Shown: positions 1 through 32,000 of the stretch, piece by piece
Layout: each line of letters starts with the position of its first letter
Position numbering within the stretch: the first letter of the stretch is position 1
Source of the DNA: Candidatus Saccharimonadota bacterium
Lineage (GTDB): Bacteria; Patescibacteriota; Gracilibacteria; UBA1369; 2-02-FULL-48-14
Direction: 5' to 3'
DNA: 32,000 nt
Assembly: GCA_965230905.1 (NCBI GenBank)
Contig: OZ246396.1
Span: 240,001-272,000, forward strand
Translations under genes and position numbers: made by a program
The notes under the pieces: generated by a model
What the model was told of the DNA's origin: nothing
The model's input: the letters and a program-made list of their open reading frames with translations, nothing else
Databases searched by the model: none

Positions 1-723
1 ATTTTCCATGCGCTCAAAAAGATTTTGAAGCAGAATGGCCACTCAACCGGAGTGGGAGATGAAGGGGGATTTGCGCCAAATTGTAAGACCAACGAAGAAC
101 CCCTCGAGTTTTTGCTCAAGGCCATTGAAGCCGCGGGTTATAAGGCCGGTTCCCAGGTTGGAATTGCCCTCGATCCGGCCGTGAGCGAGCTGTGGAAAGA
201 TGGCCATTACGAATTCGCCAAAAGCGGTGCGGGTGCTAAAACTTCAGATGAAATGATTGCCATGTGGGAAAGCTGGCTCACTAAATACCCCATTGTTTCT
301 TTGGAGGATGGCCTCGCGGAAAACGACTGGGCGGGCTGGAAGAAACTCAACGAAGAGATGGGAAAACGTGTGCAATTGGTGGGAGATGATTTTCTGGTGA
401 CCAATACGAAGTTTTTGAAGCGCGCGATCGACGAAAACTGTGCCAATTCCATTCTGGTGAAGGTCAACCAAATCGGAAGCCTAACGGAAGCGATGGAAGC
501 CGTGAGGATGGCCCAAACTGCGGGTTGGAAAGCCGTGATGTCGCACCGAAGCGGTGAGACCGAAGACACGACTATCGCCGACCTTGCCGTGGCACTTGAA
601 ACCGGTCAAATCAAAACCGGTTCTGCCAGCCGCTCCGACCGAATTGCGAAATACAATCAATTGCTGCGCATTGAAGAAGCCTTGGGTGACAAAGCACGGT
701 TTGTGAATCCGTTTGTGAAATAA
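1..723 (+). CDS. eno: Enolase (phosphopyruvate hydratase), C-terminal part. The 5' end lies upstream of the window.
   Basis: The frame is open from base 1. The translation contains the enolase hallmark [18 protein letters not shown], plus [23 protein letters not shown] and [13 protein letters not shown]. Stop TAA at 721-723. Confidence 0.93.
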
Positions 724-754
724 CAGGAGCAAACTCGCCTTTGGCGAGCAATCA

Positions 755-1215
755 AAAACCGACTTTTCTCTCGAGGACTCAGGCGCTAATTTCTGAGCGC
801 TGGCCTCATGGTGAGGGAAAGGTCGGTTCTGTGAATGGTGACGAACTCCATTCTGTTTTTGTTTTTCATCTGCTGTACTTCGGTCGATTTTATGGCCGGA
901 CCGGGGCTGTCCTTGGCGTGGATACAGGTCACTGTGCCGAAGCAGGGAGTGAAAGCAAGAACCACAGAACGATACGAGAGTCTTTCTCTCTCATGGGTGA
1001 TCTAGTCGAGACCACCAGCGTAAAGCAGAGCCGTTTAAGGTAAAGTAACTTTTGTCCCAAAGGGACCTACGTGTTTTTGTCTGAGTTTTGAATGGGCGGT
1101 GAAACGTTTTGTTTTTGCGTTTCATACCAATATACGTGGCGATGTACCGCTTATCAAGTTTCTGTCGTGGACATGAACACAAAATTGTTTCAGGGTAGAT
1201 TGTTTTTACCTGAAA
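755..1215 (+). ncRNA. Unclassified large structured RNA candidate, tandem copy A
   Basis: A 14-bp helix pairs 759-772 with 813-826 and includes two U-G wobbles. Further hairpins: 783-787/796-800, 833-838/848-853, 1101-1106/1118-1123 and 1180s-1215. A long-range helix pairs 878-883 with 937-942. The overlapping ORF 741..1043 is not conserved in copy B. Confidence 0.45.
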
Positions 1216-1252
1216 GGGCATAGCCTTCTAGATAAACTTTCCGGACAATAAA

Positions 1253-1732
1253 AAAACCGACTTTTCTCTCGAGGACTCAGGCGCCAATTTCGGGCGCTGG
1301 CCTCATAGTGAGGGAAAGGTCGGTTCTGTGAAAGGCGATGAACTCTTTCTATTTTTATTTTTCATCTACTGTACTTTGGTCGACTTTAGGGCCGGACCGG
1401 GGCTACTCTTGGCGTGGATACTAGTCACTGTGCCGAAGCAGGGAATGAAACGAGATCCACAGAGTGGAGGGTGAGAGTCTGAGTCTCGTGGGCAATCCAA
1501 TCAGGATCACCAGGGTAAAGTAGAAGCCGTTGAAGGTAAAAGAACTTTTTGTTTCTGTTTCGATTTTTGAATGAGCGGTGAAACGTTGCTTATTCTGTGT
1601 TGGCGCCGTCGTGTCCCGTTGGCGTCGACTTCAGCGTTTCAAATCAATATACGTGCCGCGGCATGGCTTATCAAGTTTCTGTAATGGACTTGAATAAGAA
1701 ATTGTTTCAGCTTGGCTAATTTTAATCTGGAG
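1253..1732 (+). ncRNA. Unclassified large structured RNA candidate, tandem copy B
   Basis: Colinear with copy A at an offset of 498 bp. The same helices are retained: 1257-1270/1310-1323, 1281-1285/1293-1297, 1330-1335/1344-1349, 1374-1379/1433-1438 and 1580-1585/1635-1640. Differences from copy A are compensatory or wobble changes. Confidence 0.45.
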
Positions 1733-1796
1733 TGGTATTTTGATTTTCTTGCTAAAAAAAGTATTTTAATTCATAATTTGGGAGCCTTAACCCGTT

Positions 1797-2480
1797 ATGA
1801 CCACCTTCTCACTCTTCGATATAGCTGGTCCAATCATGGTGGGCCCCTCCAGTTCTCATACTGCCGGGGCAGCTAAAATAGGTCAGTTTGCGAGAGCGAT
1901 TTTTGATGCAACTCCTACTAAGGTGCACTTTTTGCTGCACGGATCTTTTGGAGAAGTATATAAAGGGCATGCTACGGATCGGGCACTTTTGGGAGGCGTT
2001 ATGAAGTTCTCCCCCAACGACGCGCGTATCAAAACTTCGTTTGAAATTGCAGATGAAATTGGACTGAAATATGAGTTTGAACCGGGAGACTTGGGCGCGG
2101 GTTACCACCCCAATTCCGTGCGAATCACTTTAGAGAATCCTCGACGAAAAACCGTGGTGATTGGCTCTTCTATAGGAGGGGGCAGCGTGGTGATGAATCA
2201 AATCAACAGTTTTGATGTGCATATTACAGGGAACAGCGCGGAACAATTTTTCACCCTGGTGGTGGAGAACGAAAACCTTCCGGGCATGCTGGCGAAAGTG
2301 ACGGGATATTTGGGACACAAAGGCATTCGGATTGTGAATATGCAGAGCTGTTATTTGGCTTTTGAAAATAAGGTGCTCAGCGTGCTGAGCATTGAAAAAG
2401 CTCTTACTTTGGCGGAGATCTTGGATCTCGAGAAGGAAGAGGGTATTCTATTTGTCCGCTCCTTGGAAAAACTTTCCTAA
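1797..2480 (+). CDS. sdaAB: L-serine dehydratase (Fe-S type), beta subunit with C-terminal ACT-like domain
   Basis: The N-terminus FSLFDIAGPIMVGPSSSHTAGAAKIG is typical of the beta chain. A GGGAG-like Shine-Dalgarno (SD) sequence lies upstream, and the alpha-subunit gene follows directly. Confidence 0.88.
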   Translation: MTTFSLFDIAGPIMVGPSSSHTAGAAKIGQFARAIFDATPTKVHFLLHGSFGEVYKGHATDRALLGGVMKFSPNDARIKTSFEIADEIGLKYEFEPGDLGAGYHPNSVRITLENPRRKTVVIGSSIGGGSVVMNQINSFDVHITGNSAEQFFTLVVENENLPGMLAKVTGYLGHKGIRIVNMQSCYLAFENKVLSVLSIEKALTLAEILDLEKEEGILFVRSLEKLS

Positions 2481-2492
2481 CCCCCTTTTCCC

Positions 2493-3422
2493 TTGGCTGC
2501 TTCATACATTTTCCACAACGCGAAAGAACTGCTCGACCGTTGCCACGAGCACAAAATGCCGATTTGGCAGGTGATGTTGAGCTACGAAAAACAATTCTCG
2601 AATCAACGTGAGGAGGAAATCATGTCGAAACTGGATACACGTTTGCAGGTTATTTTTGATGGAATCGAGGCGGCGATTGAGAATCCGGAGCTGAGCAAGA
2701 GTGGAATGGTGGGAAATTCAACGCCAAAATTGGCACGAGCCGTGAAGGATTTTCCCGAATGGGCCGATGGACTTTTATTGAATGAATCCGCGGTGCGCGC
2801 GATGCTCGGGGCGGTTGCGACTGGGGAAAACAATGCGCGTATGGGAGTTATCTTGGCCTTCCCTACCGCAGGCGCGGCGGGCGTTTTGCCAGGTGTGATT
2901 TACGGAGCGAAACACAAACTCGGGCTCAACCGTCAACAAATGCTGGAGATGATGCTAACGGCTTCGGCCATTGGAGTGATTATTGCGAACAGCGCTACGC
3001 TTTCGGGCGCGGCGGGAGGATGCCAAGCAGAAGTGGGAAGCGCAACCGCAATGGCGGCTGCAGCTCTTACGGAAGTGCGTGGCAAAACGCCGGAGATGAG
3101 TTTGCATGCAGCCTCACTCGCTTTAAAAAATATGATTGGACTCGCGTGTGACCCGATCGGCGGACTCGTGGAAGTGCCTTGCATCAAGCGAAACGGAATC
3201 GGCGCGGTGTTCAGCATGGCGGCCAGCGACATGGCGGTGATGGGAATCGAAAGTTTTGTACCCTTCGACGAAGTGGTGCGCGCGATGCGTGAAGTGGGCG
3301 ACCTCATGTCTCCTAAGATTCGTGAAACGGCTCTCGGCGGACTTGCGATGACCCCAACGGGACAAGCGGTTTCGGCGAGGATGGGACTACTTAAGATTGG
3401 AGAAAACCCGTGCGCAAAATGA
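2493..3422 (+). CDS. sdaAA: L-serine dehydratase (Fe-S type), alpha subunit. Probable TTG start.
   Basis: The translation shows FPTAGAAGVLPG, GGCQAEVGSATAMAAA and CDPIGGLVEVPCIKRN, motifs typical of SdaAA. The N-terminal FHNAKELLDRC segment requires the TTG at 2493 rather than the first internal ATG. Confidence 0.85.
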   Translation: MAASYIFHNAKELLDRCHEHKMPIWQVMLSYEKQFSNQREEEIMSKLDTRLQVIFDGIEAAIENPELSKSGMVGNSTPKLARAVKDFPEWADGLLLNESAVRAMLGAVATGENNARMGVILAFPTAGAAGVLPGVIYGAKHKLGLNRQQMLEMMLTASAIGVIIANSATLSGAAGGCQAEVGSATAMAAAALTEVRGKTPEMSLHAASLALKNMIGLACDPIGGLVEVPCIKRNGIGAVFSMAASDMAVMGIESFVPFDEVVRAMREVGDLMSPKIRETALGGLAMTPTGQAVSARMGLLKIGENPCAK

Positions 3423-4018
3423 CCTTTAAACTCGGCGTACTCGCCTCTGGTAACGGGACCGACCTCAGTGCCATCTACAAAGAGATGGATGAAGGAAAGA
3501 TGCCCGACATTGAAGTAGTTTTGGTGGTTTCTAATCTGGAGGATGCCCCTGTTTTGGAAAAGGCGCGGACGCGCGGGGTGAAGGCGGTTTTTGCGAGTGC
3601 GAAGGGGAAATCCAAAGAAGAATATGATGCAGAATTGGTGCAACTCATGAAAGAAGCGGGCGTGGATTTGGTCTGCCTCATCGGGTACATGAAAATTCTT
3701 ACACCGGTGTTTGTGAGCGCTTTTCCACGGCACATCATCAACGTGCATCCGGCGCTTTTGCCCAAGTATGGCGGCAATGGATGGTACGGCATGAAAGTAC
3801 ACGAGGGCGTGCTGGCGAACGGCGAAAAAGAAAGCGGCATGACCATTCACTACGTGGACATCGGCGTAGACAGCGGAGCGATGATTTTACAGGAGAAAGT
3901 GGCCATTGAACCGGGTGAAACGCCGGAGAGTTTGCGGGCCAAGGTTTTGGAGCTGGAAAAGAAGGCGTATCCGGAGGCGGTGAGGATGATTTATAAAGAT
4001 CGAAACAATGGCCGATAA
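3419..4018 (+). CDS. purN: Phosphoribosylglycinamide formyltransferase
   Basis: LGVLASGNGTDL near the N-terminus and HIINVHPALLPKYGG match the formyltransferase family. The ATG at 3419 forms an ATGA overlap with the sdaAA stop. An alternative GTG start exists at 3410. Confidence 0.85.
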   Translation: MTFKLGVLASGNGTDLSAIYKEMDEGKMPDIEVVLVVSNLEDAPVLEKARTRGVKAVFASAKGKSKEEYDAELVQLMKEAGVDLVCLIGYMKILTPVFVSAFPRHIINVHPALLPKYGGNGWYGMKVHEGVLANGEKESGMTIHYVDIGVDSGAMILQEKVAIEPGETPESLRAKVLELEKKAYPEAVRMIYKDRNNGR

Positions 4019-4271
4019 AACCTACAAAATCCGTCATGACCGGCCGAATTGCATTGGATGCACGGCGTGTGCAGCGGTGGCGCCGGAGTTTTGGGAAATG
4101 AGCGTGATGGACGGGCTTTCGGATGTGATTGGGTCAAAAATTGGCGAAGATGGCTGGGAGGAATTGGCCATTGCGGAGGCGGATTTTCAGGTGAATATGG
4201 ATGCGGCGAGCGTTTGCCCGGTGAATGTGATTCATCTGATTCAGATTGGGGATGGCAAACAATTGATTTAG
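4008..4271 (+). CDS. Small ferredoxin, single [4Fe-4S]/[3Fe-4S]-type cluster motif
   Basis: 87 aa containing CIGCTAC ... CP (CxxCxxC plus a distal CP). It sits immediately upstream of the oxidoreductase genes. Confidence 0.75.
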   Translation: MADKTYKIRHDRPNCIGCTACAAVAPEFWEMSVMDGLSDVIGSKIGEDGWEELAIAEADFQVNMDAASVCPVNVIHLIQIGDGKQLI

Positions 4272-4289
4272 CCTGTAGAATGCACAGGC

Positions 4290-6053
4290 ATGAAGAGTAT
4301 TTATGAACCATTGACGTGGCTCGTGGGCGGAGAGGCCGGATACGGAATCACCACCATGGGACAAATGTTTGCCCGGGCCTGTGCTCGCGGTGGGCTGAAT
4401 GTGTTTGGATATGTGGAATATCCGTCGCTGATTCGTGGAGGACACAATACGGCACAAGTGCGAACCTCGGTTGGACCGGTGGGAGCACACAGCGAAAAAA
4501 TTGATATTTTGTTGGCCTTGAATAAGGAAACTATTGATTTGAATGCGCCACAAATGAGTGAAGGTGGTGTGATTATTTATGATGGAGAAACCGTGGTTTT
4601 GGATGCGACGAAATACCCGGGATTGAACTTGGTTTCGGTGCCCATGGCGCGGATCACGAAAGAACTCAATGCAGACAGAGTGATGCGAAACACCGTGGCC
4701 CTGGGCGCGAGTTTTGGAATCATGGGACTCGGATTTGCGCCGGTGGAAAATGTGCTGAATACGACTTTTGAACGCAAAGGTGCGGACGTGGTTGGGTTCA
4801 ACGTAAGTGTGGCGAAAGCCGGATTTGACTACGTGGCTGCGAATTACAAAGAACCGTTTAAAAAAACGATTGCAGTTGTGGAGAATGCGGCGCCCCGCAT
4901 GGTGATTTCTGGTAATGAGGCGATTGCGCTCGGCGCACTTAAAGCCGGGGTGAAATTCATGGCGGCCTACCCGATGACACCGGTGACAACCGTGATGCTG
5001 GTGATTGCGAAATATGGAGTGAAACACAATATTGTAATGAAGCACGCGGAGGACGAAATCGCTGCGATTAACATGGCCATTGGAGCCGCTCACATGGGTG
5101 TGCGCGCGATGACGGCCACCGCTGGAGGAGGATTTTCACTGATGGTGGAAGCACTGGGAATGGCCGGAATTACGGAGACGCCACTCGTGGTGATTGAAGG
5201 GCAGCGTCCGGGGCCATCAACGGGTTTACCTACGTGGACCGACCAGGCCGATTTACGATTCTTGATGCACGCATCGCAGGGTGAATTCCCTCGCGTGATC
5301 TTTTTGCCGGGTGATGTGACGGAATGTTTTGAAATGACTTTGAAAGCGTTTAATACGGCTGATAAATATCAAATGCTGTGCATGATTTTGACCGATAAAT
5401 ATTTGGGAGAATCCGTGCAAAGCGTGGCGCCGTTCACTCACGAATATAAAGTGGACCGCGGACTTTTGATGACGATGGAGGACGCGGAAAAATTGAAACA
5501 AGGTGACTATAAACGTTTTGAATTCACGGAAAATGGTGTGTCGCGACGCACAAGGCCTGGCTTCCCAAACACGGTGTACGCGGTTTCTACGGATGAGCAC
5601 AAAGAAGACGGGGATTTGGACGAGGGGGCGGAGAATCGCATCAAAATGGTGGACAAACGTGCGAAGAAATTGGAGACGCTGAAGAAGGAATATTTGAGCG
5701 ACGTGGAGATGTGCGAATTGCACGGACCTGCGGATGCAGATTTGACGCTGGTTGGATGGGGTTCTACGAAAGGACCGATTTTGGAAGCGATGGAAGTGGC
5801 GAATGAGAATGGCCAGAAAGTGAACTTTTTACAGATTAAAATCGTGCTACCCTTCCCTAACGAGCAAGTGGCGGCGATCCTTGGAAAGGCGAAAAAGATG
5901 GTGCTGGTGGAAAACAATTCCGAAGGACAAATGGGCGGCGTGATTCGTGAAAAAACGGGCGTGGATATTACCGATAGATTGCTGCGTTACGACGGACGGC
6001 CTTTGAATCCGGCCGAGATTCTTGTTAAAATTCATAGCACCCTAGGAGCATGA
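4290..6053 (+). CDS. 2-oxoacid:ferredoxin oxidoreductase, alpha subunit (fused gamma-alpha type). Substrate not assignable from sequence.
   Basis: 587 aa. The N-terminal gamma-like segment reads GGEAGYGITTMGQMFARA...YPSLIRGGHN, followed by the alpha core ISGNEAIALGALKAGVKFMAAYPMTPVT. The stop overlaps the beta-subunit start. Confidence 0.88.
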   Translation: MKSIYEPLTWLVGGEAGYGITTMGQMFARACARGGLNVFGYVEYPSLIRGGHNTAQVRTSVGPVGAHSEKIDILLALNKETIDLNAPQMSEGGVIIYDGETVVLDATKYPGLNLVSVPMARITKELNADRVMRNTVALGASFGIMGLGFAPVENVLNTTFERKGADVVGFNVSVAKAGFDYVAANYKEPFKKTIAVVENAAPRMVISGNEAIALGALKAGVKFMAAYPMTPVTTVMLVIAKYGVKHNIVMKHAEDEIAAINMAIGAAHMGVRAMTATAGGGFSLMVEALGMAGITETPLVVIEGQRPGPSTGLPTWTDQADLRFLMHASQGEFPRVIFLPGDVTECFEMTLKAFNTADKYQMLCMILTDKYLGESVQSVAPFTHEYKVDRGLLMTMEDAEKLKQGDYKRFEFTENGVSRRTRPGFPNTVYAVSTDEHKEDGDLDEGAENRIKMVDKRAKKLETLKKEYLSDVEMCELHGPADADLTLVGWGSTKGPILEAMEVANENGQKVNFLQIKIVLPFPNEQVAAILGKAKKMVLVENNSEGQMGGVIREKTGVDITDRLLRYDGRPLNPAEILVKIHSTLGA

Positions 6054-6931
6054 GCAAATCATTAAAAATGCTGGAGAAAGTCACCGAATTGGACACCGCT
6101 TCCAAATGCAACTGGTGCCCGGGTTGTGGTGACTTTGGAATTTTAGTGGCGCTGAAGCAGGCGCTGTTTGAACTCAAACTCGACCCGGAAGAAACGATGA
6201 TTGTTTCTGGAATTGGATGTGGATCACAAACACCGCATTTAATAAAAGTGTACGGCTTTCACTCCCTGCATGGACGCGCGCTGCCCGTGGCAACCGGAAT
6301 GAAAATTGCAAACCACAAAATGAATGTGATCGTGATTGGCGGAGACGGAGACGGCTATGGAATTGGGATGGCGCACTTGGTTCACAGCTCACGACGCAAT
6401 TTCAACCTCACGTACATTGTGCAGAACAATCAGGTTTACGGGCTTACAAAGGGGCAAACCTCGCCTACGAGCGACCATGGATTTAAAACCAAGAGCACGC
6501 CGGAAGGAGTGATTGAAATGGCGGCTCGGCCGCTGGGAATTGCACTCGCATCGGGCGCAACTTTCCTCGCACGCGGATACGCCGGGGATATTATGCATTT
6601 GAAGAAAATGATCATGGAGGGAATTCAACACAAAGGATTTTCACTCATAGATGTTTTGCAACCCTGCGTGACCTTCAACAAAGTGAACACGTACCAATGG
6701 TACCAAGAACGTATTCGCAAGCTCGAAAATGAACCCGGCTATGATCCTACGAACCGCGCCATGGCGTTTGAAAAGGCGGAGGAATGGGGCGATAAGATCA
6801 ACATTGGGGTCTACTACAAAGAATCGCGTCCGACCTACGAGGACGAACTGCCCATGCTAGCCAAAGAGCCACTTGTGGATCAGGCTATCGAGGGTATTGA
6901 CATAAGCAAAGAAATGATGTTTTATATGTAA
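6050..6931 (+). CDS. 2-oxoacid:ferredoxin oxidoreductase, beta (TPP-binding) subunit
   Basis: Contains the CPGCGDFG and GGDGDGYGIG thiamine-diphosphate-binding motifs. ATGA overlap with the alpha subunit. Confidence 0.88.
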   Translation: MSKSLKMLEKVTELDTASKCNWCPGCGDFGILVALKQALFELKLDPEETMIVSGIGCGSQTPHLIKVYGFHSLHGRALPVATGMKIANHKMNVIVIGGDGDGYGIGMAHLVHSSRRNFNLTYIVQNNQVYGLTKGQTSPTSDHGFKTKSTPEGVIEMAARPLGIALASGATFLARGYAGDIMHLKKMIMEGIQHKGFSLIDVLQPCVTFNKVNTYQWYQERIRKLENEPGYDPTNRAMAFEKAEEWGDKINIGVYYKESRPTYEDELPMLAKEPLVDQAIEGIDISKEMMFYM

Positions 6932-6941
6932 CTTAACTCTT

Positions 6942-7217
6942 ATGCCAAAAATCACCAATAAGTCGACTGGAGCTACTGCGCAGTGTGCGGTGGGTGCCAA
7001 CTTCCGAGACGTGGCTCAAACGGAAGGACTGGACGTACCCTTTGGCTGCGAAAGCGGAATCTGCTCAACTTGTCTGATTCAGATCCGCAGTGGAGCTGAA
7101 AACATCGGCCCAAAGACGGAGCAAGAAGAGTTTACCCTCGAAGCCCGTGGCGCGGGACCTGACGTTCGCTTGGGATGCCAGTGCACGATCAATGGAGATA
7201 TAGAATTTGAACAATAA
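6942..7217 (+). CDS. 2Fe-2S ferredoxin (plant/adrenodoxin-like Cys pattern)
   Basis: 91 aa with the pattern CESGICSTCL ... C, i.e. Cx4CxxC plus a distal Cys in LGCQC. Confidence 0.75.
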   Translation: MPKITNKSTGATAQCAVGANFRDVAQTEGLDVPFGCESGICSTCLIQIRSGAENIGPKTEQEEFTLEARGAGPDVRLGCQCTINGDIEFEQ

Positions 7218-7221
7218 AACT

Positions 7222-7800
7222 ATGAATAAGTTCTACACTGGAGAATTCGAAAATGATGGGATGTACCGAGAAGAGGGGCCAGATTCATTTTCTAAAACAC
7301 ATATTCAGCCGGCGATTCTTGCTGTGGATATTTTGTTAGGAAAGCCCATGACGCCCCAAGATAACCTGACTTTGGCTGCGGGACTCAGAGAAGAGGTCGA
7401 CGTTGAAACAAGGAACCTTTGTCGAGAGGCCATTAAGAGTGGACTTGCCTCACTAAAGGAACCTTCTCCTCAAAAACCTGTGTATAAGTTCTACACTGGA
7501 GAATTCGAAAATGATGGGATGTACCGAGAAGAGGGGCCAGATTCATTTTCTAAAACACATATTCAGCCGGTTATTGTTGCTGTGGATATTCTGTTAGGAA
7601 AGCCCATGCCGCCCAAAGGTAACTTGGCCTTGGCTGCGGGACTCAGAGAAGAGGTCTGCGTTGAAGCAAGGAACCTTTGTCGAGAGGCCATTAAGAAAAG
7701 TTTGGGGACTCTGTCATCGAAGCCCTATTTGAGCCAGGGCGACGGCGTTTGGACCGTGGTAACAAAACAGAAAAGATTCTTCCCAAATTACGGCGTCTAG
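7222..7800 (+). CDS. Hypothetical protein built from two tandem ~70-aa repeats (two 210-bp units)
   Basis: The ORF is open from a TTG at 7207, and the first ATG is at 7222. KFYTGEFENDGMYREEGPDSFSKTHIQP occurs twice. I recognise no family. Confidence 0.6.
   Translation: MNKFYTGEFENDGMYREEGPDSFSKTHIQPAILAVDILLGKPMTPQDNLTLAAGLREEVDVETRNLCREAIKSGLASLKEPSPQKPVYKFYTGEFENDGMYREEGPDSFSKTHIQPVIVAVDILLGKPMPPKGNLALAAGLREEVCVEARNLCREAIKKSLGTLSSKPYLSQGDGVWTVVTKQKRFFPNYGV
7228..7695 (+). repeat. Intragenic direct duplication: units 7228-7437 and 7486-7695 (period 258 bp)
   Basis: The first ~86 nt of the two units are identical by eye. The rest differs at scattered positions, and most of those changes alter the amino acid. 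Confidence 0.85.
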
Positions 7801-7804
7801 CGCA

Positions 7805-9079
7805 CTATAGATTCCCTTTCATCTTACTGCGCGCTTCGGGATTGAGTACAGCTTTGTTGTCTTTGATGGTGAGTTCGATTTTTCCGGTGACGAATTTAGC
7901 TTCTTCAATGTCCTCTGCAATGGTGAGGCCGGAAGTGATTTGGGAATTGGGACCTATACGGACGCCCGGCATGAGGCTGGTTTGAACGCCCACGCGGATG
8001 TGGCTGCCGAGGATGGGGCCGAGTTTATTGCGGCCACTGTCGCCAATGTTTTTTTCGTCGAGGCGTAGGTTAGCGCACACGGCTCCGGCACCAAAACTCA
8101 CGTCGTCGCCCATCACGGTGTCGCCCACATAATTGCTGTGGAACCAGCAGTCGTCGCCAATGAAGGAGCGTGCGAGTTCGGTGGAATAGCCCACCACACA
8201 GCGCTCACCGATCATGGACTGCCGGACGAGGGCGTTGTTGGCAATCACGGAATTTTTTCCGATGAACGCGGGGCCTTGAATCACGGCGTGATCGAAAACT
8301 TTTACGCCGGCTTCAATGCGAACGGGGCCGTTGATGATGGCCGTTTTTGCGATTTCCGCAGTGGGGTCGATTTGGCTACCCATGACTTTAAATGAGAACT
8401 GCATCAGGTCTAAAATGTGCCACGGAAATTTAACGGGCTGCCAAAAACCACTGTAGGGCACGGCTTCGAAGTGCTGGCCATTCATCAAAGATTGTAGGGC
8501 CGTTTCATAATGGTCGTCGCCTGCACTGTCCACTTTTTTGAGCGCCGCAAAAAGCGTTTCGGGCTGCTTGAATGCGTGCACCACGATGTTCACCAAGTTG
8601 GACGGTTCATTTCCGGCGCCCGGTTTTTCCACAATGCTCGTGATGCGTTTGCCGTCGACTTTCAAATAACCGCCGGGAAAATATTCTTTCACTTCGTAGG
8701 CCAGCAAATAAGCGTCCGACTCGGATTCCTGAGCTTTGATCATGGCTTCGAAAGCACTTTGCGCCAACACATCATTGCTGCTCACCACCAGGAGGCTTTC
8801 ACCGGGTTTGAGGATTTTTTCCATGGTCAGCACAGCGCCCGCCATGCCTTCATCGAGATTTTTTTGTTCCACCACTTGCGCTTCGTAGGGTGCAGCGAGT
8901 TCTCGGAGTTTTTCAAGATTGTGCGCGCCGCCCACAATCACCAAGTCAGTCAGTCCTACGCGTTTGAGCGTATCGAGTTGGTGTTCGAGCAAAGTTCGCC
9001 CTGCAAATTTCAGGAAATTTTTATCTTCAATGGGTTTTACGCGTCGGCTGCGGCCGGCTGCGAGTAGTAGAACTTTCAT
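7805..9079 (-). CDS. Sugar-phosphate nucleotidyltransferase with C-terminal left-handed beta-helix (GlmU/RmlA-like bifunctional architecture)
   Basis: The N-terminus KVLLLAAGRSRR is the NTP-transferase glycine-rich loop. The C-terminal half has hexapeptide-like repeats (IGDDCWFHSNYVGDTVMGDDVSFGAGAV...). The ATG at 9079 is preferred over the TTG at 9091. Confidence 0.8.
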   Translation of the reverse strand: MKVLLLAAGRSRRVKPIEDKNFLKFAGRTLLEHQLDTLKRVGLTDLVIVGGAHNLEKLRELAAPYEAQVVEQKNLDEGMAGAVLTMEKILKPGESLLVVSSNDVLAQSAFEAMIKAQESESDAYLLAYEVKEYFPGGYLKVDGKRITSIVEKPGAGNEPSNLVNIVVHAFKQPETLFAALKKVDSAGDDHYETALQSLMNGQHFEAVPYSGFWQPVKFPWHILDLMQFSFKVMGSQIDPTAEIAKTAIINGPVRIEAGVKVFDHAVIQGPAFIGKNSVIANNALVRQSMIGERCVVGYSTELARSFIGDDCWFHSNYVGDTVMGDDVSFGAGAVCANLRLDEKNIGDSGRNKLGPILGSHIRVGVQTSLMPGVRIGPNSQITSGLTIAEDIEEAKFVTGKIELTIKDNKAVLNPEARSKMKGNL

Positions 9080-9127
9080 AAAGTACGCCAATTTTACCTG
9101 TAAAACCTGGGGAATGGAAGAGGGGGC

Positions 9128-9156
9128 TTGATTGAGGTATAAACGAATGTTATACT
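9128..9156 (+). promoter_or_regulatory. Sigma70-like promoter for the vapB-vapC pair
   Basis: TTGATT at 9128-9133, a 17-nt spacer, then TGtTATACT (extended -10, hexamer 9151-9156). It lies 26 nt upstream of the ATG at 9182. Confidence 0.5.
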
Positions 9157-9178
9157 GTTAACAGTACATGTAACTGTA
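9153..9178. promoter_or_regulatory. Palindromic operator candidate overlapping the -10 element
   Basis: Perfect 14-bp palindrome TACTGTTAACAGTA at 9153-9166, followed by a further ACAGT-N7-ACTGT inverted repeat. Confidence 0.5.
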
Positions 9179-9181
9179 TTT

Positions 9182-9418
9182 ATGAAACAACAAGCTGCTC
9201 AGGTTTATTTTCCGCTTCCGGTGTACATACAAATGAAGCAAATCGCCCTAAAAAAGGGTCAGCCTTTGGCTGGCTGGATACGGGAAGTGATGATGGAACA
9301 AGTTGAAACCTGCATAAAAAAGCAAACCGACCTTGCCGATTTAACTGCCTTCAAGTGGTCAGATGGTGACCCTTCTTTATCCGAACATATTGACGACAGC
9401 TTATATGGTGATTCTTGA
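9182..9418 (+). CDS. Antitoxin, ribbon-helix-helix-like (VapB-type partner of the downstream PIN toxin)
   Basis: 78 aa. The N-terminal pattern (QVYFPLPVYIQMKQIALKKGQPLAGWIREVM) fits strand-helix-helix, and the tail is acidic. Its end overlaps the PIN gene start by 14 nt. Confidence 0.6.
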   Translation: MKQQAAQVYFPLPVYIQMKQIALKKGQPLAGWIREVMMEQVETCIKKQTDLADLTAFKWSDGDPSLSEHIDDSLYGDS

Positions 9419-9788
9419 TACCTCCTTTCTTGTCGCTTTTTTTAAATCAAACGATGTGCATCATGCAGCAGCAGTGGAGGCCGCTGAGACGTACAGAGGA
9501 CAGACTAAAATTGTTTCTTTTTTGGTGTTTCAAGAATTTATCAGCATCCTGAATAGGAAAGTTTCTACCAGCGTTGCGTCGAGCCTAGGCAAACAATTGC
9601 TTTCGGGAGAAAATCATCTTGAAATTTATAAACTTGATGAGGCCTATTTAGACGGCGTCTTGGCACTTTATAGTAACCTGGGACCACATAGCTTTTCTTA
9701 CGTCGACGTTTCACTGATTCACCTTTCAAAAGAACTGGAACTTCCCGTTCTGACTTTTGACAAGGCTTTGGCTGCTGCATTGGCTTAA
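9405..9788 (+). CDS. vapC: PIN-domain toxin (VapC-like ribonuclease)
   Basis: MVILDTSFLVAFF carries the conserved N-terminal Asp, later acidic residues are present, and the size (~127 aa) fits. The ATG at 9405 is preferred over 9363. Confidence 0.75.
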   Translation: MVILDTSFLVAFFKSNDVHHAAAVEAAETYRGQTKIVSFLVFQEFISILNRKVSTSVASSLGKQLLSGENHLEIYKLDEAYLDGVLALYSNLGPHSFSYVDVSLIHLSKELELPVLTFDKALAAALA

Positions 9789-9809
9789 AAGGAGTGCTAG
9801 AATCGGGCC

Positions 9810-11042
9810 ATGCAAAACCGTAACTATTCCCTCTGGGTTCTCTACGACTTCGCTAACTCGCTTGCGTTTGTAAACGTTTCTTTTTATTTCAGTCTTTGGC
9901 TGGTTTCCGACCACGGATTCTCAGATTTTTGGGTGAGCATTGCTACGGTCGCTTCCACGGTTTTGTTGCTTTTGACTTTGCCTTTTTTGAGTCATTTTTC
10001 GGATAGGACAGGTAAAAGGATCCTCTTCTTAAGGGTTTTCACCCTTCTTTCCATTTTGAGTTTGGGCATATTGGGTTGGTTGGCCATGAAGTTCCCCTTC
10101 ACCACTACACTTGGATTTACCGTGCTGCTCTTTTACTTCTTTTTTCAACTTTTTTTTCAAGGAAGTTTTTCTTTTTACAATGCATTCATTCAAGACTTTA
10201 CGGCTAAAAAAACAGCTGACCAAGTCTCTGGGATGGGAATGGGCTTCGGACAATTGGGGAACATGATTGGGATTTTGCTAGTTCTGCCCTTGGCAGAAGG
10301 AAGTATGAACTTACTTGGAGAAAGTGGACGTGGAGCCACTTTTTTCGCCTCTGCAGGCTTGTTTTTAATTTTTGCGCTGCCAAGCTTGCTTTTTCTGAAA
10401 GATAAAAGAGCACCGACGCCTTTGACTGAAAGGTTTAATTTTACCGGCAGTTTAAAGAAAGTTTTAAAAACACGTGGAGTACTTGCCTATTTGCTTTCTT
10501 ACTATTTTTTCGCAGACGCCATTTTGACGCTTCAACTTTTTGTAGGCCTTTATTTAGAAGAAGTCGCTGGCATGGACGACCGACAAAAAACACTGACCAT
10601 GGTGGTAGCCCTGATTTGTGGATGTCTAGGTGCTTGGCTGGCCCCTGCTTTTGCGCGCTGGATTAAAAGCAGTTACCGAGCGATTAAGTATTTAATACTT
10701 AGCTGGGCTATTTTACTGGGGCTGTTTAGTATGGCGGTTGCGCCGCTCTTTTTCTCTGTGCTCATCGTGCTAAATGGATTTGCTTTTGGTGCGCTTTTTG
10801 CACTTTCGCGTTCGTATTATTCTGAAATTACTCCTAAAGAGAGCCAGGCTGAGTATTTCAGCATTTATGTACTTTTTGAACGAGCTGCCTCCATTTTAGG
10901 ACCTTTAGTTTGGAGCAGCACGGTGCTTGTTTTTGCCAGCCATGGCGGAGATAAATATCGTTTTGCCATGTTTTCGCTCGCCATATTAGTTGCTATTAGT
11001 TTTGGGATTTTTCTCAAGGTTCCTAAAGACAAAACTTTATGA
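9810..11042 (+). CDS. MFS transporter (UMF1/Atg22-like subfamily by N-terminal motif)
   Basis: 410 aa with about 12 hydrophobic segments. The N-terminus WVLYDFANSLAFVNVSFYFSLWL is typical of this MFS subgroup. Its stop overlaps the start of the next gene (ATGA). Confidence 0.8.
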   Translation: MQNRNYSLWVLYDFANSLAFVNVSFYFSLWLVSDHGFSDFWVSIATVASTVLLLLTLPFLSHFSDRTGKRILFLRVFTLLSILSLGILGWLAMKFPFTTTLGFTVLLFYFFFQLFFQGSFSFYNAFIQDFTAKKTADQVSGMGMGFGQLGNMIGILLVLPLAEGSMNLLGESGRGATFFASAGLFLIFALPSLLFLKDKRAPTPLTERFNFTGSLKKVLKTRGVLAYLLSYYFFADAILTLQLFVGLYLEEVAGMDDRQKTLTMVVALICGCLGAWLAPAFARWIKSSYRAIKYLILSWAILLGLFSMAVAPLFFSVLIVLNGFAFGALFALSRSYYSEITPKESQAEYFSIYVLFERAASILGPLVWSSTVLVFASHGGDKYRFAMFSLAILVAISFGIFLKVPKDKTL

Positions 11043-12613
11043 AAAGCTGCATAAATTGCCAAAGCTCCTTCACCATTCGACCCGAAGATGAAGTTTTTTA
11101 TGGACGCATGGATGTTCCCGCACCGACTCACTGCCCCGCGTGCCGTGCACAACGGCGTTGGGCCTTTCGCAATCAATACAATCTCTACAAACGAACCTGT
11201 GACTTTAGTGGAAAAGAAATGCTCTCGCTTTATTCGCCGGACAAGCCATTGAAGGTTTATGAGGAATCGGTCTGGTGGAGCGACGCCTGGGATCCGCTGG
11301 ACTATGGACGAGACTATGACTTCTCGCGTCCATTTTTTGATCAATATAAAGAGCTGTTCTGGGCGGTTCCGCGCCATGCCATGCACCAGGATGGGACCAA
11401 TGAAAATTGCGATTATATAACGTATGGCGGCGGTAACAAAAGTTGCTACTTGGCCTTTGCGTGTATTTATAGTGAGGATATTTATTTCAGTAGTTTTTTG
11501 CTTTTCTGCAAAGACAGCTTGGACTCCACGCGCTGCATTGAAAGTTCACTTTTGTACGAATGCGTGGACTGTGAAAAATCGTATGAATGTTTTTTCTGCA
11601 AAGATTGTATCTCGTGCCAAGATTCGCTTTTCCTCGATGACTGCCGGAATTGTAAAAACTGTATCGGCTGTAAAAATTTGCGAAATAAGGAATATCACAT
11701 TTTTAATGAACCCGTTTCCAAGGAGGAATTTGAACGGGTGAAGGCGGAGATTTTAAAAGATGGCGGCCGGAGCTTTAAAGAGAAGTTTGATGCCTGGCGG
11801 CTGACGCAGCCTTACGTGTATGCACGCATAAACAACTCCGAAAATTGCGTGGGAAATTATTTGGAGAATGCGCACAATTCCTACCATTCTTTCGACTTGG
11901 TTATGGGTGCGGATGACTGCAACTATTGTATAAACGCGGGGTGGAAAGGAAAAGACATGTGGGACTGCACCATGACCGGGAAAGAGGCGGAACTTTTGTA
12001 TGAAATGCACGCCACGGTGAATACTCAACACTCTGCTTTTTGTAGTTTTATTCGCAGTTGCTCAGACATTTATTACTGCGACAGTATGGATGCGGCGCAG
12101 AATTGTTTTGGTTCCATCGGACTTCGCCATAAACAGTACTGCATCTTAAACAAGCAATATTCGAAGGAGGCGTATGAAGCGCTGCTACCCCGAATCATTG
12201 AACATATGAAGGCAACAGGTGAGTGGGGCGAGTTTCCGCCGATTTGGCTTTCGCCTTTTGCGTACAATGAGACCTTGGCGAATGAACATTTTCCTCTGAC
12301 TAAGGAGGCTGCTTTGGCGAAGGGCTATACGTGGAAAGACGAAGCAGTGACCGCAGTTGAGGGCGGCTGCAAAAGCTGTGGAAGAGCCTACAAAGTCATT
12401 CCGCAGGAAAAGGCCTTTTATGGACGTATGGGATTGCCGGAGCCTGAGAATTGCTGGAAATGCCGGCACGAACGGCGGTTCCGTAGCCGAAACCCTTATC
12501 GCTTGTGGAAGAGGAATTGCCACAAGTGTCAAAAGGAAATCGAAACCAGCTATTCCCCCGAGAGGCCGGAAATTGTATATTGTGAAACCTGTTATTTAGC
12601 AGACGTCTACTGA
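11039..12613 (+). CDS. Cys-rich paralog P1 (uncharacterised family: terminal double zinc-ribbon-like modules flanking two CxxC-repeat blocks)
   Basis: 524 aa. N-module: CINCQSSFTIRPEDEVFYGRMDVPAPTHCPACRAQRR. Central motifs: CFGSIGLRHKQYCILNKQYSKEAYEAL and TGEWGEFPP. The C-terminus ends CETCYLADVY-stop. Confidence 0.9.
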   Translation: MKSCINCQSSFTIRPEDEVFYGRMDVPAPTHCPACRAQRRWAFRNQYNLYKRTCDFSGKEMLSLYSPDKPLKVYEESVWWSDAWDPLDYGRDYDFSRPFFDQYKELFWAVPRHAMHQDGTNENCDYITYGGGNKSCYLAFACIYSEDIYFSSFLLFCKDSLDSTRCIESSLLYECVDCEKSYECFFCKDCISCQDSLFLDDCRNCKNCIGCKNLRNKEYHIFNEPVSKEEFERVKAEILKDGGRSFKEKFDAWRLTQPYVYARINNSENCVGNYLENAHNSYHSFDLVMGADDCNYCINAGWKGKDMWDCTMTGKEAELLYEMHATVNTQHSAFCSFIRSCSDIYYCDSMDAAQNCFGSIGLRHKQYCILNKQYSKEAYEALLPRIIEHMKATGEWGEFPPIWLSPFAYNETLANEHFPLTKEAALAKGYTWKDEAVTAVEGGCKSCGRAYKVIPQEKAFYGRMGLPEPENCWKCRHERRFRSRNPYRLWKRNCHKCQKEIETSYSPERPEIVYCETCYLADVY

Positions 12614-14244
12614 TGCCAAACTGTAAAAACTGCCAAAGCAATTTCTCTCTGGAAGAAGCGGATTTTGAATTTTTGAAAAAGTTTGATGTGCCGGCCCCTA
12701 CGTTCTGCCCCGATTGCCGGAATCAACGGCGGCTGGTTTTCCGAAATGACCGAAATTTTTATCGGCGGGAATGTGGGATGTGTAAAAAAGTCATCATTGC
12801 GATCTTTTCGGAGGACAAACCTTTCCCTGTGTACTGCAAGGACTGTTATTTGAGTGACGCTTTCGATCCGCTGCAATACGGCGTGGATTTTGACCCTTCA
12901 CGGCCGTTTATTGAGCAATTTGCAGAGATGCGTGCGCGGGTGCCGCGAGTGGCGAGCTTTCAAACACAGAGCGAAAATTCCGACTACACCGTGCACAGCG
13001 GCAAGAATAAAAACTGCTACATGGGCAGCTCGTACATGGAGTGTGAAAATTCTTATTACAGCCATTGGCTTTTTTATGCGAAAGACTGTCTGGACCTGTA
13101 TTTGTGCCAAAAAATGGAGCGCTGTTATTTCTGTACGAGCTGTGATGATTGCTACGGCTCCGCGTATTTGGAAAATTGCCAGGGTGTATCCTTTTCGTAT
13201 TTAAGTTTTGACTGTCGGAACTCGTCGCAACTGATCGGCTGCGTGGGACTGAGGCAAAAGACTCATCAGATTTTGAACCAATCTGCGAGCGAGGAGGAGC
13301 TTGCGAGCACACTTAAAAAACTCAACACGGACCCGGCTTTTCGCGCCGAATTTCAAAGAAAATATGATGAGCTTCGTTTGCAAGTGCCTGTGCCAGAAAT
13401 GTGGGTTAAGAACAGCGAAAATGTAAGTGGAAATTACATCACGAATTGCCGCAATGCTCAGCATTCATACAATGTGCGTGAGCTTGAAGACGCTCGTCAC
13501 GTTTACGAAGTTGGCCATTTGAAAGATGGAATGGATGTGACTCACTGCGCCAATGGTGAGTTCATTTATGAGGTGAAGGCGGTGATCGATTTGAGCTTCA
13601 GTAAGTTCTGTAATTTGTGTTACCAAAGCAGTCAGCTTGAATACTGCGACAACTGCCAATCCACGAAAAATTGTTTTGGCAGTATGGGGCTGAAGGGGCA
13701 TTCCTATTGCATTTTGAATAAGCAATACAGCAAGGAGGCTTACGAAAGTCTGCGCGCGCAGATCATTGAAAAAATGCGAGCAACTGGCGAGTATGGCGAG
13801 TTTTTTCCTGCAGCGCTGAGCCCTTTTGGCTACAACGAAACCAAGGCTATGGATCACTATGAACTCACGCGCGAAGAAGCCCTGGCTAAAGGCTTTAAGT
13901 GGAAGGACGAAGATCCCCGTTCATATCAGCCGCAGACCGCAGTACTTGCCGACGACATTGCAGCCGTACCCGACAGCATCACGAATGAAATTTTGGCGTG
14001 TAGCGAGTGCCGAAAGAATTTCAAAATAATCCCCCAGGAGTTGAAACTTTATCGTGAGCTCGGCGTGCCGGTGCCAAAAAAGTGTTTCGGTTGTCGACAT
14101 AAGGAAAGAAAGTCCCTCCAAAATCCTCGTAAGCTGTGGAATCGAGAGTGCGCGCAGTGTAAGGCCGCCATTGTTACGACTTATGGACCTGAGAAAAAAG
14201 AAAGGGTTTTTTGTGAGAAGTGTTATTTAGCTGCGATTTATTGA
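12613..14244 (+). CDS. Cys-rich paralog P2
   Basis: 543 aa, 35 Cys by my hand count. The start overlaps the P1 stop (TGATG). All four ribbon-like CxxC...CxxC sets are intact. Confidence 0.9.
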   Translation: MPNCKNCQSNFSLEEADFEFLKKFDVPAPTFCPDCRNQRRLVFRNDRNFYRRECGMCKKVIIAIFSEDKPFPVYCKDCYLSDAFDPLQYGVDFDPSRPFIEQFAEMRARVPRVASFQTQSENSDYTVHSGKNKNCYMGSSYMECENSYYSHWLFYAKDCLDLYLCQKMERCYFCTSCDDCYGSAYLENCQGVSFSYLSFDCRNSSQLIGCVGLRQKTHQILNQSASEEELASTLKKLNTDPAFRAEFQRKYDELRLQVPVPEMWVKNSENVSGNYITNCRNAQHSYNVRELEDARHVYEVGHLKDGMDVTHCANGEFIYEVKAVIDLSFSKFCNLCYQSSQLEYCDNCQSTKNCFGSMGLKGHSYCILNKQYSKEAYESLRAQIIEKMRATGEYGEFFPAALSPFGYNETKAMDHYELTREEALAKGFKWKDEDPRSYQPQTAVLADDIAAVPDSITNEILACSECRKNFKIIPQELKLYRELGVPVPKKCFGCRHKERKSLQNPRKLWNRECAQCKAAIVTTYGPEKKERVFCEKCYLAAIY

Positions 14245-15833
14245 TGCCAAATTTAAACCAAAACTGCCGCGTCACCGGGAAACCCTTTGTTATCACGGAA
14301 TGGGAGCAGGCTTTCTTGAAACGCATGGACATGCCCCTGCCCACGCTGTGCCCGGAGGAAAGGCAGCTGAAACGACTGGCGCATCGGAATGAACGTTCGC
14401 TCTACCAAAGGACTTGCGACCACTGTCAAAAAAATATGGTGGCCCTGTACCCAGCGGCAACTCCATTCCCTGTGTACTGCGGAGATTGTTTTTGGGGTGA
14501 TTCCTGGGACGGCGGCGGCTATGGCCAAGGCTATGATTTGAATCGACCTTTTTTTGAACAATTCAAAGAGCTGCTGAATCGCGTACCGCGGGTGGCCGTG
14601 CTGTCACGCAACTCACAAAATAGCGACTACACCAATTGTGAAGAACAAAATAAAAATTGCTACCTCACTTTTGGTGGTGGCTATTCCGAAGACTGCATGT
14701 ACAGCAACTTTGAACTGTACTGCAAAAATTGCGTGGACTGCTCGTACGTGCACAAGTGTGAACTTTGCTACGAATGCATGGACCTCGAGAATTGTTACCA
14801 TTGTTTTTATCTTACTGATTCCAAAAACTGCAGTGATTGTTTTTTGGGGAATGACTTGATCGGCTGTCACGATTGTTTCGGCTGCAAAGGTTTAAGGAAT
14901 AAGAATTTTTATATTTTTAACGAGCCTTATTCGGAAGAAGCCTATAAGAAGAAAGTGGCGGAGCTTTTACCAAAGATTCAAGATGCAGACGTGCAAGCCC
15001 GTTTTCAAGAACTGGTGCGAACCGTGCCGACTAAATTTGCGCAAATAAACAACTGCGAAAACAGCACGGGTGGATACCTATCCAACAGTCAAAATTGCCA
15101 GTGGTGCTTTGACGCGAAGAATGGGAAAGATTCGATGTATGTCACGTTTGGGGAAAGTTTTAAAGATGTGCTCGACTGCAACGTGAGTTACGTGGGGACC
15201 GAGCTGGTTTATAATTCTCAAAGCGTGTGTCTCAGTGCTTCGTTTGTACGCTGTTGTAATTTTTCATGGACCATAAGTTTTTCCGACTATTCTGATTCCT
15301 GTCACTACTCGAAGAATTTGTTTGGCTGCATTGGGCTGAAACATAAAGAGTACTGCATCCTCAACAAACAATATTCAAAGGAAGACTATGAAGCTTTAGC
15401 CGCGCAAATCATTGAAAAAATGAGGGCGGCTGGCGAGTGGGGCGAGTTTTTTCCTTTCTCTCCTTTTGCCTACAATGAGACCATTGCTCAAGAATATTTT
15501 CCGCTCACGCGTGAGGAAGCGGCCCGGCGTGGGTACGGATGGAAAGAAGAAAATTCCATCAATAATGCCACTGGAGAAGCGGGCACCTGTAAGCAGTGCA
15601 GCAAGGTATATCGCATCATCCCGCAGGAGAAAGCTTTCTATGAAAAGACGGGTCTGACTTCCCCACTGTTTTGCTACAATTGTCGCCACAAAAACCGTAT
15701 CAAACATCGTAATCCACCTTTCTTGTGGACGCGAGCCTGTGCGGAATGCAAAACACCGGTGGCGAGCAACTACCGTCCTGAACGGCCAGAGAAGATTGTG
15801 TGTGAGAAGTGTTATTTGGCTTCGGTTTATTGA
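14244..15833 (+). CDS. Cys-rich paralog P3
   Basis: 529 aa from the ATG at 14244, which overlaps the P2 stop (TGATG). The ORF track's 14220 start would add 8 unconserved residues. Confidence 0.88.
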   Translation: MPNLNQNCRVTGKPFVITEWEQAFLKRMDMPLPTLCPEERQLKRLAHRNERSLYQRTCDHCQKNMVALYPAATPFPVYCGDCFWGDSWDGGGYGQGYDLNRPFFEQFKELLNRVPRVAVLSRNSQNSDYTNCEEQNKNCYLTFGGGYSEDCMYSNFELYCKNCVDCSYVHKCELCYECMDLENCYHCFYLTDSKNCSDCFLGNDLIGCHDCFGCKGLRNKNFYIFNEPYSEEAYKKKVAELLPKIQDADVQARFQELVRTVPTKFAQINNCENSTGGYLSNSQNCQWCFDAKNGKDSMYVTFGESFKDVLDCNVSYVGTELVYNSQSVCLSASFVRCCNFSWTISFSDYSDSCHYSKNLFGCIGLKHKEYCILNKQYSKEDYEALAAQIIEKMRAAGEWGEFFPFSPFAYNETIAQEYFPLTREEAARRGYGWKEENSINNATGEAGTCKQCSKVYRIIPQEKAFYEKTGLTSPLFCYNCRHKNRIKHRNPPFLWTRACAECKTPVASNYRPERPEKIVCEKCYLASVY

Positions 15834-15873
15834 CTTTTTAAAACCTAAAAGTAAAATGGACTTGTTATATGAG

Positions 15874-15924
15874 GAAGTCGCGTCGCAAAGGGGTTGGTCC
15901 CGCGCCATGCGGCTTCATTTTTTA
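15874..15924 (+). terminator. Intrinsic terminator candidate after P3
   Basis: The outer stem pairs GAAGUCGC (15874-15881) with GCGGCUUC (15909-15916) and includes one U-G wobble. Inner CGC/GCG and GGG/CCC pairs follow, then A plus six U (15918-15923). The U-tract exists only on the + strand. Confidence 0.5.
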
Positions 15925-16391
15925 TATTCGAGTTTTTCCCTCAGATCAGATAGAGAGGGTATCCTTTTGTTAAAAGCTTTCTTCAAAAGCAGGGAACAAA
16001 ATCTGTAATCTGGGGATAGGACTAACATAAACTTACTTTTTCCGAGTAAGTATCTGACTAAACAGGCAAAATCACCGTCATTACTAAGCAACAAAGCTTG
16101 GTCGTATTCGGGGTAATCGATCATTGATTGCAAGACAAGCTCTGCATCAACATTAGCTTTAATCTTTCCATTAACAGAGATGGCTTCCTTAAAAATAAGT
16201 TCATAACCTATTTTCTTTAACCTTCTATAAAGATCTTCATTTTCAGGAAGGTATCCTAAAAATATATAAGTTCTTTTAATCTTATATTTGTCTCTTAAAT
16301 ATGTATAAAGTTTAGCCCAGTCTAGCTGCCAACCAGCCGATTTAGTGGCTCGATATACGTTATGTGCATCAATAAAAGCAAAGTTGTTCAT
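15915..16391 (-). CDS. NYN-domain (LabA/DUF88-like) putative ribonuclease
   Basis: 158 aa. FIDAHNVY at the N-terminus, NVDAELVLQSM and LLSNDGDFACLVRYL match the NYN acidic-residue pattern. Confidence 0.8.
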   Translation of the reverse strand: MNNFAFIDAHNVYRATKSAGWQLDWAKLYTYLRDKYKIKRTYIFLGYLPENEDLYRRLKKIGYELIFKEAISVNGKIKANVDAELVLQSMIDYPEYDQALLLSNDGDFACLVRYLLGKSKFMLVLSPDYRFCSLLLKKAFNKRIPSLSDLREKLEYKK

Positions 16392-16456
16392 TTTTAAAGT
16401 CTAAAACGAGTTCAAATATTTGGCTACTCACCAATAGCTCTCTAATCGAGAATTTC

Positions 16457-16498
16457 GCGTTGTTGTAAGTCTGACAACACCCTGCTATTTTGTAGTAT
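16457..16498. promoter_or_regulatory. Shared GCNTTGTTGT motif within an inverted repeat, plus a candidate P4 promoter
   Basis: GCGTTGTTGT at 16457-16466. Inverted repeat TGTTGT (16461-66)-N7-ACAACA (16474-79). Possible -35 CTGACA (16471-76), 16-nt spacer, -10 TAGTAT (16493-98). Confidence 0.4.
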
Positions 16499-16512
16499 CT
16501 AACAAGCTAAAG

Positions 16513-18183
16513 GTGACAAGCTGTAAGCAGTGCCAGAAAACATTCGAAGTTGCTCCTGAAGACCTCGCCTTTTATGATGAAATTTCTCCTAGTTTTGACG
16601 GCAGGAACTTTGCCATACCCACGCCCACAAAATGCTTCTATTGCCGGTTTCAGCAACGCCTCGCTTTCCGAAATGAGCGGAGCCTTTACCATCGCAAGTG
16701 TGATTTGAGCGGCAAGATGATTATTTCCAACTATGCGCCCGATAAACCCTATAAAGTTTACGAGCAAAGCGAATGGTGGAGCGATAAATGGGATGCGCTG
16801 AGTTACGGGCGGGACTTTGATTTCAATCGAAGTTTTACAGATCAATATAAGGAACTTTTGGAGGCAGTGCCGCATTCAGCGCTCACTACTCGGAATGCGG
16901 AAAATAGTGCCTACAGCAACTTTGCACTCAATCAAAAAAATACGTATTTGATTTTTGGATCCGGGGGCGCGGAAGACTGTCTGTATGGAAAATACATCGC
17001 GGATTGCAAGGACTGTGTGGACTGTTTGGCGGTTTACAATTGCGAGCTCTGCTATGAAGGAATCGGCAGTGAACGTTGCTACAACTGTCGCTACTTTATG
17101 AACTCACGCAATTGCACGGATTGCCTCATGATAGACAACTGCCAGTCGTGCAAAAATTGCATCGCCTGTTTTGGGCTGGTGTCCAAAGAATACTGCATTC
17201 TCAATCAATACGTTGGCAAAGAGCAATTCGAGGCGTTCCAAAAAGAATATGAATATTTAACTCCTGAAAAATTGGCGACTTTGCGGGAAAAACTCGACGA
17301 CTTGAAGGCCACTTTACCCCACCGCGAGGCACGGATTTTTGCGGGTGAGAATTGCAGTGGAGACAATGTTTACAACTCAAAAAACTGCCAGACTTGCTTC
17401 GACATTAAGGAGTGTGAAGACTGCAAATACACCAATTTCAGCCCCAAAAATAAGCGCAGCTACGACATCACGTTTAGCGCGCCCGGCGATGTAGAATTTT
17501 GTAATCAAATGTGCTCGACCACCAGTGTGCAGAAGTGCATGGCGGGCTTTTTAGTTTGGTTTGGAGGCAACATTTATTACTCCGAAGAATGTCACAATTG
17601 CAGCGATTGTTTTGGATGCACCGGACTGAAGGGCAAAAAATACTGCATCCTCAATAAGCAGTACACCGCGGAGGAATATCCAAAAATGGTGGCACGCATT
17701 ATTGAACACATGCAAAAGACCGGCGAGTGGGGCGAGTTTTTGGACTACAAACTTTCCATGTTCGGTTATAACGAAACCGTGGCGCAGGAATACTATCCAC
17801 TCAGCAAGGAGCAGGCCTTGGCCCAAGGAATGAACTGGTACGACAAACCCGTGGAGCGTTTGGAGGGCACCGTGATCAGCCAAATTCCCAAGGACATTCG
17901 CACTGTGGACGACACTATTTTAGAAAAAGTGCTCACCGGCGAAGTGCTTGGGCGCCAGTACAAAATCATTCCTCAGGAACTGACATTTTACCGCCGCATG
18001 AAAGTTCCGCTCCCCCGCCGTCACCCGGACATTCGCCATGCCGACCGAGTTGCTCTTCACAATCCCTATGTGCTTTTTGACCGCAGCTGCAGCAAGTGTA
18101 GTAAGGCCATTCAGACGACTTATAGCGAGGAGCGGGCAAAGATTGTATACTGCGAGAAGTGTTATCTTGAAACTGTTTATTAA
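16513..18183 (+). CDS. Cys-rich paralog P4 (GTG start)
   Basis: 556 aa. An AAAGG SD sequence precedes the GTG. The N-terminus MTSCKQCQKTFEVAPEDLAFY aligns with the other paralogs. Confidence 0.88.
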   Translation: MTSCKQCQKTFEVAPEDLAFYDEISPSFDGRNFAIPTPTKCFYCRFQQRLAFRNERSLYHRKCDLSGKMIISNYAPDKPYKVYEQSEWWSDKWDALSYGRDFDFNRSFTDQYKELLEAVPHSALTTRNAENSAYSNFALNQKNTYLIFGSGGAEDCLYGKYIADCKDCVDCLAVYNCELCYEGIGSERCYNCRYFMNSRNCTDCLMIDNCQSCKNCIACFGLVSKEYCILNQYVGKEQFEAFQKEYEYLTPEKLATLREKLDDLKATLPHREARIFAGENCSGDNVYNSKNCQTCFDIKECEDCKYTNFSPKNKRSYDITFSAPGDVEFCNQMCSTTSVQKCMAGFLVWFGGNIYYSEECHNCSDCFGCTGLKGKKYCILNKQYTAEEYPKMVARIIEHMQKTGEWGEFLDYKLSMFGYNETVAQEYYPLSKEQALAQGMNWYDKPVERLEGTVISQIPKDIRTVDDTILEKVLTGEVLGRQYKIIPQELTFYRRMKVPLPRRHPDIRHADRVALHNPYVLFDRSCSKCSKAIQTTYSEERAKIVYCEKCYLETVY

Positions 18184-18184
18184 A

Positions 18185-19795
18185 ATGAAACAAAGCTGTA
18201 AGAATTGCGCGCAAGACTTTGAAATAGCAGATTGGGATCTTCAACTCCTCGATCAAATTTCCCCCGTTTTTCAGGGTAAAAAGTTCAGTATTCCTGCGCC
18301 GGTACTGTGCCCAGGCTGCCGTCAGCAACGTCGCATGGCTTACCGCAATGAACGGAGCCTTTATAAACGTGACTGTGGCAAATGTAAGAAGCCCATGCTG
18401 TCCGTTTATTCAGAAGATAAGCCCTTCACTCTTTATTGCCGCGACTGTTGGTGGTCTGACGAGTGGAATGGCACAGATTTTACACAGGAGTTTGACTTCA
18501 ACCGACCTTTTGCTGAACAGTTTTATGAGTTGATGAAGAAAGTCCCCCAGCTTGGAATTGTGAATGCGGTGGATCAAAACAGTGACTACACCAATTATGG
18601 GTATCAAAACAAAGACTGTTATTTGATCTTCACTTCTGACTTCAATGAGAAATGTTCCTATGGCTGCTTTGTGTGGCGTTCTTTTGATTGTTATGACAAC
18701 CTATTTTTGCTGGAATCGCAGCTCTGTTACGAGTGCTTGGACTGCGTGAAATGTTATGGCTCAGCGTATTGCCGCGAGAGTGAAAGTTTGACGGACTGTT
18801 TTGGCTGCGTGGACTGCCGAAGCTGTGAATCGTGCTTTGGTAGCAGTGGACTTCGAAACAAGAAATACCATTTCTTCAATGAAGCCTTGAGCAAGGAGGA
18901 ATACGAGAAAAAAGTTGCAGAAGCAAAGGCGAACTGGCCCGAGACTTTGCAAAAGTTTAAAGAGGTTGGGAAAGAAACGCCACGCCGGAATTTGTTTTTA
19001 GTGCAATGTGAAAATGTGCTGGGTGACCACTTGAAAAACTGTAAAAATTCTTCCCATTGTTTTGATGGCCAAGAGTTGGAAGAGTGTAAATACATGACCA
19101 ATGCACCTGTTAAGTGTGATCACGACATGGATATTGATGGCGCAGGTTGGTTGTTTTGGTCTTATGAATGCATCAGCACACAGGGAAATCGGCAGCTTTT
19201 TTCCGACCATCATTGGCCAGAAGGATCGGACCTGACCTACTGCTCTTTCTCGATGGGGTCATCCAACTGCTTCGGCTCTGTGGGTGTGAAAAAAGGAAAA
19301 TATTGCATTTTGAACAAGCAGTATTCTAAAGACGACTACGAGGCGCTCATGGTGAAAATAATGGAGCACTTGGTGAAAACTGGGGAATGGGGCAATTGTT
19401 TCTTACCACCGTATTCGCGCTTTGCTTACAACGAAACCGTGGCCCAGCAATATTATCCGCTGACCAAGGAGGCTGCGTTGAAACTCGGTTACCGGTGGCA
19501 TGAAGAAAACGTGGAGAAATACAGTGGAAAAATGGATGACGTGGTGATTTGTGAGGTCAGTGGGAAGGCATTCCGGCTCATTCCCCAGGAGCTGGAGTTC
19601 TACAAAAAACTCGGCCTCCCCTTGCCTAAACGTCACCCAGAAGTGCGCATGAAAGATCGTGAAGCGCTGCGCAATCCACGACAATTTTGGACACGAGGAT
19701 GTGATTCGTGTGGGGTGCAAATGCAATCCACCTATTCGCCGGACCGGCCAGAGAAAGTGTATTGCGAAGCCTGTTATCTTAAAACCGTCTATTGA
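18185..19795 (+). CDS. Cys-rich paralog P5
   Basis: 536 aa from the ATG at 18185, 1 nt after the P4 stop. The N-terminus MKQSCKNCAQDFEI aligns with the family. The ORF-track start at 18038 lies inside P4. Confidence 0.88.
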   Translation: MKQSCKNCAQDFEIADWDLQLLDQISPVFQGKKFSIPAPVLCPGCRQQRRMAYRNERSLYKRDCGKCKKPMLSVYSEDKPFTLYCRDCWWSDEWNGTDFTQEFDFNRPFAEQFYELMKKVPQLGIVNAVDQNSDYTNYGYQNKDCYLIFTSDFNEKCSYGCFVWRSFDCYDNLFLLESQLCYECLDCVKCYGSAYCRESESLTDCFGCVDCRSCESCFGSSGLRNKKYHFFNEALSKEEYEKKVAEAKANWPETLQKFKEVGKETPRRNLFLVQCENVLGDHLKNCKNSSHCFDGQELEECKYMTNAPVKCDHDMDIDGAGWLFWSYECISTQGNRQLFSDHHWPEGSDLTYCSFSMGSSNCFGSVGVKKGKYCILNKQYSKDDYEALMVKIMEHLVKTGEWGNCFLPPYSRFAYNETVAQQYYPLTKEAALKLGYRWHEENVEKYSGKMDDVVICEVSGKAFRLIPQELEFYKKLGLPLPKRHPEVRMKDREALRNPRQFWTRGCDSCGVQMQSTYSPDRPEKVYCEACYLKTVY

Positions 19796-21432
19796 TGTCG
19801 ACCTGTAAACAGTGCAATCGCCCTTACGAAATCACTTCTGAGGATGAGGGTTTTTATAAAAAATTCAGTGCCAGGGATTTGGGTCGTTGCTTTGAATGTA
19901 GCCAGAAAAATCATCTGGCACTTCGCAATGCGCGCTGTTTGTATCACCGAAAATGTGATGCTACCAGTGAGGATACTATTTCTATGTATTCGCCGGATAA
20001 ACCTTACAAAGTCTATAAAAGTGATCACTGGTACAGCGACGCTTGGGATGCCATGGATTATGGACAGGATTTTGACTTTTCTCGGTCTTTTTTTGGACAA
20101 CTCAAGGAGTTACAGCTCAAAGTACCACGCCTGGCTTTGTCCAACATCAACGCCATGAACAGTGACTACTGCAACTCTTCCTATGGAAATAAAAACTGTT
20201 ATTTAATCTTTGGCGGTGACAACAACGAAGATTGCATGTTCGGGACCTTATGTATGAAAAATACACGGTCGCTGGATTTGGACTTCAGCAATTTCAACGA
20301 ACTTTCTTACATGCTTGCTGACTGTTTTCAGTGTTACAACACTCAGTTCGCCATAGACTCCAAGAGTTGTACCGACAGCGCTTTTTTGAGCGATTGTACC
20401 AGTTGTAGTGACTGTATTTTATGCAGCAATTTGGTGAATAAATCCTACTGCATCCTAAATAAGCAGTATTCTAAGGAAGAATATTTCTTAAAAAAAGCTG
20501 AGCTTTTAAATGGGACTTACTCACAACAAAAGCAGTTATTTGACTCATTTAAAGCACTACTCGGCGAGCGCATTGTGAAATATGCCCACACGGTTTCCTG
20601 CCAAAATTGTAGCGGTGATTATATTAAGAACAGCAAGAATTGTACGATGTGCTTCAACGTTACGGACAGCGAAGATTTGAGAAATATTGTTTTTGCGAAT
20701 AAGAGCAAGGATTGTTTCAATTCCAGCATGTTGGGTGACAATAGCGAGTTGGCTTACGAAACGGTTTCCGCTTACCGCGCTTACAATGTTCAATTTTCTT
20801 TTTTTGTGATTGATTCGAGCAATATTGAATACTGTGACGTTGCGATCAATTCAAAAGATTTGTTCGGCTGCGTGGGCATGCGCAATAAGCAGTACTGCAT
20901 TTTTAACAAGCAATATAGTAAGGAAGACTTTGAGTATTTACGCACAAAGATTATTGAACACATGAAGAAGACCGGGGAATGGGGTGAGTTTTTCCCAAAA
21001 ACATTTTCCTGTTTTGCTTACAATGAAACCACGGCAAATGTGTATCAGCCGATGACCAAAGAACGTGCACTTGCCGAAGGCTATACGTGGAAGGATGAAG
21101 ACCACAAAAAAGTCCATATTCCGTCCTCACCACTTCCAGATAAAATTGAAGACGTTTCTGATTCTATTTTAAAAGAGATTCTTTTATGTGAGGGGTGCCA
21201 AAAAAATTATCGCATCATTTCACAAGAGCTACAGTTTTATAGAGCCCAGCGGCTTCCCATCCCTCACTTGTGTTCAGAATGTCGACAAGGAGTTCGCAAA
21301 GATCTCCTCAACCCTAGACAACTTTGGCAGCGCCCATGCGACTCCTGTGGAAGCTCTATGCAAACCACCTATTCGCCCAAGCGACCCGAAAAAGTGTATT
21401 GTGAAGCCTGTTATCTTAAAACAGTCTACTGA
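19795..21432 (+). CDS. Cys-rich paralog P6
   Basis: 545 aa. The ATG at 19795 overlaps the P5 stop (TGATG). Confidence 0.88.
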   Translation: MSTCKQCNRPYEITSEDEGFYKKFSARDLGRCFECSQKNHLALRNARCLYHRKCDATSEDTISMYSPDKPYKVYKSDHWYSDAWDAMDYGQDFDFSRSFFGQLKELQLKVPRLALSNINAMNSDYCNSSYGNKNCYLIFGGDNNEDCMFGTLCMKNTRSLDLDFSNFNELSYMLADCFQCYNTQFAIDSKSCTDSAFLSDCTSCSDCILCSNLVNKSYCILNKQYSKEEYFLKKAELLNGTYSQQKQLFDSFKALLGERIVKYAHTVSCQNCSGDYIKNSKNCTMCFNVTDSEDLRNIVFANKSKDCFNSSMLGDNSELAYETVSAYRAYNVQFSFFVIDSSNIEYCDVAINSKDLFGCVGMRNKQYCIFNKQYSKEDFEYLRTKIIEHMKKTGEWGEFFPKTFSCFAYNETTANVYQPMTKERALAEGYTWKDEDHKKVHIPSSPLPDKIEDVSDSILKEILLCEGCQKNYRIISQELQFYRAQRLPIPHLCSECRQGVRKDLLNPRQLWQRPCDSCGSSMQTTYSPKRPEKVYCEACYLKTVY

Positions 21433-23051
21433 TGAACGCTTGTAAGCAATGCCAAAAACCGTTTGAAGTGACCGAGGTGGAACGAGAATTTTTGAAGAAA
21501 GTGGCGCCTACCGTGGGTGGACGTCAGTTTGAAATTCCCGAGCCTAAACTGTGCCCGGATTGCCGACGACAACGACGTTACGCGCAACGGAATGACCGAA
21601 ATATTTACCGCCGAACCTGTGACAAAACTGGGAAGTCCATTATCTCGGCGCATCACCCCGATAAACCCTTCCCCGTCTACGCCATTGATGTGTGGTGGAG
21701 CGATGCCTATGACCCTAAAGCCTACGGGCGTGACTTTGATTTTAGCCGGACTTTTTTTGAGCAGTTTAAAGAGCTTTCTTATACAGTTCCGCGGGCGGCT
21801 TCCATTGTGGTGGCTTCTGAAAATTGTGATTACACCATCTTCACCCTGCAGAGCCGGAACTGTTTTCTTTCGTCTCGTTTGGCGGAGGTAGAAGATATTT
21901 ATTATTCCTACCTCGCTTTTAAAAGCCGTTCCTGTTTTGACGGCTACAATTTGATGGAATGTGAACTGTGCTACGAGTGCGTGGACTGTGGGAAATGCTA
22001 CCAATGTATGTACACCACCAGTTCAAAAGGCTCCTTCAACTTGATGTTCTGCAGCGACATGTCTGGTTCCAATAATTGTTTTGGATGCGTGGGGATGGTT
22101 CAAAAACAATACTGCTTTTTCAATCAACAACTCAGCAAAGAAGAGTACGAAAAACGCGTGAAGGAATGCTTCGATGGCTCTCACGAAAGTGTGCTGCGCT
22201 GCCAAGCGGCGTTTGCCGAACATAGCAAAAAATTCCCTGTACGAGCAACGCAAGTTTTCAACTCTGATAATGCACAAGGCAGCCACATATTTGAGAGCAA
22301 AAACGTCATCAACTCCTACGATATCGCCGGCTCGGAAGATATCATCAATTGCACTCAAACTGAAACGAGCAAAGACATGATGGACTGTGACTTCACCTAC
22401 GTCTGCGAGCTCTCTTACGAGCTTATTTCAGGAGGGAAAAGCATGCGGAATTTGTTTTCTTTCTCGCTGGTGGGAAACAACAACGACGTCATGTATTCGC
22501 ACTATTGCAATAATGGGAATCAGAATTTGTTTGGATGCGTGGGCATGAAAAACAGCAAATATTGCATCTTTAACAAGCAGTACACCAAAGAGGAATACGA
22601 AGAACTCGTGCCACGAATCATTGAGCACATGCAGAAGACAGGCGAGTGGGGTGAGGGGATACCCATTGAACTTTCTACCATGTCTTATAACGAAAGTGCT
22701 GCGCAAGAACGATTTCCCCTGACTAAAGAAGAAGTGCTGGCTCGCGGATGGACTTGGTACGACGCGCCCGAAAGCACGGTGGCGCAGGCCGAAGGCGAGA
22801 ATGTGGTTCACTGTGAAGTAAGCGGCAAATCTTTCCGTCTCATCCCACAGGAATTGAAGTTTTACAAAGACATGGGCCTGCCCTTGCCCACGCGTCACCC
22901 CGATGTCCGCCACCAGGATCGTTTAAATCGCCGCACGCCCTACCAATTGCATGAAACCAAGTGTCGCAAGTGTGGAGAGGACATGATGACCGACCAAAGC
23001 GAAAACAAGCTTATTTACTGCCAGAAGTGTTATTTGGCAGAGACTTACTGA
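21432..23051 (+). CDS. Cys-rich paralog P7
   Basis: 539 aa. The ATG overlaps the P6 stop (TGATG). Confidence 0.9.
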   Translation: MNACKQCQKPFEVTEVEREFLKKVAPTVGGRQFEIPEPKLCPDCRRQRRYAQRNDRNIYRRTCDKTGKSIISAHHPDKPFPVYAIDVWWSDAYDPKAYGRDFDFSRTFFEQFKELSYTVPRAASIVVASENCDYTIFTLQSRNCFLSSRLAEVEDIYYSYLAFKSRSCFDGYNLMECELCYECVDCGKCYQCMYTTSSKGSFNLMFCSDMSGSNNCFGCVGMVQKQYCFFNQQLSKEEYEKRVKECFDGSHESVLRCQAAFAEHSKKFPVRATQVFNSDNAQGSHIFESKNVINSYDIAGSEDIINCTQTETSKDMMDCDFTYVCELSYELISGGKSMRNLFSFSLVGNNNDVMYSHYCNNGNQNLFGCVGMKNSKYCIFNKQYTKEEYEELVPRIIEHMQKTGEWGEGIPIELSTMSYNESAAQERFPLTKEEVLARGWTWYDAPESTVAQAEGENVVHCEVSGKSFRLIPQELKFYKDMGLPLPTRHPDVRHQDRLNRRTPYQLHETKCRKCGEDMMTDQSENKLIYCQKCYLAETY

Positions 23052-23803
23052 GCCACAAACGCCGTTGCCCCCAGCCAGGCTAGATTGAATACGGCGCGTT
23101 GGGTGCGTGCGTACACCGCGGATTCGATGTGCACTCCAATGAGTTCGTCCGGGTTGAGCGACATGATGGCGGCCGAGTTGTCGTAGATGGAAATTTGGTT
23201 TTCGAAGCGGAATTCCTTGGGGTTCACAAAGAGGATTTCTACGAGTTCTTCAGGGTATTTTTTTGGATAAAAGCGTTTAATGAACTGGCGTGCTTCTTCG
23301 GTGGACGGCGAGAGCAGGCGGGTTTTTATACGACGTTTCACGAGTTTTTCTGTGTACGAAGGGAGGTAGTCGGGGAGGAGTTTTCCAAGCGCTTCCAAGT
23401 TGGTGTAACCCAGAACTTCCGACTTAGCTTCGAGCGTTTGCTCAAAAATGGTTTTGATTCCATCAATGCCTTCATAGGAGCGAATGATTGGTTTGAAGGC
23501 CAGGGCATTCGTGACGGAAAGTAGCTCAGGCAGCAATTTTTTGGCGCTTTGGTATTGTTCCTCCATTTGGTTCACCAGCACTTGCGGCGGCTCAGCCACA
23601 AAGAACTTCACTTTTCCTTTAAAATTAGCCGTCACAAGACCACGTTTGCGCAGGCTTTCCAGTACATAATAACAGTTCACACGTGCGATTTTAGCCTTGC
23701 TGGCGATGGTACTTGCGAAGGAGCCACCCAGTTCCAAAACTGTGAGGTAAACCTGGGCTTCTTCTTCCGAAAGACCGAATTCTTGTAGCTTTTCTTTGAG
23801 CAT
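23045..23803 (-). CDS. TrmB-family transcriptional regulator (N-terminal winged helix plus C-terminal domain)
   Basis: 252 aa. LQEFGLSEEEAQVYLTVLELGGSFASTIASKAKIARVNCYYVLESLRKRGLV is a typical TrmB-type HTH. The gene is convergent with P7 (7-nt overlap) and divergent from P8. Confidence 0.8.
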   Translation of the reverse strand: MLKEKLQEFGLSEEEAQVYLTVLELGGSFASTIASKAKIARVNCYYVLESLRKRGLVTANFKGKVKFFVAEPPQVLVNQMEEQYQSAKKLLPELLSVTNALAFKPIIRSYEGIDGIKTIFEQTLEAKSEVLGYTNLEALGKLLPDYLPSYTEKLVKRRIKTRLLSPSTEEARQFIKRFYPKKYPEELVEILFVNPKEFRFENQISIYDNSAAIMSLNPDELIGVHIESAVYARTQRAVFNLAWLGATAFVAQ

Positions 23804-23816
23804 GTCGCTTGGATTC

Positions 23817-23873
23817 GCTTTGTTGTAAAAAGTTTTCTACAACTAATATAACCTGTAATAACCGATTTTCCAA
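23817..23873. promoter_or_regulatory. Shared GCNTTGTTGT motif in a 22-bp near-palindrome, plus a candidate minus-strand promoter for the TrmB-like gene
   Basis: GCTTTGTTGT at 23817-23826. GTTGTAAAAAG/TTTTCTACAAC at 23822-23843 matches at 9 of 11 palindromic positions. On the minus strand, TTGGAA (23873-23868), a 17-nt spacer and TATATT (23850-23845) would place the transcription start inside the palindrome. Confidence 0.45.
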
Positions 23874-23930
23874 GGCAATGTTAGTTATAAACTTACAGCT
23901 ATGCTAAAATTGAGTTAATTAAAATTCATT

Positions 23931-25616
23931 ATGACCAATTGCAAACACTGCCAAACCAGCTTTGAGATCCGTCCAGAGGATTTGGCCTTTTACGACGAGA
24001 TGTCTCCGGTTTTTGGCGGGAAAAAGTTTGCGATTCCGGCGCCTACGCTCTGTCCCGATTGCCGCTGGCAACGACGTATGAGTTTCCGAAATGAACGCAC
24101 GCTGTATTTGCGAAAATGTGACCTCACCGGAAAGTCCATGGTGAGTATGCATCCCGCTGGCACCCCCTTCCCCGTTTACAGCATTACCGAGTGGCTGAGC
24201 GATAAGTGGGAACCTCTAGACTTCGGCCGTGACTTCGATTTCAATCGGCCCTTCTTCGATCAATTCAAAGAGATGTGTGAGCAAATCCCGCATTTTAGTT
24301 TGTTTGTGGACCCCCACTTGGACATCAACTCCGACTACACCAACTGCTCGAACAGTGCGAAAAATTGTTATCTCATTTCGCAGGCGGAAGTGAATGAGGA
24401 TTGTTATTACTCCAGAGGAATCAACCGTTCCAAAGATTGTGGAGACTGTTTGCGCATTCATCAATGTGAGCTCTGCTACGAATGCACCAGTATGATGGGC
24501 TGTTACCACTGTCTCTATTCGCAAGAATGTGAAACCTCCTCGGATTGTTACTTTTCCAGCGACTTAAAGAGCTGCCAAAATTGTTTCGGCTCTCATGATT
24601 TGATTCAAAAACAGTATTATTGGTTCAACCAGCCCCTCGGCAAAGAAGCGTGGGAGAAACGTATGAAAGAATTTGTATGGAGCCGCGAAAATATCGAATG
24701 GGCCAAGCAAGAAAGTGAAAAATTAAAGCTCTCACTGCCTCGCCGCGCGGTCCACACCACTCAGTGTGAAAATTCCTCTGGTGACCACATCATGCAATGT
24801 AAGAATTCTCACCTAGTTTTTGATTCTTTGTATTTGGAAGATTCTGCTTATTGTTACGAAGTTTTCAACGGCGCCAAAAAGGCCTACGACTACTCCATGT
24901 GGGGCGTGAATGCGGAATTTATTTACGAGTGTAACGGGTGTGGATTCAATGTAAACAACCTGCTCTTTTCAAATCACTGTTGGCAAAACGTGAGCAATTT
25001 AATTTACTGCGAAAGCTCTTTCCCGAGCGTAAAAGATTGTTTTGGATGCTTTGGTTTGAAGCGCAAACAGTACTGTATTTTGAATAAGCAATATAGCAAA
25101 GAGGAGTATGAGGCTTTGGTGCCACGAATCATTGAACATATGCAAAAGACGGGCGAGTGGGGTGAGTTCTTCCCTGCTAGTATTTCTCCTTATGGCTACA
25201 ATGAATCCCTCGCAGCCTCCTTCTTTCCACTCAGCAAAGAAGAGGTTTTAAAGCGCGGTTGGAATTGGTATGAAAAAGAAGAAGCAATCGACCAATATAT
25301 TGGCCCCAACGTGAAAATTCCAAACAGTATTCAGGAAGTTGACGACGCTATTTGCAGCCAAATTTTAAAATGTGAAAAGACCGGAAAACTTTACAAAATC
25401 ATTCCCCAAGAATTGAAGTTGTATCGAACTTTGGGAGTTCCCCTGCCTACGCTTTGCCCCGAAGAAAGACACCAGGCCAGAATGACGGCGCGTAATCCAC
25501 GACATTTGTGGGAACGTACCTGTCAAAACTGTCAGAAAGGCGTTCAGAGTTCCTACTCGCCCGAAAGGCCTGAGAAAGTCTTTTGTGAGGAATGTTATTT
25601 AAAAACGGTTTACTAG
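23931..25616 (+). CDS. Cys-rich paralog P8
   Basis: 561 aa. The N-terminus is MTNCKHCQTSFEIRPEDLAFY, and the C-terminus ends CEECYLKTVY-stop. Confidence 0.9.
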   Translation: MTNCKHCQTSFEIRPEDLAFYDEMSPVFGGKKFAIPAPTLCPDCRWQRRMSFRNERTLYLRKCDLTGKSMVSMHPAGTPFPVYSITEWLSDKWEPLDFGRDFDFNRPFFDQFKEMCEQIPHFSLFVDPHLDINSDYTNCSNSAKNCYLISQAEVNEDCYYSRGINRSKDCGDCLRIHQCELCYECTSMMGCYHCLYSQECETSSDCYFSSDLKSCQNCFGSHDLIQKQYYWFNQPLGKEAWEKRMKEFVWSRENIEWAKQESEKLKLSLPRRAVHTTQCENSSGDHIMQCKNSHLVFDSLYLEDSAYCYEVFNGAKKAYDYSMWGVNAEFIYECNGCGFNVNNLLFSNHCWQNVSNLIYCESSFPSVKDCFGCFGLKRKQYCILNKQYSKEEYEALVPRIIEHMQKTGEWGEFFPASISPYGYNESLAASFFPLSKEEVLKRGWNWYEKEEAIDQYIGPNVKIPNSIQEVDDAICSQILKCEKTGKLYKIIPQELKLYRTLGVPLPTLCPEERHQARMTARNPRHLWERTCQNCQKGVQSSYSPERPEKVFCEECYLKTVY

Positions 25617-26368
25617 ATCCTGTCCCACATCCAGTTGAATAAAGTGAGCAAGGATTGATGGAGATGTTTTTCACGAATTTTAATGCCCACTTCATTCTTA
25701 GGGTCGTAACTATTAAAAATTACGTAGTCGTTTACCAAAATCACATCTGAGAAAAAGAGGGCGGAACTTTCCATCTCTTTGATCTGGTGGTTTGGATTGT
25801 TCACATGACTTTTGTACCAATCGGTCATAGGGCCAGCGACTAGAATTTCACGGATCTGTACCTTGGTATTGGACGTTGATTTTAAAAAGTTTTTGACCAG
25901 ATTTTTATAACGTTCCGTTTTGATGGCGAGCTGGGGATTGAAAAAAGAAGTGAAGTCCCCACTCAGCAAAGTCTCTTCCAATTGGAGGTACACGGCCTCC
26001 ATGGATTCAAACGTGGAAATTTCAAAAGCTCCAAAGTCCTGAGTTTTCGGAAGGAGCTGCTTAAGGTGAGTTTGTAAAAGTTGCGTCGCACTTTGAACAT
26101 CTTCGAATTGCTCACGAGCGTGGGCTTCCAAAATTTTGGCCGTCATATCGGGGGCCAAACAACTGAAGTAGGTCACTGAGCCGCGTTTTTTACGAGCTAC
26201 GATTCCCAGATGGACGAGCGTATCCAAAGCGGCGTATACCGTGGTGCGTTTGAGGTGCAATTGTTTAGCCAGCACGCTGGCGATGCTCTCTCCACGCTCA
26301 AATAAATGGAGGAAAACGGCTTGTTCCGTGGCATTGAGTCCGCAGGTTTGGAGGAGGTTTTCGAGCAT
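25613..26368 (-). CDS. TrmB-family transcriptional regulator, second copy
   Basis: The HTH segment is LNATEQAVFLHLFERGESIASVLAKQLHLKRTTVYAALDTLVHLGIV. I prefer the ATG at 26368 over 26413 for three reasons. MLENLLQTCGL aligns with MLKEKLQEFGL of the first copy. An AAGG SD sequence lies upstream. A good minus-strand promoter sits where the longer ORF would begin. Confidence 0.75.
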   Translation of the reverse strand: MLENLLQTCGLNATEQAVFLHLFERGESIASVLAKQLHLKRTTVYAALDTLVHLGIVARKKRGSVTYFSCLAPDMTAKILEAHAREQFEDVQSATQLLQTHLKQLLPKTQDFGAFEISTFESMEAVYLQLEETLLSGDFTSFFNPQLAIKTERYKNLVKNFLKSTSNTKVQIREILVAGPMTDWYKSHVNNPNHQIKEMESSALFFSDVILVNDYVIFNSYDPKNEVGIKIREKHLHQSLLTLFNWMWDRI

Positions 26369-26372
26369 TTGC

Positions 26373-26432
26373 GCCTTGTTGTCAATTAAATTTTGACAGT
26401 ATAAGTTTAGCATTTTCAGGTTAAATTTGCAA
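26373..26432. promoter_or_regulatory. Shared GCNTTGTTGT motif in an inverted repeat, plus a candidate minus-strand promoter for the second TrmB-like gene
   Basis: GCCTTGTTGT at 26373-26382. Inverted repeat TGTCAA (26380-85)-N7-TTGACA (26393-98). On the minus strand: TTGCAA (26432-26427), 17-nt spacer, TAAACT (26409-26404). Confidence 0.45.
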
Positions 26433-26442
26433 GTAAGCTGCT

Positions 26443-26478
26443 TAGACTATTGTTGAAATATGACAAATAGTCTAGTAT
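26443..26478. promoter_or_regulatory. Second palindrome, overlapping a candidate P9 promoter
   Basis: Perfect 9-bp arms TAGACTATT (26443-51) and AATAGTCTA (26466-74). Candidate -35 TTGTTG (26450-55), 17-nt spacer, -10 TAGTAT (26473-78). Confidence 0.4.
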
Positions 26479-26498
26479 TACATCTTGTAACAAACTCT

Positions 26499-28109
26499 AT
26501 GGAAACCCTTCAAACGGCCTGCGCACACTGCCAAAAGAATTTCGAACTCGATGCACAGGATCAAGCGTTCTATAAGGAAATCAACGTCCCCCACCCCACC
26601 CAGTGCCCGGATTGCCGTGAACAGCGCCGGCTCGCGTGGCGAAATGAACGCACACTCTACTTAAGGAAATGCGACCTCACGGGTGAACCCACGCTTTCCG
26701 TTTTTTCAGAGGACAAGCCTTATAAGGTTTATAAAAATGACCATTGGTATTCCGATAAATGGAATCCGCTGGATTACGGGCAGGACTTCGATTTTTCTCG
26801 GCCTTTCTTTGAACAGTTTGATGAGCTTTTACATAAGGTCCCGCAGCTCGCGCTTTCCACGACCGGGAACCAGAATTCCGATTTCATCAACCAAGCGGGA
26901 TGGTGCAAGGATTGCTATTTGATCTTTGAGGCTGATTTCAATGAAAAGTGTATGTACTCGACCCACATTGGAGATTCCAGAGACTGCATGGACGGCCTTC
27001 AAGTGATGAAGTCAGAACTTTGTTACGAGTGCATCGATTGTCAAAATGGCTACAACCTGCGTTTTGCTCAGGATTCCATGAATTGTTCGGATTCTTGGTT
27101 CTTAAAAAACTGTATCGGGTGTTCGAATTGTTTTGGTTGTGTGAATCTACGGAATCAAAAGTTCTGCATTTATAATGAACAGTACTCACAGGAAGATTAT
27201 TTTAAAAAATTGGCTAGTTTTGATCTGCAAAATCGCACCGGCCTAGAAAAGATGCGGGACGATTTCACCGCCTACGCCGCCCAATTTCCTCACAAAAATT
27301 ACCATGGCGTGCAGACGGAAAATTGCAAGGGTGACTACTTATACAACTCGCAAAATTGCCACGGTTGTTTTGACGTGAGCAATTCGCAGGATTGCAAATT
27401 TGTAACCGATTCGCGTAACTGTAAGAAGGTTTACGATATGACGGTTTTCGGTGCCCAAAAGGGAGTGGAGTTTTGCTACGAGTGTCATGAAGTTGGACAC
27501 GGCGTACGGAATTTATACTTCTGTGATCAGGTTTGGGACAGCTGTTATGAGCTATACTACACCAAGCTCAGCATGCAAAATTGTCACCATTTGTTTGGAT
27601 GTATTGGTTTCCGCCGCGGCTCGTATTGTATTTTGAATAAGCAGTACACAAAGGAGGAATATGAAGCCTTGGTGCCGCGCATTATTGAGCACATGAAAAA
27701 GACCGGCGAGTGGGGTGAATTCTTCCCTATCAGCATGAGTCCGTTTGCCTACAATGAAACCCTTGCGGAGCAGTATTTTCCACTCGGAAAAGAAAAGGCG
27801 GAGGCCCTGGGATACGGGTGGAAAGAAGAAGCTAAAACGCCCATAGTACCGGGCCTGCCAGCCTGTGATACGTGCGGAAAAAACTACAAAATTGTGAGCC
27901 AAGAAGAAGAATTTTACCAAAAGATGAAACTGCCGCATCCTACGAGTTGTTCTGAATGCAGACACAAGAAGCGCTCGGCGCTGCGAAATCCACGAAAACT
28001 CTGGGACCGGGCGTGTGCACAGTGCTCTACAGCTATTCAAACCAGCTATTCGCCGGAACGGAGCGAAAAAGTCCTTTGTGAAGCGTGTTATCTGAAAGAG
28101 ACTTACTAA
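26499..28109 (+). CDS. Cys-rich paralog P9
   Basis: 536 aa from the ATG at 26499 (METLQTACAHCQ...). The upstream ATG at 26460 would add 13 residues absent from all the other paralogs and lies upstream of the predicted -10, but it cannot be excluded. Confidence 0.85.
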   Translation: METLQTACAHCQKNFELDAQDQAFYKEINVPHPTQCPDCREQRRLAWRNERTLYLRKCDLTGEPTLSVFSEDKPYKVYKNDHWYSDKWNPLDYGQDFDFSRPFFEQFDELLHKVPQLALSTTGNQNSDFINQAGWCKDCYLIFEADFNEKCMYSTHIGDSRDCMDGLQVMKSELCYECIDCQNGYNLRFAQDSMNCSDSWFLKNCIGCSNCFGCVNLRNQKFCIYNEQYSQEDYFKKLASFDLQNRTGLEKMRDDFTAYAAQFPHKNYHGVQTENCKGDYLYNSQNCHGCFDVSNSQDCKFVTDSRNCKKVYDMTVFGAQKGVEFCYECHEVGHGVRNLYFCDQVWDSCYELYYTKLSMQNCHHLFGCIGFRRGSYCILNKQYTKEEYEALVPRIIEHMKKTGEWGEFFPISMSPFAYNETLAEQYFPLGKEKAEALGYGWKEEAKTPIVPGLPACDTCGKNYKIVSQEEEFYQKMKLPHPTSCSECRHKKRSALRNPRKLWDRACAQCSTAIQTSYSPERSEKVLCEACYLKETY

Positions 28110-28240
28110 AAATTTGATTGGATAGCTAGCCATTCGTCTTCTGTTGGGAGATCATCAAACTTCATTTGAGACAAAGCCTTCGCATCTTTTTCTAACTGTA
28201 CTTCTAGAGGTGACATCGAAATTACATTAAATATTGCCAT
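28103..28240 (-). CDS. Possible 45-aa small ORF (MAIFNVISMSPLEVQLEKDAKALSQMKFDDLPTEDEWLAIQSNF)
   Basis: I translated this by hand from the minus strand because it is below the ORF-track size cutoff. ATG at 28240, stop TAG at 28103-28105. It occupies an otherwise empty 249-bp spacer. No SD sequence or homology evidence. Confidence 0.2.
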
Positions 28241-28309
28241 AGAAGTTTACTTCATTAATCGTTTCATACAAAACCTAAACATCGGGATTCAATTAACCTG
28301 TCCACCAGG

Positions 28310-28338
28310 TTGCTCTTTAGGTCAAAATTTGCTATAAT
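28310..28338 (+). promoter_or_regulatory. Sigma70-like promoter for the ATPase gene
   Basis: TTGCTC at 28310-15, a 17-nt spacer, then TGcTATAAT (hexamer 28333-38). It lies 20 nt upstream of the ATG at 28359. Confidence 0.45.
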
Positions 28339-28358
28339 AAAGCATTGGTAAAACAAAT

Positions 28359-30602
28359 ATGGACTTTCTACAGGTAGTTCTCGAGCAAGGTAGCCCCGAT
28401 GGCCCAAAAAAAGAGCATGTATTCCTCCAGTTTTTGGAGAATTTGCACAACAGCATCCACCACAATCACTTGTCTCTGGAGCTTTTTGGATACAATCAAT
28501 ACACCTATTTTTTCATCACCTGTGATTCAAATATCACCAAGCTGGTGGAGGGGCTCATTTACTCGACCTTCCCAAACTGTGAGATCAAACCGGTGAAGGA
28601 CTACACGACTTTCTACGACCCTAAAAAACAATTCTTGGTGGGAACGCGCGCGGGCTTTGAGCTCAGCGACATCTACCCCATTAAGACCTACGATGAATTC
28701 GAAGGAGACTCCCTTTCCGGGCTCTTTTCGGTGGTTTCCAAAATTGGCCGTGAAGACCAAGCGTGGGTGCAGATTCTGATGAATCCGCGGCACGAAGATT
28801 GGAAGTACCATTTTGGACGACGATGGAAGATGAAGCTCAACAATATTACGCGCCGCTTCAAGCTAAAAAACTACATGCGTCTTAAAGATAAAACGGCCTT
28901 TTATCACGAAGAAAACGAGGCCTTTATTCACAAAAGTGAGCACCATCCCTTTGAAGTAGAAATACGATTTGGGTCGGTGGCTGGAAGCTCAGAAGAAGCT
29001 AAAAGCAACCTGTTGGCGCTGGTGAAATCATTCTTCCAGTTCAACAAGACCGACTACAATGGATTCAAACTCGAACGCCTCAAAACCGGTGAGGCATTTT
29101 TGAAAGATTATCAGCACCGCCACATCAAAGTTCCTATGATGGTGAGCGCACATGAACTCGCGACTTTGTACCATTTCCCGAACTCAGATCATGTGCCGCA
29201 CGTGGTACATATTTTGGCGAAAAAACACGAGCCACCTAAAAATTTGCCGACCGACCGTGCGCAAGAAATTTCTTTTTTTGGAGCGACGAACTACCACAAC
29301 TCCATTCAGGAATTCGGTATTAAACGCGAAGACCGACGTCGACATTTATATGCGGTGGGAAAGAGCGGAACGGGTAAATCGAAGATGCTCGAGCTGCTCA
29401 TCAAAAGCGATATTGAAGCCGGAAAGGGGGTGGGTGTACTCGATCCGCACGGAGACTTGGTGGACAATATTTTGCGTTTTGTGCCGGAGCACCGAATGAA
29501 AGATGTAATCTATTTTGACCCCGGTGATACCGAGTTCCCCATCGCCTTCAACCCACTCGAAAAAGTGGATGAAAAGTTCAAAATGCAGATCACGATTGGG
29601 TTCATCGACATCTTTAAGAAGCTCTTCGGATCCAACTGGTCCAACCGTTTGGAACACGTGCTGCGTTACACCACACTGGCGCTACTCGACTCACCGAACA
29701 CCACGGTTCTTTCGATCATGAAAATGCTCTCCGACAAAAACTACCGACAAAAAATCATCGCGCGTATTGAAGACTCCGTGGTGAAGAACTTTTGGGTGAA
29801 TGAATTTGCCGGATGGAGCGAAAAATTCGATGCTGAAGCCATCACTCCGCTGCTCAACAAAGTGGGTCAGTTGGTGTCTACGAATATGATTCGAAACATT
29901 GTGGGGCAGCCAAAAAATACCTTCCAAATCCGCGACGTGATGGACAACCAGAAGATTCTGCTAATGAAGGTTTCAAAAGGACTTCTGGGGCAGGAAAACT
30001 CGGCGCTGCTGGGTTCCATGATCATTACAAAAATTTATCAGGCGGCCATGGCGCGTGCCGATATGCGTGAGGAAGATCGAAAAGACTTTTACTTCTACGT
30101 GGATGAGTTCCAAAACTTCGCGACGGATACTTTTGCGGAAATTCTCTCTGAGGCTCGTAAATACCGACTGTGTCTCACCATTGCCCATCAGTATGTTGGG
30201 CAGCTCGATGAAGTGGTGCGCAAAACGGTGTTTGGTAACGTGGGTTCCATGATCAGCTTCCGTGTGGGAGCCGAGGATGCAGCGATTTTAGCTGATGAAT
30301 ACACCCCAATTTTTGGAGTGCGCGACATTATCAACTTAGGAGTGCGAGAATTTTATTTGAAGATGTCGATTGACGGAGAACTCACCGAAGCCTTTTCCGG
30401 AAAAACCTTGGGAATCGACTACAGCAAAGTGGACCACAGCCGGGATATCATCAATCTCTCACGTGCGGCTTACTGTGCGCCGCGTGAAGAAGTTGAAACC
30501 ATGCTGCAAAAGTGGGACGAAGGTAGCCTCGAGGAGCCGCTTGCCGTAAAGGCCAGCACCGTTATTGAGGAGACGCAGGATTTTGAGATGCCGCTGATTT
30601 AA
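28359..30602 (+). CDS. VirD4/TraG/TraD-like (type IV coupling-protein-like) P-loop ATPase with a ~330-aa uncharacterised N-terminal domain
   Basis: Walker A AVGKSGTGKS, followed by VLDPHGDL. Walker B-like FYFYVDEFQNFAT. RKYRLCLTIAHQYVGQL resembles the C-terminal TraG/TraD signature. No transmembrane N-terminus is evident. Confidence 0.7.
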   Translation: MDFLQVVLEQGSPDGPKKEHVFLQFLENLHNSIHHNHLSLELFGYNQYTYFFITCDSNITKLVEGLIYSTFPNCEIKPVKDYTTFYDPKKQFLVGTRAGFELSDIYPIKTYDEFEGDSLSGLFSVVSKIGREDQAWVQILMNPRHEDWKYHFGRRWKMKLNNITRRFKLKNYMRLKDKTAFYHEENEAFIHKSEHHPFEVEIRFGSVAGSSEEAKSNLLALVKSFFQFNKTDYNGFKLERLKTGEAFLKDYQHRHIKVPMMVSAHELATLYHFPNSDHVPHVVHILAKKHEPPKNLPTDRAQEISFFGATNYHNSIQEFGIKREDRRRHLYAVGKSGTGKSKMLELLIKSDIEAGKGVGVLDPHGDLVDNILRFVPEHRMKDVIYFDPGDTEFPIAFNPLEKVDEKFKMQITIGFIDIFKKLFGSNWSNRLEHVLRYTTLALLDSPNTTVLSIMKMLSDKNYRQKIIARIEDSVVKNFWVNEFAGWSEKFDAEAITPLLNKVGQLVSTNMIRNIVGQPKNTFQIRDVMDNQKILLMKVSKGLLGQENSALLGSMIITKIYQAAMARADMREEDRKDFYFYVDEFQNFATDTFAEILSEARKYRLCLTIAHQYVGQLDEVVRKTVFGNVGSMISFRVGAEDAAILADEYTPIFGVRDIINLGVREFYLKMSIDGELTEAFSGKTLGIDYSKVDHSRDIINLSRAAYCAPREEVETMLQKWDEGSLEEPLAVKASTVIEETQDFEMPLI

Positions 30603-31626
30603 GATCGAAAGTGGCGCCCAAGGCTTCCACTAGTTCTTGACGTTCCGTATTCACGGCTTGAAGTATTTCTGCGGAATTTCTTTGGGCTTCACGAAGCTCA
30701 GAAATCTGCCCCGGCGCGGCGAGCAGACCGGCCTTTCGTGCCTCCACACCACGAGCAACGATTTTGTCGGCTTGTTTAGCTAAGTTTGGATGTTCCACAA
30801 AGAAACGTCCCACGTTGTAAAGGGCACGGCTGCCTTTTCCAGCGCCTTTTGCGGCACGTACCACCGCTGCGCTGCGGGTGAGCAATTTGGCTGCTTTGGG
30901 AGCTTTTAAAGCCATGGCTGCCCCTTCCACAAGGATTCCTCCGCTGCCTCCAGCTGGAGCCGTGACCGCGCCCGCGCCTAAAGCCACCGCGTCTACCGTG
31001 AGCCACATTCCACCTTCAGCAACGTAGAGGATACGTTTTTTTGCGCTCAATTCTTCACCCACCAAGTTCTTTCCAAGCGTACCCTCCGCCATCATTTTGG
31101 TGCCTCCCACAAAGGGCAAAATGTCGAGACCGGTGGATAAAAGTTGCATCTTTGCCGTGGGCTCTTTGAGTTCCACTTGCTCCACCATTTGCCCGTAAAT
31201 ATTCACAAAATCTTGGATTTCGCGGATGGCGTTTTCGATGTACAGAGACTCCATCCCCATTCCCTGCATGCGCAGTATTTGCTGATCCAAAAATTCCATC
31301 ACCAGCGCTTCAGCCTGCTCGAATTCCTTCTGTGAAATGAGATCGTGCACTTTTTGCATAAGCACCAAAGTCGCTCCATAAACTTCATACTGAAATTTAG
31401 CACGTTCTGCAATTTCGCGATTTTCATCAGCGGATTTTTCTTTCAAAAAGGCGAGCGTTTCATCGTTCACCGCTTCAATGTTTTCCATCAGCTCGGCGTC
31501 CTCCATTTCATCGATGTGCTTCCCCACCACTTCCGTCTCCAGGGCGTCGAGTTGCTCACGCGTTTCGGGCGTTTCGGGAAGAACGGGAACGGTCTCCGTT
31601 TCATTCATAATTTCTTCGTCTTGCAT
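30562..31626 (-). CDS. Hypothetical protein: acidic N-terminus, helical middle, Gly/Ala-rich hydrophobic C-terminal half
   Basis: 354-aa ORF starting 18 nt downstream of the purP stop on the same strand. Contains AVALGAGAVTAPAGGSGGILVEGAAMALKAPKAAKLL. I recognise no family. Confidence 0.6.
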   Translation of the reverse strand: MQDEEIMNETETVPVLPETPETREQLDALETEVVGKHIDEMEDAELMENIEAVNDETLAFLKEKSADENREIAERAKFQYEVYGATLVLMQKVHDLISQKEFEQAEALVMEFLDQQILRMQGMGMESLYIENAIREIQDFVNIYGQMVEQVELKEPTAKMQLLSTGLDILPFVGGTKMMAEGTLGKNLVGEELSAKKRILYVAEGGMWLTVDAVALGAGAVTAPAGGSGGILVEGAAMALKAPKAAKLLTRSAAVVRAAKGAGKGSRALYNVGRFFVEHPNLAKQADKIVARGVEARKAGLLAAPGQISELREAQRNSAEILQAVNTERQELVEALGATFDLKSAASQNPASPQ

Positions 31627-31645
31627 GGCGGCGGGGTTAGGATCC

Positions 31646-32000
31646 TTACGTTAAGATTCTATCGAGCTGCGCGTTTTCAACGGCAGACTTTATTTCCATG
31701 GCGATGCGTTCGCCGTAGCTGAGTTCACGACCCCACAAATAGCTTGTGTAAGGGGTAAAGCGTGTGCCGGGCGAGCCGGGAATCCGCATAGAAACATCAA
31801 AAATCACGAGCTCTTCTCGTCCATTTTCTGAGGACACGGCGCCTTGCAGCGCGAAGGGGCCAATGATGCCGGGCTTCGCAAATTCCTGCGTGGCTTTCAC
31901 AAATTTTTCGCCGATTTCGTAGGCTTTTTCAACCAGCGATTCTTTGATAGTAACTGCGAAATGTCCCGTCTCAATCATGGTCGGATTGTAGCCGCTGTCG
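31646..32000 (-). CDS. purP: 5-formaminoimidazole-4-carboxamide ribonucleotide (FAICAR) synthetase, archaeal-type ATP-grasp, C-terminal part. The N-terminus lies beyond the window end.
   Basis: IIGPFALQG...ELVIFDVSMRIPGSPG...YSYLW...GERIAMEIKSAVENAQLDRILT matches the PurP C-terminus as I recall it from methanogen PurP. The frame stays open to base 32000. Confidence 0.75.
   Translation of the reverse strand, partial: DSGYNPTMIETGHFAVTIKESLVEKAYEIGEKFVKATQEFAKPGIIGPFALQGAVSSENGREELVIFDVSMRIPGSPGTRFTPYTSYLWGRELSYGERIAMEIKSAVENAQLDRILT

Follow-up and report, generated by a model that had tools for sequence, protein, structure and literature searches.

The interval between the eno and sdaAB genes of a small groundwater CPR bacterium (Peregrinibacteria/Peribacteria) encodes a conserved, structured, non-coding RNA of a new family, which is absent from Rfam and occurs here twice in tandem. 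The analysis was carried out on a stretch of 32,000 nt, called the window below, from a reduced genome of ~1.3 Mb. We lean towards the explanation that the two copies are paralogous minus-strand genes, opposite to eno and sdaAB, for an RNA that acts in trans and perhaps titrates a protein. The transcribed strand, the transcript ends and the independence of the transcript are predictions derived from sequence.

Organization of the eno-sdaAB interval

An earlier note on this DNA had described a repeat flanked by eno and sdaAB, and both flanks were confirmed by Pfam, with eno ending at 723 and sdaAB situated at 1797-2480. The two copies are indeed colinear and direct, with a start-to-start spacing of 496-517 bp and ~80% identity (mean column identity 82%). 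They are the only two copies in the window and match each other by nhmmer with E=1e-76. The unit of ~480 nt, which had been taken for a single RNA, has to be divided: ~125 bp of each unit represent promoter and upstream region, and the RNA part comprises ~370-390 nt. The features of the interval, in window coordinates, are listed below.

1..723, + strand: enolase gene, 3' part, left flank (Pfam Enolase_C, E=2.8e-94; the full gene is present in L001)
734..748, no strand: small hairpin CTCGCC-TTT-GGCGAG, separating the stop codon of eno from the RNA terminator (read from the sequence)
752..828, minus strand: putative terminator of copy A, a compound hairpin (757-828) and then UUUUUGA (752-758) on the minus strand (covariation, invariant A-run)
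753..1123, minus strand: RNA gene copy A, the eno-proximal paralog, ~371 nt, about 1123→753; ends predicted from the promoter at 1129-1157 and from the terminator hairpin and U-tract (consensus fold and covariation)
833..853, minus strand: copy A hairpin Ph, pairing 94%, double-sided change in 3 pairs; it equals the hairpin 833-838/848-853 of the earlier note
851..868, minus strand: copy A A-rich tract 3, GAUGAAAAACAAAAACAGAAU on the minus strand, unpaired in the consensus and nearly invariant in 20 copies
868..1032, minus strand: copy A core, a five-way junction in which closing helix Pa surrounds Pb, Pc, the Pd/Pe/Pf arm with its C(UUCG)G loop, and Pg (covariation, wobble asymmetry)
1048..1084, minus strand: copy A A-rich tract 2 (…ACAAAAACA…AAAAG), broken by a copy-specific hairpin at 1054-1066 (unpaired alignment columns 142-176)
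1100..1124, minus strand: copy A 5' hairpin P1 (UGAAACG / CGUUUCA) with A-rich loop AAAAACAAAA; helix kept in 19/20 copies, loop insertion variable
1129..1157, minus strand: predicted promoter of copy A, -35 TTGATA at 1152-1157, 17-nt spacer, -10 TATATT at 1129-1134 (scan, 10/12 matches)
1158..1247, no strand: conserved region upstream of promoter A, with …GTCCAC…AAACAATTT… on the minus strand, a candidate for regulator binding (blocks in alignment columns 531-600)
1250..1640, minus strand: RNA gene copy B, the sdaAB-proximal paralog, ~391 nt, about 1640→1250 (predicted from promoter and structure)
Parts of copy B, minus strand: U7 at 1250-1256, terminator hairpin 1255-1325, core 1364-1527, P1 hairpin 1579-1641
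1646..1674, minus strand: predicted promoter of copy B, -35 TTGATA at 1669-1674, 17-nt spacer, -10 TATATT at 1646-1651 (scan and 20-copy alignment)
1675..1748, no strand: region common to the RNA copy B promoter and the divergent sdaAB promoter (conserved blocks in the alignment; role presumed)
1749..1777, + strand: predicted sdaAB promoter, TTGCTA, 17-nt spacer, CATAAT (promoter scan)
1797..2480, + strand: sdaAB, L-serine dehydratase beta subunit, right flank (Pfam SDH_beta; homolog names)

A covariance model, R1, was built on this core (868..1032 in copy A). On the minus strand the core model scored 169 bits for copy A (868-1032) and 183.5 bits for copy B (1364-1527). At the position equivalent to the small hairpin 734..748, hairpins of other sequence are found in L019, L046 and L005. 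The operon on the sdaAB side consists of sdaAB-sdaAA-purN-PFOR, and the alignment showed that CTTGCA…CATAAT is kept ahead of sdaAB in 11 relatives. Inspection by eye of the conserved upstream region gave no convincing match to a known operator, including the LexA box.

Conserved fold and distribution of the RNA family

Covariation was evaluated in 20 aligned copies, with slid pairing partners and 500 shuffles as controls. The 67 consensus pairs were 95.0% paired in the 20 copies, compared to 36-47% with slid partners. Both sides had changed in 33 of the 67 pairs, while shuffles yielded 15.6±2.3 such pairs and none of the 500 reached 33; the covariation score was 0.290 versus 0.169. Core helices 1-8 were 98-100% paired, with double-sided change in 16 pairs, and 11 of the 16 pairs of the terminator lower stem changed on both sides. 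The core junctions stay invariant in the 20 copies while the helices covary, and the most conserved part is formed by core junction and loop nucleotides, e.g. GGUCCGGCCCUAAAGUCGACCAAAG. In the consensus fold, independent 5' and 3' hairpins accompany the five-way junction. Covariation among homologs lies far above the controls and substantiates the claim that a structured RNA with preserved pairing is present. Among the individual helices proposed earlier, the basal hairpin 759-772/813-826, the apical helix 783-787/796-800 and the hairpin 833-838/848-853 are real and covary across the 20 homologs. The short helix 907-910/924-927 is not maintained in the family (Watson-Crick in 22 of 80 cells), and the long-range helix 878-883/937-942 is nearly invariant, has zero double-sided change and competes with better-supported helices; neither was confirmed.

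Unpaired A-rich tracts (AAAAACAAAAACA) flank the core on both sides in the consensus, and a third is often located within the P1 loop. The heptamer ARAAAYA is found 2-5 times per RNA against 0.1-0.4 expected, a number that is low relative to CsrB. The distant RNAs of L110 and L111 display the same ARAAAYA layout, whereas L113 has a shorter A-rich tract 3. Opposite the A-rich tracts, the + strand has U-tracts, at which read-through transcription from eno could be terminated.

The only open reading frame reported previously, ORF 741-1043, has no counterpart in copy B, as had been stated, and no Pfam match. Seven of the eight indels that distinguish the window copies have lengths not divisible by 3, no codon periodicity was detected (p=0.66), and stop-free stretches of 47-116 codons are present in single copies. 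A protein-coding reading was rejected based on the indel phase and the missing periodicity.

That the RNA fits no known class was borne out by Rfam 15, which gave 0 matches at the gathering threshold over the whole window. At E<=10, only noise was returned for 700-1820 on both strands (sR15 with 15 bits, Xist with 14 bits), and nothing credible was found by Rfam in the distant homolog region of L110. ARAGORN predicted no tRNA or tmRNA on either strand of the window, and a search of the literature on ncRNAs in Peregrinibacteria/CPR yielded nothing relevant. Several candidates were considered and rejected. RNase P had been suggested by strings resembling GAGGAAAGUCCGG and ACAGAACCCGGCUUA, which form pairs between themselves within the terminator hairpin; the covariance models found no match either. 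6S RNA has ~185 nt and paired ends in a rod with a central bubble, as opposed to 370-390 nt, independent end hairpins and a five-way junction here. A T-box or serine-responsive sdaAB leader does not agree with the conserved promoter that sdaAB itself possesses downstream of the unit, nor with the location of the predicted RNA on the opposite strand. A mobile or phage-borne RNA was dismissed based on the absence from viral contigs and the single fixed locus per genome.

Homologs identified by nhmmer belong to Peribacteria/Peregrinibacteria loci only, always in the eno-sdaAB interval and in the same relative orientation. Around 16 related genomes (~16) carry 1-2 copies each in this interval. Using the core covariance model, a divergent homolog adjoining sdaAB was found in three distant relatives, L113 (30-34 bits), L111 (19.8 bits) and L110 (15.1 bits), each being the top match of its locus and in the expected place. 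The adjacency to eno or sdaAB raised in the earlier note is found in close relatives as the eno-sdaAB interval; in distant relatives the RNA tracks sdaAB and not eno. The signature pattern was absent from viral contigs, and all genomic matches were located at the eno-sdaAB locus. Pattern scans of genome and metagenome collections also gave many matches in high-GC phyla that were due to chance and were rejected by nhmmer. Copy A of the window grouped with L046, L019 and L005, and copy B with L013a and L015; L045b and L052a were placed apart from L045a and L052b. The duplication would predate the divergence of the sampled species. The family appears to be confined to Peregrinibacteria (CPR), where it would have a fixed position, oriented divergently from the promoter of the sdaAB-sdaAA-purN-PFOR operon.

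Direction of transcription and competing explanations

The RNA had previously been read from left to right on the + strand. Promoter, terminator and core wobbles all point to minus-strand genes, and the + strand call is, on these sequence features, almost certainly wrong. A sigma70-type signal on the minus strand, TTGnnn and TAnnnT separated by 17 nt (16 in L108), occurs in 20/20 copies at the same aligned position, and the spacer between the conserved hexamers is unconserved and ungapped in the 20 copies. The distant homolog of L111 has TTGTAA-17-TATAAT (10/12 matches). No conserved + strand promoter was found across the family. What appears on the + strand as a 5' basal hairpin with an A-run, invariant in 20 copies, corresponds on the minus strand to the hairpin and U-tract of a terminator. 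All copies have a covarying hairpin with U5-7 behind it, and at the same place in L110 and L111 canonical terminators were found by scan. The window terminators were not flagged by the simple terminator scan because their hairpin is long and compound. In L108, L109 and L013, minus-strand genes occupy the left flank with their 5' ends.

When the core helices are read on the minus strand, 788 cells are Watson-Crick, 69 are G·U and 3 are A·C, and 98.5% are canonical, versus 90.9% on the + strand. The invariant C(UUCG)G loop exists on the minus strand only. The earlier claim of exclusively G-U wobbles on the + strand stands for the helices listed at that time, and does not stand for the covarying core helices, where the 69 G·U and 3 A·C are those of the minus strand. 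The G-U argument is biased because the + strand is G+U rich, and it fails once homologs are included. Counting wobbles in the pooled predicted pairs had given 87 G·U versus 49 A·C in favour of the + strand, and this result was also discarded; pairs found on the + strand alone, which show no covariation at all, had been counted and made it misleading, and the per-helix count reversed the outcome. Against the minus strand, two positions of the terminator stem, in 11/20 and 7/20 copies, read U·G on the + strand but C·A on the minus strand, and the terminator hairpin as a whole has as many G·U as A·C (26 each). Wobble arguments from two paralogs can mislead on the strand; here, promoter and terminator signatures and family-wide wobble asymmetry were needed.

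The + strand model, in which each unit would give one ~480-nt RNA that either extends the eno mRNA at its 3' end and is processed from it or serves sdaAB as a long leader, is regarded as very improbable. The element has the orientation of eno and sdaAB, and U·G pairs occur in the basal hairpin when it is read on the + strand, one position being UG in 11, CG in 7 and UA in 1. The RNAalifold energy is slightly better on this strand (-149.5 versus -135.0 on the minus strand), and the + strand MFE z-scores are -3.86 and -2.21; MFE z-scores fail to separate the strands. This gain in energy, however, comes from invariant, non-covarying G·U pairs in a G+U-rich strand, and the core helices would hold 69 A·C mismatches against 3 G·U. 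The unit is not a leader of sdaAB because the conserved sdaAB promoter lies after it; a conserved + strand promoter is absent, and minus-strand genes abut the left end in L108, L109 and L013. The invariant A-run and the conserved hexamers around an unconserved 17-nt spacer remain unexplained on the + strand, while the minus reading explains both. Close to refuted is the absence of any RNA gene, in whose place there would be a conserved region that regulates at the level of DNA (operators, bidirectional terminators), the decayed remains of a duplicated protein gene, or a mobile repeat. The tandem repeat is intergenic, promoter-like and terminator-like signals are DNA features, and single copies have the stop-free stretches of 47-116 codons; against this stand the 33 compensatory double-sided pairs, core helices that are 98-100% paired and the strand asymmetry of the wobble pairs, together with the lack of a conserved frame, of codon periodicity and of a Pfam match for ORF 741-1043. 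The one fixed locus per genome and the absence from viral contigs likewise disagree with it.

Two further explanations accept the minus strand. An RNA acting in cis is judged improbable. It would be a sensor or attenuator leader, with a riboswitch-like aptamer and a terminator governing read-through into any gene behind it, or else its transcription would provide insulation from, or interference with, the eno transcript converging on it and the divergent sdaAB promoter. The order of promoter, conserved multi-helix domain and terminator would suit it, as would the back-to-back position with sdaAB, conserved even in distant relatives. In L108 (msrA), L109, L013 (SAM methyltransferase), L052 and L045 a minus-strand ORF begins 5-40 nt past the U-tract, with no room for its own promoter, and in these loci read-through would make the RNA a leader. 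However, no minus-strand gene follows the RNA in the window, L046, L019, L005 and L047, where the 3' end of the convergent eno gene comes next, and in tandem arrays the promoter of the second copy comes after the first copy. The genes past the terminator vary by lineage (msrA, methyltransferase, unknowns) or are absent and have no common function, and the ~300 nt ahead of the terminator are far above known riboswitch size. A riboswitch or leader of a consistent gene family had also been tried and was rejected, as the following same-strand gene varies or is absent. Unlikely, but to be taken more seriously, is an independent minus-strand RNA whose active part would be the five-way-junction core, as a ribozyme, a trans-acting binder of a metabolite or ion, or an RNP scaffold (a lineage-specific housekeeping RNA), the A-tracts being linkers or by-products of other-strand terminators. 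It is consistent with core junction and loop nucleotides such as GGUCCGGCCCUAAAGUCGACCAAAG being the most conserved, with helices that covary around invariant junctions, with the core as the part still recognisable in L113, L111 and L110, and with the retention of 1 kb by a reduced 1.3-Mb genome. The copy number of 1-2 and the diverged paralogs are nevertheless more typical of regulatory than of essential catalytic RNAs, no similarity to ribozyme or riboswitch models was found in Rfam, and comparison of the neighbourhoods revealed no conserved associated protein gene next to the RNA.

Proposed role and comparison with known RNAs

For the two paralogous minus-strand genes that we favour, each gene would use its own sigma70-type promoter and give a predicted transcript of ~370-390 nt, starting at P1 and ending at an intrinsic terminator. 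The RNA would be released as an independent molecule and act in trans. It might bind and titrate an RNA-binding protein via the repeated, exposed (ARN)n-like A-rich tracts; this mechanism, taken by itself and proposed by analogy, is a tentative one. The folded core may give stability or a second binding surface, like in CrcZ/CrcY (Hfq) or CsrB/RsmZ (CsrA), and the divergent promoter region shared with sdaAB could link its expression to serine/pyruvate catabolism. The search of ~212 kb of Peregrinibacteria DNA, a partial sample in which absence is uninformative, gave neither Hfq nor CsrA. The large invariant junction core exceeds the needs of a simple sponge and counts against such a role. A bolder proposal, to which we attach a low probability, is a phylum-wide, hitherto unseen class of Peregrinibacteria RNA with a complex fold, whose five-way-junction core would itself be active. 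It could sense a metabolite in trans, act as a ribozyme or belong to a novel ribonucleoprotein as its RNA subunit, and would be involved in controlling serine/pyruvate fermentation in these ultra-small bacteria, which depend on hosts.

The genomes of the uncultivated CPR bacteria are very small, and the RNA biology of this group is almost unexplored. Here, ~1 kb of a ~1.3-Mb genome is spent on two copies of an RNA with a multi-helix core, which has been retained beside the L-serine dehydratase/PFOR operon across deeply diverged Peregrinibacteria. Large, well-covarying RNAs of no assigned function are rare, and earlier cases of this kind opened up new biochemistry, such as riboswitches, ribozymes and RNA-only assemblies.

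The housekeeping RNAs show partial resemblance. RNase P RNA and tmRNA overlap in size range with the RNA described here, and these two, 6S and SRP RNA share the own promoter and terminator and a conserved core. The short strings GAAAAGUCGG / ACAGAACCGAC resemble the RNase P P4 strands, but pair locally in the terminator hairpin here. Unlike in RNase P RNA and 6S RNA, the 5' end does not pair with the 3' end, and none of the RNase P, tmRNA, 6S and SRP covariance models matched at E<=10 on either strand; two diverged copies are a further difference. In common with OLE, raiA, ROOL, GOLLD and HEARO, the RNA is much larger and more intricate than ordinary sRNAs, has many covarying helices with invariant junctions, is restricted to a lineage, and has a function that cannot be deduced from sequence. 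It differs from them in giving no match to their Rfam models and in its fixed chromosomal locus in a CPR lineage, rather than on a phage or mobile element, and it is smaller than OLE, ROOL and GOLLD.

Among the regulatory RNAs, PrrF1-PrrF2 and OmrA-OmrB are likewise head-to-tail paralog pairs, each member with its own promoter, upstream regulatory region and terminator, but these are base-pairing sRNAs of 80-150 nt with little structure, whereas ~380 nt and a complex conserved fold are found here. With CsrB/CsrC and RsmX/Y/Z, the sponges of CsrA/RsmA, the RNA shares an architecture of protein-titrating type with repeated short unpaired motifs, paralogs that are sometimes in tandem, and an own promoter and terminator. 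The motif, however, is the A-rich ARAAAYA with 2-5 occurrences per RNA instead of GGA in hairpin loops as in CsrB/RsmZ, and no Rfam match was obtained. CrcZ-type RNAs are ~400 nt in size and often have two or more paralogs. No sequence or structure match to them was found, the promoter here is of sigma70 type as compared to the sigma54/CbrB-dependent one of CrcZ, and the large covarying junction core is missing from CrcZ. The similarity to CrcZ/CrcY/CrcX of Pseudomonas (RF01675, Hfq-titrating) lies in the size, the predicted independent transcription, the exposed A-rich (ARN)n-type motifs and the paralogs. CrcZ titrates Hfq via A-rich motifs (PMC4063720), and a link to the control of carbon and amino-acid catabolism (PMC4063720 for CrcZ), proposed for the RNA described here, would be common to both.

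Repeat and conserved structure in the eno-sdaAB interval

The 1.07-kb interval between the end of the enolase gene eno (723) and the start of the L-serine dehydratase gene sdaAB (1797) contains two colinear direct copies, the eno-proximal copy A and the sdaAB-proximal copy B, with a start-to-start distance of 496-517 bp and a mean column identity of 82%. Using copy A as query, nhmmer matched copy B with E=1e-76 and found no third copy in the window. Searching the whole window against Rfam 15 at gathering threshold gave no match, only noise was obtained for region 700-1820 on both strands at E<=10, and ARAGORN detected no tRNA or tmRNA in the window. These results confirm the tandem repeat described in the earlier note and the absence of any classification for it. 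The ORF at 741-1043, which the note had described as not kept in copy B, showed no Pfam match and has no counterpart there.

Structure statistics were based on an alignment of 20 copies, in which 67 consensus pairs are distributed over 11 helices. Consensus pairing reached 95.0%, compared to 36-47% with partners slid by 1-3 columns. Double-sided changes were present in 33 pairs, against 15.6±2.3 in shuffles (0/500 reached the observed value), and the covariation score was 0.290 versus 0.169. Of the eight indels separating the copies in the window, seven have a length not divisible by three, and no codon periodicity was found in variable columns (p=0.66). The proposal of an unclassified structured RNA present twice therefore stands, as do its basal hairpin, the apical helix of the latter and hairpin 833-853, each matching a supported helix. 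Helix 907-910/924-927 is not retained across the family (Watson-Crick cells 22/80), and helix 878-883/937-942 is invariant, showing no double-sided change.

Strand and organization of the RNA gene

Predicted features of the RNA genes and of the sdaAB promoter
1157->1129, minus: promoter of copy A found by scan, TTGATA-17-TATATT
near 1123, minus: predicted 5' end of copy A, downstream of promoter 1157-1129
1124-1100, minus: hairpin P1 of copy A, with A-rich loop
about 1084-1048, minus: A-rich tract of copy A
1032-868, minus: core of copy A, helix Pa enclosing Pb, Pc, the Pd/Pe/Pf arm and Pg in a five-way junction
868-851, minus: A-rich tract GAUGAAAAACAAAAACAGAA of copy A
853-833, minus: hairpin Ph of copy A
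828-757, minus: terminator hairpin of copy A; U-tract 758-752
1674->1646, minus: promoter of copy B found by scan, TTGATA-17-TATATT
about 1640-1250, minus: RNA of copy B, same layout as copy A, with promoter 1674-1646
1749-1777, plus: conserved sigma70-like sdaAB promoter (CTTGCA, 17 nt, CATAAT), also at the equivalent position of 11 related loci

The RNA is very probably transcribed from the minus strand. The earlier note had chosen the plus strand based on G-U pairs, which is contradicted by three independent lines: promoter, terminator and wobble pairs. At the aligned promoter position, all 20 copies carry TTGnnn and TAnnnT separated by an unconserved, ungapped 17-nt spacer (16 nt in locus L108), with TATATT, TACAAT, TACATT, TACAGT, TACTAT and TATAAT as -10 variants; GAUAUGAAACGC comes after the -10 hexamer. 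Two conserved hexamers around a freely varying spacer of constant length are characteristic of sigma70-type promoters, and the TTGCnA-17-CATAAT conserved ahead of sdaAB shows that these organisms use them. No conserved plus-strand promoter was found, and in three loci (L108, L109, L013) minus-strand gene starts abut the left edge of the unit. An invariant run of 5-7 A comes before the "14-bp basal helix" of the note; read from the minus strand, the two make up an intrinsic terminator, a hairpin followed by U5-7. When the core helices that covary (Pa, Pb, Pc, Pd, Pe, Pf, Pg, Ph) are read on the minus strand, 788 cells are Watson-Crick, 69 are G·U and 3 are A·C, so that 98.5% of cells are canonical versus 90.9% on the plus strand, e.g. 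alignment pairs 217-229 (GU 11, AU 5, GC 4) and 283-300 (UG 10, CG 9). On the minus strand, the invariant plus-strand GCCGAAGC becomes a hairpin capped by a C(UUCG)G tetraloop.

As counter-evidence, the plus strand has U·G at two positions of the terminator stem in 11/20 and 7/20 copies, the hairpin being balanced overall (G·U 26, A·C 26), and the RNAalifold energy slightly prefers the plus strand, which is G+U-rich. MFE z-scores were uninformative on strand. A pooled wobble count favouring the plus strand (87 vs 49) was discarded, being driven by plus-strand-only pairs that never covary.

The ~480-nt unit is not a single RNA: this anatomy assigns ~125 bp of each unit to the promoter and conserved upstream region. 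Each RNA contains 2-5 copies of the A-rich heptamer ARAAAYA, where 0.1-0.4 would be expected; counted from the 5' end, they lie at about 55-95 and about 250-295 nt. L110 and L111, the loci of two distant relatives, show the same layout.

The promoters of copy B and sdaAB lie back-to-back with 74 bp between them, the latter only ~20 nt upstream of the start codon, implying a very short 5' UTR. Conserved blocks upstream of the RNA promoters (1158-1247 and 1675-1748; minus strand …CTGAAACAATTT…GTCCAC…CAGAAAC) may bind a regulator and be shared in this role with the divergent sdaAB promoter. On the plus strand, Ph followed by UGUUUUUGUUUUU (833-866 and 1330-1362) resembles an intrinsic terminator, unflagged by a simple scan because of its 9-nt loop. 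This structure could halt eno read-through before antisense passage through the RNA gene. Directly after the eno stop codon, a short hairpin (734-748, same place in L019, L046 and L005) varies in sequence by genome with pairing kept (CTCGCC/GGCGAG, CTGCAC/GTGCAG, ATTCGA/TCGAAT); on the plus strand it lacks a downstream U-tract.

Distribution and age of the paralogs

A 1.307-Mb contig from Hainich groundwater carries the gene for the window's SdaAB. Close homologs of this protein bear the labels Candidatus Peregrinibacteria, Peribacteria or Gracilibacteria, and the host is therefore a CPR bacterium. The 1.3-Mb ENA contig with an identical SdaAB (L001) and the window differ by a ~155-bp indel downstream of the PFOR genes (window ~6931-7207, L001 ~15135-15620), which marks the window as a slightly different assembly or strain. 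The window also carries nine tandem paralogous ORFs (11039-28109, plus strand; 524-585 aa, pairwise identity 35-46%), encoding Cys-rich proteins with treble-clef zinc fingers at the ends as sole Pfam signal, a striking gene-family expansion for a 1.3-Mb genome. They are directly followed by a TraG/VirD4-type coupling protein (28359-30602, plus strand; TrwB_AAD_bind, T4SS-DNA_transf).

Homologs of the RNA were collected by tracing SdaAB homologs to their contigs and by one pattern scan each of the genome and the metagenome collections, from which nhmmer removed many chance matches. The element was found in ~16 genomes, every time between eno and sdaAB in constant orientation relative to both, with two copies in eight genomes (tandem, or split by an inserted gene) and one in the remaining. 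Viral contigs do not contain the pattern, and a Magasanikbacteria-like relative has neither gap nor RNA. In L045, an isolated remnant between two full copies (2131-2197) matches the terminator-hairpin part only.

With a covariance model built on 164 positions and 42 pairs of the core, all known copies were recovered at 84-189 bits. In three further loci, whose SdaAB is only 54-57% identical to that of the window, the best match lay where expected and on the expected strand, scoring 30-34 bits in L113 (E about 1e-7), 19.8 bits in L111 and 15.1 bits in L110. Pa, Pb, the base of Pd and Pg are retained in their alignments, with compensatory differences. The minus-strand terminators of L111 and L110 are of textbook form, and the L111 minus-strand promoter matches 10/12 positions. 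In L110 and L111 eno is not the neighbour, and the RNA is still divergent from sdaAB.

In a distance tree copy A grouped with L046, L019 and L005, each a single copy, copy B with L013a and L015, and L045b and L052a separately from L045a, L052b and L077b. The duplication is therefore older than these species, and structural constraint has acted on both retained paralogs.

Possible roles and comparison with known RNAs

Lineage-specific genes with the same orientation as the RNA have a hot spot in the eno-RNA interval:
L108, 4987-5499, RNA's strand
L109, 4020-4532, RNA's strand
L013, 6172-6777, RNA's strand
L052, 5939-6505, RNA's strand
L035, 4993-6110, RNA's strand
L006, 4392-4742, RNA's strand
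L045, 3151-3447, RNA's strand

These ORFs (msrA, SAM methyltransferase, GNAT plus unknown, other unknowns) begin 5-160 nt after the U-tract, and are therefore probably expressed by terminator read-through. A cis role through read-through or transcriptional interference is improbable. On the RNA's strand, the terminator has nothing downstream of it in the window and several relatives, and elsewhere the ORFs differ by lineage; a dedicated leader was rejected on these grounds, and the anatomy points to an independent RNA gene. Somewhat less unlikely is that the invariant junction core is the active part, as sensor, ribozyme or ribonucleoprotein scaffold. Tentatively favoured, though doubtful by itself, is titration, in which the RNA would sequester an RNA-binding protein in the manner of CrcZ/CrcY or CsrB/RsmZ.

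Literature searches yielded no paper describing such an RNA. The existence and structure proposed in the earlier note hold and its strand and extent do not: the family is real and new, it consists of structured RNA genes of ~380 nt in Peregrinibacteria, and the window holds two old paralogs of it. CrcZ/CrcY sequester Hfq via A-rich motifs (PMC4063720). The new family resembles CrcZ/CrcY and CsrB/RsmZ in its maintained paralogs, its repeated exposed (ARN)n-like A-tracts and its conservation beside a catabolic operon (serine -> pyruvate -> acetyl-CoA).

Follow-up and report, generated by a model that had tools for sequence, protein, structure and literature searches.

The 32,000-nucleotide window analysed here carries a nine-gene array of a very large, uncharacterised and apparently cytoplasmic protein family from one branch of ultra-small CPR bacteria. 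We infer, tentatively and with rather less than full conviction, that these ancient paralogues may act as diversified, Zn-stabilised binding subunits together with a dedicated soluble ATPase.

An ORF check and full-length alignment confirmed the nine plus-strand paralogues (524-561 aa) that a sequence-only reading had placed here, with the same coordinates and no internal stops (Table 1); its start codons fit the alignment better than longest-ORF starts for copies 3, 5, 6 and 9. Together the genes span ~14.8 kb, bearing out its figure of 46% of the window. They align colinearly from end to end, with 41-46% identity to copy 1, and are arranged as translationally coupled sub-operons. The shared motifs listed in that reading hold at the consensus level but not in every copy: the N-terminal CxxC pair is missing from copy 3, and the first C-terminal finger is degenerate in copies 4, 5, 7 and 8. 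The C-terminal ...CYLxx(V/I/T)Y-stop is found in 9/9 copies, as is an intact CxxC-x17-CxxC finger 2 of the C-module. One NYN-domain gene and two TrmB-like genes interrupt the array and a coupling-protein-like ATPase follows it, as described before.

Table 1. Features of the array and its surroundings, in window positions.
Feature	Position	Strand	Remarks
MFS transporter	9810..11042	+	stop overlaps copy 1 start (ATGA); same operon as array here
Copy 1	11039..12613	+	524 aa; start overlaps upstream MFS gene end by 4 nt
Copy 2	12613..14244	+	543 aa; TGATG stop/start overlap with copy 1; four terminal fingers all intact
Copy 3	14244..15833	+	529 aa; TGATG overlap with copy 2; N-terminal finger 1 degenerate (CTCE)
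NYN-domain gene	15915..16391	-	inserted between sub-operons; found in 1/81 loci
Inverted repeat GTTGTAAGTCTGACAAC	16462..16478	.	related to GTTGTAAAAAGTTTTCTACAAC; 35 bp upstream of copy 4
Copy 4	16513..18183	+	556 aa, GTG start; heads second sub-operon; C-module finger 1 lost
Copy 5	18185..19795	+	536 aa; begins 1 nt past copy 4 stop
Copy 6	19795..21432	+	545 aa; TGATG overlap with copy 5
Copy 7	21432..23051	+	539 aa; TGATG overlap with copy 6
TrmB-like wHTH regulator 1	23045..23803	-	252 aa; divergent from copy 8
Operator-like palindrome GTTGTAAAAAGTTTTCTACAAC	23822..23843	.	divergent region, TrmB1 / copy 8
Copy 8	23931..25616	+	561 aa; divergent from TrmB-like regulator 1
TrmB-like wHTH regulator 2	25613..26413	-	266 aa; divergent from copy 9
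Copy 9	26499..28109	+	536 aa; divergent from TrmB-like regulator 2; final copy ahead of ATPase
Copy 9 N-terminal Zn-ribbon module	26499..26780	+	aa 1-94; zf_Tbcl-like finger 1, Arg-rich helix, degenerate finger 2; net charge +4
Copy 9 core A	26865..27200	+	aa 123-234; ~eight 12-residue turns, C-[YF]-x-C-x-x-C-x-x-C-[ED]-[DN]; cap NCFGCxxLRNKxYxIxN..SKEEY
Copy 9 core B	27297..27644	+	aa 267-382; second solenoid homologous to core A, most Cys replaced
Copy 9 'mid' domain	27645..27833	+	aa 383-445; IIEHMxKTGEWGEFFP...SPFxYNETxA..YFPL.KEEA
Copy 9 C-terminal Zn-ribbon module	27852..28106	+	aa 452-536; finger 1 + basic helix (+8), CxxC-x17-CxxC finger 2; ends ...CYLKETY-stop
Soluble DUF8128 + VirB4/VirD4/HerA-type P-loop ATPase	28359..30602	+	747 aa; Walker A GKSGTGKS at residue 334; no TM segment

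Cysteine makes up 5.8-7.6% of the nine proteins (31-40 residues per copy), compared with 0.4-1.7% in ten neighbouring proteins. No signal peptide or TM segment was found in any copy (maximum 19-residue hydropathy 0.6-1.35), and the proteins look cytoplasmic, supporting the original placement. Known-domain matches were limited to the terminal zinc-ribbon modules (zf_Tbcl / CxxC-x17-CxxC); the ~350-aa core matched nothing in Pfam, NCBIfam, PADLOC or PDB sequences, nor in Foldseek searches of PDB and BFVD, and no effector or enzymatic domain was recognisable. The earlier verdict of an unassignable family stands for the core, but not for the two terminal modules, which are recognisable Zn-ribbon domains. 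Sources name the family only 'hypothetical' or 'zinc-ribbon domain containing'. It comprises at least 5,660 cluster representatives at 50% identity, and at least 590 stretches in species-representative genomes carry it, nearly all from Peribacteria, Peregrinibacteria and Gracilibacteria; it is essentially confined to that branch of Patescibacteria and absent from viral contigs (IMG/VR). Its genes usually lie in arrays, commonly of up to 9-10 copies, with at least 16 copies in one MAG.

Each protein is a pseudo-twofold repeat resulting from two internal duplications, with the N-module homologous to the C-module (hhalign 99.8%, E 2e-29) and core A to core B (hhalign 99.9%, E 4e-34). The order from the N-terminus is a Zn-ribbon module, a solenoid (12 residues per turn, with cap helix), a second, Cys-poor solenoid, a small, highly conserved domain and another Zn-ribbon module, which closes with the invariant free C-terminus. 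The small 'mid' domain is the region most conserved between paralogues (59%). In a Zn-ribbon module, a zf_Tbcl finger leads through a basic Arg-rich helix to a CxxC-x17-CxxC finger; the finger-plus-helix parts carry a positive net charge (+4, +8), whereas the whole protein is acidic (-6). Zinc binding by the terminal fingers is plausible because of their homology to CxxC-x17-CxxC and zf_Tbcl domains, and two small CxxC-x17-CxxC proteins bind Zn by ICP-MS (PMC12704099).

Within the cores, the cysteines follow a strict (Cxx)n lattice whose super-period is 12 residues: Cys-Cys distances of 3/6/9/12 occur 119/52/70/73 times, against 0-7 times at each non-multiple of 3 up to a distance of 18. This lattice points to two putative solenoids of 12 residues per turn, conserved inside and variable on one face, in keeping with an AF2 model of copy 9 (pLDDT 85.7, pTM 0.88) in which beta-bridges recur at i/i+12 in both cores. 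Every third solenoid residue is small, mostly Cys, and faces inward (small residues at consensus positions 1/4/7/10 in 86/71/57/72%), placing up to four inward Cys in a turn; conservation is higher at inward than at outward positions (1.76 versus 2.63 bits, p = 5e-4), and positions 5, 6, 8 and 9 make up the variable face. Lattice Cys are only 30-95% conserved, giving way freely to S/A/G/T/L, above all in core B, and their co-occurrence is highest between positions 12 residues apart (phi 0.36, 0.31, 0.27; background 0.006 +/- 0.093). With this period-3 and period-12 pattern, partial conservation and co-variation one turn away, the core CxxC blocks look unlikely to be independent Zn sites; the zinc-binding proposal of the sequence-only reading is plausible for the terminal fingers and may not extend to the core.

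The ATPase, previously regarded as an orphan, proved instead to be the arrays' most specific conserved partner. In a pooled sample, family genes adjoin 26/27 ATPases of its close, soluble subgroup versus 5/73 distant homologues (12/13 versus 1/66 loci in the ATPase-centred sample), and the ATPase lies directly downstream of family genes on the same strand in 16/20 cases, with gaps typically of 16-90 bp. The exception in the close subgroup is the ATPase at L083, where the surrounding 10 kb are free of family genes. A hydrophobic N-terminal extension present in 55/73 distant homologues is missing from the close subgroup: the array ATPase is an offshoot, without TM segments, of a VirB4/VirD4/HerA-like, membrane-anchored ATPase found throughout Patescibacteria. 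It is a conserved terminal gene that typically closes arrays, though just 12/52 array 3' ends (about a quarter) are followed by it.

By sequence comparison, the paralogues are ancient, and they outpace neighbouring genes 3-5 times in rate of evolution. Copies share only 60-87% DNA identity even in their best-conserved segments, without long identical tracts, so the duplications are old, and pairwise DNA comparison gave no sign of recent amplification or gene conversion among the nine. Every copy has an orthologue elsewhere (54-74% identity) closer than any paralogue in the window (41-46%), all of which upholds the view of old duplications kept by selection. Family dN is 0.20-0.33, while housekeeping genes give 0.065-0.13, TrmB 0.05-0.07 and the ATPase 0.065, and divergence is spread along the whole protein with no single hypervariable patch.

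In the reading we favour, the array proteins would be rigid scaffolds, stabilised by 2-4 Zn, that serve the array ATPase as partner or adaptor subunits, interchangeable but each specific to its paralogue. Going only by charge and type of domain, their two basic Zn-ribbon modules may bind nucleic acid, or would otherwise touch an acidic partner; targets would differ between paralogues through the variable solenoid face. The speed at which the family evolves and the turnover of its copy number suggest that it takes part in conflict or interaction (foreign DNA, phage, host or prey) rather than in housekeeping. Counting against this reading, nine paralogues per single motor would, to our knowledge, be unlike any known ATPase-partner system, no effector or enzymatic domain is recognisable, divergence is not limited to one patch, most array ends lack the ATPase, the L083 ATPase stands apart from family genes, and one Bdellovibrionota genome has a lone copy with no partner.

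[quoted passage not shown] The ATPase does carry T4CP Pfam domains above cut-offs (T4SS-DNA_transf 31.3, TrwB_AAD_bind 35.6, TraG-D_C 25.1 bits) and counts DotL and Cagbeta among its fold relatives, alongside VirB4/TrwK and HerA; the free ...CYLxxVY terminus is invariant, the family evolves fast with variable copy number, and the Cys ladders could form disulfides if exported. These lineages are also considered host dependent, and Patescibacteria hold many orphan T4CP homologues with unassigned roles. However, the array ATPase lacks the membrane anchor kept by distant homologues and finds its closest fold match in VirB4 rather than VirD4; the 81 family-centred loci showed no VirB-type or relaxase genes; and the proteins have no signal peptide, would as tightly folded multi-zinc proteins be poor translocation substrates, and carry their supposed C-terminal signal as a homologue of the N-module.

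Adjacency to the ATPase could reflect co-regulation only, and the proteins might then be stand-alone nucleic-acid-binding factors (transcription, RNA or chromatin-like) that share nothing with it but TrmB regulation. This is similarly improbable, given the near-universal, same-strand and closely spaced pairing of soluble-subgroup ATPases with family genes, a rate of evolution and copy-number turnover unusual for core nucleic-acid-binding factors, and a large acidic solenoid body that it leaves unexplained. It would accommodate the two basic modules per protein, Zn-ribbon fold matches mostly to DNA-binding zinc fingers, the 40/52 array ends not directly followed by an ATPase, and a partnerless single copy in one Bdellovibrionota genome.

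Fainter still is the prospect of metal-handling or redox proteins, whose four internal Cys ladders would hold a column of metal or clusters (Zn/Fe/Cu buffering, storage or electron transfer) with the ATPase unrelated. The sheer number of inward Cys and the CxxCxxCxxC runs in most copies would suit such a column, but its ligands are replaced too freely and co-vary with the stacked residue one turn off, not as intra-turn quartets. The organism's ferredoxin-dependent metabolism (POR and Fer2 in the window) and an array flanked by a Fur-family regulator and a ferredoxin (L081) point the same way; yet the nine copies contain no ferredoxin motif (CxxCxxCxxxC) and no Fer4 or other metal-cluster Pfam match, and motifs of the metallothionein type are all but missing (no CxC; a single CC, in copy 3). 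Bulk metal binding would also leave the conserved non-Cys motifs, nine diverged paralogues and the ATPase link unexplained. The idea that an old amplification left mostly decaying, unexpressed relics, the outcome the sequence-only reading had named against itself, is effectively refuted: only the mosaic loss of single zinc fingers speaks for it, against nine intact reading frames, conserved orthologues of each copy in other genomes, dN far below a saturated dS, and preserved translational coupling.

Among the other neighbours, the MFS transporter is not a conserved array partner: none of the other 80 loci has an orthologue, and L079 gives just a 22%-identity MFS match. The TrmB-like and NYN genes had been described together as interruptions; this holds for the NYN gene, which is incidental to the arrays, but the TrmB-like genes are conserved divergent regulators, present in 36/81 loci and divergent from a family member in 32/45 cases. 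Regulator 1 is 88-95% identical in genomes whose family orthologues are 58-74% identical. In the favoured reading, TrmB repressors would choose which sub-operons are expressed. The palindrome GTTGTAAAAAGTTTTCTACAAC is unique in the window (0.02 expected) and kept in the equivalent regions of L042, L041, L028, L074 and L082. The pattern GTTGT-N5-14-ACAAC has 3 matches against 0.34 expected, with GTTGTAAGTCTGACAAC counted twice (overlapping) and the 23822-23843 palindrome as the third.

All nine plus-strand ORFs described by the sequence-only reading were present, without internal stops. The copies range from 524 to 561 aa, and Cys makes up 5.8-7.6% of their residues, as opposed to 0.4-1.7% in ten neighbouring proteins. 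They aligned colinearly over their full length at 41-46% identity and contained no hydrophobic segment (maximum 19-residue hydropathy 0.6-1.35). TGA is the stop codon of six of the nine, and UGA is therefore read as stop in this organism. Because stop and start codons overlap or abut, the array resolves into four sub-operons: the MFS gene with copies 1-2-3 (an ATGA overlap between the MFS stop and the copy 1 start, then TGATG overlaps); copies 4-5-6-7 (a 1-nt gap between 4 and 5, then TGATG overlaps); copy 8 alone; and copy 9, followed 250 bp on by the ATPase. Promoter and terminator scans returned matches at chance level only. DNA identity between copies was 60-87% even in the best conserved segments, with no long identical tracts, bearing out the earlier view of old duplications, free of recent amplification or gene conversion. 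The NYN-domain gene between the two main sub-operons occurred in only 1 of 81 homologous loci, that of this genome, and is likely a recent insertion; the MFS gene had no orthologue in any of the other loci. Both are incidental to the array. A PIN/VapC-like toxin ORF (TIGR00028, 5e-5) lies just 5′ of the MFS gene.

Coordinates of features in the window and in homologous loci (L handles) from other genomes and metagenomes
Feature	Locus	Position (strand)	Remark
PIN/VapC-like ORF	window	9363-9788 (+)	
Copy 1	window	11039-12613 (+)	
Copy 2	window	12613-14244 (+)	
Copy 3	window	14244-15833 (+)	
NYN-domain gene	window	15915-16391 (-)	
Palindrome-related repeat	window	16462-16478	35 bp upstream of copy 4
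Copy 4	window	16513-18183 (+)	
Copy 5	window	18185-19795 (+)	
Copy 6	window	19795-21432 (+)	
Copy 7	window	21432-23051 (+)	
TrmB1	window	23045-23803 (-)	divergent from copy 8
Palindrome GTTGTAAAAAGTTTTCTACAAC	window	23822-23843	TrmB1/copy 8 intergenic region
Copy 8	window	23931-25616 (+)	
TrmB2	window	25613-26413 (-)	divergent from copy 9
Copy 9	window	26499-28109 (+)	
ATPase	window	28359-30602 (+)	747 aa
354-aa acidic protein	window	30562-31626 (-)	convergent with ATPase
tRNA_bind gene	L042	~5040-5370	then next family member
tRNA_bind gene	L074	8022-8354	then next family member
tRNA_bind gene	L002	17448-17780	then 268-aa oxidoreductase-like gene
Anchored-ATPase neighbourhood, example	L143	5640-6692	
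Anchored-ATPase neighbourhood, example	L141	2796-5135	
Anchored-ATPase neighbourhood, example	L126	2290-3147	
Anchored-ATPase neighbourhood, example	L118	11593-12750	
Second ATPase paralogue	L008	12628-15105	hydrophobic N-terminal extension
Second ATPase paralogue	L010	3971-6472	
Single family member, Bdellovibrionota	L069	10004-11647	full length
ORF6N/Rha-like gene	L076	3025-3456	within array
Ferredoxin and Fur-family regulator	L081	1805-2528	directly flank array

Clustering of all neighbours in the 81 family-centred loci yielded two recurrent partners, a TrmB-like regulator (~253 aa; 36 loci) and a VirD4/TraG-like ATPase (~747 aa; 19 loci). The regulator gene stands at a median distance of 141 bp from the family genes and is divergent from a family member in 32 of 45 cases; the TrmB genes, previously taken for mere interruptions of the array, thus belong to the system. 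Five other genomes have kept the palindrome between TrmB1 and copy 8 in the corresponding region, and a related repeat precedes copy 4. TrmB repressors may gate the sub-operons; their HTH gave weak Csa3/CasR matches in PADLOC. In close relatives, a 110-aa tRNA_bind (CsaA/Trbp111-like) gene lies just past the TrmB1 orthologue, and is absent from the equivalent place in the window.

In 16 of 20 cases the ATPase gene directly followed the last family member and shared its strand, typically with 16-90 bp between them. In a separate sample of 80 ATPase-centred metagenome loci, family members stood beside 12 of 13 ATPases of the close subgroup (at least ~43% identity, 745-770 aa), the exception being a 2-kb fragment, and beside only 1 of 66 distant homologues (~40% identity). 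Pooling the samples, 26 of 27 close-subgroup ATPases adjoined family genes, compared with 5 of 73 distant homologues near them, revealing a conserved partner for an ATPase that had been regarded as an orphan. Strong though it is, this association is not universal: the ATPase followed only 12 of 52 array ends, and one close-subgroup ATPase (locus L083) had no family members within 10 kb. A viral homologue (L085) had no Cys-rich neighbours.

The window ATPase starts directly with DUF8128, carries a Walker A motif and has no TM segment (maximum KD19 0.99). Its P-loop NBD and all-alpha domain are homologous to those of T4CPs, with Pfam matches to TrwB_AAD_bind (35.6 bits; cut-off 20.5), T4SS-DNA_transf (31.3; 20.1) and TraG-D_C (25.1; 22), weak TraD and CedD matches in NCBIfam, and matches to phrog_5156 (1.7e-66) and, in PADLOC, to mad8 (1.3e-11) and weakly to HerA. 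An AF2 model (pLDDT 76) was closest in fold to full-length VirB4/TrwK (E 6e-12), followed by HerA, including that of the Sir2-HerA and DUF4297-HerA defence complexes, and then by DotL and Cagbeta. Close-subgroup ATPases have no N-terminal extension (median 1 aa), whereas 55 of the 73 distant homologues have a hydrophobic one (median 49 aa); the array-linked ATPase is thus a soluble offshoot of a Patescibacteria-wide membrane ATPase. The distant, anchored homologues follow DprA, TopA and a Sigma70_r4/HARE-HTH gene and precede MurG and FtsW, a hint that CPR 'orphan T4CPs' act in DNA uptake, chromosome handling or division. Some array-bearing genomes encode a second, more distant paralogue, anchored in at least the L008 locus, so that soluble and anchored ATPases can coexist in one genome. 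Among 5,713 Patescibacteria T4CP homologues only 148 lie near virB4, and the others may have been exapted (PMC12102498), a remark that the soluble-offshoot reading fits. The array offers a handle on the role of these thousands of 'orphan' homologues: this lineage has a TM-less offshoot associated with the arrays, and its membrane-anchored parent occupies a DprA-TopA-sigma-like/dcw neighbourhood. Convergent with the window ATPase is a gene for a 354-aa acidic, Ala/Gly-rich protein without a family match, whose position relative to the ATPase is kept in L042 (75%) and L041 (66%).

The reading that we favour, though only tentatively, is that the copies are rigid, zinc-capped solenoid scaffolds serving as paralogue-specific partner or adaptor subunits of this soluble VirB4/VirD4/HerA-type motor, in a conflict or interaction role. 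Among the closest precedents are NurA-HerA, Sir2-HerA and DUF4297-HerA, in which a soluble HerA/VirB4-clade ATPase gene likewise directly follows that of its presumed partner; the HerA proteins of the latter two are among the fold matches. Unlike in those systems, the presumed partner lacks a nuclease or NADase domain and occurs in arrays of up to ten diverged paralogues, and, unlike HerA anti-phage systems, the array holds a syntenic chromosomal position among housekeeping genes. Nor is it a defence system known to PADLOC-DB, where copies 1 and 9 matched 0 families and only the ATPase and, weakly, the TrmB HTH gave matches. A T4CP-homologous ATPase adjoining tandem paralogues with a shared C-terminal module also resembles the pairing of T4CPs (VirD4/TraD/TrwB) with effector arrays, and the copies could accordingly be pictured as exported effectors handed over by the ATPase. 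This is unlikely: unlike VirD4/TraD/TrwB, the window ATPase has no membrane anchor and is nearest in fold to VirB4, and neither the window nor the set of recurrent neighbours from the 81 loci contained T4SS (VirB4/VirB6...) or relaxase genes. The copies also lack the BID and XVIPCD domains of Bartonella Bep and Xanthomonas XVIPCD effectors.

Within each copy, the order is N-terminal module, core A, core B, mid domain and C-terminal module. Profile-profile comparison revealed that the N-terminal module (~90 aa) is homologous to the C-terminal one (99.8%, E 2e-29), each comprising finger 1, an Arg-rich helix and finger 2. Pfam and NCBIfam recognised only these two ends, and mostly weakly: PF13451 (zf_Tbcl) in three of nine copies (best E 1.3e-7), PF23477 (zf_Tbcl_2) in six (best 1e-4) and TIGR04272 (CxxC-x17-CxxC) in four (best 0.003), most matches falling below curated cut-offs (copy 1, 17.8 bits versus 27). 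A minority of homologues carry PF13451 or PF23477 in precomputed Pfam annotation. The family had been called unassignable, which holds for the core and fails for the ends, recognisable mostly by weak matches as zinc ribbons. Their predicted Cys ligands form two CxxC pairs, with a family-wide conservation of 0.84-0.99 in the two best-kept fingers. All four Cys are present in C-finger 2 of 9/9 copies, N-finger 1 of 8/9, C-finger 1 of 5/9 and N-finger 2 of 3/9, and this mosaic loss leaves 2-4 predicted Zn sites per copy. Both modules share with zf_Tbcl and CxxC-x17-CxxC proteins the spacing of CxxC pairs, ~17-24 residues apart, and the motif F.I...E..FY...P.P..C..CR. Since two small CxxC-x17-CxxC proteins of Methanosarcina mazei bind zinc, as measured by ICP-MS (PMC12704099), zinc binding by the terminal fingers can reasonably be inferred by analogy. 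Known proteins of this class, however, are small and single-domain, whereas the fingers of the copies are no more than the ends of a 540-aa protein with an unrelated core of ~350 aa, and several paralogues lack individual fingers. The finger-1-plus-helix sub-modules are basic (+4, +8) within an acidic protein (median -6), and might contact nucleic acid or an acidic partner. That the copies are stand-alone nucleic-acid-binding factors is nevertheless improbable, as the tight adjacency to the ATPase would go unexplained.

Between these caps, core A is homologous to core B (99.9%, E 4e-34, profile-profile comparison). In the nine copies, Cys-Cys distances of 3, 6, 9 and 12 residues occur 119, 52, 70 and 73 times, and those at non-multiples of three up to 18 only 0-7 times each. 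Across 221 full-length members, the conserved core A Cys fall on four ladders with an exact 12-residue period, in the register C-[YF]-x-C-x-x-C-x-x-C-[ED]-[DN] over ~eight turns; positions 1/4/7/10 are C/S/A/G/T in 86/71/57/72% and almost never charged, and position 2 is aromatic or hydrophobic in 80%. An AlphaFold2 model of copy 9, built on an 81-sequence alignment (pLDDT 85.7, pTM 0.88; ends and mid domain >90, Cys-rich cores 58-77), placed isolated beta-bridges at i/i+12 in core A (152/164, 158/170, 194/206) and along 291, 303, 315, 327, 340 ... 364, 376 in core B. In 483 sequences, the presence of a Cys correlated best with that of a Cys 12 residues away (phi 0.36, 0.31, 0.27; background 0.006 ± 0.093). 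Inward positions were more conserved than outward positions 3, 5, 6, 8 and 9 (1.76 versus 2.63 bits, p = 5e-4), with positions 5, 6, 8 and 9 the most variable (2.7-3.4 bits). Together, periodicity, bridges, covariation and conservation indicate that each core is a 12-residue-per-turn solenoid with one variable face and an interior of small residues, mostly Cys; both solenoids terminate in a cap, ...NCFGCxGLxxKxYCIxNKxYSKEEYE. In the adaptor reading, the variable face would confer target specificity.

Core B keeps the register with most of its Cys replaced; Cys is thus preferred, not obligatory, and a row of independent tetrahedral sites becomes less likely. The CxxC blocks, earlier read as a simple string of zinc sites, are instead a structural lattice. 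On these points, and in the ATPase and TrmB genes belonging to the system, the sequence-only reading needs revision; its observations stand, as does most of its interpretation. The copies are neither metallothioneins nor 4Fe-4S ferredoxins: CxxCxxCxxxC occurs in 0/9 copies and Fer4 gave no matches, CxC is absent and CC occurs only once, in copy 3, and conserved aromatics are many, against the aromatic-free CC/CxC clusters of metallothioneins. With Cys replaceable and cluster motifs lacking, metal storage or redox 'Cys column' proteins are a still less probable identity for the copies than exported effectors or nucleic-acid-binding factors. The beetle antifreeze protein of Tenebrio molitor, a 12-residue-per-turn beta-helix of repeat TCTxSxxCxxAx, resembles the solenoids in repeat length, in pointing a small residue (Cys, Ser or Ala) inward every three positions and in having essentially no hydrophobic core. 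The copies are nonetheless not beetle-type antifreeze proteins: they have no TxT ice-binding motif (TCT 0, T.T 0-2 per copy) and no signal peptide, their Cys co-vary between turns (i/i+12) and not across the turn (i/i+6), and neither Foldseek nor phmmer matched the family to a solved antifreeze protein. Given their bacterial, cytoplasmic origin, the likeness is almost certainly convergent. The strict (Cxx)n, 12-residue solenoid would add a new class to the folds of bacteria and perhaps a new architecture for binding metal, and could serve as a scaffold in engineering.

Every copy in the window is nearer to an orthologue elsewhere (54-74%) than to any of its paralogues within the window (41-46%), so the duplications predate these genome splits; copy number and order turn over between genomes. 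For the same genome pairs, dN was 0.20-0.33 in family orthologues, versus 0.065-0.13 in syntenic housekeeping genes, 0.05-0.07 in TrmB1 and 0.065 in the ATPase. As dS was saturated in every usable orthologue pair, dN/dS is an upper bound only, at or below roughly 0.2, which means purifying selection with fast evolution. Divergence is diffuse, spread over all domains and not confined to a single hypervariable region; similarity between paralogues peaks in the mid domain (59%) and is lowest in the cores and helical linker (23-37%). That the copies are relics can be practically dismissed, all being intact and their orthologues conserved. For the favoured adaptor reading, the rapid evolution, the copy-number turnover and the motor's relatives, which are DNA or protein translocases and in several cases act in defence, suggest the conflict or interaction role. 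A bolder and rather doubtful extension is that arrays and motor form a previously unknown CPR system, in which zinc-capped Cys-ladder solenoids, each with a different variable face, would act as interchangeable recognition subunits through which one hexameric translocase is loaded onto, or directed to, foreign DNA or host- or prey-derived targets. In a stronger variant, the inward Cys ladders would bind a linear column of metal ions, which, if true, would make the proteins metalloproteins of a new architecture.

No known family or system accommodates the core protein or the whole gene set, though the array is built partly of known zinc-ribbon parts. For the family, Pfam, NCBIfam, PADLOC and PHROGs yielded nothing beyond the zinc-ribbon ends except weak matches to PHROGs of no known function (best phrog_15341, 1.6e-4, on core A). 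Against all PDB sequences, the family profile returned only LIM-like noise on the last finger, and isolated core A 0 matches at E <= 10. A phage origin is rejected: tblastn against phages matched only the C-module (29%), a single IMG/VR fragment was not confirmed by HMM, and the family is otherwise absent from 2.9 million viral contigs and GenBank phages. Unusually long members carried no informative extra domain; one 808-aa protein (P0191), seemingly fused to a C-terminal HTH, looks like stop read-through into a downstream HTH gene, and is possibly an alternative-code gene call. Searching the literature on the family, DUF8128 and PF13451, we met no earlier description. Ca. Peribacter riflensis, of the same bacterial lineage, encodes large extracellular proteins of similar Cys percentage (580-3,860 aa), most of which have signal peptides and are annotated as pappalysin- or FG-GAP-like (Anantharaman et al. 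2016, PMC4736985); by their gene table, these are different proteins.

In a word-indexed search, matches levelled off at 6,718 90%-identity clusters. All bear the name 'hypothetical' or 'zinc-ribbon domain containing', and all come from MAGs of Patescibacteria, Peregrinibacteria or Gracilibacteria. Scanned exhaustively with HMMER, 1.84 billion representatives yielded at least 5,660 50%-identity clusters, 2,372 of them at E <= 1e-30, and at least 590 stretches were confirmed in a set of one genome per GTDB species, almost all of them from Peribacteria, Peregrinibacteria, Gracilibacteria or Abawacabacteria. Among the protein dark matter of a major CPR lineage, the family is one of the larger blocks. 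As a rule, members form tandem arrays (294 in 81 loci, up to 9-10 per 21 kb), with at least 16 copies in one MAG (L037 plus L080). In genomes of ~1 Mb, from which most metabolism has been lost, such numbers take up ~2.5% of coding DNA, and the family is therefore probably important for the lifestyle of these bacteria. Outside the CPR, a Bdellovibrionota MAG carries a single member on a 3.26-Mb contig, with neither TrmB nor ATPase partner in an otherwise uninformative neighbourhood; the GC-poorer patch around it (52% versus 58%) suggests transfer, probably horizontally out of CPR into this predatory bacterium. Small ORF6N/Rha-like (phage antirepressor-type) genes lie within some arrays, in L076 and three other loci (10 in total, median 28 bp from family genes). 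In a 1.37-Mb genome (L081), NiFe-hydrogenase maturation genes lie near an array directly flanked by ferredoxin and Fur-family regulator genes, a gene context that may link it to metal or redox status.

Follow-up and report, generated by a model that had tools for sequence, protein, structure and literature searches.

Background

The beetle antifreeze protein TmAFP is a beta-helix of 12-residue coils with the repeat TCTxSxxCxxAx. It is secreted, and has intra-coil disulfides between cysteines that are six residues apart. Treble-clef fingers frequently bind nucleic acids. The bep effector genes of Bartonella form arrays beside virD4. The Patescibacteria, or CPR bacteria, include many that live attached to host cells. 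Their genomes are reported to carry about two T4CP homologs each, mostly far from virB4, and in Ca. Southlakia epibionticum ML1 the t4cp homolog was dispensable for epibiotic growth (PMC12102498). The T4SS of the Patescibacteria is seemingly specialised for a task other than conjugation, and its substrates are not described in the same work (PMC12102498).

The protein analysed here, P2, joins zinc-finger end modules to a solenoid core and is encoded in a tandem array near a VirD4-like ATPase gene.

The gene array

The window, which is the whole stretch of 32,000 nucleotides analysed, contains nine tandem paralogs of 36-46% pairwise identity that occupy about 15 kb. The array and its neighbours are as follows.

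11039..12613, + strand: paralog P1, its stop overlapping the P2 start (TGATG)
12613..14244, + strand: P2, 543 aa then the stop codon
14244..15833, + strand: paralog P3, its start overlapping the P2 stop (TGATG)
16513-18183, + strand: paralog P4, first of the P4-P7 block (16513..23051)
18185-19795, + strand: paralog P5
19795-21432, + strand: paralog P6
21432-23051, + strand: paralog P7
23045..23803, - strand: TrmB-family HTH regulator within the array (Pfam PF01978, E=2.8e-15)
23931..25616, + strand: paralog P8, in divergent orientation to the TrmB-like gene 23045-23803
25613..26413, - strand: second TrmB-family regulator (Pfam)
26499..28109, + strand: paralog P9, in divergent orientation to the TrmB-like gene 25613-26413; alternative ATG at 26460
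28359..30602, + strand: soluble VirD4/TrwB-like P-loop ATPase of 747 aa (Pfam PF10412, PF02534, PF12696)

The interval 12613-14244 given for P2 in the initial annotation is exactly one open reading frame on the + strand. Its product is 100% identical to the NCBI protein AAB383_04405, from the MAG of a Patescibacteria group bacterium, and is soluble, with neither signal peptide nor transmembrane segment. Stop and start codons overlap at four junctions among the paralogs of the array, and the genes from P4 to P7 abut tightly or overlap. With a pI of 5.8-6.6 the full-length protein is acidic, and the composition of the paralogs is biased, with 5.8-7.6% Cys.

Nested duplications

The order of the modules in P2 is A(1-85)-B(92-239)-B'(240-386)-X(387-461)-A'(462-543), all on the + strand.

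12613..12867, + strand: module A, residues 1-85 (hhalign, zinc ligand sets, secondary structure)
12886..13329, + strand: unit B, residues 92-239 (hhalign against B', shuffle control)
12967..13275, + strand: solenoid of B, residues 119-221 (separation-12 coevolution, Cys period 3, phase analysis, inward orientation of 97% of its Cys)
13330..13770, + strand: unit B', residues 240-386, a tandem copy of B that begins exactly at its end
13438..13704, + strand: solenoid of B', residues 276-364, with about 7.5 rungs, each of 12 residues
13771..13995, + strand: segment X, residues 387-461, unique and acidic
13996..14241, + strand: module A', residues 462-543, a copy of A whose last residue is Tyr543

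Profile statistics were obtained from slices of a 102-sequence family alignment. Using hhalign, A(3-81) matches A'(462-540) with a probability of 99.8% and E=2.7e-30 over 77 columns without a gap, and B(92-239) matches B'(240-386) with a probability of 99.9% and E=3.4e-36 over 147 columns with one gap. Both duplications are also detected in each of the nine paralogs by single-sequence BLASTP, with E values of 5e-6 to 2e-23 for A/A' and 2e-5 to 8e-19 for B/B'. By these comparisons B and B' arose by exact tandem duplication of a unit of about 148 residues. The A-B-B'-A' pseudo-symmetric order proposed in the initial annotation is therefore confirmed, as are the homology of the N- and C-terminal modules and the inner duplication. 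Failure of repeat-detection statistics had been named there as a possible refutation; these statistics support both duplications.

It could be argued that the repeats are only apparent and stem from a cysteine-rich, low-complexity composition, given the Cys bias and the weak off-register self-matches (E about 1e-3). However, column-shuffled profiles of equal composition (n=30) reach maximum scores of only 16.5 for A/A' and 23.3 for B/B', against 152 and 229.5 for the real profiles, the controls being 7 to 10 times lower. The alignments are also almost free of gaps and contain many motifs other than those of Cys. A compositional artefact is refuted by these controls and is almost certainly not the explanation.

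The layout of unit B is a lead-in helix, an acidic solenoid, a G-C-x-G-L..K...I-x-N cap and an exit helix. B' is poorer in Cys than B, while its cap (FGCxGLKxxxYCILNKQY) is better conserved. The two cap strings that had been quoted for P2, IGCVGLRQKTHQILNQSASEEE at 208-229 and CFGSMGLKGHSYCILNKQYSKEAYE at 354-378, are both found in the protein and are aligned to each other by hhalign. The first part of X (GEWGEFFP..SPFGYNET..PL.KEEA..G..W) is among the best-conserved stretches of the family and its last 30 or so residues are a variable linker. Homology of X to the helices between the units is not detectable. Since this unique segment lies between B' and A', the connectivity of the chain is not symmetric. 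No single duplication can yield a palindromic order of domains, so the route by which it evolved has to be inferred.

Zinc-finger end modules

The N-terminal ligands of P2 had been assigned correctly. In module A, Zn1 is formed by C4, C7, C32 and C35 and Zn2 by C54, C57, C75 and C78 (CxxC-x17-CxxC), with a basic helix (R36-R52) between the two fingers. In A', Zn1' is C463, C466, C491 and C494 and Zn2' is C513, C516, C534 and C537, the x17 spacing being present in this last finger. P2 had been chosen as the reference because its ligand sets are intact, and it is indeed the only one of the nine window paralogs with all four CxxC...CxxC sets. One or two fingers have been lost in half of the family. 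The ligands of a finger covary as a unit (phi 0.83-1.0) and are also lost unit by unit. Module A' has a mean net charge of about +6, and its Arg495, Arg499 and Arg511 are nearly invariant.

Finger 1 resembles finger 3 (E=2.9e-21) and finger 2 resembles finger 4 (E=3.6e-16), while homology between fingers 1 and 2 is at noise level and not detectable. The AF2 secondary structure puts the second ligand pair of each finger at a helix (C32/C35 at 33-41, C75/C78 at 76-80, C491/C494 at 492-501, C534/C537 at 535-542) and the first pairs between short strands. All four fingers of the model thus have the treble-clef arrangement, a CxxC knuckle followed by CxxC at the start of a helix. As modelled, the end modules are treble-clef finger pairs, duplicated as two-finger units.

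This is in keeping with weak Pfam matches, of fingers 1 and 3 to PF13451 (zf_Tbcl, gathering threshold 24 bits) and of fingers 2 and 4 to PF23477 (zf_Tbcl_2, 27 bits), at the positions expected. For PF13451, P9 is above the threshold at 31.8 bits, while P7 (18.5) and P2 (13.8) are under it; precomputed annotation with this domain is present on about 20 of 120 homologs. PF23477 matches the last 35 or so residues of seven of the nine paralogs with 15.6-22.3 bits, all under threshold. A few homologs have the NCBI name 'zinc-ribbon domain containing protein'. The earlier description of the ends as double zinc-ribbon-like modules holds as far as homologous double zinc modules are concerned, but the AF2 secondary structure and the Pfam matches point to treble-clef fingers rather than classical zinc ribbons.

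The C-terminal Tyr, previously noted as invariant, is present in all nine window copies but in 183 of 266 copies from related loci. It lies six residues past the last Cys, and the conserved Trp84 of module A has the same spacing. This residue looks like a structural part of the module rather than a free signal.

Cysteine-rich solenoids

The solenoid of B is made up of about eight 12-residue rungs with the consensus C-[YF]-x-[CS]-x-x-[CS]-x-x-[CSA]-[KE]-[DN], such that a small residue, mostly Cys, is at each third position. The autocorrelation of Cys is above zero at multiples of 3 only. Among the top 250 DCA pairs, 46 have a separation of exactly 12, all of them inside 119-221 or 276-364, and the mean DCA score at this separation is 0.72 in B and 0.54 in B', compared with about 0.03 at non-periodic separations. 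The inward phases have 60-91% small residues, with charged and aromatic residues almost absent, and the outward phases 4, 5, 7 and 8 are the most variable.

The cysteines themselves could belong to a metal-storage or redox protein, binding chains of metal ions or Fe-S clusters or forming regulatory or structural disulfides. Each solenoid has 10-14 Cys, of which 92-97% are in the inward register, Cys is far commoner at inward positions than packing alone calls for, the motifs CxxCxxCxxC and CxxCxxCxxCxxC are present, and AF2 confidence is lower in the solenoids. However, the conservation of these cysteines ranges from 5 to 90% by position, with Ser, Ala, Val and Gly replacing them freely, and their presence scarcely covaries (phi <= 0.52, well below the zinc ligands). 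Cysteines i and i+6, which lie on opposite sides of the coil, show a negative correlation (phi -0.18), and there is no preference for even or odd Cys counts (48-52% even). In the covariation and parity analyses nothing pointed to fixed metal sites or to disulfide pairing, and a metal or redox role is very unlikely. On the pattern of their replacement, the solenoid cysteines behave as core packing. Of the solenoid with metal sites that the initial annotation asked about, the solenoid is supported by the 12-residue coevolution and the metal sites are not.

Coevolution and packing

The AF2 model of full-length P2 has a pLDDT of 85 and a pTM of 0.83. An isolated B-B' model is less confident (pLDDT 75) and has a different strand pattern. 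Mean-field DCA was based on about 500 effective sequences for 545 columns, and its inter-domain scores are modest. B and B' are coupled at homologous positions, and the start of B is coupled with the helix after B'. Within the top 300 pairs, 11 link A to B' and 4 link A to B, while 8 link A' to B and 2 link A' to B' (binomial p=0.007); past these 300, the A'-B preference is gone and that of A for B' dwindles until, at the top 1000, it is no more than noise. Symmetry-mate pairs are enriched above random (p=1.2e-4), which gives extra support to the pseudo-symmetry. Taken together, the couplings suggest a pseudo-two-fold particle with A on B' and A' on B, although the inter-domain contacts could be intermolecular. 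Direct packing of the N- and C-terminal modules on each other, which had been raised as a question, is unsupported by the coevolution.

The basic stretch after the first finger had been put forward, as speculation, as a nucleic-acid contact. Extended to the whole protein, this would have two basic finger modules clamp DNA or RNA, the solenoids being a spacer or DNA mimic. The charge of A' and its nearly invariant arginines would suit such a function, as would the frequent binding of nucleic acids by treble-clef fingers and the DNA-translocase superfamily of the neighbouring ATPase. The acidic solenoids, and the presence of EfsQnr and AlbG among insignificant top Foldseek matches, also recall DNA mimics. 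Against this, the basic residues coevolve with the acidic X and solenoid. The DCA pairs of the basic stretch are R39-E320, R36-D308 and R39-E396, with acidic residues in X and B', and F173 of solenoid B pairs with R499 of A'. An internal contact is therefore likelier for the basic stretch than a nucleic-acid surface, and the coevolution suggests that the basic residues are buried in intramolecular contacts. In addition, the protein as a whole is acidic, half of the family is minus one or two fingers, and no known nucleic-acid-binding family was matched. Nucleic-acid binding is conceivable but unlikely.

Distribution of the family

The family seems to be restricted to the Patescibacteria, where it forms about 2,500 clusters at 50% identity and arrays on one strand with as many as 12 copies in 20 kb. 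Among the paralog expansions of the very small (~1 Mb) genomes of these bacteria it is one of the large ones. Searches of Pfam, NCBIfam, PADLOC and PHROGs gave nothing significant for the family except the weak treble-clef matches, a PDB profile search gave only an insignificant LIM-finger match, and no homologs of P2 with known function were found. In PADLOC, P2 matches ZorC only (E=0.005) and P9 nothing; the window ATPase matches mad8 (1.3e-11), probably through a P-loop ATPase core that they share. A phage or viral origin was rejected, as tblastn found nothing in 50,697 phage records and IMG/VR contigs gave no relative. Half or single-module proteins are absent from the non-family ORFs of 78 loci. 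The family is not the same as the Cys-rich proteins of Peribacter riflensis, which are 580-3860 aa, mostly predicted to be exported and mostly pappalysin-like. The literature searched on PF13451, PF23477, DUF8128 and CPR cysteine-rich, treble clef or beta-helix proteins does not mention the family, and its core is without a Pfam model, which leaves a gap in annotation.

Neighbouring genes and function

Homologs of the TrmB regulators are found in 30 of 79 loci, 38 of 40 being on the opposite strand. The ATPase gene lies 3' of P9 and its product has no transmembrane segment by hydropathy. ATPase homologs are present in 20 loci, where 24 of 25 are co-directional with a median of 63 bp to a family gene. 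Considering the loci of at least 15 kb, the ATPase is present in 19 of 50, and about 60% of the examined loci lack it. One locus (L081) shares a three-gene layout with the window, and its ATPase carries DUF8128. The idea of an ATPase-specific partner subfamily was rejected, as the ATPase-adjacent copies are not a distinct orthologous group (39.2% versus 39.0% identity).

This association raises the question of whether the proteins are secreted effectors, with the VirD4-like ATPase reading the basic C-terminal module and the T4SS of the Patescibacteria exporting them into host cells. The co-directional arrays adjoining the ATPase are as would be expected, the paralogs are diversified, and the C-terminal module is Arg-rich and positive with a conserved terminus. 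The bep arrays offer an analogy, and a T4SS that is seemingly not specialised for conjugation and has no described substrates leaves room for such cargo. However, this ATPase lacks a membrane anchor, T4CP genes are mostly distant from virB4 with the ML1 homolog dispensable, and T4SS structural genes are not recurrent in 78 loci. Unlike fast-evolving effectors, the scaffold also keeps strong conservation between distant CPR classes, the lowest identities being near 40%, and compact zinc-stabilised folds would be poor translocation substrates. Export as effectors is therefore quite unlikely.

The explanation that best fits the whole is probable, if only just: a zinc-stabilised scaffold with at least three levels of duplication, folded as a pseudo-two-fold particle and serving, with the ATPase, as a binding repertoire. 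A 12-residue rung may have been multiplied about eight times to give a very narrow acidic beta-solenoid. The unit of some 148 residues, consisting of helix, solenoid, Gly/Asn cap and helix, would have been duplicated in tandem to give B-B', and the whole two-finger treble-clef module duplicated to place A and A' at the two ends. Following the coevolution, B and B' would lie side by side like a homodimer, with each end module on the solenoid that it does not adjoin, A on B' plus X and A' on B, and the conserved arginines of the modules would form pairs with acidic core residues. Such a particle would be compact and pseudo-two-fold, and the outward faces of the rungs would carry its variable positions. 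What is established here is the homology of the repeated parts, the period of 12 residues, how the zinc ligands behave, and where the family occurs and beside which genes.

As far as the sequences indicate, a repertoire of binding scaffolds is the likeliest function. These would be co-expressed, diversified cytoplasmic scaffolds that recognise proteins or other ligands and act with the neighbouring soluble ATPase as adaptors or clients, while TrmB-type regulators would control their expression. A bolder proposal, possible but doubtful, is that the family is the long-sought client set of the thousands of orphan soluble VirD4-like ATPases of the Patescibacteria, which would load, remodel or export these proteins, possibly into hosts. 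Were this so, the family would be central to the epibiotic lifestyle. The recurrent position of the family beside genes for orphan VirD4-like ATPases and for TrmB regulators is a testable handle on two other unexplained features of CPR genomes. The family is also a clear case of a pseudo-symmetric protein made by nested rather than simple tandem duplication, and it is structurally and biochemically tractable because its domain boundaries and zinc sites are defined, as are the consensus of the rung and which faces are conserved or variable.

Comparison with known systems

The likeness to the Bartonella bep loci is one of context only: tandem diversified paralogs, a positive C-terminus and an adjoining VirD4-type ATPase. 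The P2 family is without the BID domain, however, and its ATPase is soluble and orphan. With LIM domains it shares a double-finger zinc module, and its last finger resembles finger 2 of the CRP1 LIM domain, although not significantly (E=0.014). The fingers of P2 are 18 residues apart rather than 2, and the ligands are all Cys.

The family also has the generic stacked-rung architecture of the left-handed beta-helix and pentapeptide solenoids. Foldseek matches are beta-solenoids only, none of them significant, the top ones being GlmU, LpxA, EfsQnr and AlbG with TM-scores of about 0.1. The hexapeptide transferases reach E 0.07 at best (TM about 0.07) and the pentapeptide-repeat proteins E 0.49, and neither Pfam Hexapep nor Pentapeptide matches the paralogs. 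Both folds were rejected, as the left-handed beta-helix has rungs of 18 residues and the pentapeptide-repeat fold, built of A(D/N)LXX repeats, has rungs of 20 with a period of 5/20, compared with rungs of 12 and a period of 3/12 here.

The 'probable treble clef' zinc domains PF13451 and PF23477 agree with the fingers in position, but most copies in the family are under the Pfam thresholds, and here two fingers make up a fixed module of 80 residues, present in two copies in each protein and joined to a solenoid core. TmAFP has no sequence or Foldseek match to the P2 family, which is cytoplasmic, has anticorrelated rather than disulfide-paired Cys i/i+6 and is without the Thr-x-Thr ice-binding face. 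What the two have in common is a solenoid of 12-residue coils in which small inward residues (Cys, Ser, Ala) occupy each third position and a hydrophobic core is essentially absent.

Nested duplication in P2 and its paralogs

The reference paralog P2 fills 12613-14244 as a single open reading frame of 543 codons and a stop on the plus strand. It is the second in a row of nine plus-strand tandem paralogs (P1-P9), which are 524-561 amino acids long and 36-46% identical to one another in pairwise comparison. P2 has a 100% identical counterpart, annotated as hypothetical, on a 1.3 Mb contig of a 'Patescibacteria group bacterium' MAG. The family proteins of the window lack signal peptides and transmembrane segments; their pI is mildly acidic (5.8-6.6), and cysteine makes up 5.8-7.6% of their residues.

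The initial annotation proposed a nested duplication, with end modules A and A' flanking two cysteine-repeat units, B and B', and all of the residues and motifs it quoted are found in the sequence. Slices of a family alignment of 102 sequences (A1) were compared profile against profile. A (3-81) matches A' (462-540) with a probability of 99.8% (E=2.7e-30, 77 ungapped columns) and B (92-239) matches B' (240-386) with a probability of 99.9% (E=3.4e-36, 147 columns, one gap). Against 30 column-shuffled target profiles of unchanged composition the maximum scores were 16.5 for A/A' and 23.3 for B/B', compared with real scores of 152 and 229.5. The matches are therefore not explained by cysteine-rich composition, which these controls rule out as their source. 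Both duplications were also recovered in 9 of 9 paralogs when each was compared with itself by single-sequence BLASTP. At the level of sequence comparison the nested duplication is thus confirmed, and the architecture almost certainly originated in this way.

Since B' begins at 240, directly after the end of B at 239, the inner event was a plain tandem duplication of a unit of about 148 residues, made up in order of a lead-in helix, the solenoid, a G-(C/S)-x-G-L..K...I-x-N cap and an exit helix. Segment X (387-461), between B' and A', is unique; its first part and the B' cap rank with the best-conserved stretches of the family.

Two-finger end modules

Finger 1 of A matches finger 3 of A' (E=2.9e-21), as does finger 2 its counterpart, finger 4 (E=3.6e-16), whereas no relationship is detectable between fingers 1 and 2. 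Duplication therefore took in both fingers of the end module together. In the AF2 model of P2 (pLDDT 85.3, pTM 0.83) the second CxxC of every finger is at the start of a helix and the first is between short strands. The modelled geometry is that of a treble clef, in agreement with the weak Pfam matches of these fingers to PF13451 and PF23477.

The zinc ligands covary as units (phi 0.83-1.0) and are also lost as units. Site retention was counted in 266 copies from the window and from related loci of other genomes (L001-L078). The outermost sites are retained in approximately 91% (A-Zn1) and 100% (A'-Zn2) of these; the inner sites are intact in only 38% (A-Zn2) and approximately 50% (A'-Zn1), their losses (50-62% of copies) being correlated (phi 0.40). 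A-Zn2 and A'-Zn1 are themselves non-homologous. P2 is the only paralog in the window with all four sites intact.

The solenoid and its cysteines

Mean-field coevolution analysis (DCA) was conducted on 515 non-identical full-length sequences (Neff 498). Of the top 250 pairs, 46 have a separation of exactly 12, all of them inside 119-221 (B) or 276-364 (B'). At this separation the score averages 0.72 in B and 0.54 in B', compared with about 0.03 for non-periodic separations, and there are smaller peaks at 6, 9, 11 and 24. The 12-residue period makes each unit a solenoid of roughly eight rungs. The rungs follow the consensus C-[YF]-x-[CS]-x-x-[CS]-x-x-[CSA]-[KE]-[DN], and cysteine frequency in B and B' is autocorrelated at multiples of three only. 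Small residues account for 60-91% at rung phases 0, 3, 6 and 9, where charged and aromatic residues are almost absent; variability is greatest at phases 4, 5, 7 and 8. Foldseek returned no significant match in the PDB, although all of the entries returned are beta-solenoids. The nearest analogue of the rung is presumably the coil of the beetle antifreeze protein, likewise of 12 residues, which no search retrieved.

The inward register holds 97% (B) and 92% (B') of the solenoid cysteines. They are conserved only in part, being swapped with Ser, Ala, Val and Gly, and their presence hardly covaries. Across the coil, cysteines six residues apart (i and i+6) tend not to occur together (phi -0.18), and only 48-52% of the proteins have an even number. 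This pattern fits steric packing of the core, and neither disulfide pairs nor fixed four-cysteine metal sites. Of the suggested solenoid with metal sites, the solenoid stands, with its 12-residue period, and fixed sites find no support. The core may bind metal loosely. The explanation that the family proteins carry a metal or redox core nevertheless ranks lower than a role as binding scaffolds, in view of the same partial conservation, scarce covariation and anticorrelation.

Predicted packing

The start of B (93-98) couples to the helix following B' (383-391). B and B' also couple at homologous positions, 139-153 with 291-312 at separations of approximately 147-160, which is the signature of a two-fold interface. 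Module A (13-40) couples to B' (295-345) and X (396-431), and A' (473-503) to B (148-185) and 241-254. In this analysis, where Neff is low relative to the 545 columns, the top 300 pairs include 11 for A-B' versus 4 for A-B, and 8 for A'-B versus 2 for A'-B' (binomial p=0.007), and the scores of symmetry-equivalent pairs exceed random (p=1.2e-4). Past the top 300 the A'-B preference is gone, and that of A-B' is down to noise by the top 1000. The protein would be a compact pseudo-dimer with each end module docked on the opposite solenoid, A on B' and A' on B. Support for such a swapped pseudo-two-fold arrangement is moderate. The couplings might instead reflect contacts between molecules, and the AF2 model of isolated B-B' has lower confidence (pLDDT 75). 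Direct packing of A against A', raised in the initial annotation, finds no support in the DCA.

The conserved basic stretch (R36, R39, R40, R44, N45) had been considered, speculatively, as suited to nucleic-acid contact. In the DCA it pairs with acidic residues in B' and X, which favours a structural role, and nucleic-acid binding by the family ranks lower than scaffolding for the same reason. Tyr543 is six residues past the last cysteine, as is Trp84 in module A, a position that is W in 241 of 266 copies; the terminal tyrosine is therefore probably the same structural aromatic.

Distribution and gene neighbourhood

A profile search of 1.84 billion representatives identified 2,461 clusters at E<=1e-30, the best 150 of which are full length throughout. 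The 78 loci from species-representative genomes are from Patescibacteria (including Peribacteria, Gracilibacteria, Abawacabacteria and Paceibacteria), except for one MAG assigned to Pseudomonadota and three with no label beyond 'bacterium'. They contain 319 copies in same-strand arrays, the densest with 12 per 20 kb. A search for phage or viral copies found none. One 731-aa homolog from the representatives search (P0245) has an N-terminal GNAT acetyltransferase domain before the complete family architecture; it could be a genuine fusion, or gene calling could have merged two genes.

Features in and around the paralog arrays (window coordinates unless a locus is named)
1797-6931: housekeeping genes upstream, for both serine dehydratase chains (beta, alpha) and for a 2-oxoacid:ferredoxin oxidoreductase of two subunits; link to the array not evident
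9810-11042, plus strand: MFS/Atg22-like transporter gene, ATGA overlap with the P1 start at 11039
12610-12615, 14241-14246, 19792-19797, 21429-21434: TGATG junctions between consecutive paralogs
15915-16391, minus strand: NYN-domain gene (predicted RNase), within the array and divergent from P4
L003 (a locus from another genome) 3580-4218, minus strand: example of an ORF6N/KilA-N-like gene, by-eye likeness

One-base TGATG stop/start overlaps link P1-P2-P3 and P5-P6-P7. They suggest, from sequence, translational coupling and co-expression, so that several paralogs would be produced together and not singly. As the MFS gene overlaps the start of P1, the first sub-operon resembles MFS-P1-P2-P3. 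The NYN-domain gene has no counterpart among the recurrent neighbour clusters of other loci. Genes of about 190 aa, ORF6N/KilA-N-like by eye, are interspersed in some arrays (10 members, 4 loci); with the TrmB genes, they suggest many small regulators within arrays.

Of 79 loci, 30 have a TrmB-like regulator; 38 of 40 such genes lie on the opposite strand, and the median distance is 119 bp. A VirD4/TrwB-like ATPase of about 747 aa is found in 20 loci, including 19 of the 50 loci of at least 15 kb, and is co-directional in 24 of 25 cases (median distance 63 bp). Its Walker motifs are intact in sequence, it has no transmembrane segment, and it matches phrog_5156, of unknown function (E=1.7e-66). 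The layout TrmB-like (minus), family paralog (plus), soluble ATPase (plus) occurs at 25613-30602 in the window and at 9149-14002 in the independently fetched locus L081, where the ATPase carries DUF8128. ATPase-adjacent copies do not form a subfamily of their own. In a published survey, only 148 of 5,713 VirD4-like genes in 2,918 Patescibacteria genomes were near virB4, and its authors suggested that these genes were maybe exapted to another function (PMC12102498).

Possible function and relation to known systems

It is tentatively proposed that the family could be a repertoire of rigid binding scaffolds expressed together, each with a zinc cap at either end and variable outward rung faces. 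They would serve the adjacent soluble VirD4-like ATPase either as adaptors or as its clients, and TrmB-type regulators would control the array. That the proteins are type IV secretion substrates ranks lower than this repertoire of scaffolds.

Taken singly, zinc fingers, beta-solenoids and internal duplication are familiar. Their combination appears undescribed in the literature searched: a cytoplasmic, 12-residue, cysteine-lined solenoid has been duplicated into what would be a pseudo-dimer, with duplicated two-finger modules as crosswise caps, and the large family that shows it, seemingly confined to CPR bacteria, is linked to orphan VirD4-like ATPases.

Follow-up and report, generated by a model that had tools for sequence, protein, structure and literature searches.

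The stretch of DNA analysed in this study (32,000 nucleotides, hereafter the window) belongs to Candidatus Peregrinibacteria and carries an array of orphan Cys-rich paralogs, the P family, with three divergent intergenic regions. In these regions an NYN-domain gene faces P4, the first gene of the P4-P7 unit, TrmB-like regulator 1 (TrmB1) faces P8 and TrmB-like regulator 2 (TrmB2) faces P9. No match for the P family was found in NCBIfam or PADLOC, no match for NYN was found in PADLOC, and a fold search with the P8 model gave no match with E <1. The coordinates of all features are listed in Table 1.

A preliminary description of this DNA had reported that the 10-mer GCNTTGTTGT, embedded in an inverted repeat, marks the three divergent regions (sites 1, 2 and 3, from left to right). 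Direct search recovered the three plus-strand copies at the positions reported, and the repeat at each site proved to be real. At site 1 the repeat TGTTGTAAG/CTGACAACA (16461-16479; TGTTGT-N7-ACAACA) has perfect 6-nt arms, with 8 of 9 positions pairing; at site 2 TTTGTTGTAAAAA/TTTCTACAACTAA (23819-23846) is 85% complementary; at site 3 TGTCAA-N7-TTGACA (26380-26398) is perfect.

Table 1. Positions of genes, promoters and repeat elements in the window.
Feature	Position	Strand	Basis or remark
10-mer copy 4	7851..7860	+	within coding region of the 7805-9091 gene; extended flanks absent
NYN-domain gene, accessory cassette splitting the paralog array	15915..16391	-	Pfam PF01936, E 8.7e-13
10-mer copy 1, GCGTTGTTGT	16457..16466	+	direct sequence search
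Type D element GGTGTTGTCAGACTTACAACAACG	16458..16481	-	recurs in L076/L167, L074, L005/L101, L002, L100
Paralog P4, first gene of the P4-P7 unit, divergent from NYN	16513..18183	+	
TrmB-like regulator 1, 252 aa, TrmBL2-like architecture	23045..23803	-	Pfam and structure model
10-mer copy 2, GCTTTGTTGT	23817..23826	+	direct sequence search
Type A operator-like palindrome TTGTAGAAAACTTTTTACAACA (TrmB1 orientation)	23821..23842	-	matrix and orthologous loci
TrmB1 promoter	23845..23873	-	-35 TTGGAA 23868-23873, 17-nt spacer, -10 TATATT 23845-23850; consensus hexamers
Paralog P8, divergent from TrmB1	23931..25616	+	
TrmB-like regulator 2, 251 aa	25613..26368	-	start is ATG at 26368, not 26413
10-mer copy 3, GCCTTGTTGT	26373..26382	+	direct sequence search
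Type C operator-like palindrome CTGTCAAAATTTAATTGACAACA (TrmB2 orientation)	26377..26399	-	ortholog alignment
Inferred TrmB2 promoter	26404..26432	-	-35 TTGCAA 26427-26432, 17-nt spacer, -10 TAAACT 26404-26409
Paralog P9, divergent from TrmB2	26499..28109	+	start ATG 26499 taken from paralog alignment

Analysis of the TrmB-like regulators

The TrmB winged helix-turn-helix domain (PF01978) was identified at the N-terminus of TrmB1 (E 2.8e-15; 56 bits, cut-off 25.6) and of TrmB2 (E 3.1e-09; 37 bits). The structure model of TrmB1, a protein with hundreds of orthologs, has a mean pLDDT of 89.1 and consists of a winged helix, a long helix and a C-terminal alpha/beta domain. Foldseek matched this model over its full length to TrmBL2 (3.7e-13) and to TrmB 3QPH (3.7e-09), and the sequence profile of TrmB1 matched residues 9-187 of PDB 3QPH (E 1.5e-09). 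The 252-aa length of TrmB1 fits TrmBL2 and not TrmB. The sugar-binding effector subdomain of Pfu TrmB and TrmBL1 was not detected: Pfam showed no C-terminal TrmB domain, and NCBIfam equivalogs reached 19-41 bits against cut-offs of 500-650.

Analysis of the type A element and the TrmB1 promoter

Site 2 is a 22-nt palindrome, CTGTAGAAA-N4-TTTTTACAACA, designated type A. Among 69 genome loci surveyed the start of TrmB1 was obtained for 62, and CTGTAGAAA-N4-TTT(T/C)TACAACA was found directly upstream of the TrmB1 ortholog in 52 of them. Positions T4, G5, T6, A9, A19 and C20 are invariant. A matrix built from 52 orthologous sites at fixed spacing gave 32.5 bits at site 2, its only match in the window; sites 1 and 3 gave no match (<6 bits each) and were therefore rejected as degenerate type A elements. 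Scanning 526 kb with the same matrix revealed 56 matches of at least 20 bits, all in the TrmB orientation, and 53 of these directly precede a TrmB1-like gene, the other three being L025:6219, L050:3129 and L052:2723. The type A element is absent from loci that have no divergent P gene. A conserved ACA follows the right half-site with no mirror on the left, so the site is not a simple dyad, a point against its reading as an operator.

The layout found in orthologs consists of a -35 hexamer, a 17-nt spacer, a -10 hexamer, 2 nt and then the element. In 47 of 57 instances of type A or type B (type B being the TGTTG subfamily), a gap of 0-4 nt separates the -10 hexamer from the element; the gap is exactly 2 nt in 32 of the 57 by the count of the script, whose offset under-counts the gap in the window by one, the true value there being 2 nt. 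Consistent with the regulator-proximal position given in the preliminary description, 17 nt separate the end of the element from the ATG of TrmB1, and like site 3 the element lies downstream of a predicted minus-strand promoter.

Analysis of the type C element and the divergent paralog promoters

Site 3 is a palindrome distinct from that of site 2, namely CTGTCAA-N7-TTGACAACA (type C). The form TGT(C/T)AA-N7-NNGACAACA was found before all eight TrmB2-type genes, 4 nt after a promoter of the -35/17/-10 kind and often abutting the ATG; with one mismatch or none, it occurs nowhere else in 862 kb. In the window the element begins 4 nt after the -10 box of TrmB2 and ends 8 nt before the ATG, again close to the regulator as had been described. 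The TrmB2 promoter, which the consensus scan scored below its threshold, was read from the sequence and the ortholog alignment.

On the other side of these regions, the two elements sit roughly 90-100 nt upstream of the likely promoter start of P8 and P9, an estimate from hexamer positions. At this distance the control of the divergent paralog put forward in the preliminary description, if it occurs at P8 or P9, would be by activation or looping and not by occlusion. A second operator near the paralog promoters was searched for and not found. The conserved P-proximal blocks TTTACAA, TTGACAA and TTGACn were considered as operators and rejected since the spacing of a partner half-site does not fit; most simply, they are -35 hexamers.

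Analysis of the type D element and accessory cassettes

Site 1 represents a third palindrome class, GGTGTTG-N9-CAACAACG (type D), in which the dyad TGTTG-N9-CAACA is flanked by GG...ACG. The element is 66 nt from the NYN ATG and 34 nt from the P4 GTG, upstream of both genes. Type D recurs upstream of unrelated accessory cassettes, NYN in the window and antitoxin/PemK elsewhere, with no TrmB gene adjoining. The closest homologs of NYN share no more than 59% identity with it and are spread over scattered phyla and unrelated contexts. Seven contigs with an identical NYN gene are also identical upstream of it, the NYN junction is confined to a single population, and no junction equivalent to NYN/P4 exists in the close relatives L077 and L078. 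The best reading is that the site 1 element belongs to the inserted accessory cassette and travels with such cassettes.

Two further roles for type D were considered and rejected. As a general part of antitoxin/PemK cassettes it was found in only L100 and L101 (the latter the same contig as L005) among the 24 closest metagenome PemK loci, and it is absent from L106, where a cassette lies inside a P array. As a terminator it fits only L005, in which it follows the TrmB1 stop codon, and not the other contexts.

Composition of the shared 10-mer

Four copies of GCNTTGTTGT were observed in the window against 0.46 expected, a number reached in none of 100 shuffles. The three intergenic copies all fall within about 380 nt of divergent intergenic DNA; the fourth copy is probably due to chance. 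The common motif is longer than had been reported, T-N-CGC-N-TTGTTGT-N-A. When the three intergenic regions were shuffled by dinucleotides, they came to share an 11-mer with one wildcard in 2 of 1000 trials (P ~0.002) and a 13-mer with two wildcards in none of 300. Another candidate for a linking motif, ACAGGTT, was unconvincing (7 in the window, 3.2 expected).

The 10-mer is best read as a composite, in which TTGTTGT corresponds on the opposite strand to ACAACA(A), the conserved 3' end of three palindromes that differ from one another and are all oriented like the minus-strand genes. Comparison of about 80 related Peregrinibacteria loci revealed that ACAACA is the sole part of the 10-mer kept across species, so that the 10-mer as a whole is not the conserved unit. 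The GCN part is kept in the nearest relative, L077, only, where ACAACAAAGC and ACAACAAGGCG stand before the two TrmB genes.

For what the three regions share in addition to ACAACA (GCN, together with the match at site 1), it is an even question whether it has any function of its own or is a product of coincidence or local sequence exchange. Lack of function is suggested by its loss in orthologs more distant than L077, by the location of the fourth copy in coding DNA and by the background frequency of TTGTTGT itself (8 observed, 7.1 expected in the window); the low shuffle probability of the shared 11-mer and the conservation of ACG(C) with type D in L076, L002, L074 and L100 argue for the opposite. 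The three elements of this genome have in common an extra flank, ANGCGMA, for which chance is an unlikely source (P ~0.002) and which a model of separate operators leaves without an account.

Proposed regulatory model and alternative explanations

Overall, our analysis suggests that each TrmB-like dimer probably represses its own promoter through its own operator, placed over the predicted transcription start. What the comparison shows directly is the conservation, position, specific occurrence and protein covariation of the elements; that the TrmB-like proteins bind them, and that the effect is repression, we infer. For TrmB-like regulators 1 and 2 the cognate operators would be the sites at 23821-23842 and 26377-26399, respectively. 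Each putative operator starts 2-4 nt after the -10 hexamer of the regulator's own sigma-70-type promoter and would cover the predicted start, a position suited to autorepression, as the preliminary description had proposed. A dimer of the winged-helix regulator bound to its own dyad would block RNA polymerase, resulting in negative autoregulation. The proposal that the repeats are candidate operators of the TrmB-like proteins is well supported for sites 2 and 3, which are conserved in orthologous promoters across the phylum, and not for site 1.

The half-site changes together with the start of the recognition helix, RVNCY/RVSCY occurring with TGTAG, RATCY with TGTTG and RTTVY with TGTCA. Phylogeny confounds this link, since each subfamily probably represents a single clade. 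The residues in question stand at the start of helix 41-53 in the TrmB1 model (mean pLDDT 89) and correspond in alignment to the P. furiosus TrmB recognition helix (PDB 3QPH). The different half-sites, TGTAGAA and TGTCAA, and the differing recognition helices point to two separate regulator-operator pairs and not to one regulon.

A wider version, in which at least three mutually orthogonal TrmBL2-like regulator/operator pairs act in Peregrinibacteria as separate switches that set which subset of the paralogs is expressed, and a fourth dyad does likewise for accessory cassettes captured by the arrays, is offered only tentatively. The pairs in this version are TGTAGAA/RVNCY, TGTTGAA/RATCY and TGTCAA/RTTVY, interspersed in the large arrays of the orphan Cys-rich family, and the fourth dyad is TGTTG-N9-CAACA.

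The palindromes could also work at the RNA level, as hairpins within the 5' leader of each regulator mRNA that act on stability or translation and not as DNA operators, but this is improbable. The TrmB1 leader does fold (-9.5 kcal/mol, z -3.5), G frequently stands opposite T in the dyad, which could form a G-U pair in the sense strand alone (38 of 54 sequences), an A-U to U-A exchange occurs at one pair in 7 sequences and the element often abuts the start codon. Conservation, however, appears to be of the sequence more than of the pairing: two of the seven pairs never vary, only one has changed on both sides, and the 94% of cells that are paired are so mostly through invariant sequence. The -10 hexamer ends 2-4 nt before the element, which places the predicted start within the left arm; the hairpins of TrmB2 and site 1 are no stabler than shuffles (z -1.5 and -0.7); an Rfam search gave no match; and the half-site tracks the recognition helix of the protein. 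For the TGTTG subfamily, in which 7-16 nt lie between the -10 box and the element, the element would be fully transcribed, so a role in RNA is possible there.

Equally doubtful is the earlier proposal of one operator, GCNTTGTTGT with its downstream half-site, bound by TrmB-like protein at all three regions and joining NYN/P4-P7, TrmB1/P8 and TrmB2/P9 into one regulon. The 11-mer CGCNTTGTTGT is common to the three regions beyond chance, every intergenic copy has the same orientation and lies within a dyad, and L077 retains ACAACAAAGC and ACAACAAGGCG ahead of its TrmB genes. Against this, neither the half-site nor the spacing is common to the three dyads (TGTAGAAA-N4, TGTCAA-N7 and TGTTG-N9); the type A matrix gives sites 1 and 3 less than 6 bits and site 2 32.5 bits; sites 2 and 3 each go with a single regulator subfamily, and TrmB1 and TrmB2 have unlike recognition helices. 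Many orthologs have the ATG straight after ACAACA, which leaves no space for GCN, and the class of site 1 adjoins antitoxin/PemK cassettes in L002 and L005 with no P-gene start adjacent.

Comparison with known systems

Characterised members of the TrmB family recognise spaced palindromes and act as repressors where the site lies over the transcription start; some are autoregulated, as has been suggested for Tgr and TrmBL1 (PMC4158304). The regulators described here resemble archaeal TrmB, TrmBL1 and Tgr in their N-terminal TrmB winged-helix domain and in having spaced inverted repeats as sites. The half-sites TGTAGAA, TGTTGAA and TGTCAA are nevertheless unrelated to the archaeal ones, which are TACT-N3-AGTA and the TGM TATCAC-N5-GTGATA for TrmB, TrmBL1 and Tgr, and TACT-N7-8-GAGTA for Halobacterium TrmB. 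Unlike the archaeal systems, the host is a candidate phyla radiation bacterium with sigma-70-type promoters, and the neighbouring genes are orphan Cys-rich paralogs instead of sugar genes. In contrast to archaeal TrmB and TrmBL1, the proteins are about 250 aa long with no sugar-binding subdomain detected.

TrmBL2 of the Thermococcales is a DNA-binding protein of low sequence specificity. Compared over the full length, it is structurally closest to the model of TrmB1 (PDB 5BOX and 5BPD; about 265-273 alignment columns) and resembles TrmB1 in its length and in the absence of the sugar-binding subdomain. The titles of the PDB entries describe TrmBL2 as an archaeal chromatin protein, whereas each regulator here is tied to one dyad and one promoter.

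The arrangement has a purely functional likeness to the LysR-type layout of an autoregulated regulator, with the regulator divergent from its putative target and a dyad over its own promoter and upstream of the divergent one. The LysR protein family is unrelated, and the dyad here lies at an estimated -90 to -100 of the paralog promoter.

Significance

To our knowledge, little is known about transcription control in bacteria of the candidate phyla radiation, few of which have been cultured. A full-text literature search combining Peregrinibacteria and TrmB found no paper. The present study contributes candidate operators, three in number and sharply defined, each with a regulator subfamily and a proposed recognition-helix signature. 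These regulator/operator pairs constitute a small natural series for DNA reading by winged helices of the TrmB type. For annotation, the start codons of the TrmB-like regulators are fixed. Finally, the paralog arrays are modular, in that the units of regulator plus promoter stay while the neighbouring paralogs and cassettes turn over.

Gene content of the paralog array

The window lies in a Candidatus Peregrinibacteria genome, on the 1.3-Mb sequence ENA ERZ1292638 NODE_1 from Hainich groundwater. The array of paralogs P1-P9 is broken up by three minus-strand genes, namely the NYN-domain gene (NYN) and the TrmB-like genes 1 and 2 (TrmB1 and TrmB2), whose proteins show an identity of only 22%. 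The paralogs carry treble-clef-like zinc ribbons at both ends, and their Pfam zinc-finger matches are weak; a PDB fold search with the P8 model (pLDDT 72) gave no match with E <1. Arrays of this family are recurrent across Peregrinibacteria, where a type IV coupling-protein-like ATPase is often their neighbour. For TrmB2, P9, P5 and P3, the longest ORF probably begins too far upstream (longest-ORF/downstream starts 26413/26368, 26460/26499, 18038/18188 and 14220/14241). Alignment with orthologs favours 26368 as the probable start of TrmB2 rather than the upstream ATG at 26413, and the paralog alignment using the downstream starts of P9, P5 and P3 is good over the whole length. The array is bordered upstream by a small VapB-like ORF followed by a PIN-domain gene (9182-9788), which look like a toxin-antitoxin pair; HicAB, PemK, AbiEii and transposase genes break up related arrays.

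Positions of the array genes, dyads, 10-mer copies and TrmB1 promoter in the window
Feature	Position	Strand	Description
P1-P9	11039-28109	+	nine paralogs, Cys-rich protein of ~540 aa
NYN gene	15915-16391	-	
TrmB-like gene 1	23045-23803	-	
TrmB-like gene 2	25613-26368	-	probable start
Site 1	16458-16481		type D dyad
Site 2	23821-23842		type A dyad
Site 3	26377-26399		type C dyad
GCNTTGTTGT copies	16457, 23817, 26373	+	intergenic
GCNTTGTTGT, fourth copy	7851	+	within a coding region, in its 3' part
TrmB1 promoter	ending 23845	-	TTGGAA-17-TATATT

Conserved dyads before the two TrmB-like genes

A total of 69 genome loci encoding TrmB1 relatives were used for the analysis of site 2; in most of them the regulator is divergent from a P-family gene. 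The 22-nt element CTGTAGAAA-N4-TTT(T/C)TACAACA (type A, half-site TGTAG) was found before the regulator in 52 of the 62 loci fetched with the gene start, with six invariant positions; it is a phylum-wide element. Loci without a P gene also have no type A element. A matrix built from these orthologous sites scored 32.5 bits at 23819-23844 on the minus strand and 20.4 bits for the same site read on the plus strand; the next match in the window reached 11.1 bits and shuffled windows a maximum of ~10 bits. Across 526 kb of related loci, 56 matches of at least 20 bits were found, all oriented as the regulator gene and 53 of them directly before a TrmB1-like gene. The remaining three are L025:6219, L050:3129 and L052:2723. 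At L052:2723-4000, in one relative, an inserted AAA-type ATPase gene separates TrmB1 from the type A operator and promoter; therefore the operator adjoins the P gene, not the regulator.

In 47 of 57 cases the gap between the end of the -10 hexamer and the type A element is 0-4 nt, usually exactly 2 nt; the -35 hexamer is 17 nt above the -10. The predicted transcription start therefore lies inside the left arm of the site 2 dyad. Any control of the divergent paralog would act from an operator centre ~90-100 nt upstream of the paralog's likely start, as estimated from hexamer positions; the conserved blocks closer to the paralog resemble ordinary -35 hexamers.

The element at site 3 (type C, half-site TGTCA) is different from that at site 2. 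TGT(C/T)AA-N7-NNGACAACA was found in all eight TrmB2-type loci, window included, of a small subfamily (15 clusters). It lies 4 nt downstream of a -35/17/-10 promoter and usually abuts the ATG; the pattern, with up to one mismatch, had no other occurrence in 862 kb. The TrmB2-P9 intergenic region also has, towards P9, a perfect inverted repeat of 9 nt, TAGACTATT-N14-AATAGTCTA (26443-26451/26466-26474), which straddles the ATG at 26460; L077 does not conserve its outer arms and retains only an inner TTGTCAT...AACAAT block.

The palindromes could be read as RNA hairpins. This reading is disfavoured, as it is the sequence that is conserved and just one pair shows compensation, the predicted transcription start falls inside the dyad, shuffled sequences do as well as two of the three hairpins and an Rfam search gave no match.

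Regulator and dyad change together

Comparison of half-sites with the start of the recognition helix revealed RVNCY or RVSCY with TGTAG (TrmB1-like genes), RTTVY with TGTCA (TrmB2 subfamily) and RATCY with TGTTG (type B). The last belongs to a third TrmB-like subfamily, which is absent from the window and coexists with type A in L016. Its dyad, CTGTTGAA-N-...CAACAACA (L016:2355, L020, L022, L031, L035, L042, L048), follows the -10 box at a distance of 7-16 nt, compared with 2 nt. In these sequences, regulator and dyad change together across the subfamilies. The half-site-linked residues open helix 41-53 of a confident model (mean pLDDT 89); in P. furiosus TrmB (PDB 3QPH) they align to the recognition helix. 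The TrmB1 model matches TrmBL2 and TrmB across the whole length; no sugar-binding subdomain was detected in the TrmB-like proteins. Spaced palindromes are the binding sites of characterised TrmB-family proteins, which repress where the site overlaps the start (PMC4158304). From these observations we infer that each of the two regulators has its cognate operator at site 2 or site 3, respectively, and that binding would give negative autoregulation.

The shared 10-mer and site 1

The 10-mer of the preliminary description, GCNTTGTTGT, was confirmed at all three intergenic positions, as were the inverted repeats. Four copies occur in the window against 0.46 expected, all on the plus strand; the 7-nt core TTGTTGT alone is not enriched there (8 against 7.1 expected). 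The motif common to the three intergenic copies, T-N-CGC-N-TTGTTGT-N-A, is longer than was described. When the three regions were dinucleotide-shuffled, 2 of 1000 trials yielded a common 11-mer with one wildcard and none of 300 a 13-mer with two wildcards, and it is unlikely that the extra flank shared within the window genome is pure chance. Read on the minus strand the 10-mer is ACAACAANGC, in which ACAACA joins the three final bases of the right half-site to a conserved ACA trailing both operator types. The NGC(G) part is missing in most orthologs, where ATG often directly follows ACAACA; it is kept only in L077, the nearest relative having both regulators. The extra flank has no cross-species support in the compared loci.

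Site 1 is a third class of dyad. The type A matrix gives it <6 bits, and its spacing agrees with that of neither operator type. Orthologous footprinting was unworkable because no close relatives of NYN were found and all contigs carrying NYN are identical upstream. The fetched loci were searched for TGTTG-N9-CAACA and then with a flank-aware search. The same element, GGTGTTG-N9-CAACAACG(C), was found in L076/L167, L074, L005/L101, L002 and L100, 70-145 nt upstream of a cassette of RHH-type antitoxin and PemK toxin and a few nt before a -35-like hexamer. Its genomic position varies (after the TrmB1 stop codon, beside the start of the type IV coupling-protein-like gene or at a P-gene start). The type D dyad is absent from other PemK cassettes, among them one that lies within a P array. 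Site 1 thus accompanies accessory cassettes in a sub-clade close to the window organism, not a TrmB gene.

The 'intergenic' segment 28110-28358 (minus strand) is a remnant coding for the decayed C-terminal part of an RHH-type antitoxin (...KFDDLPTEDEWLAIQSNF and stop) whose intact form occurs in L167, L002 and L074; at this place neither the PemK toxin nor the type D dyad remains. A further candidate operator is the palindrome AACCTG-N5-CAGGTT at 28295-28311, which precedes the coupling-protein-like gene at 28359 and is conserved in L002, L077 and L167.

Overall reading

The finding of the preliminary description is real and its interpretation in part good: a candidate operator for the TrmB-like proteins is supported at sites 2 and 3 by conserved dyads before the regulators, but not at site 1, which belongs to the cassette-associated class. 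The proposal of a single regulon across the three divergent units fails, as conservation, spacing, matrix score and recognition helices all contradict it. The region holds two probable paralog-specific regulator-operator pairs and a cassette-associated dyad, with only a short tail in common. Sites 2 and 3 would belong to the known TrmB-family scheme of a palindromic operator with autoregulation, and their worth is mainly that of a directly testable system in an uncultured phylum.
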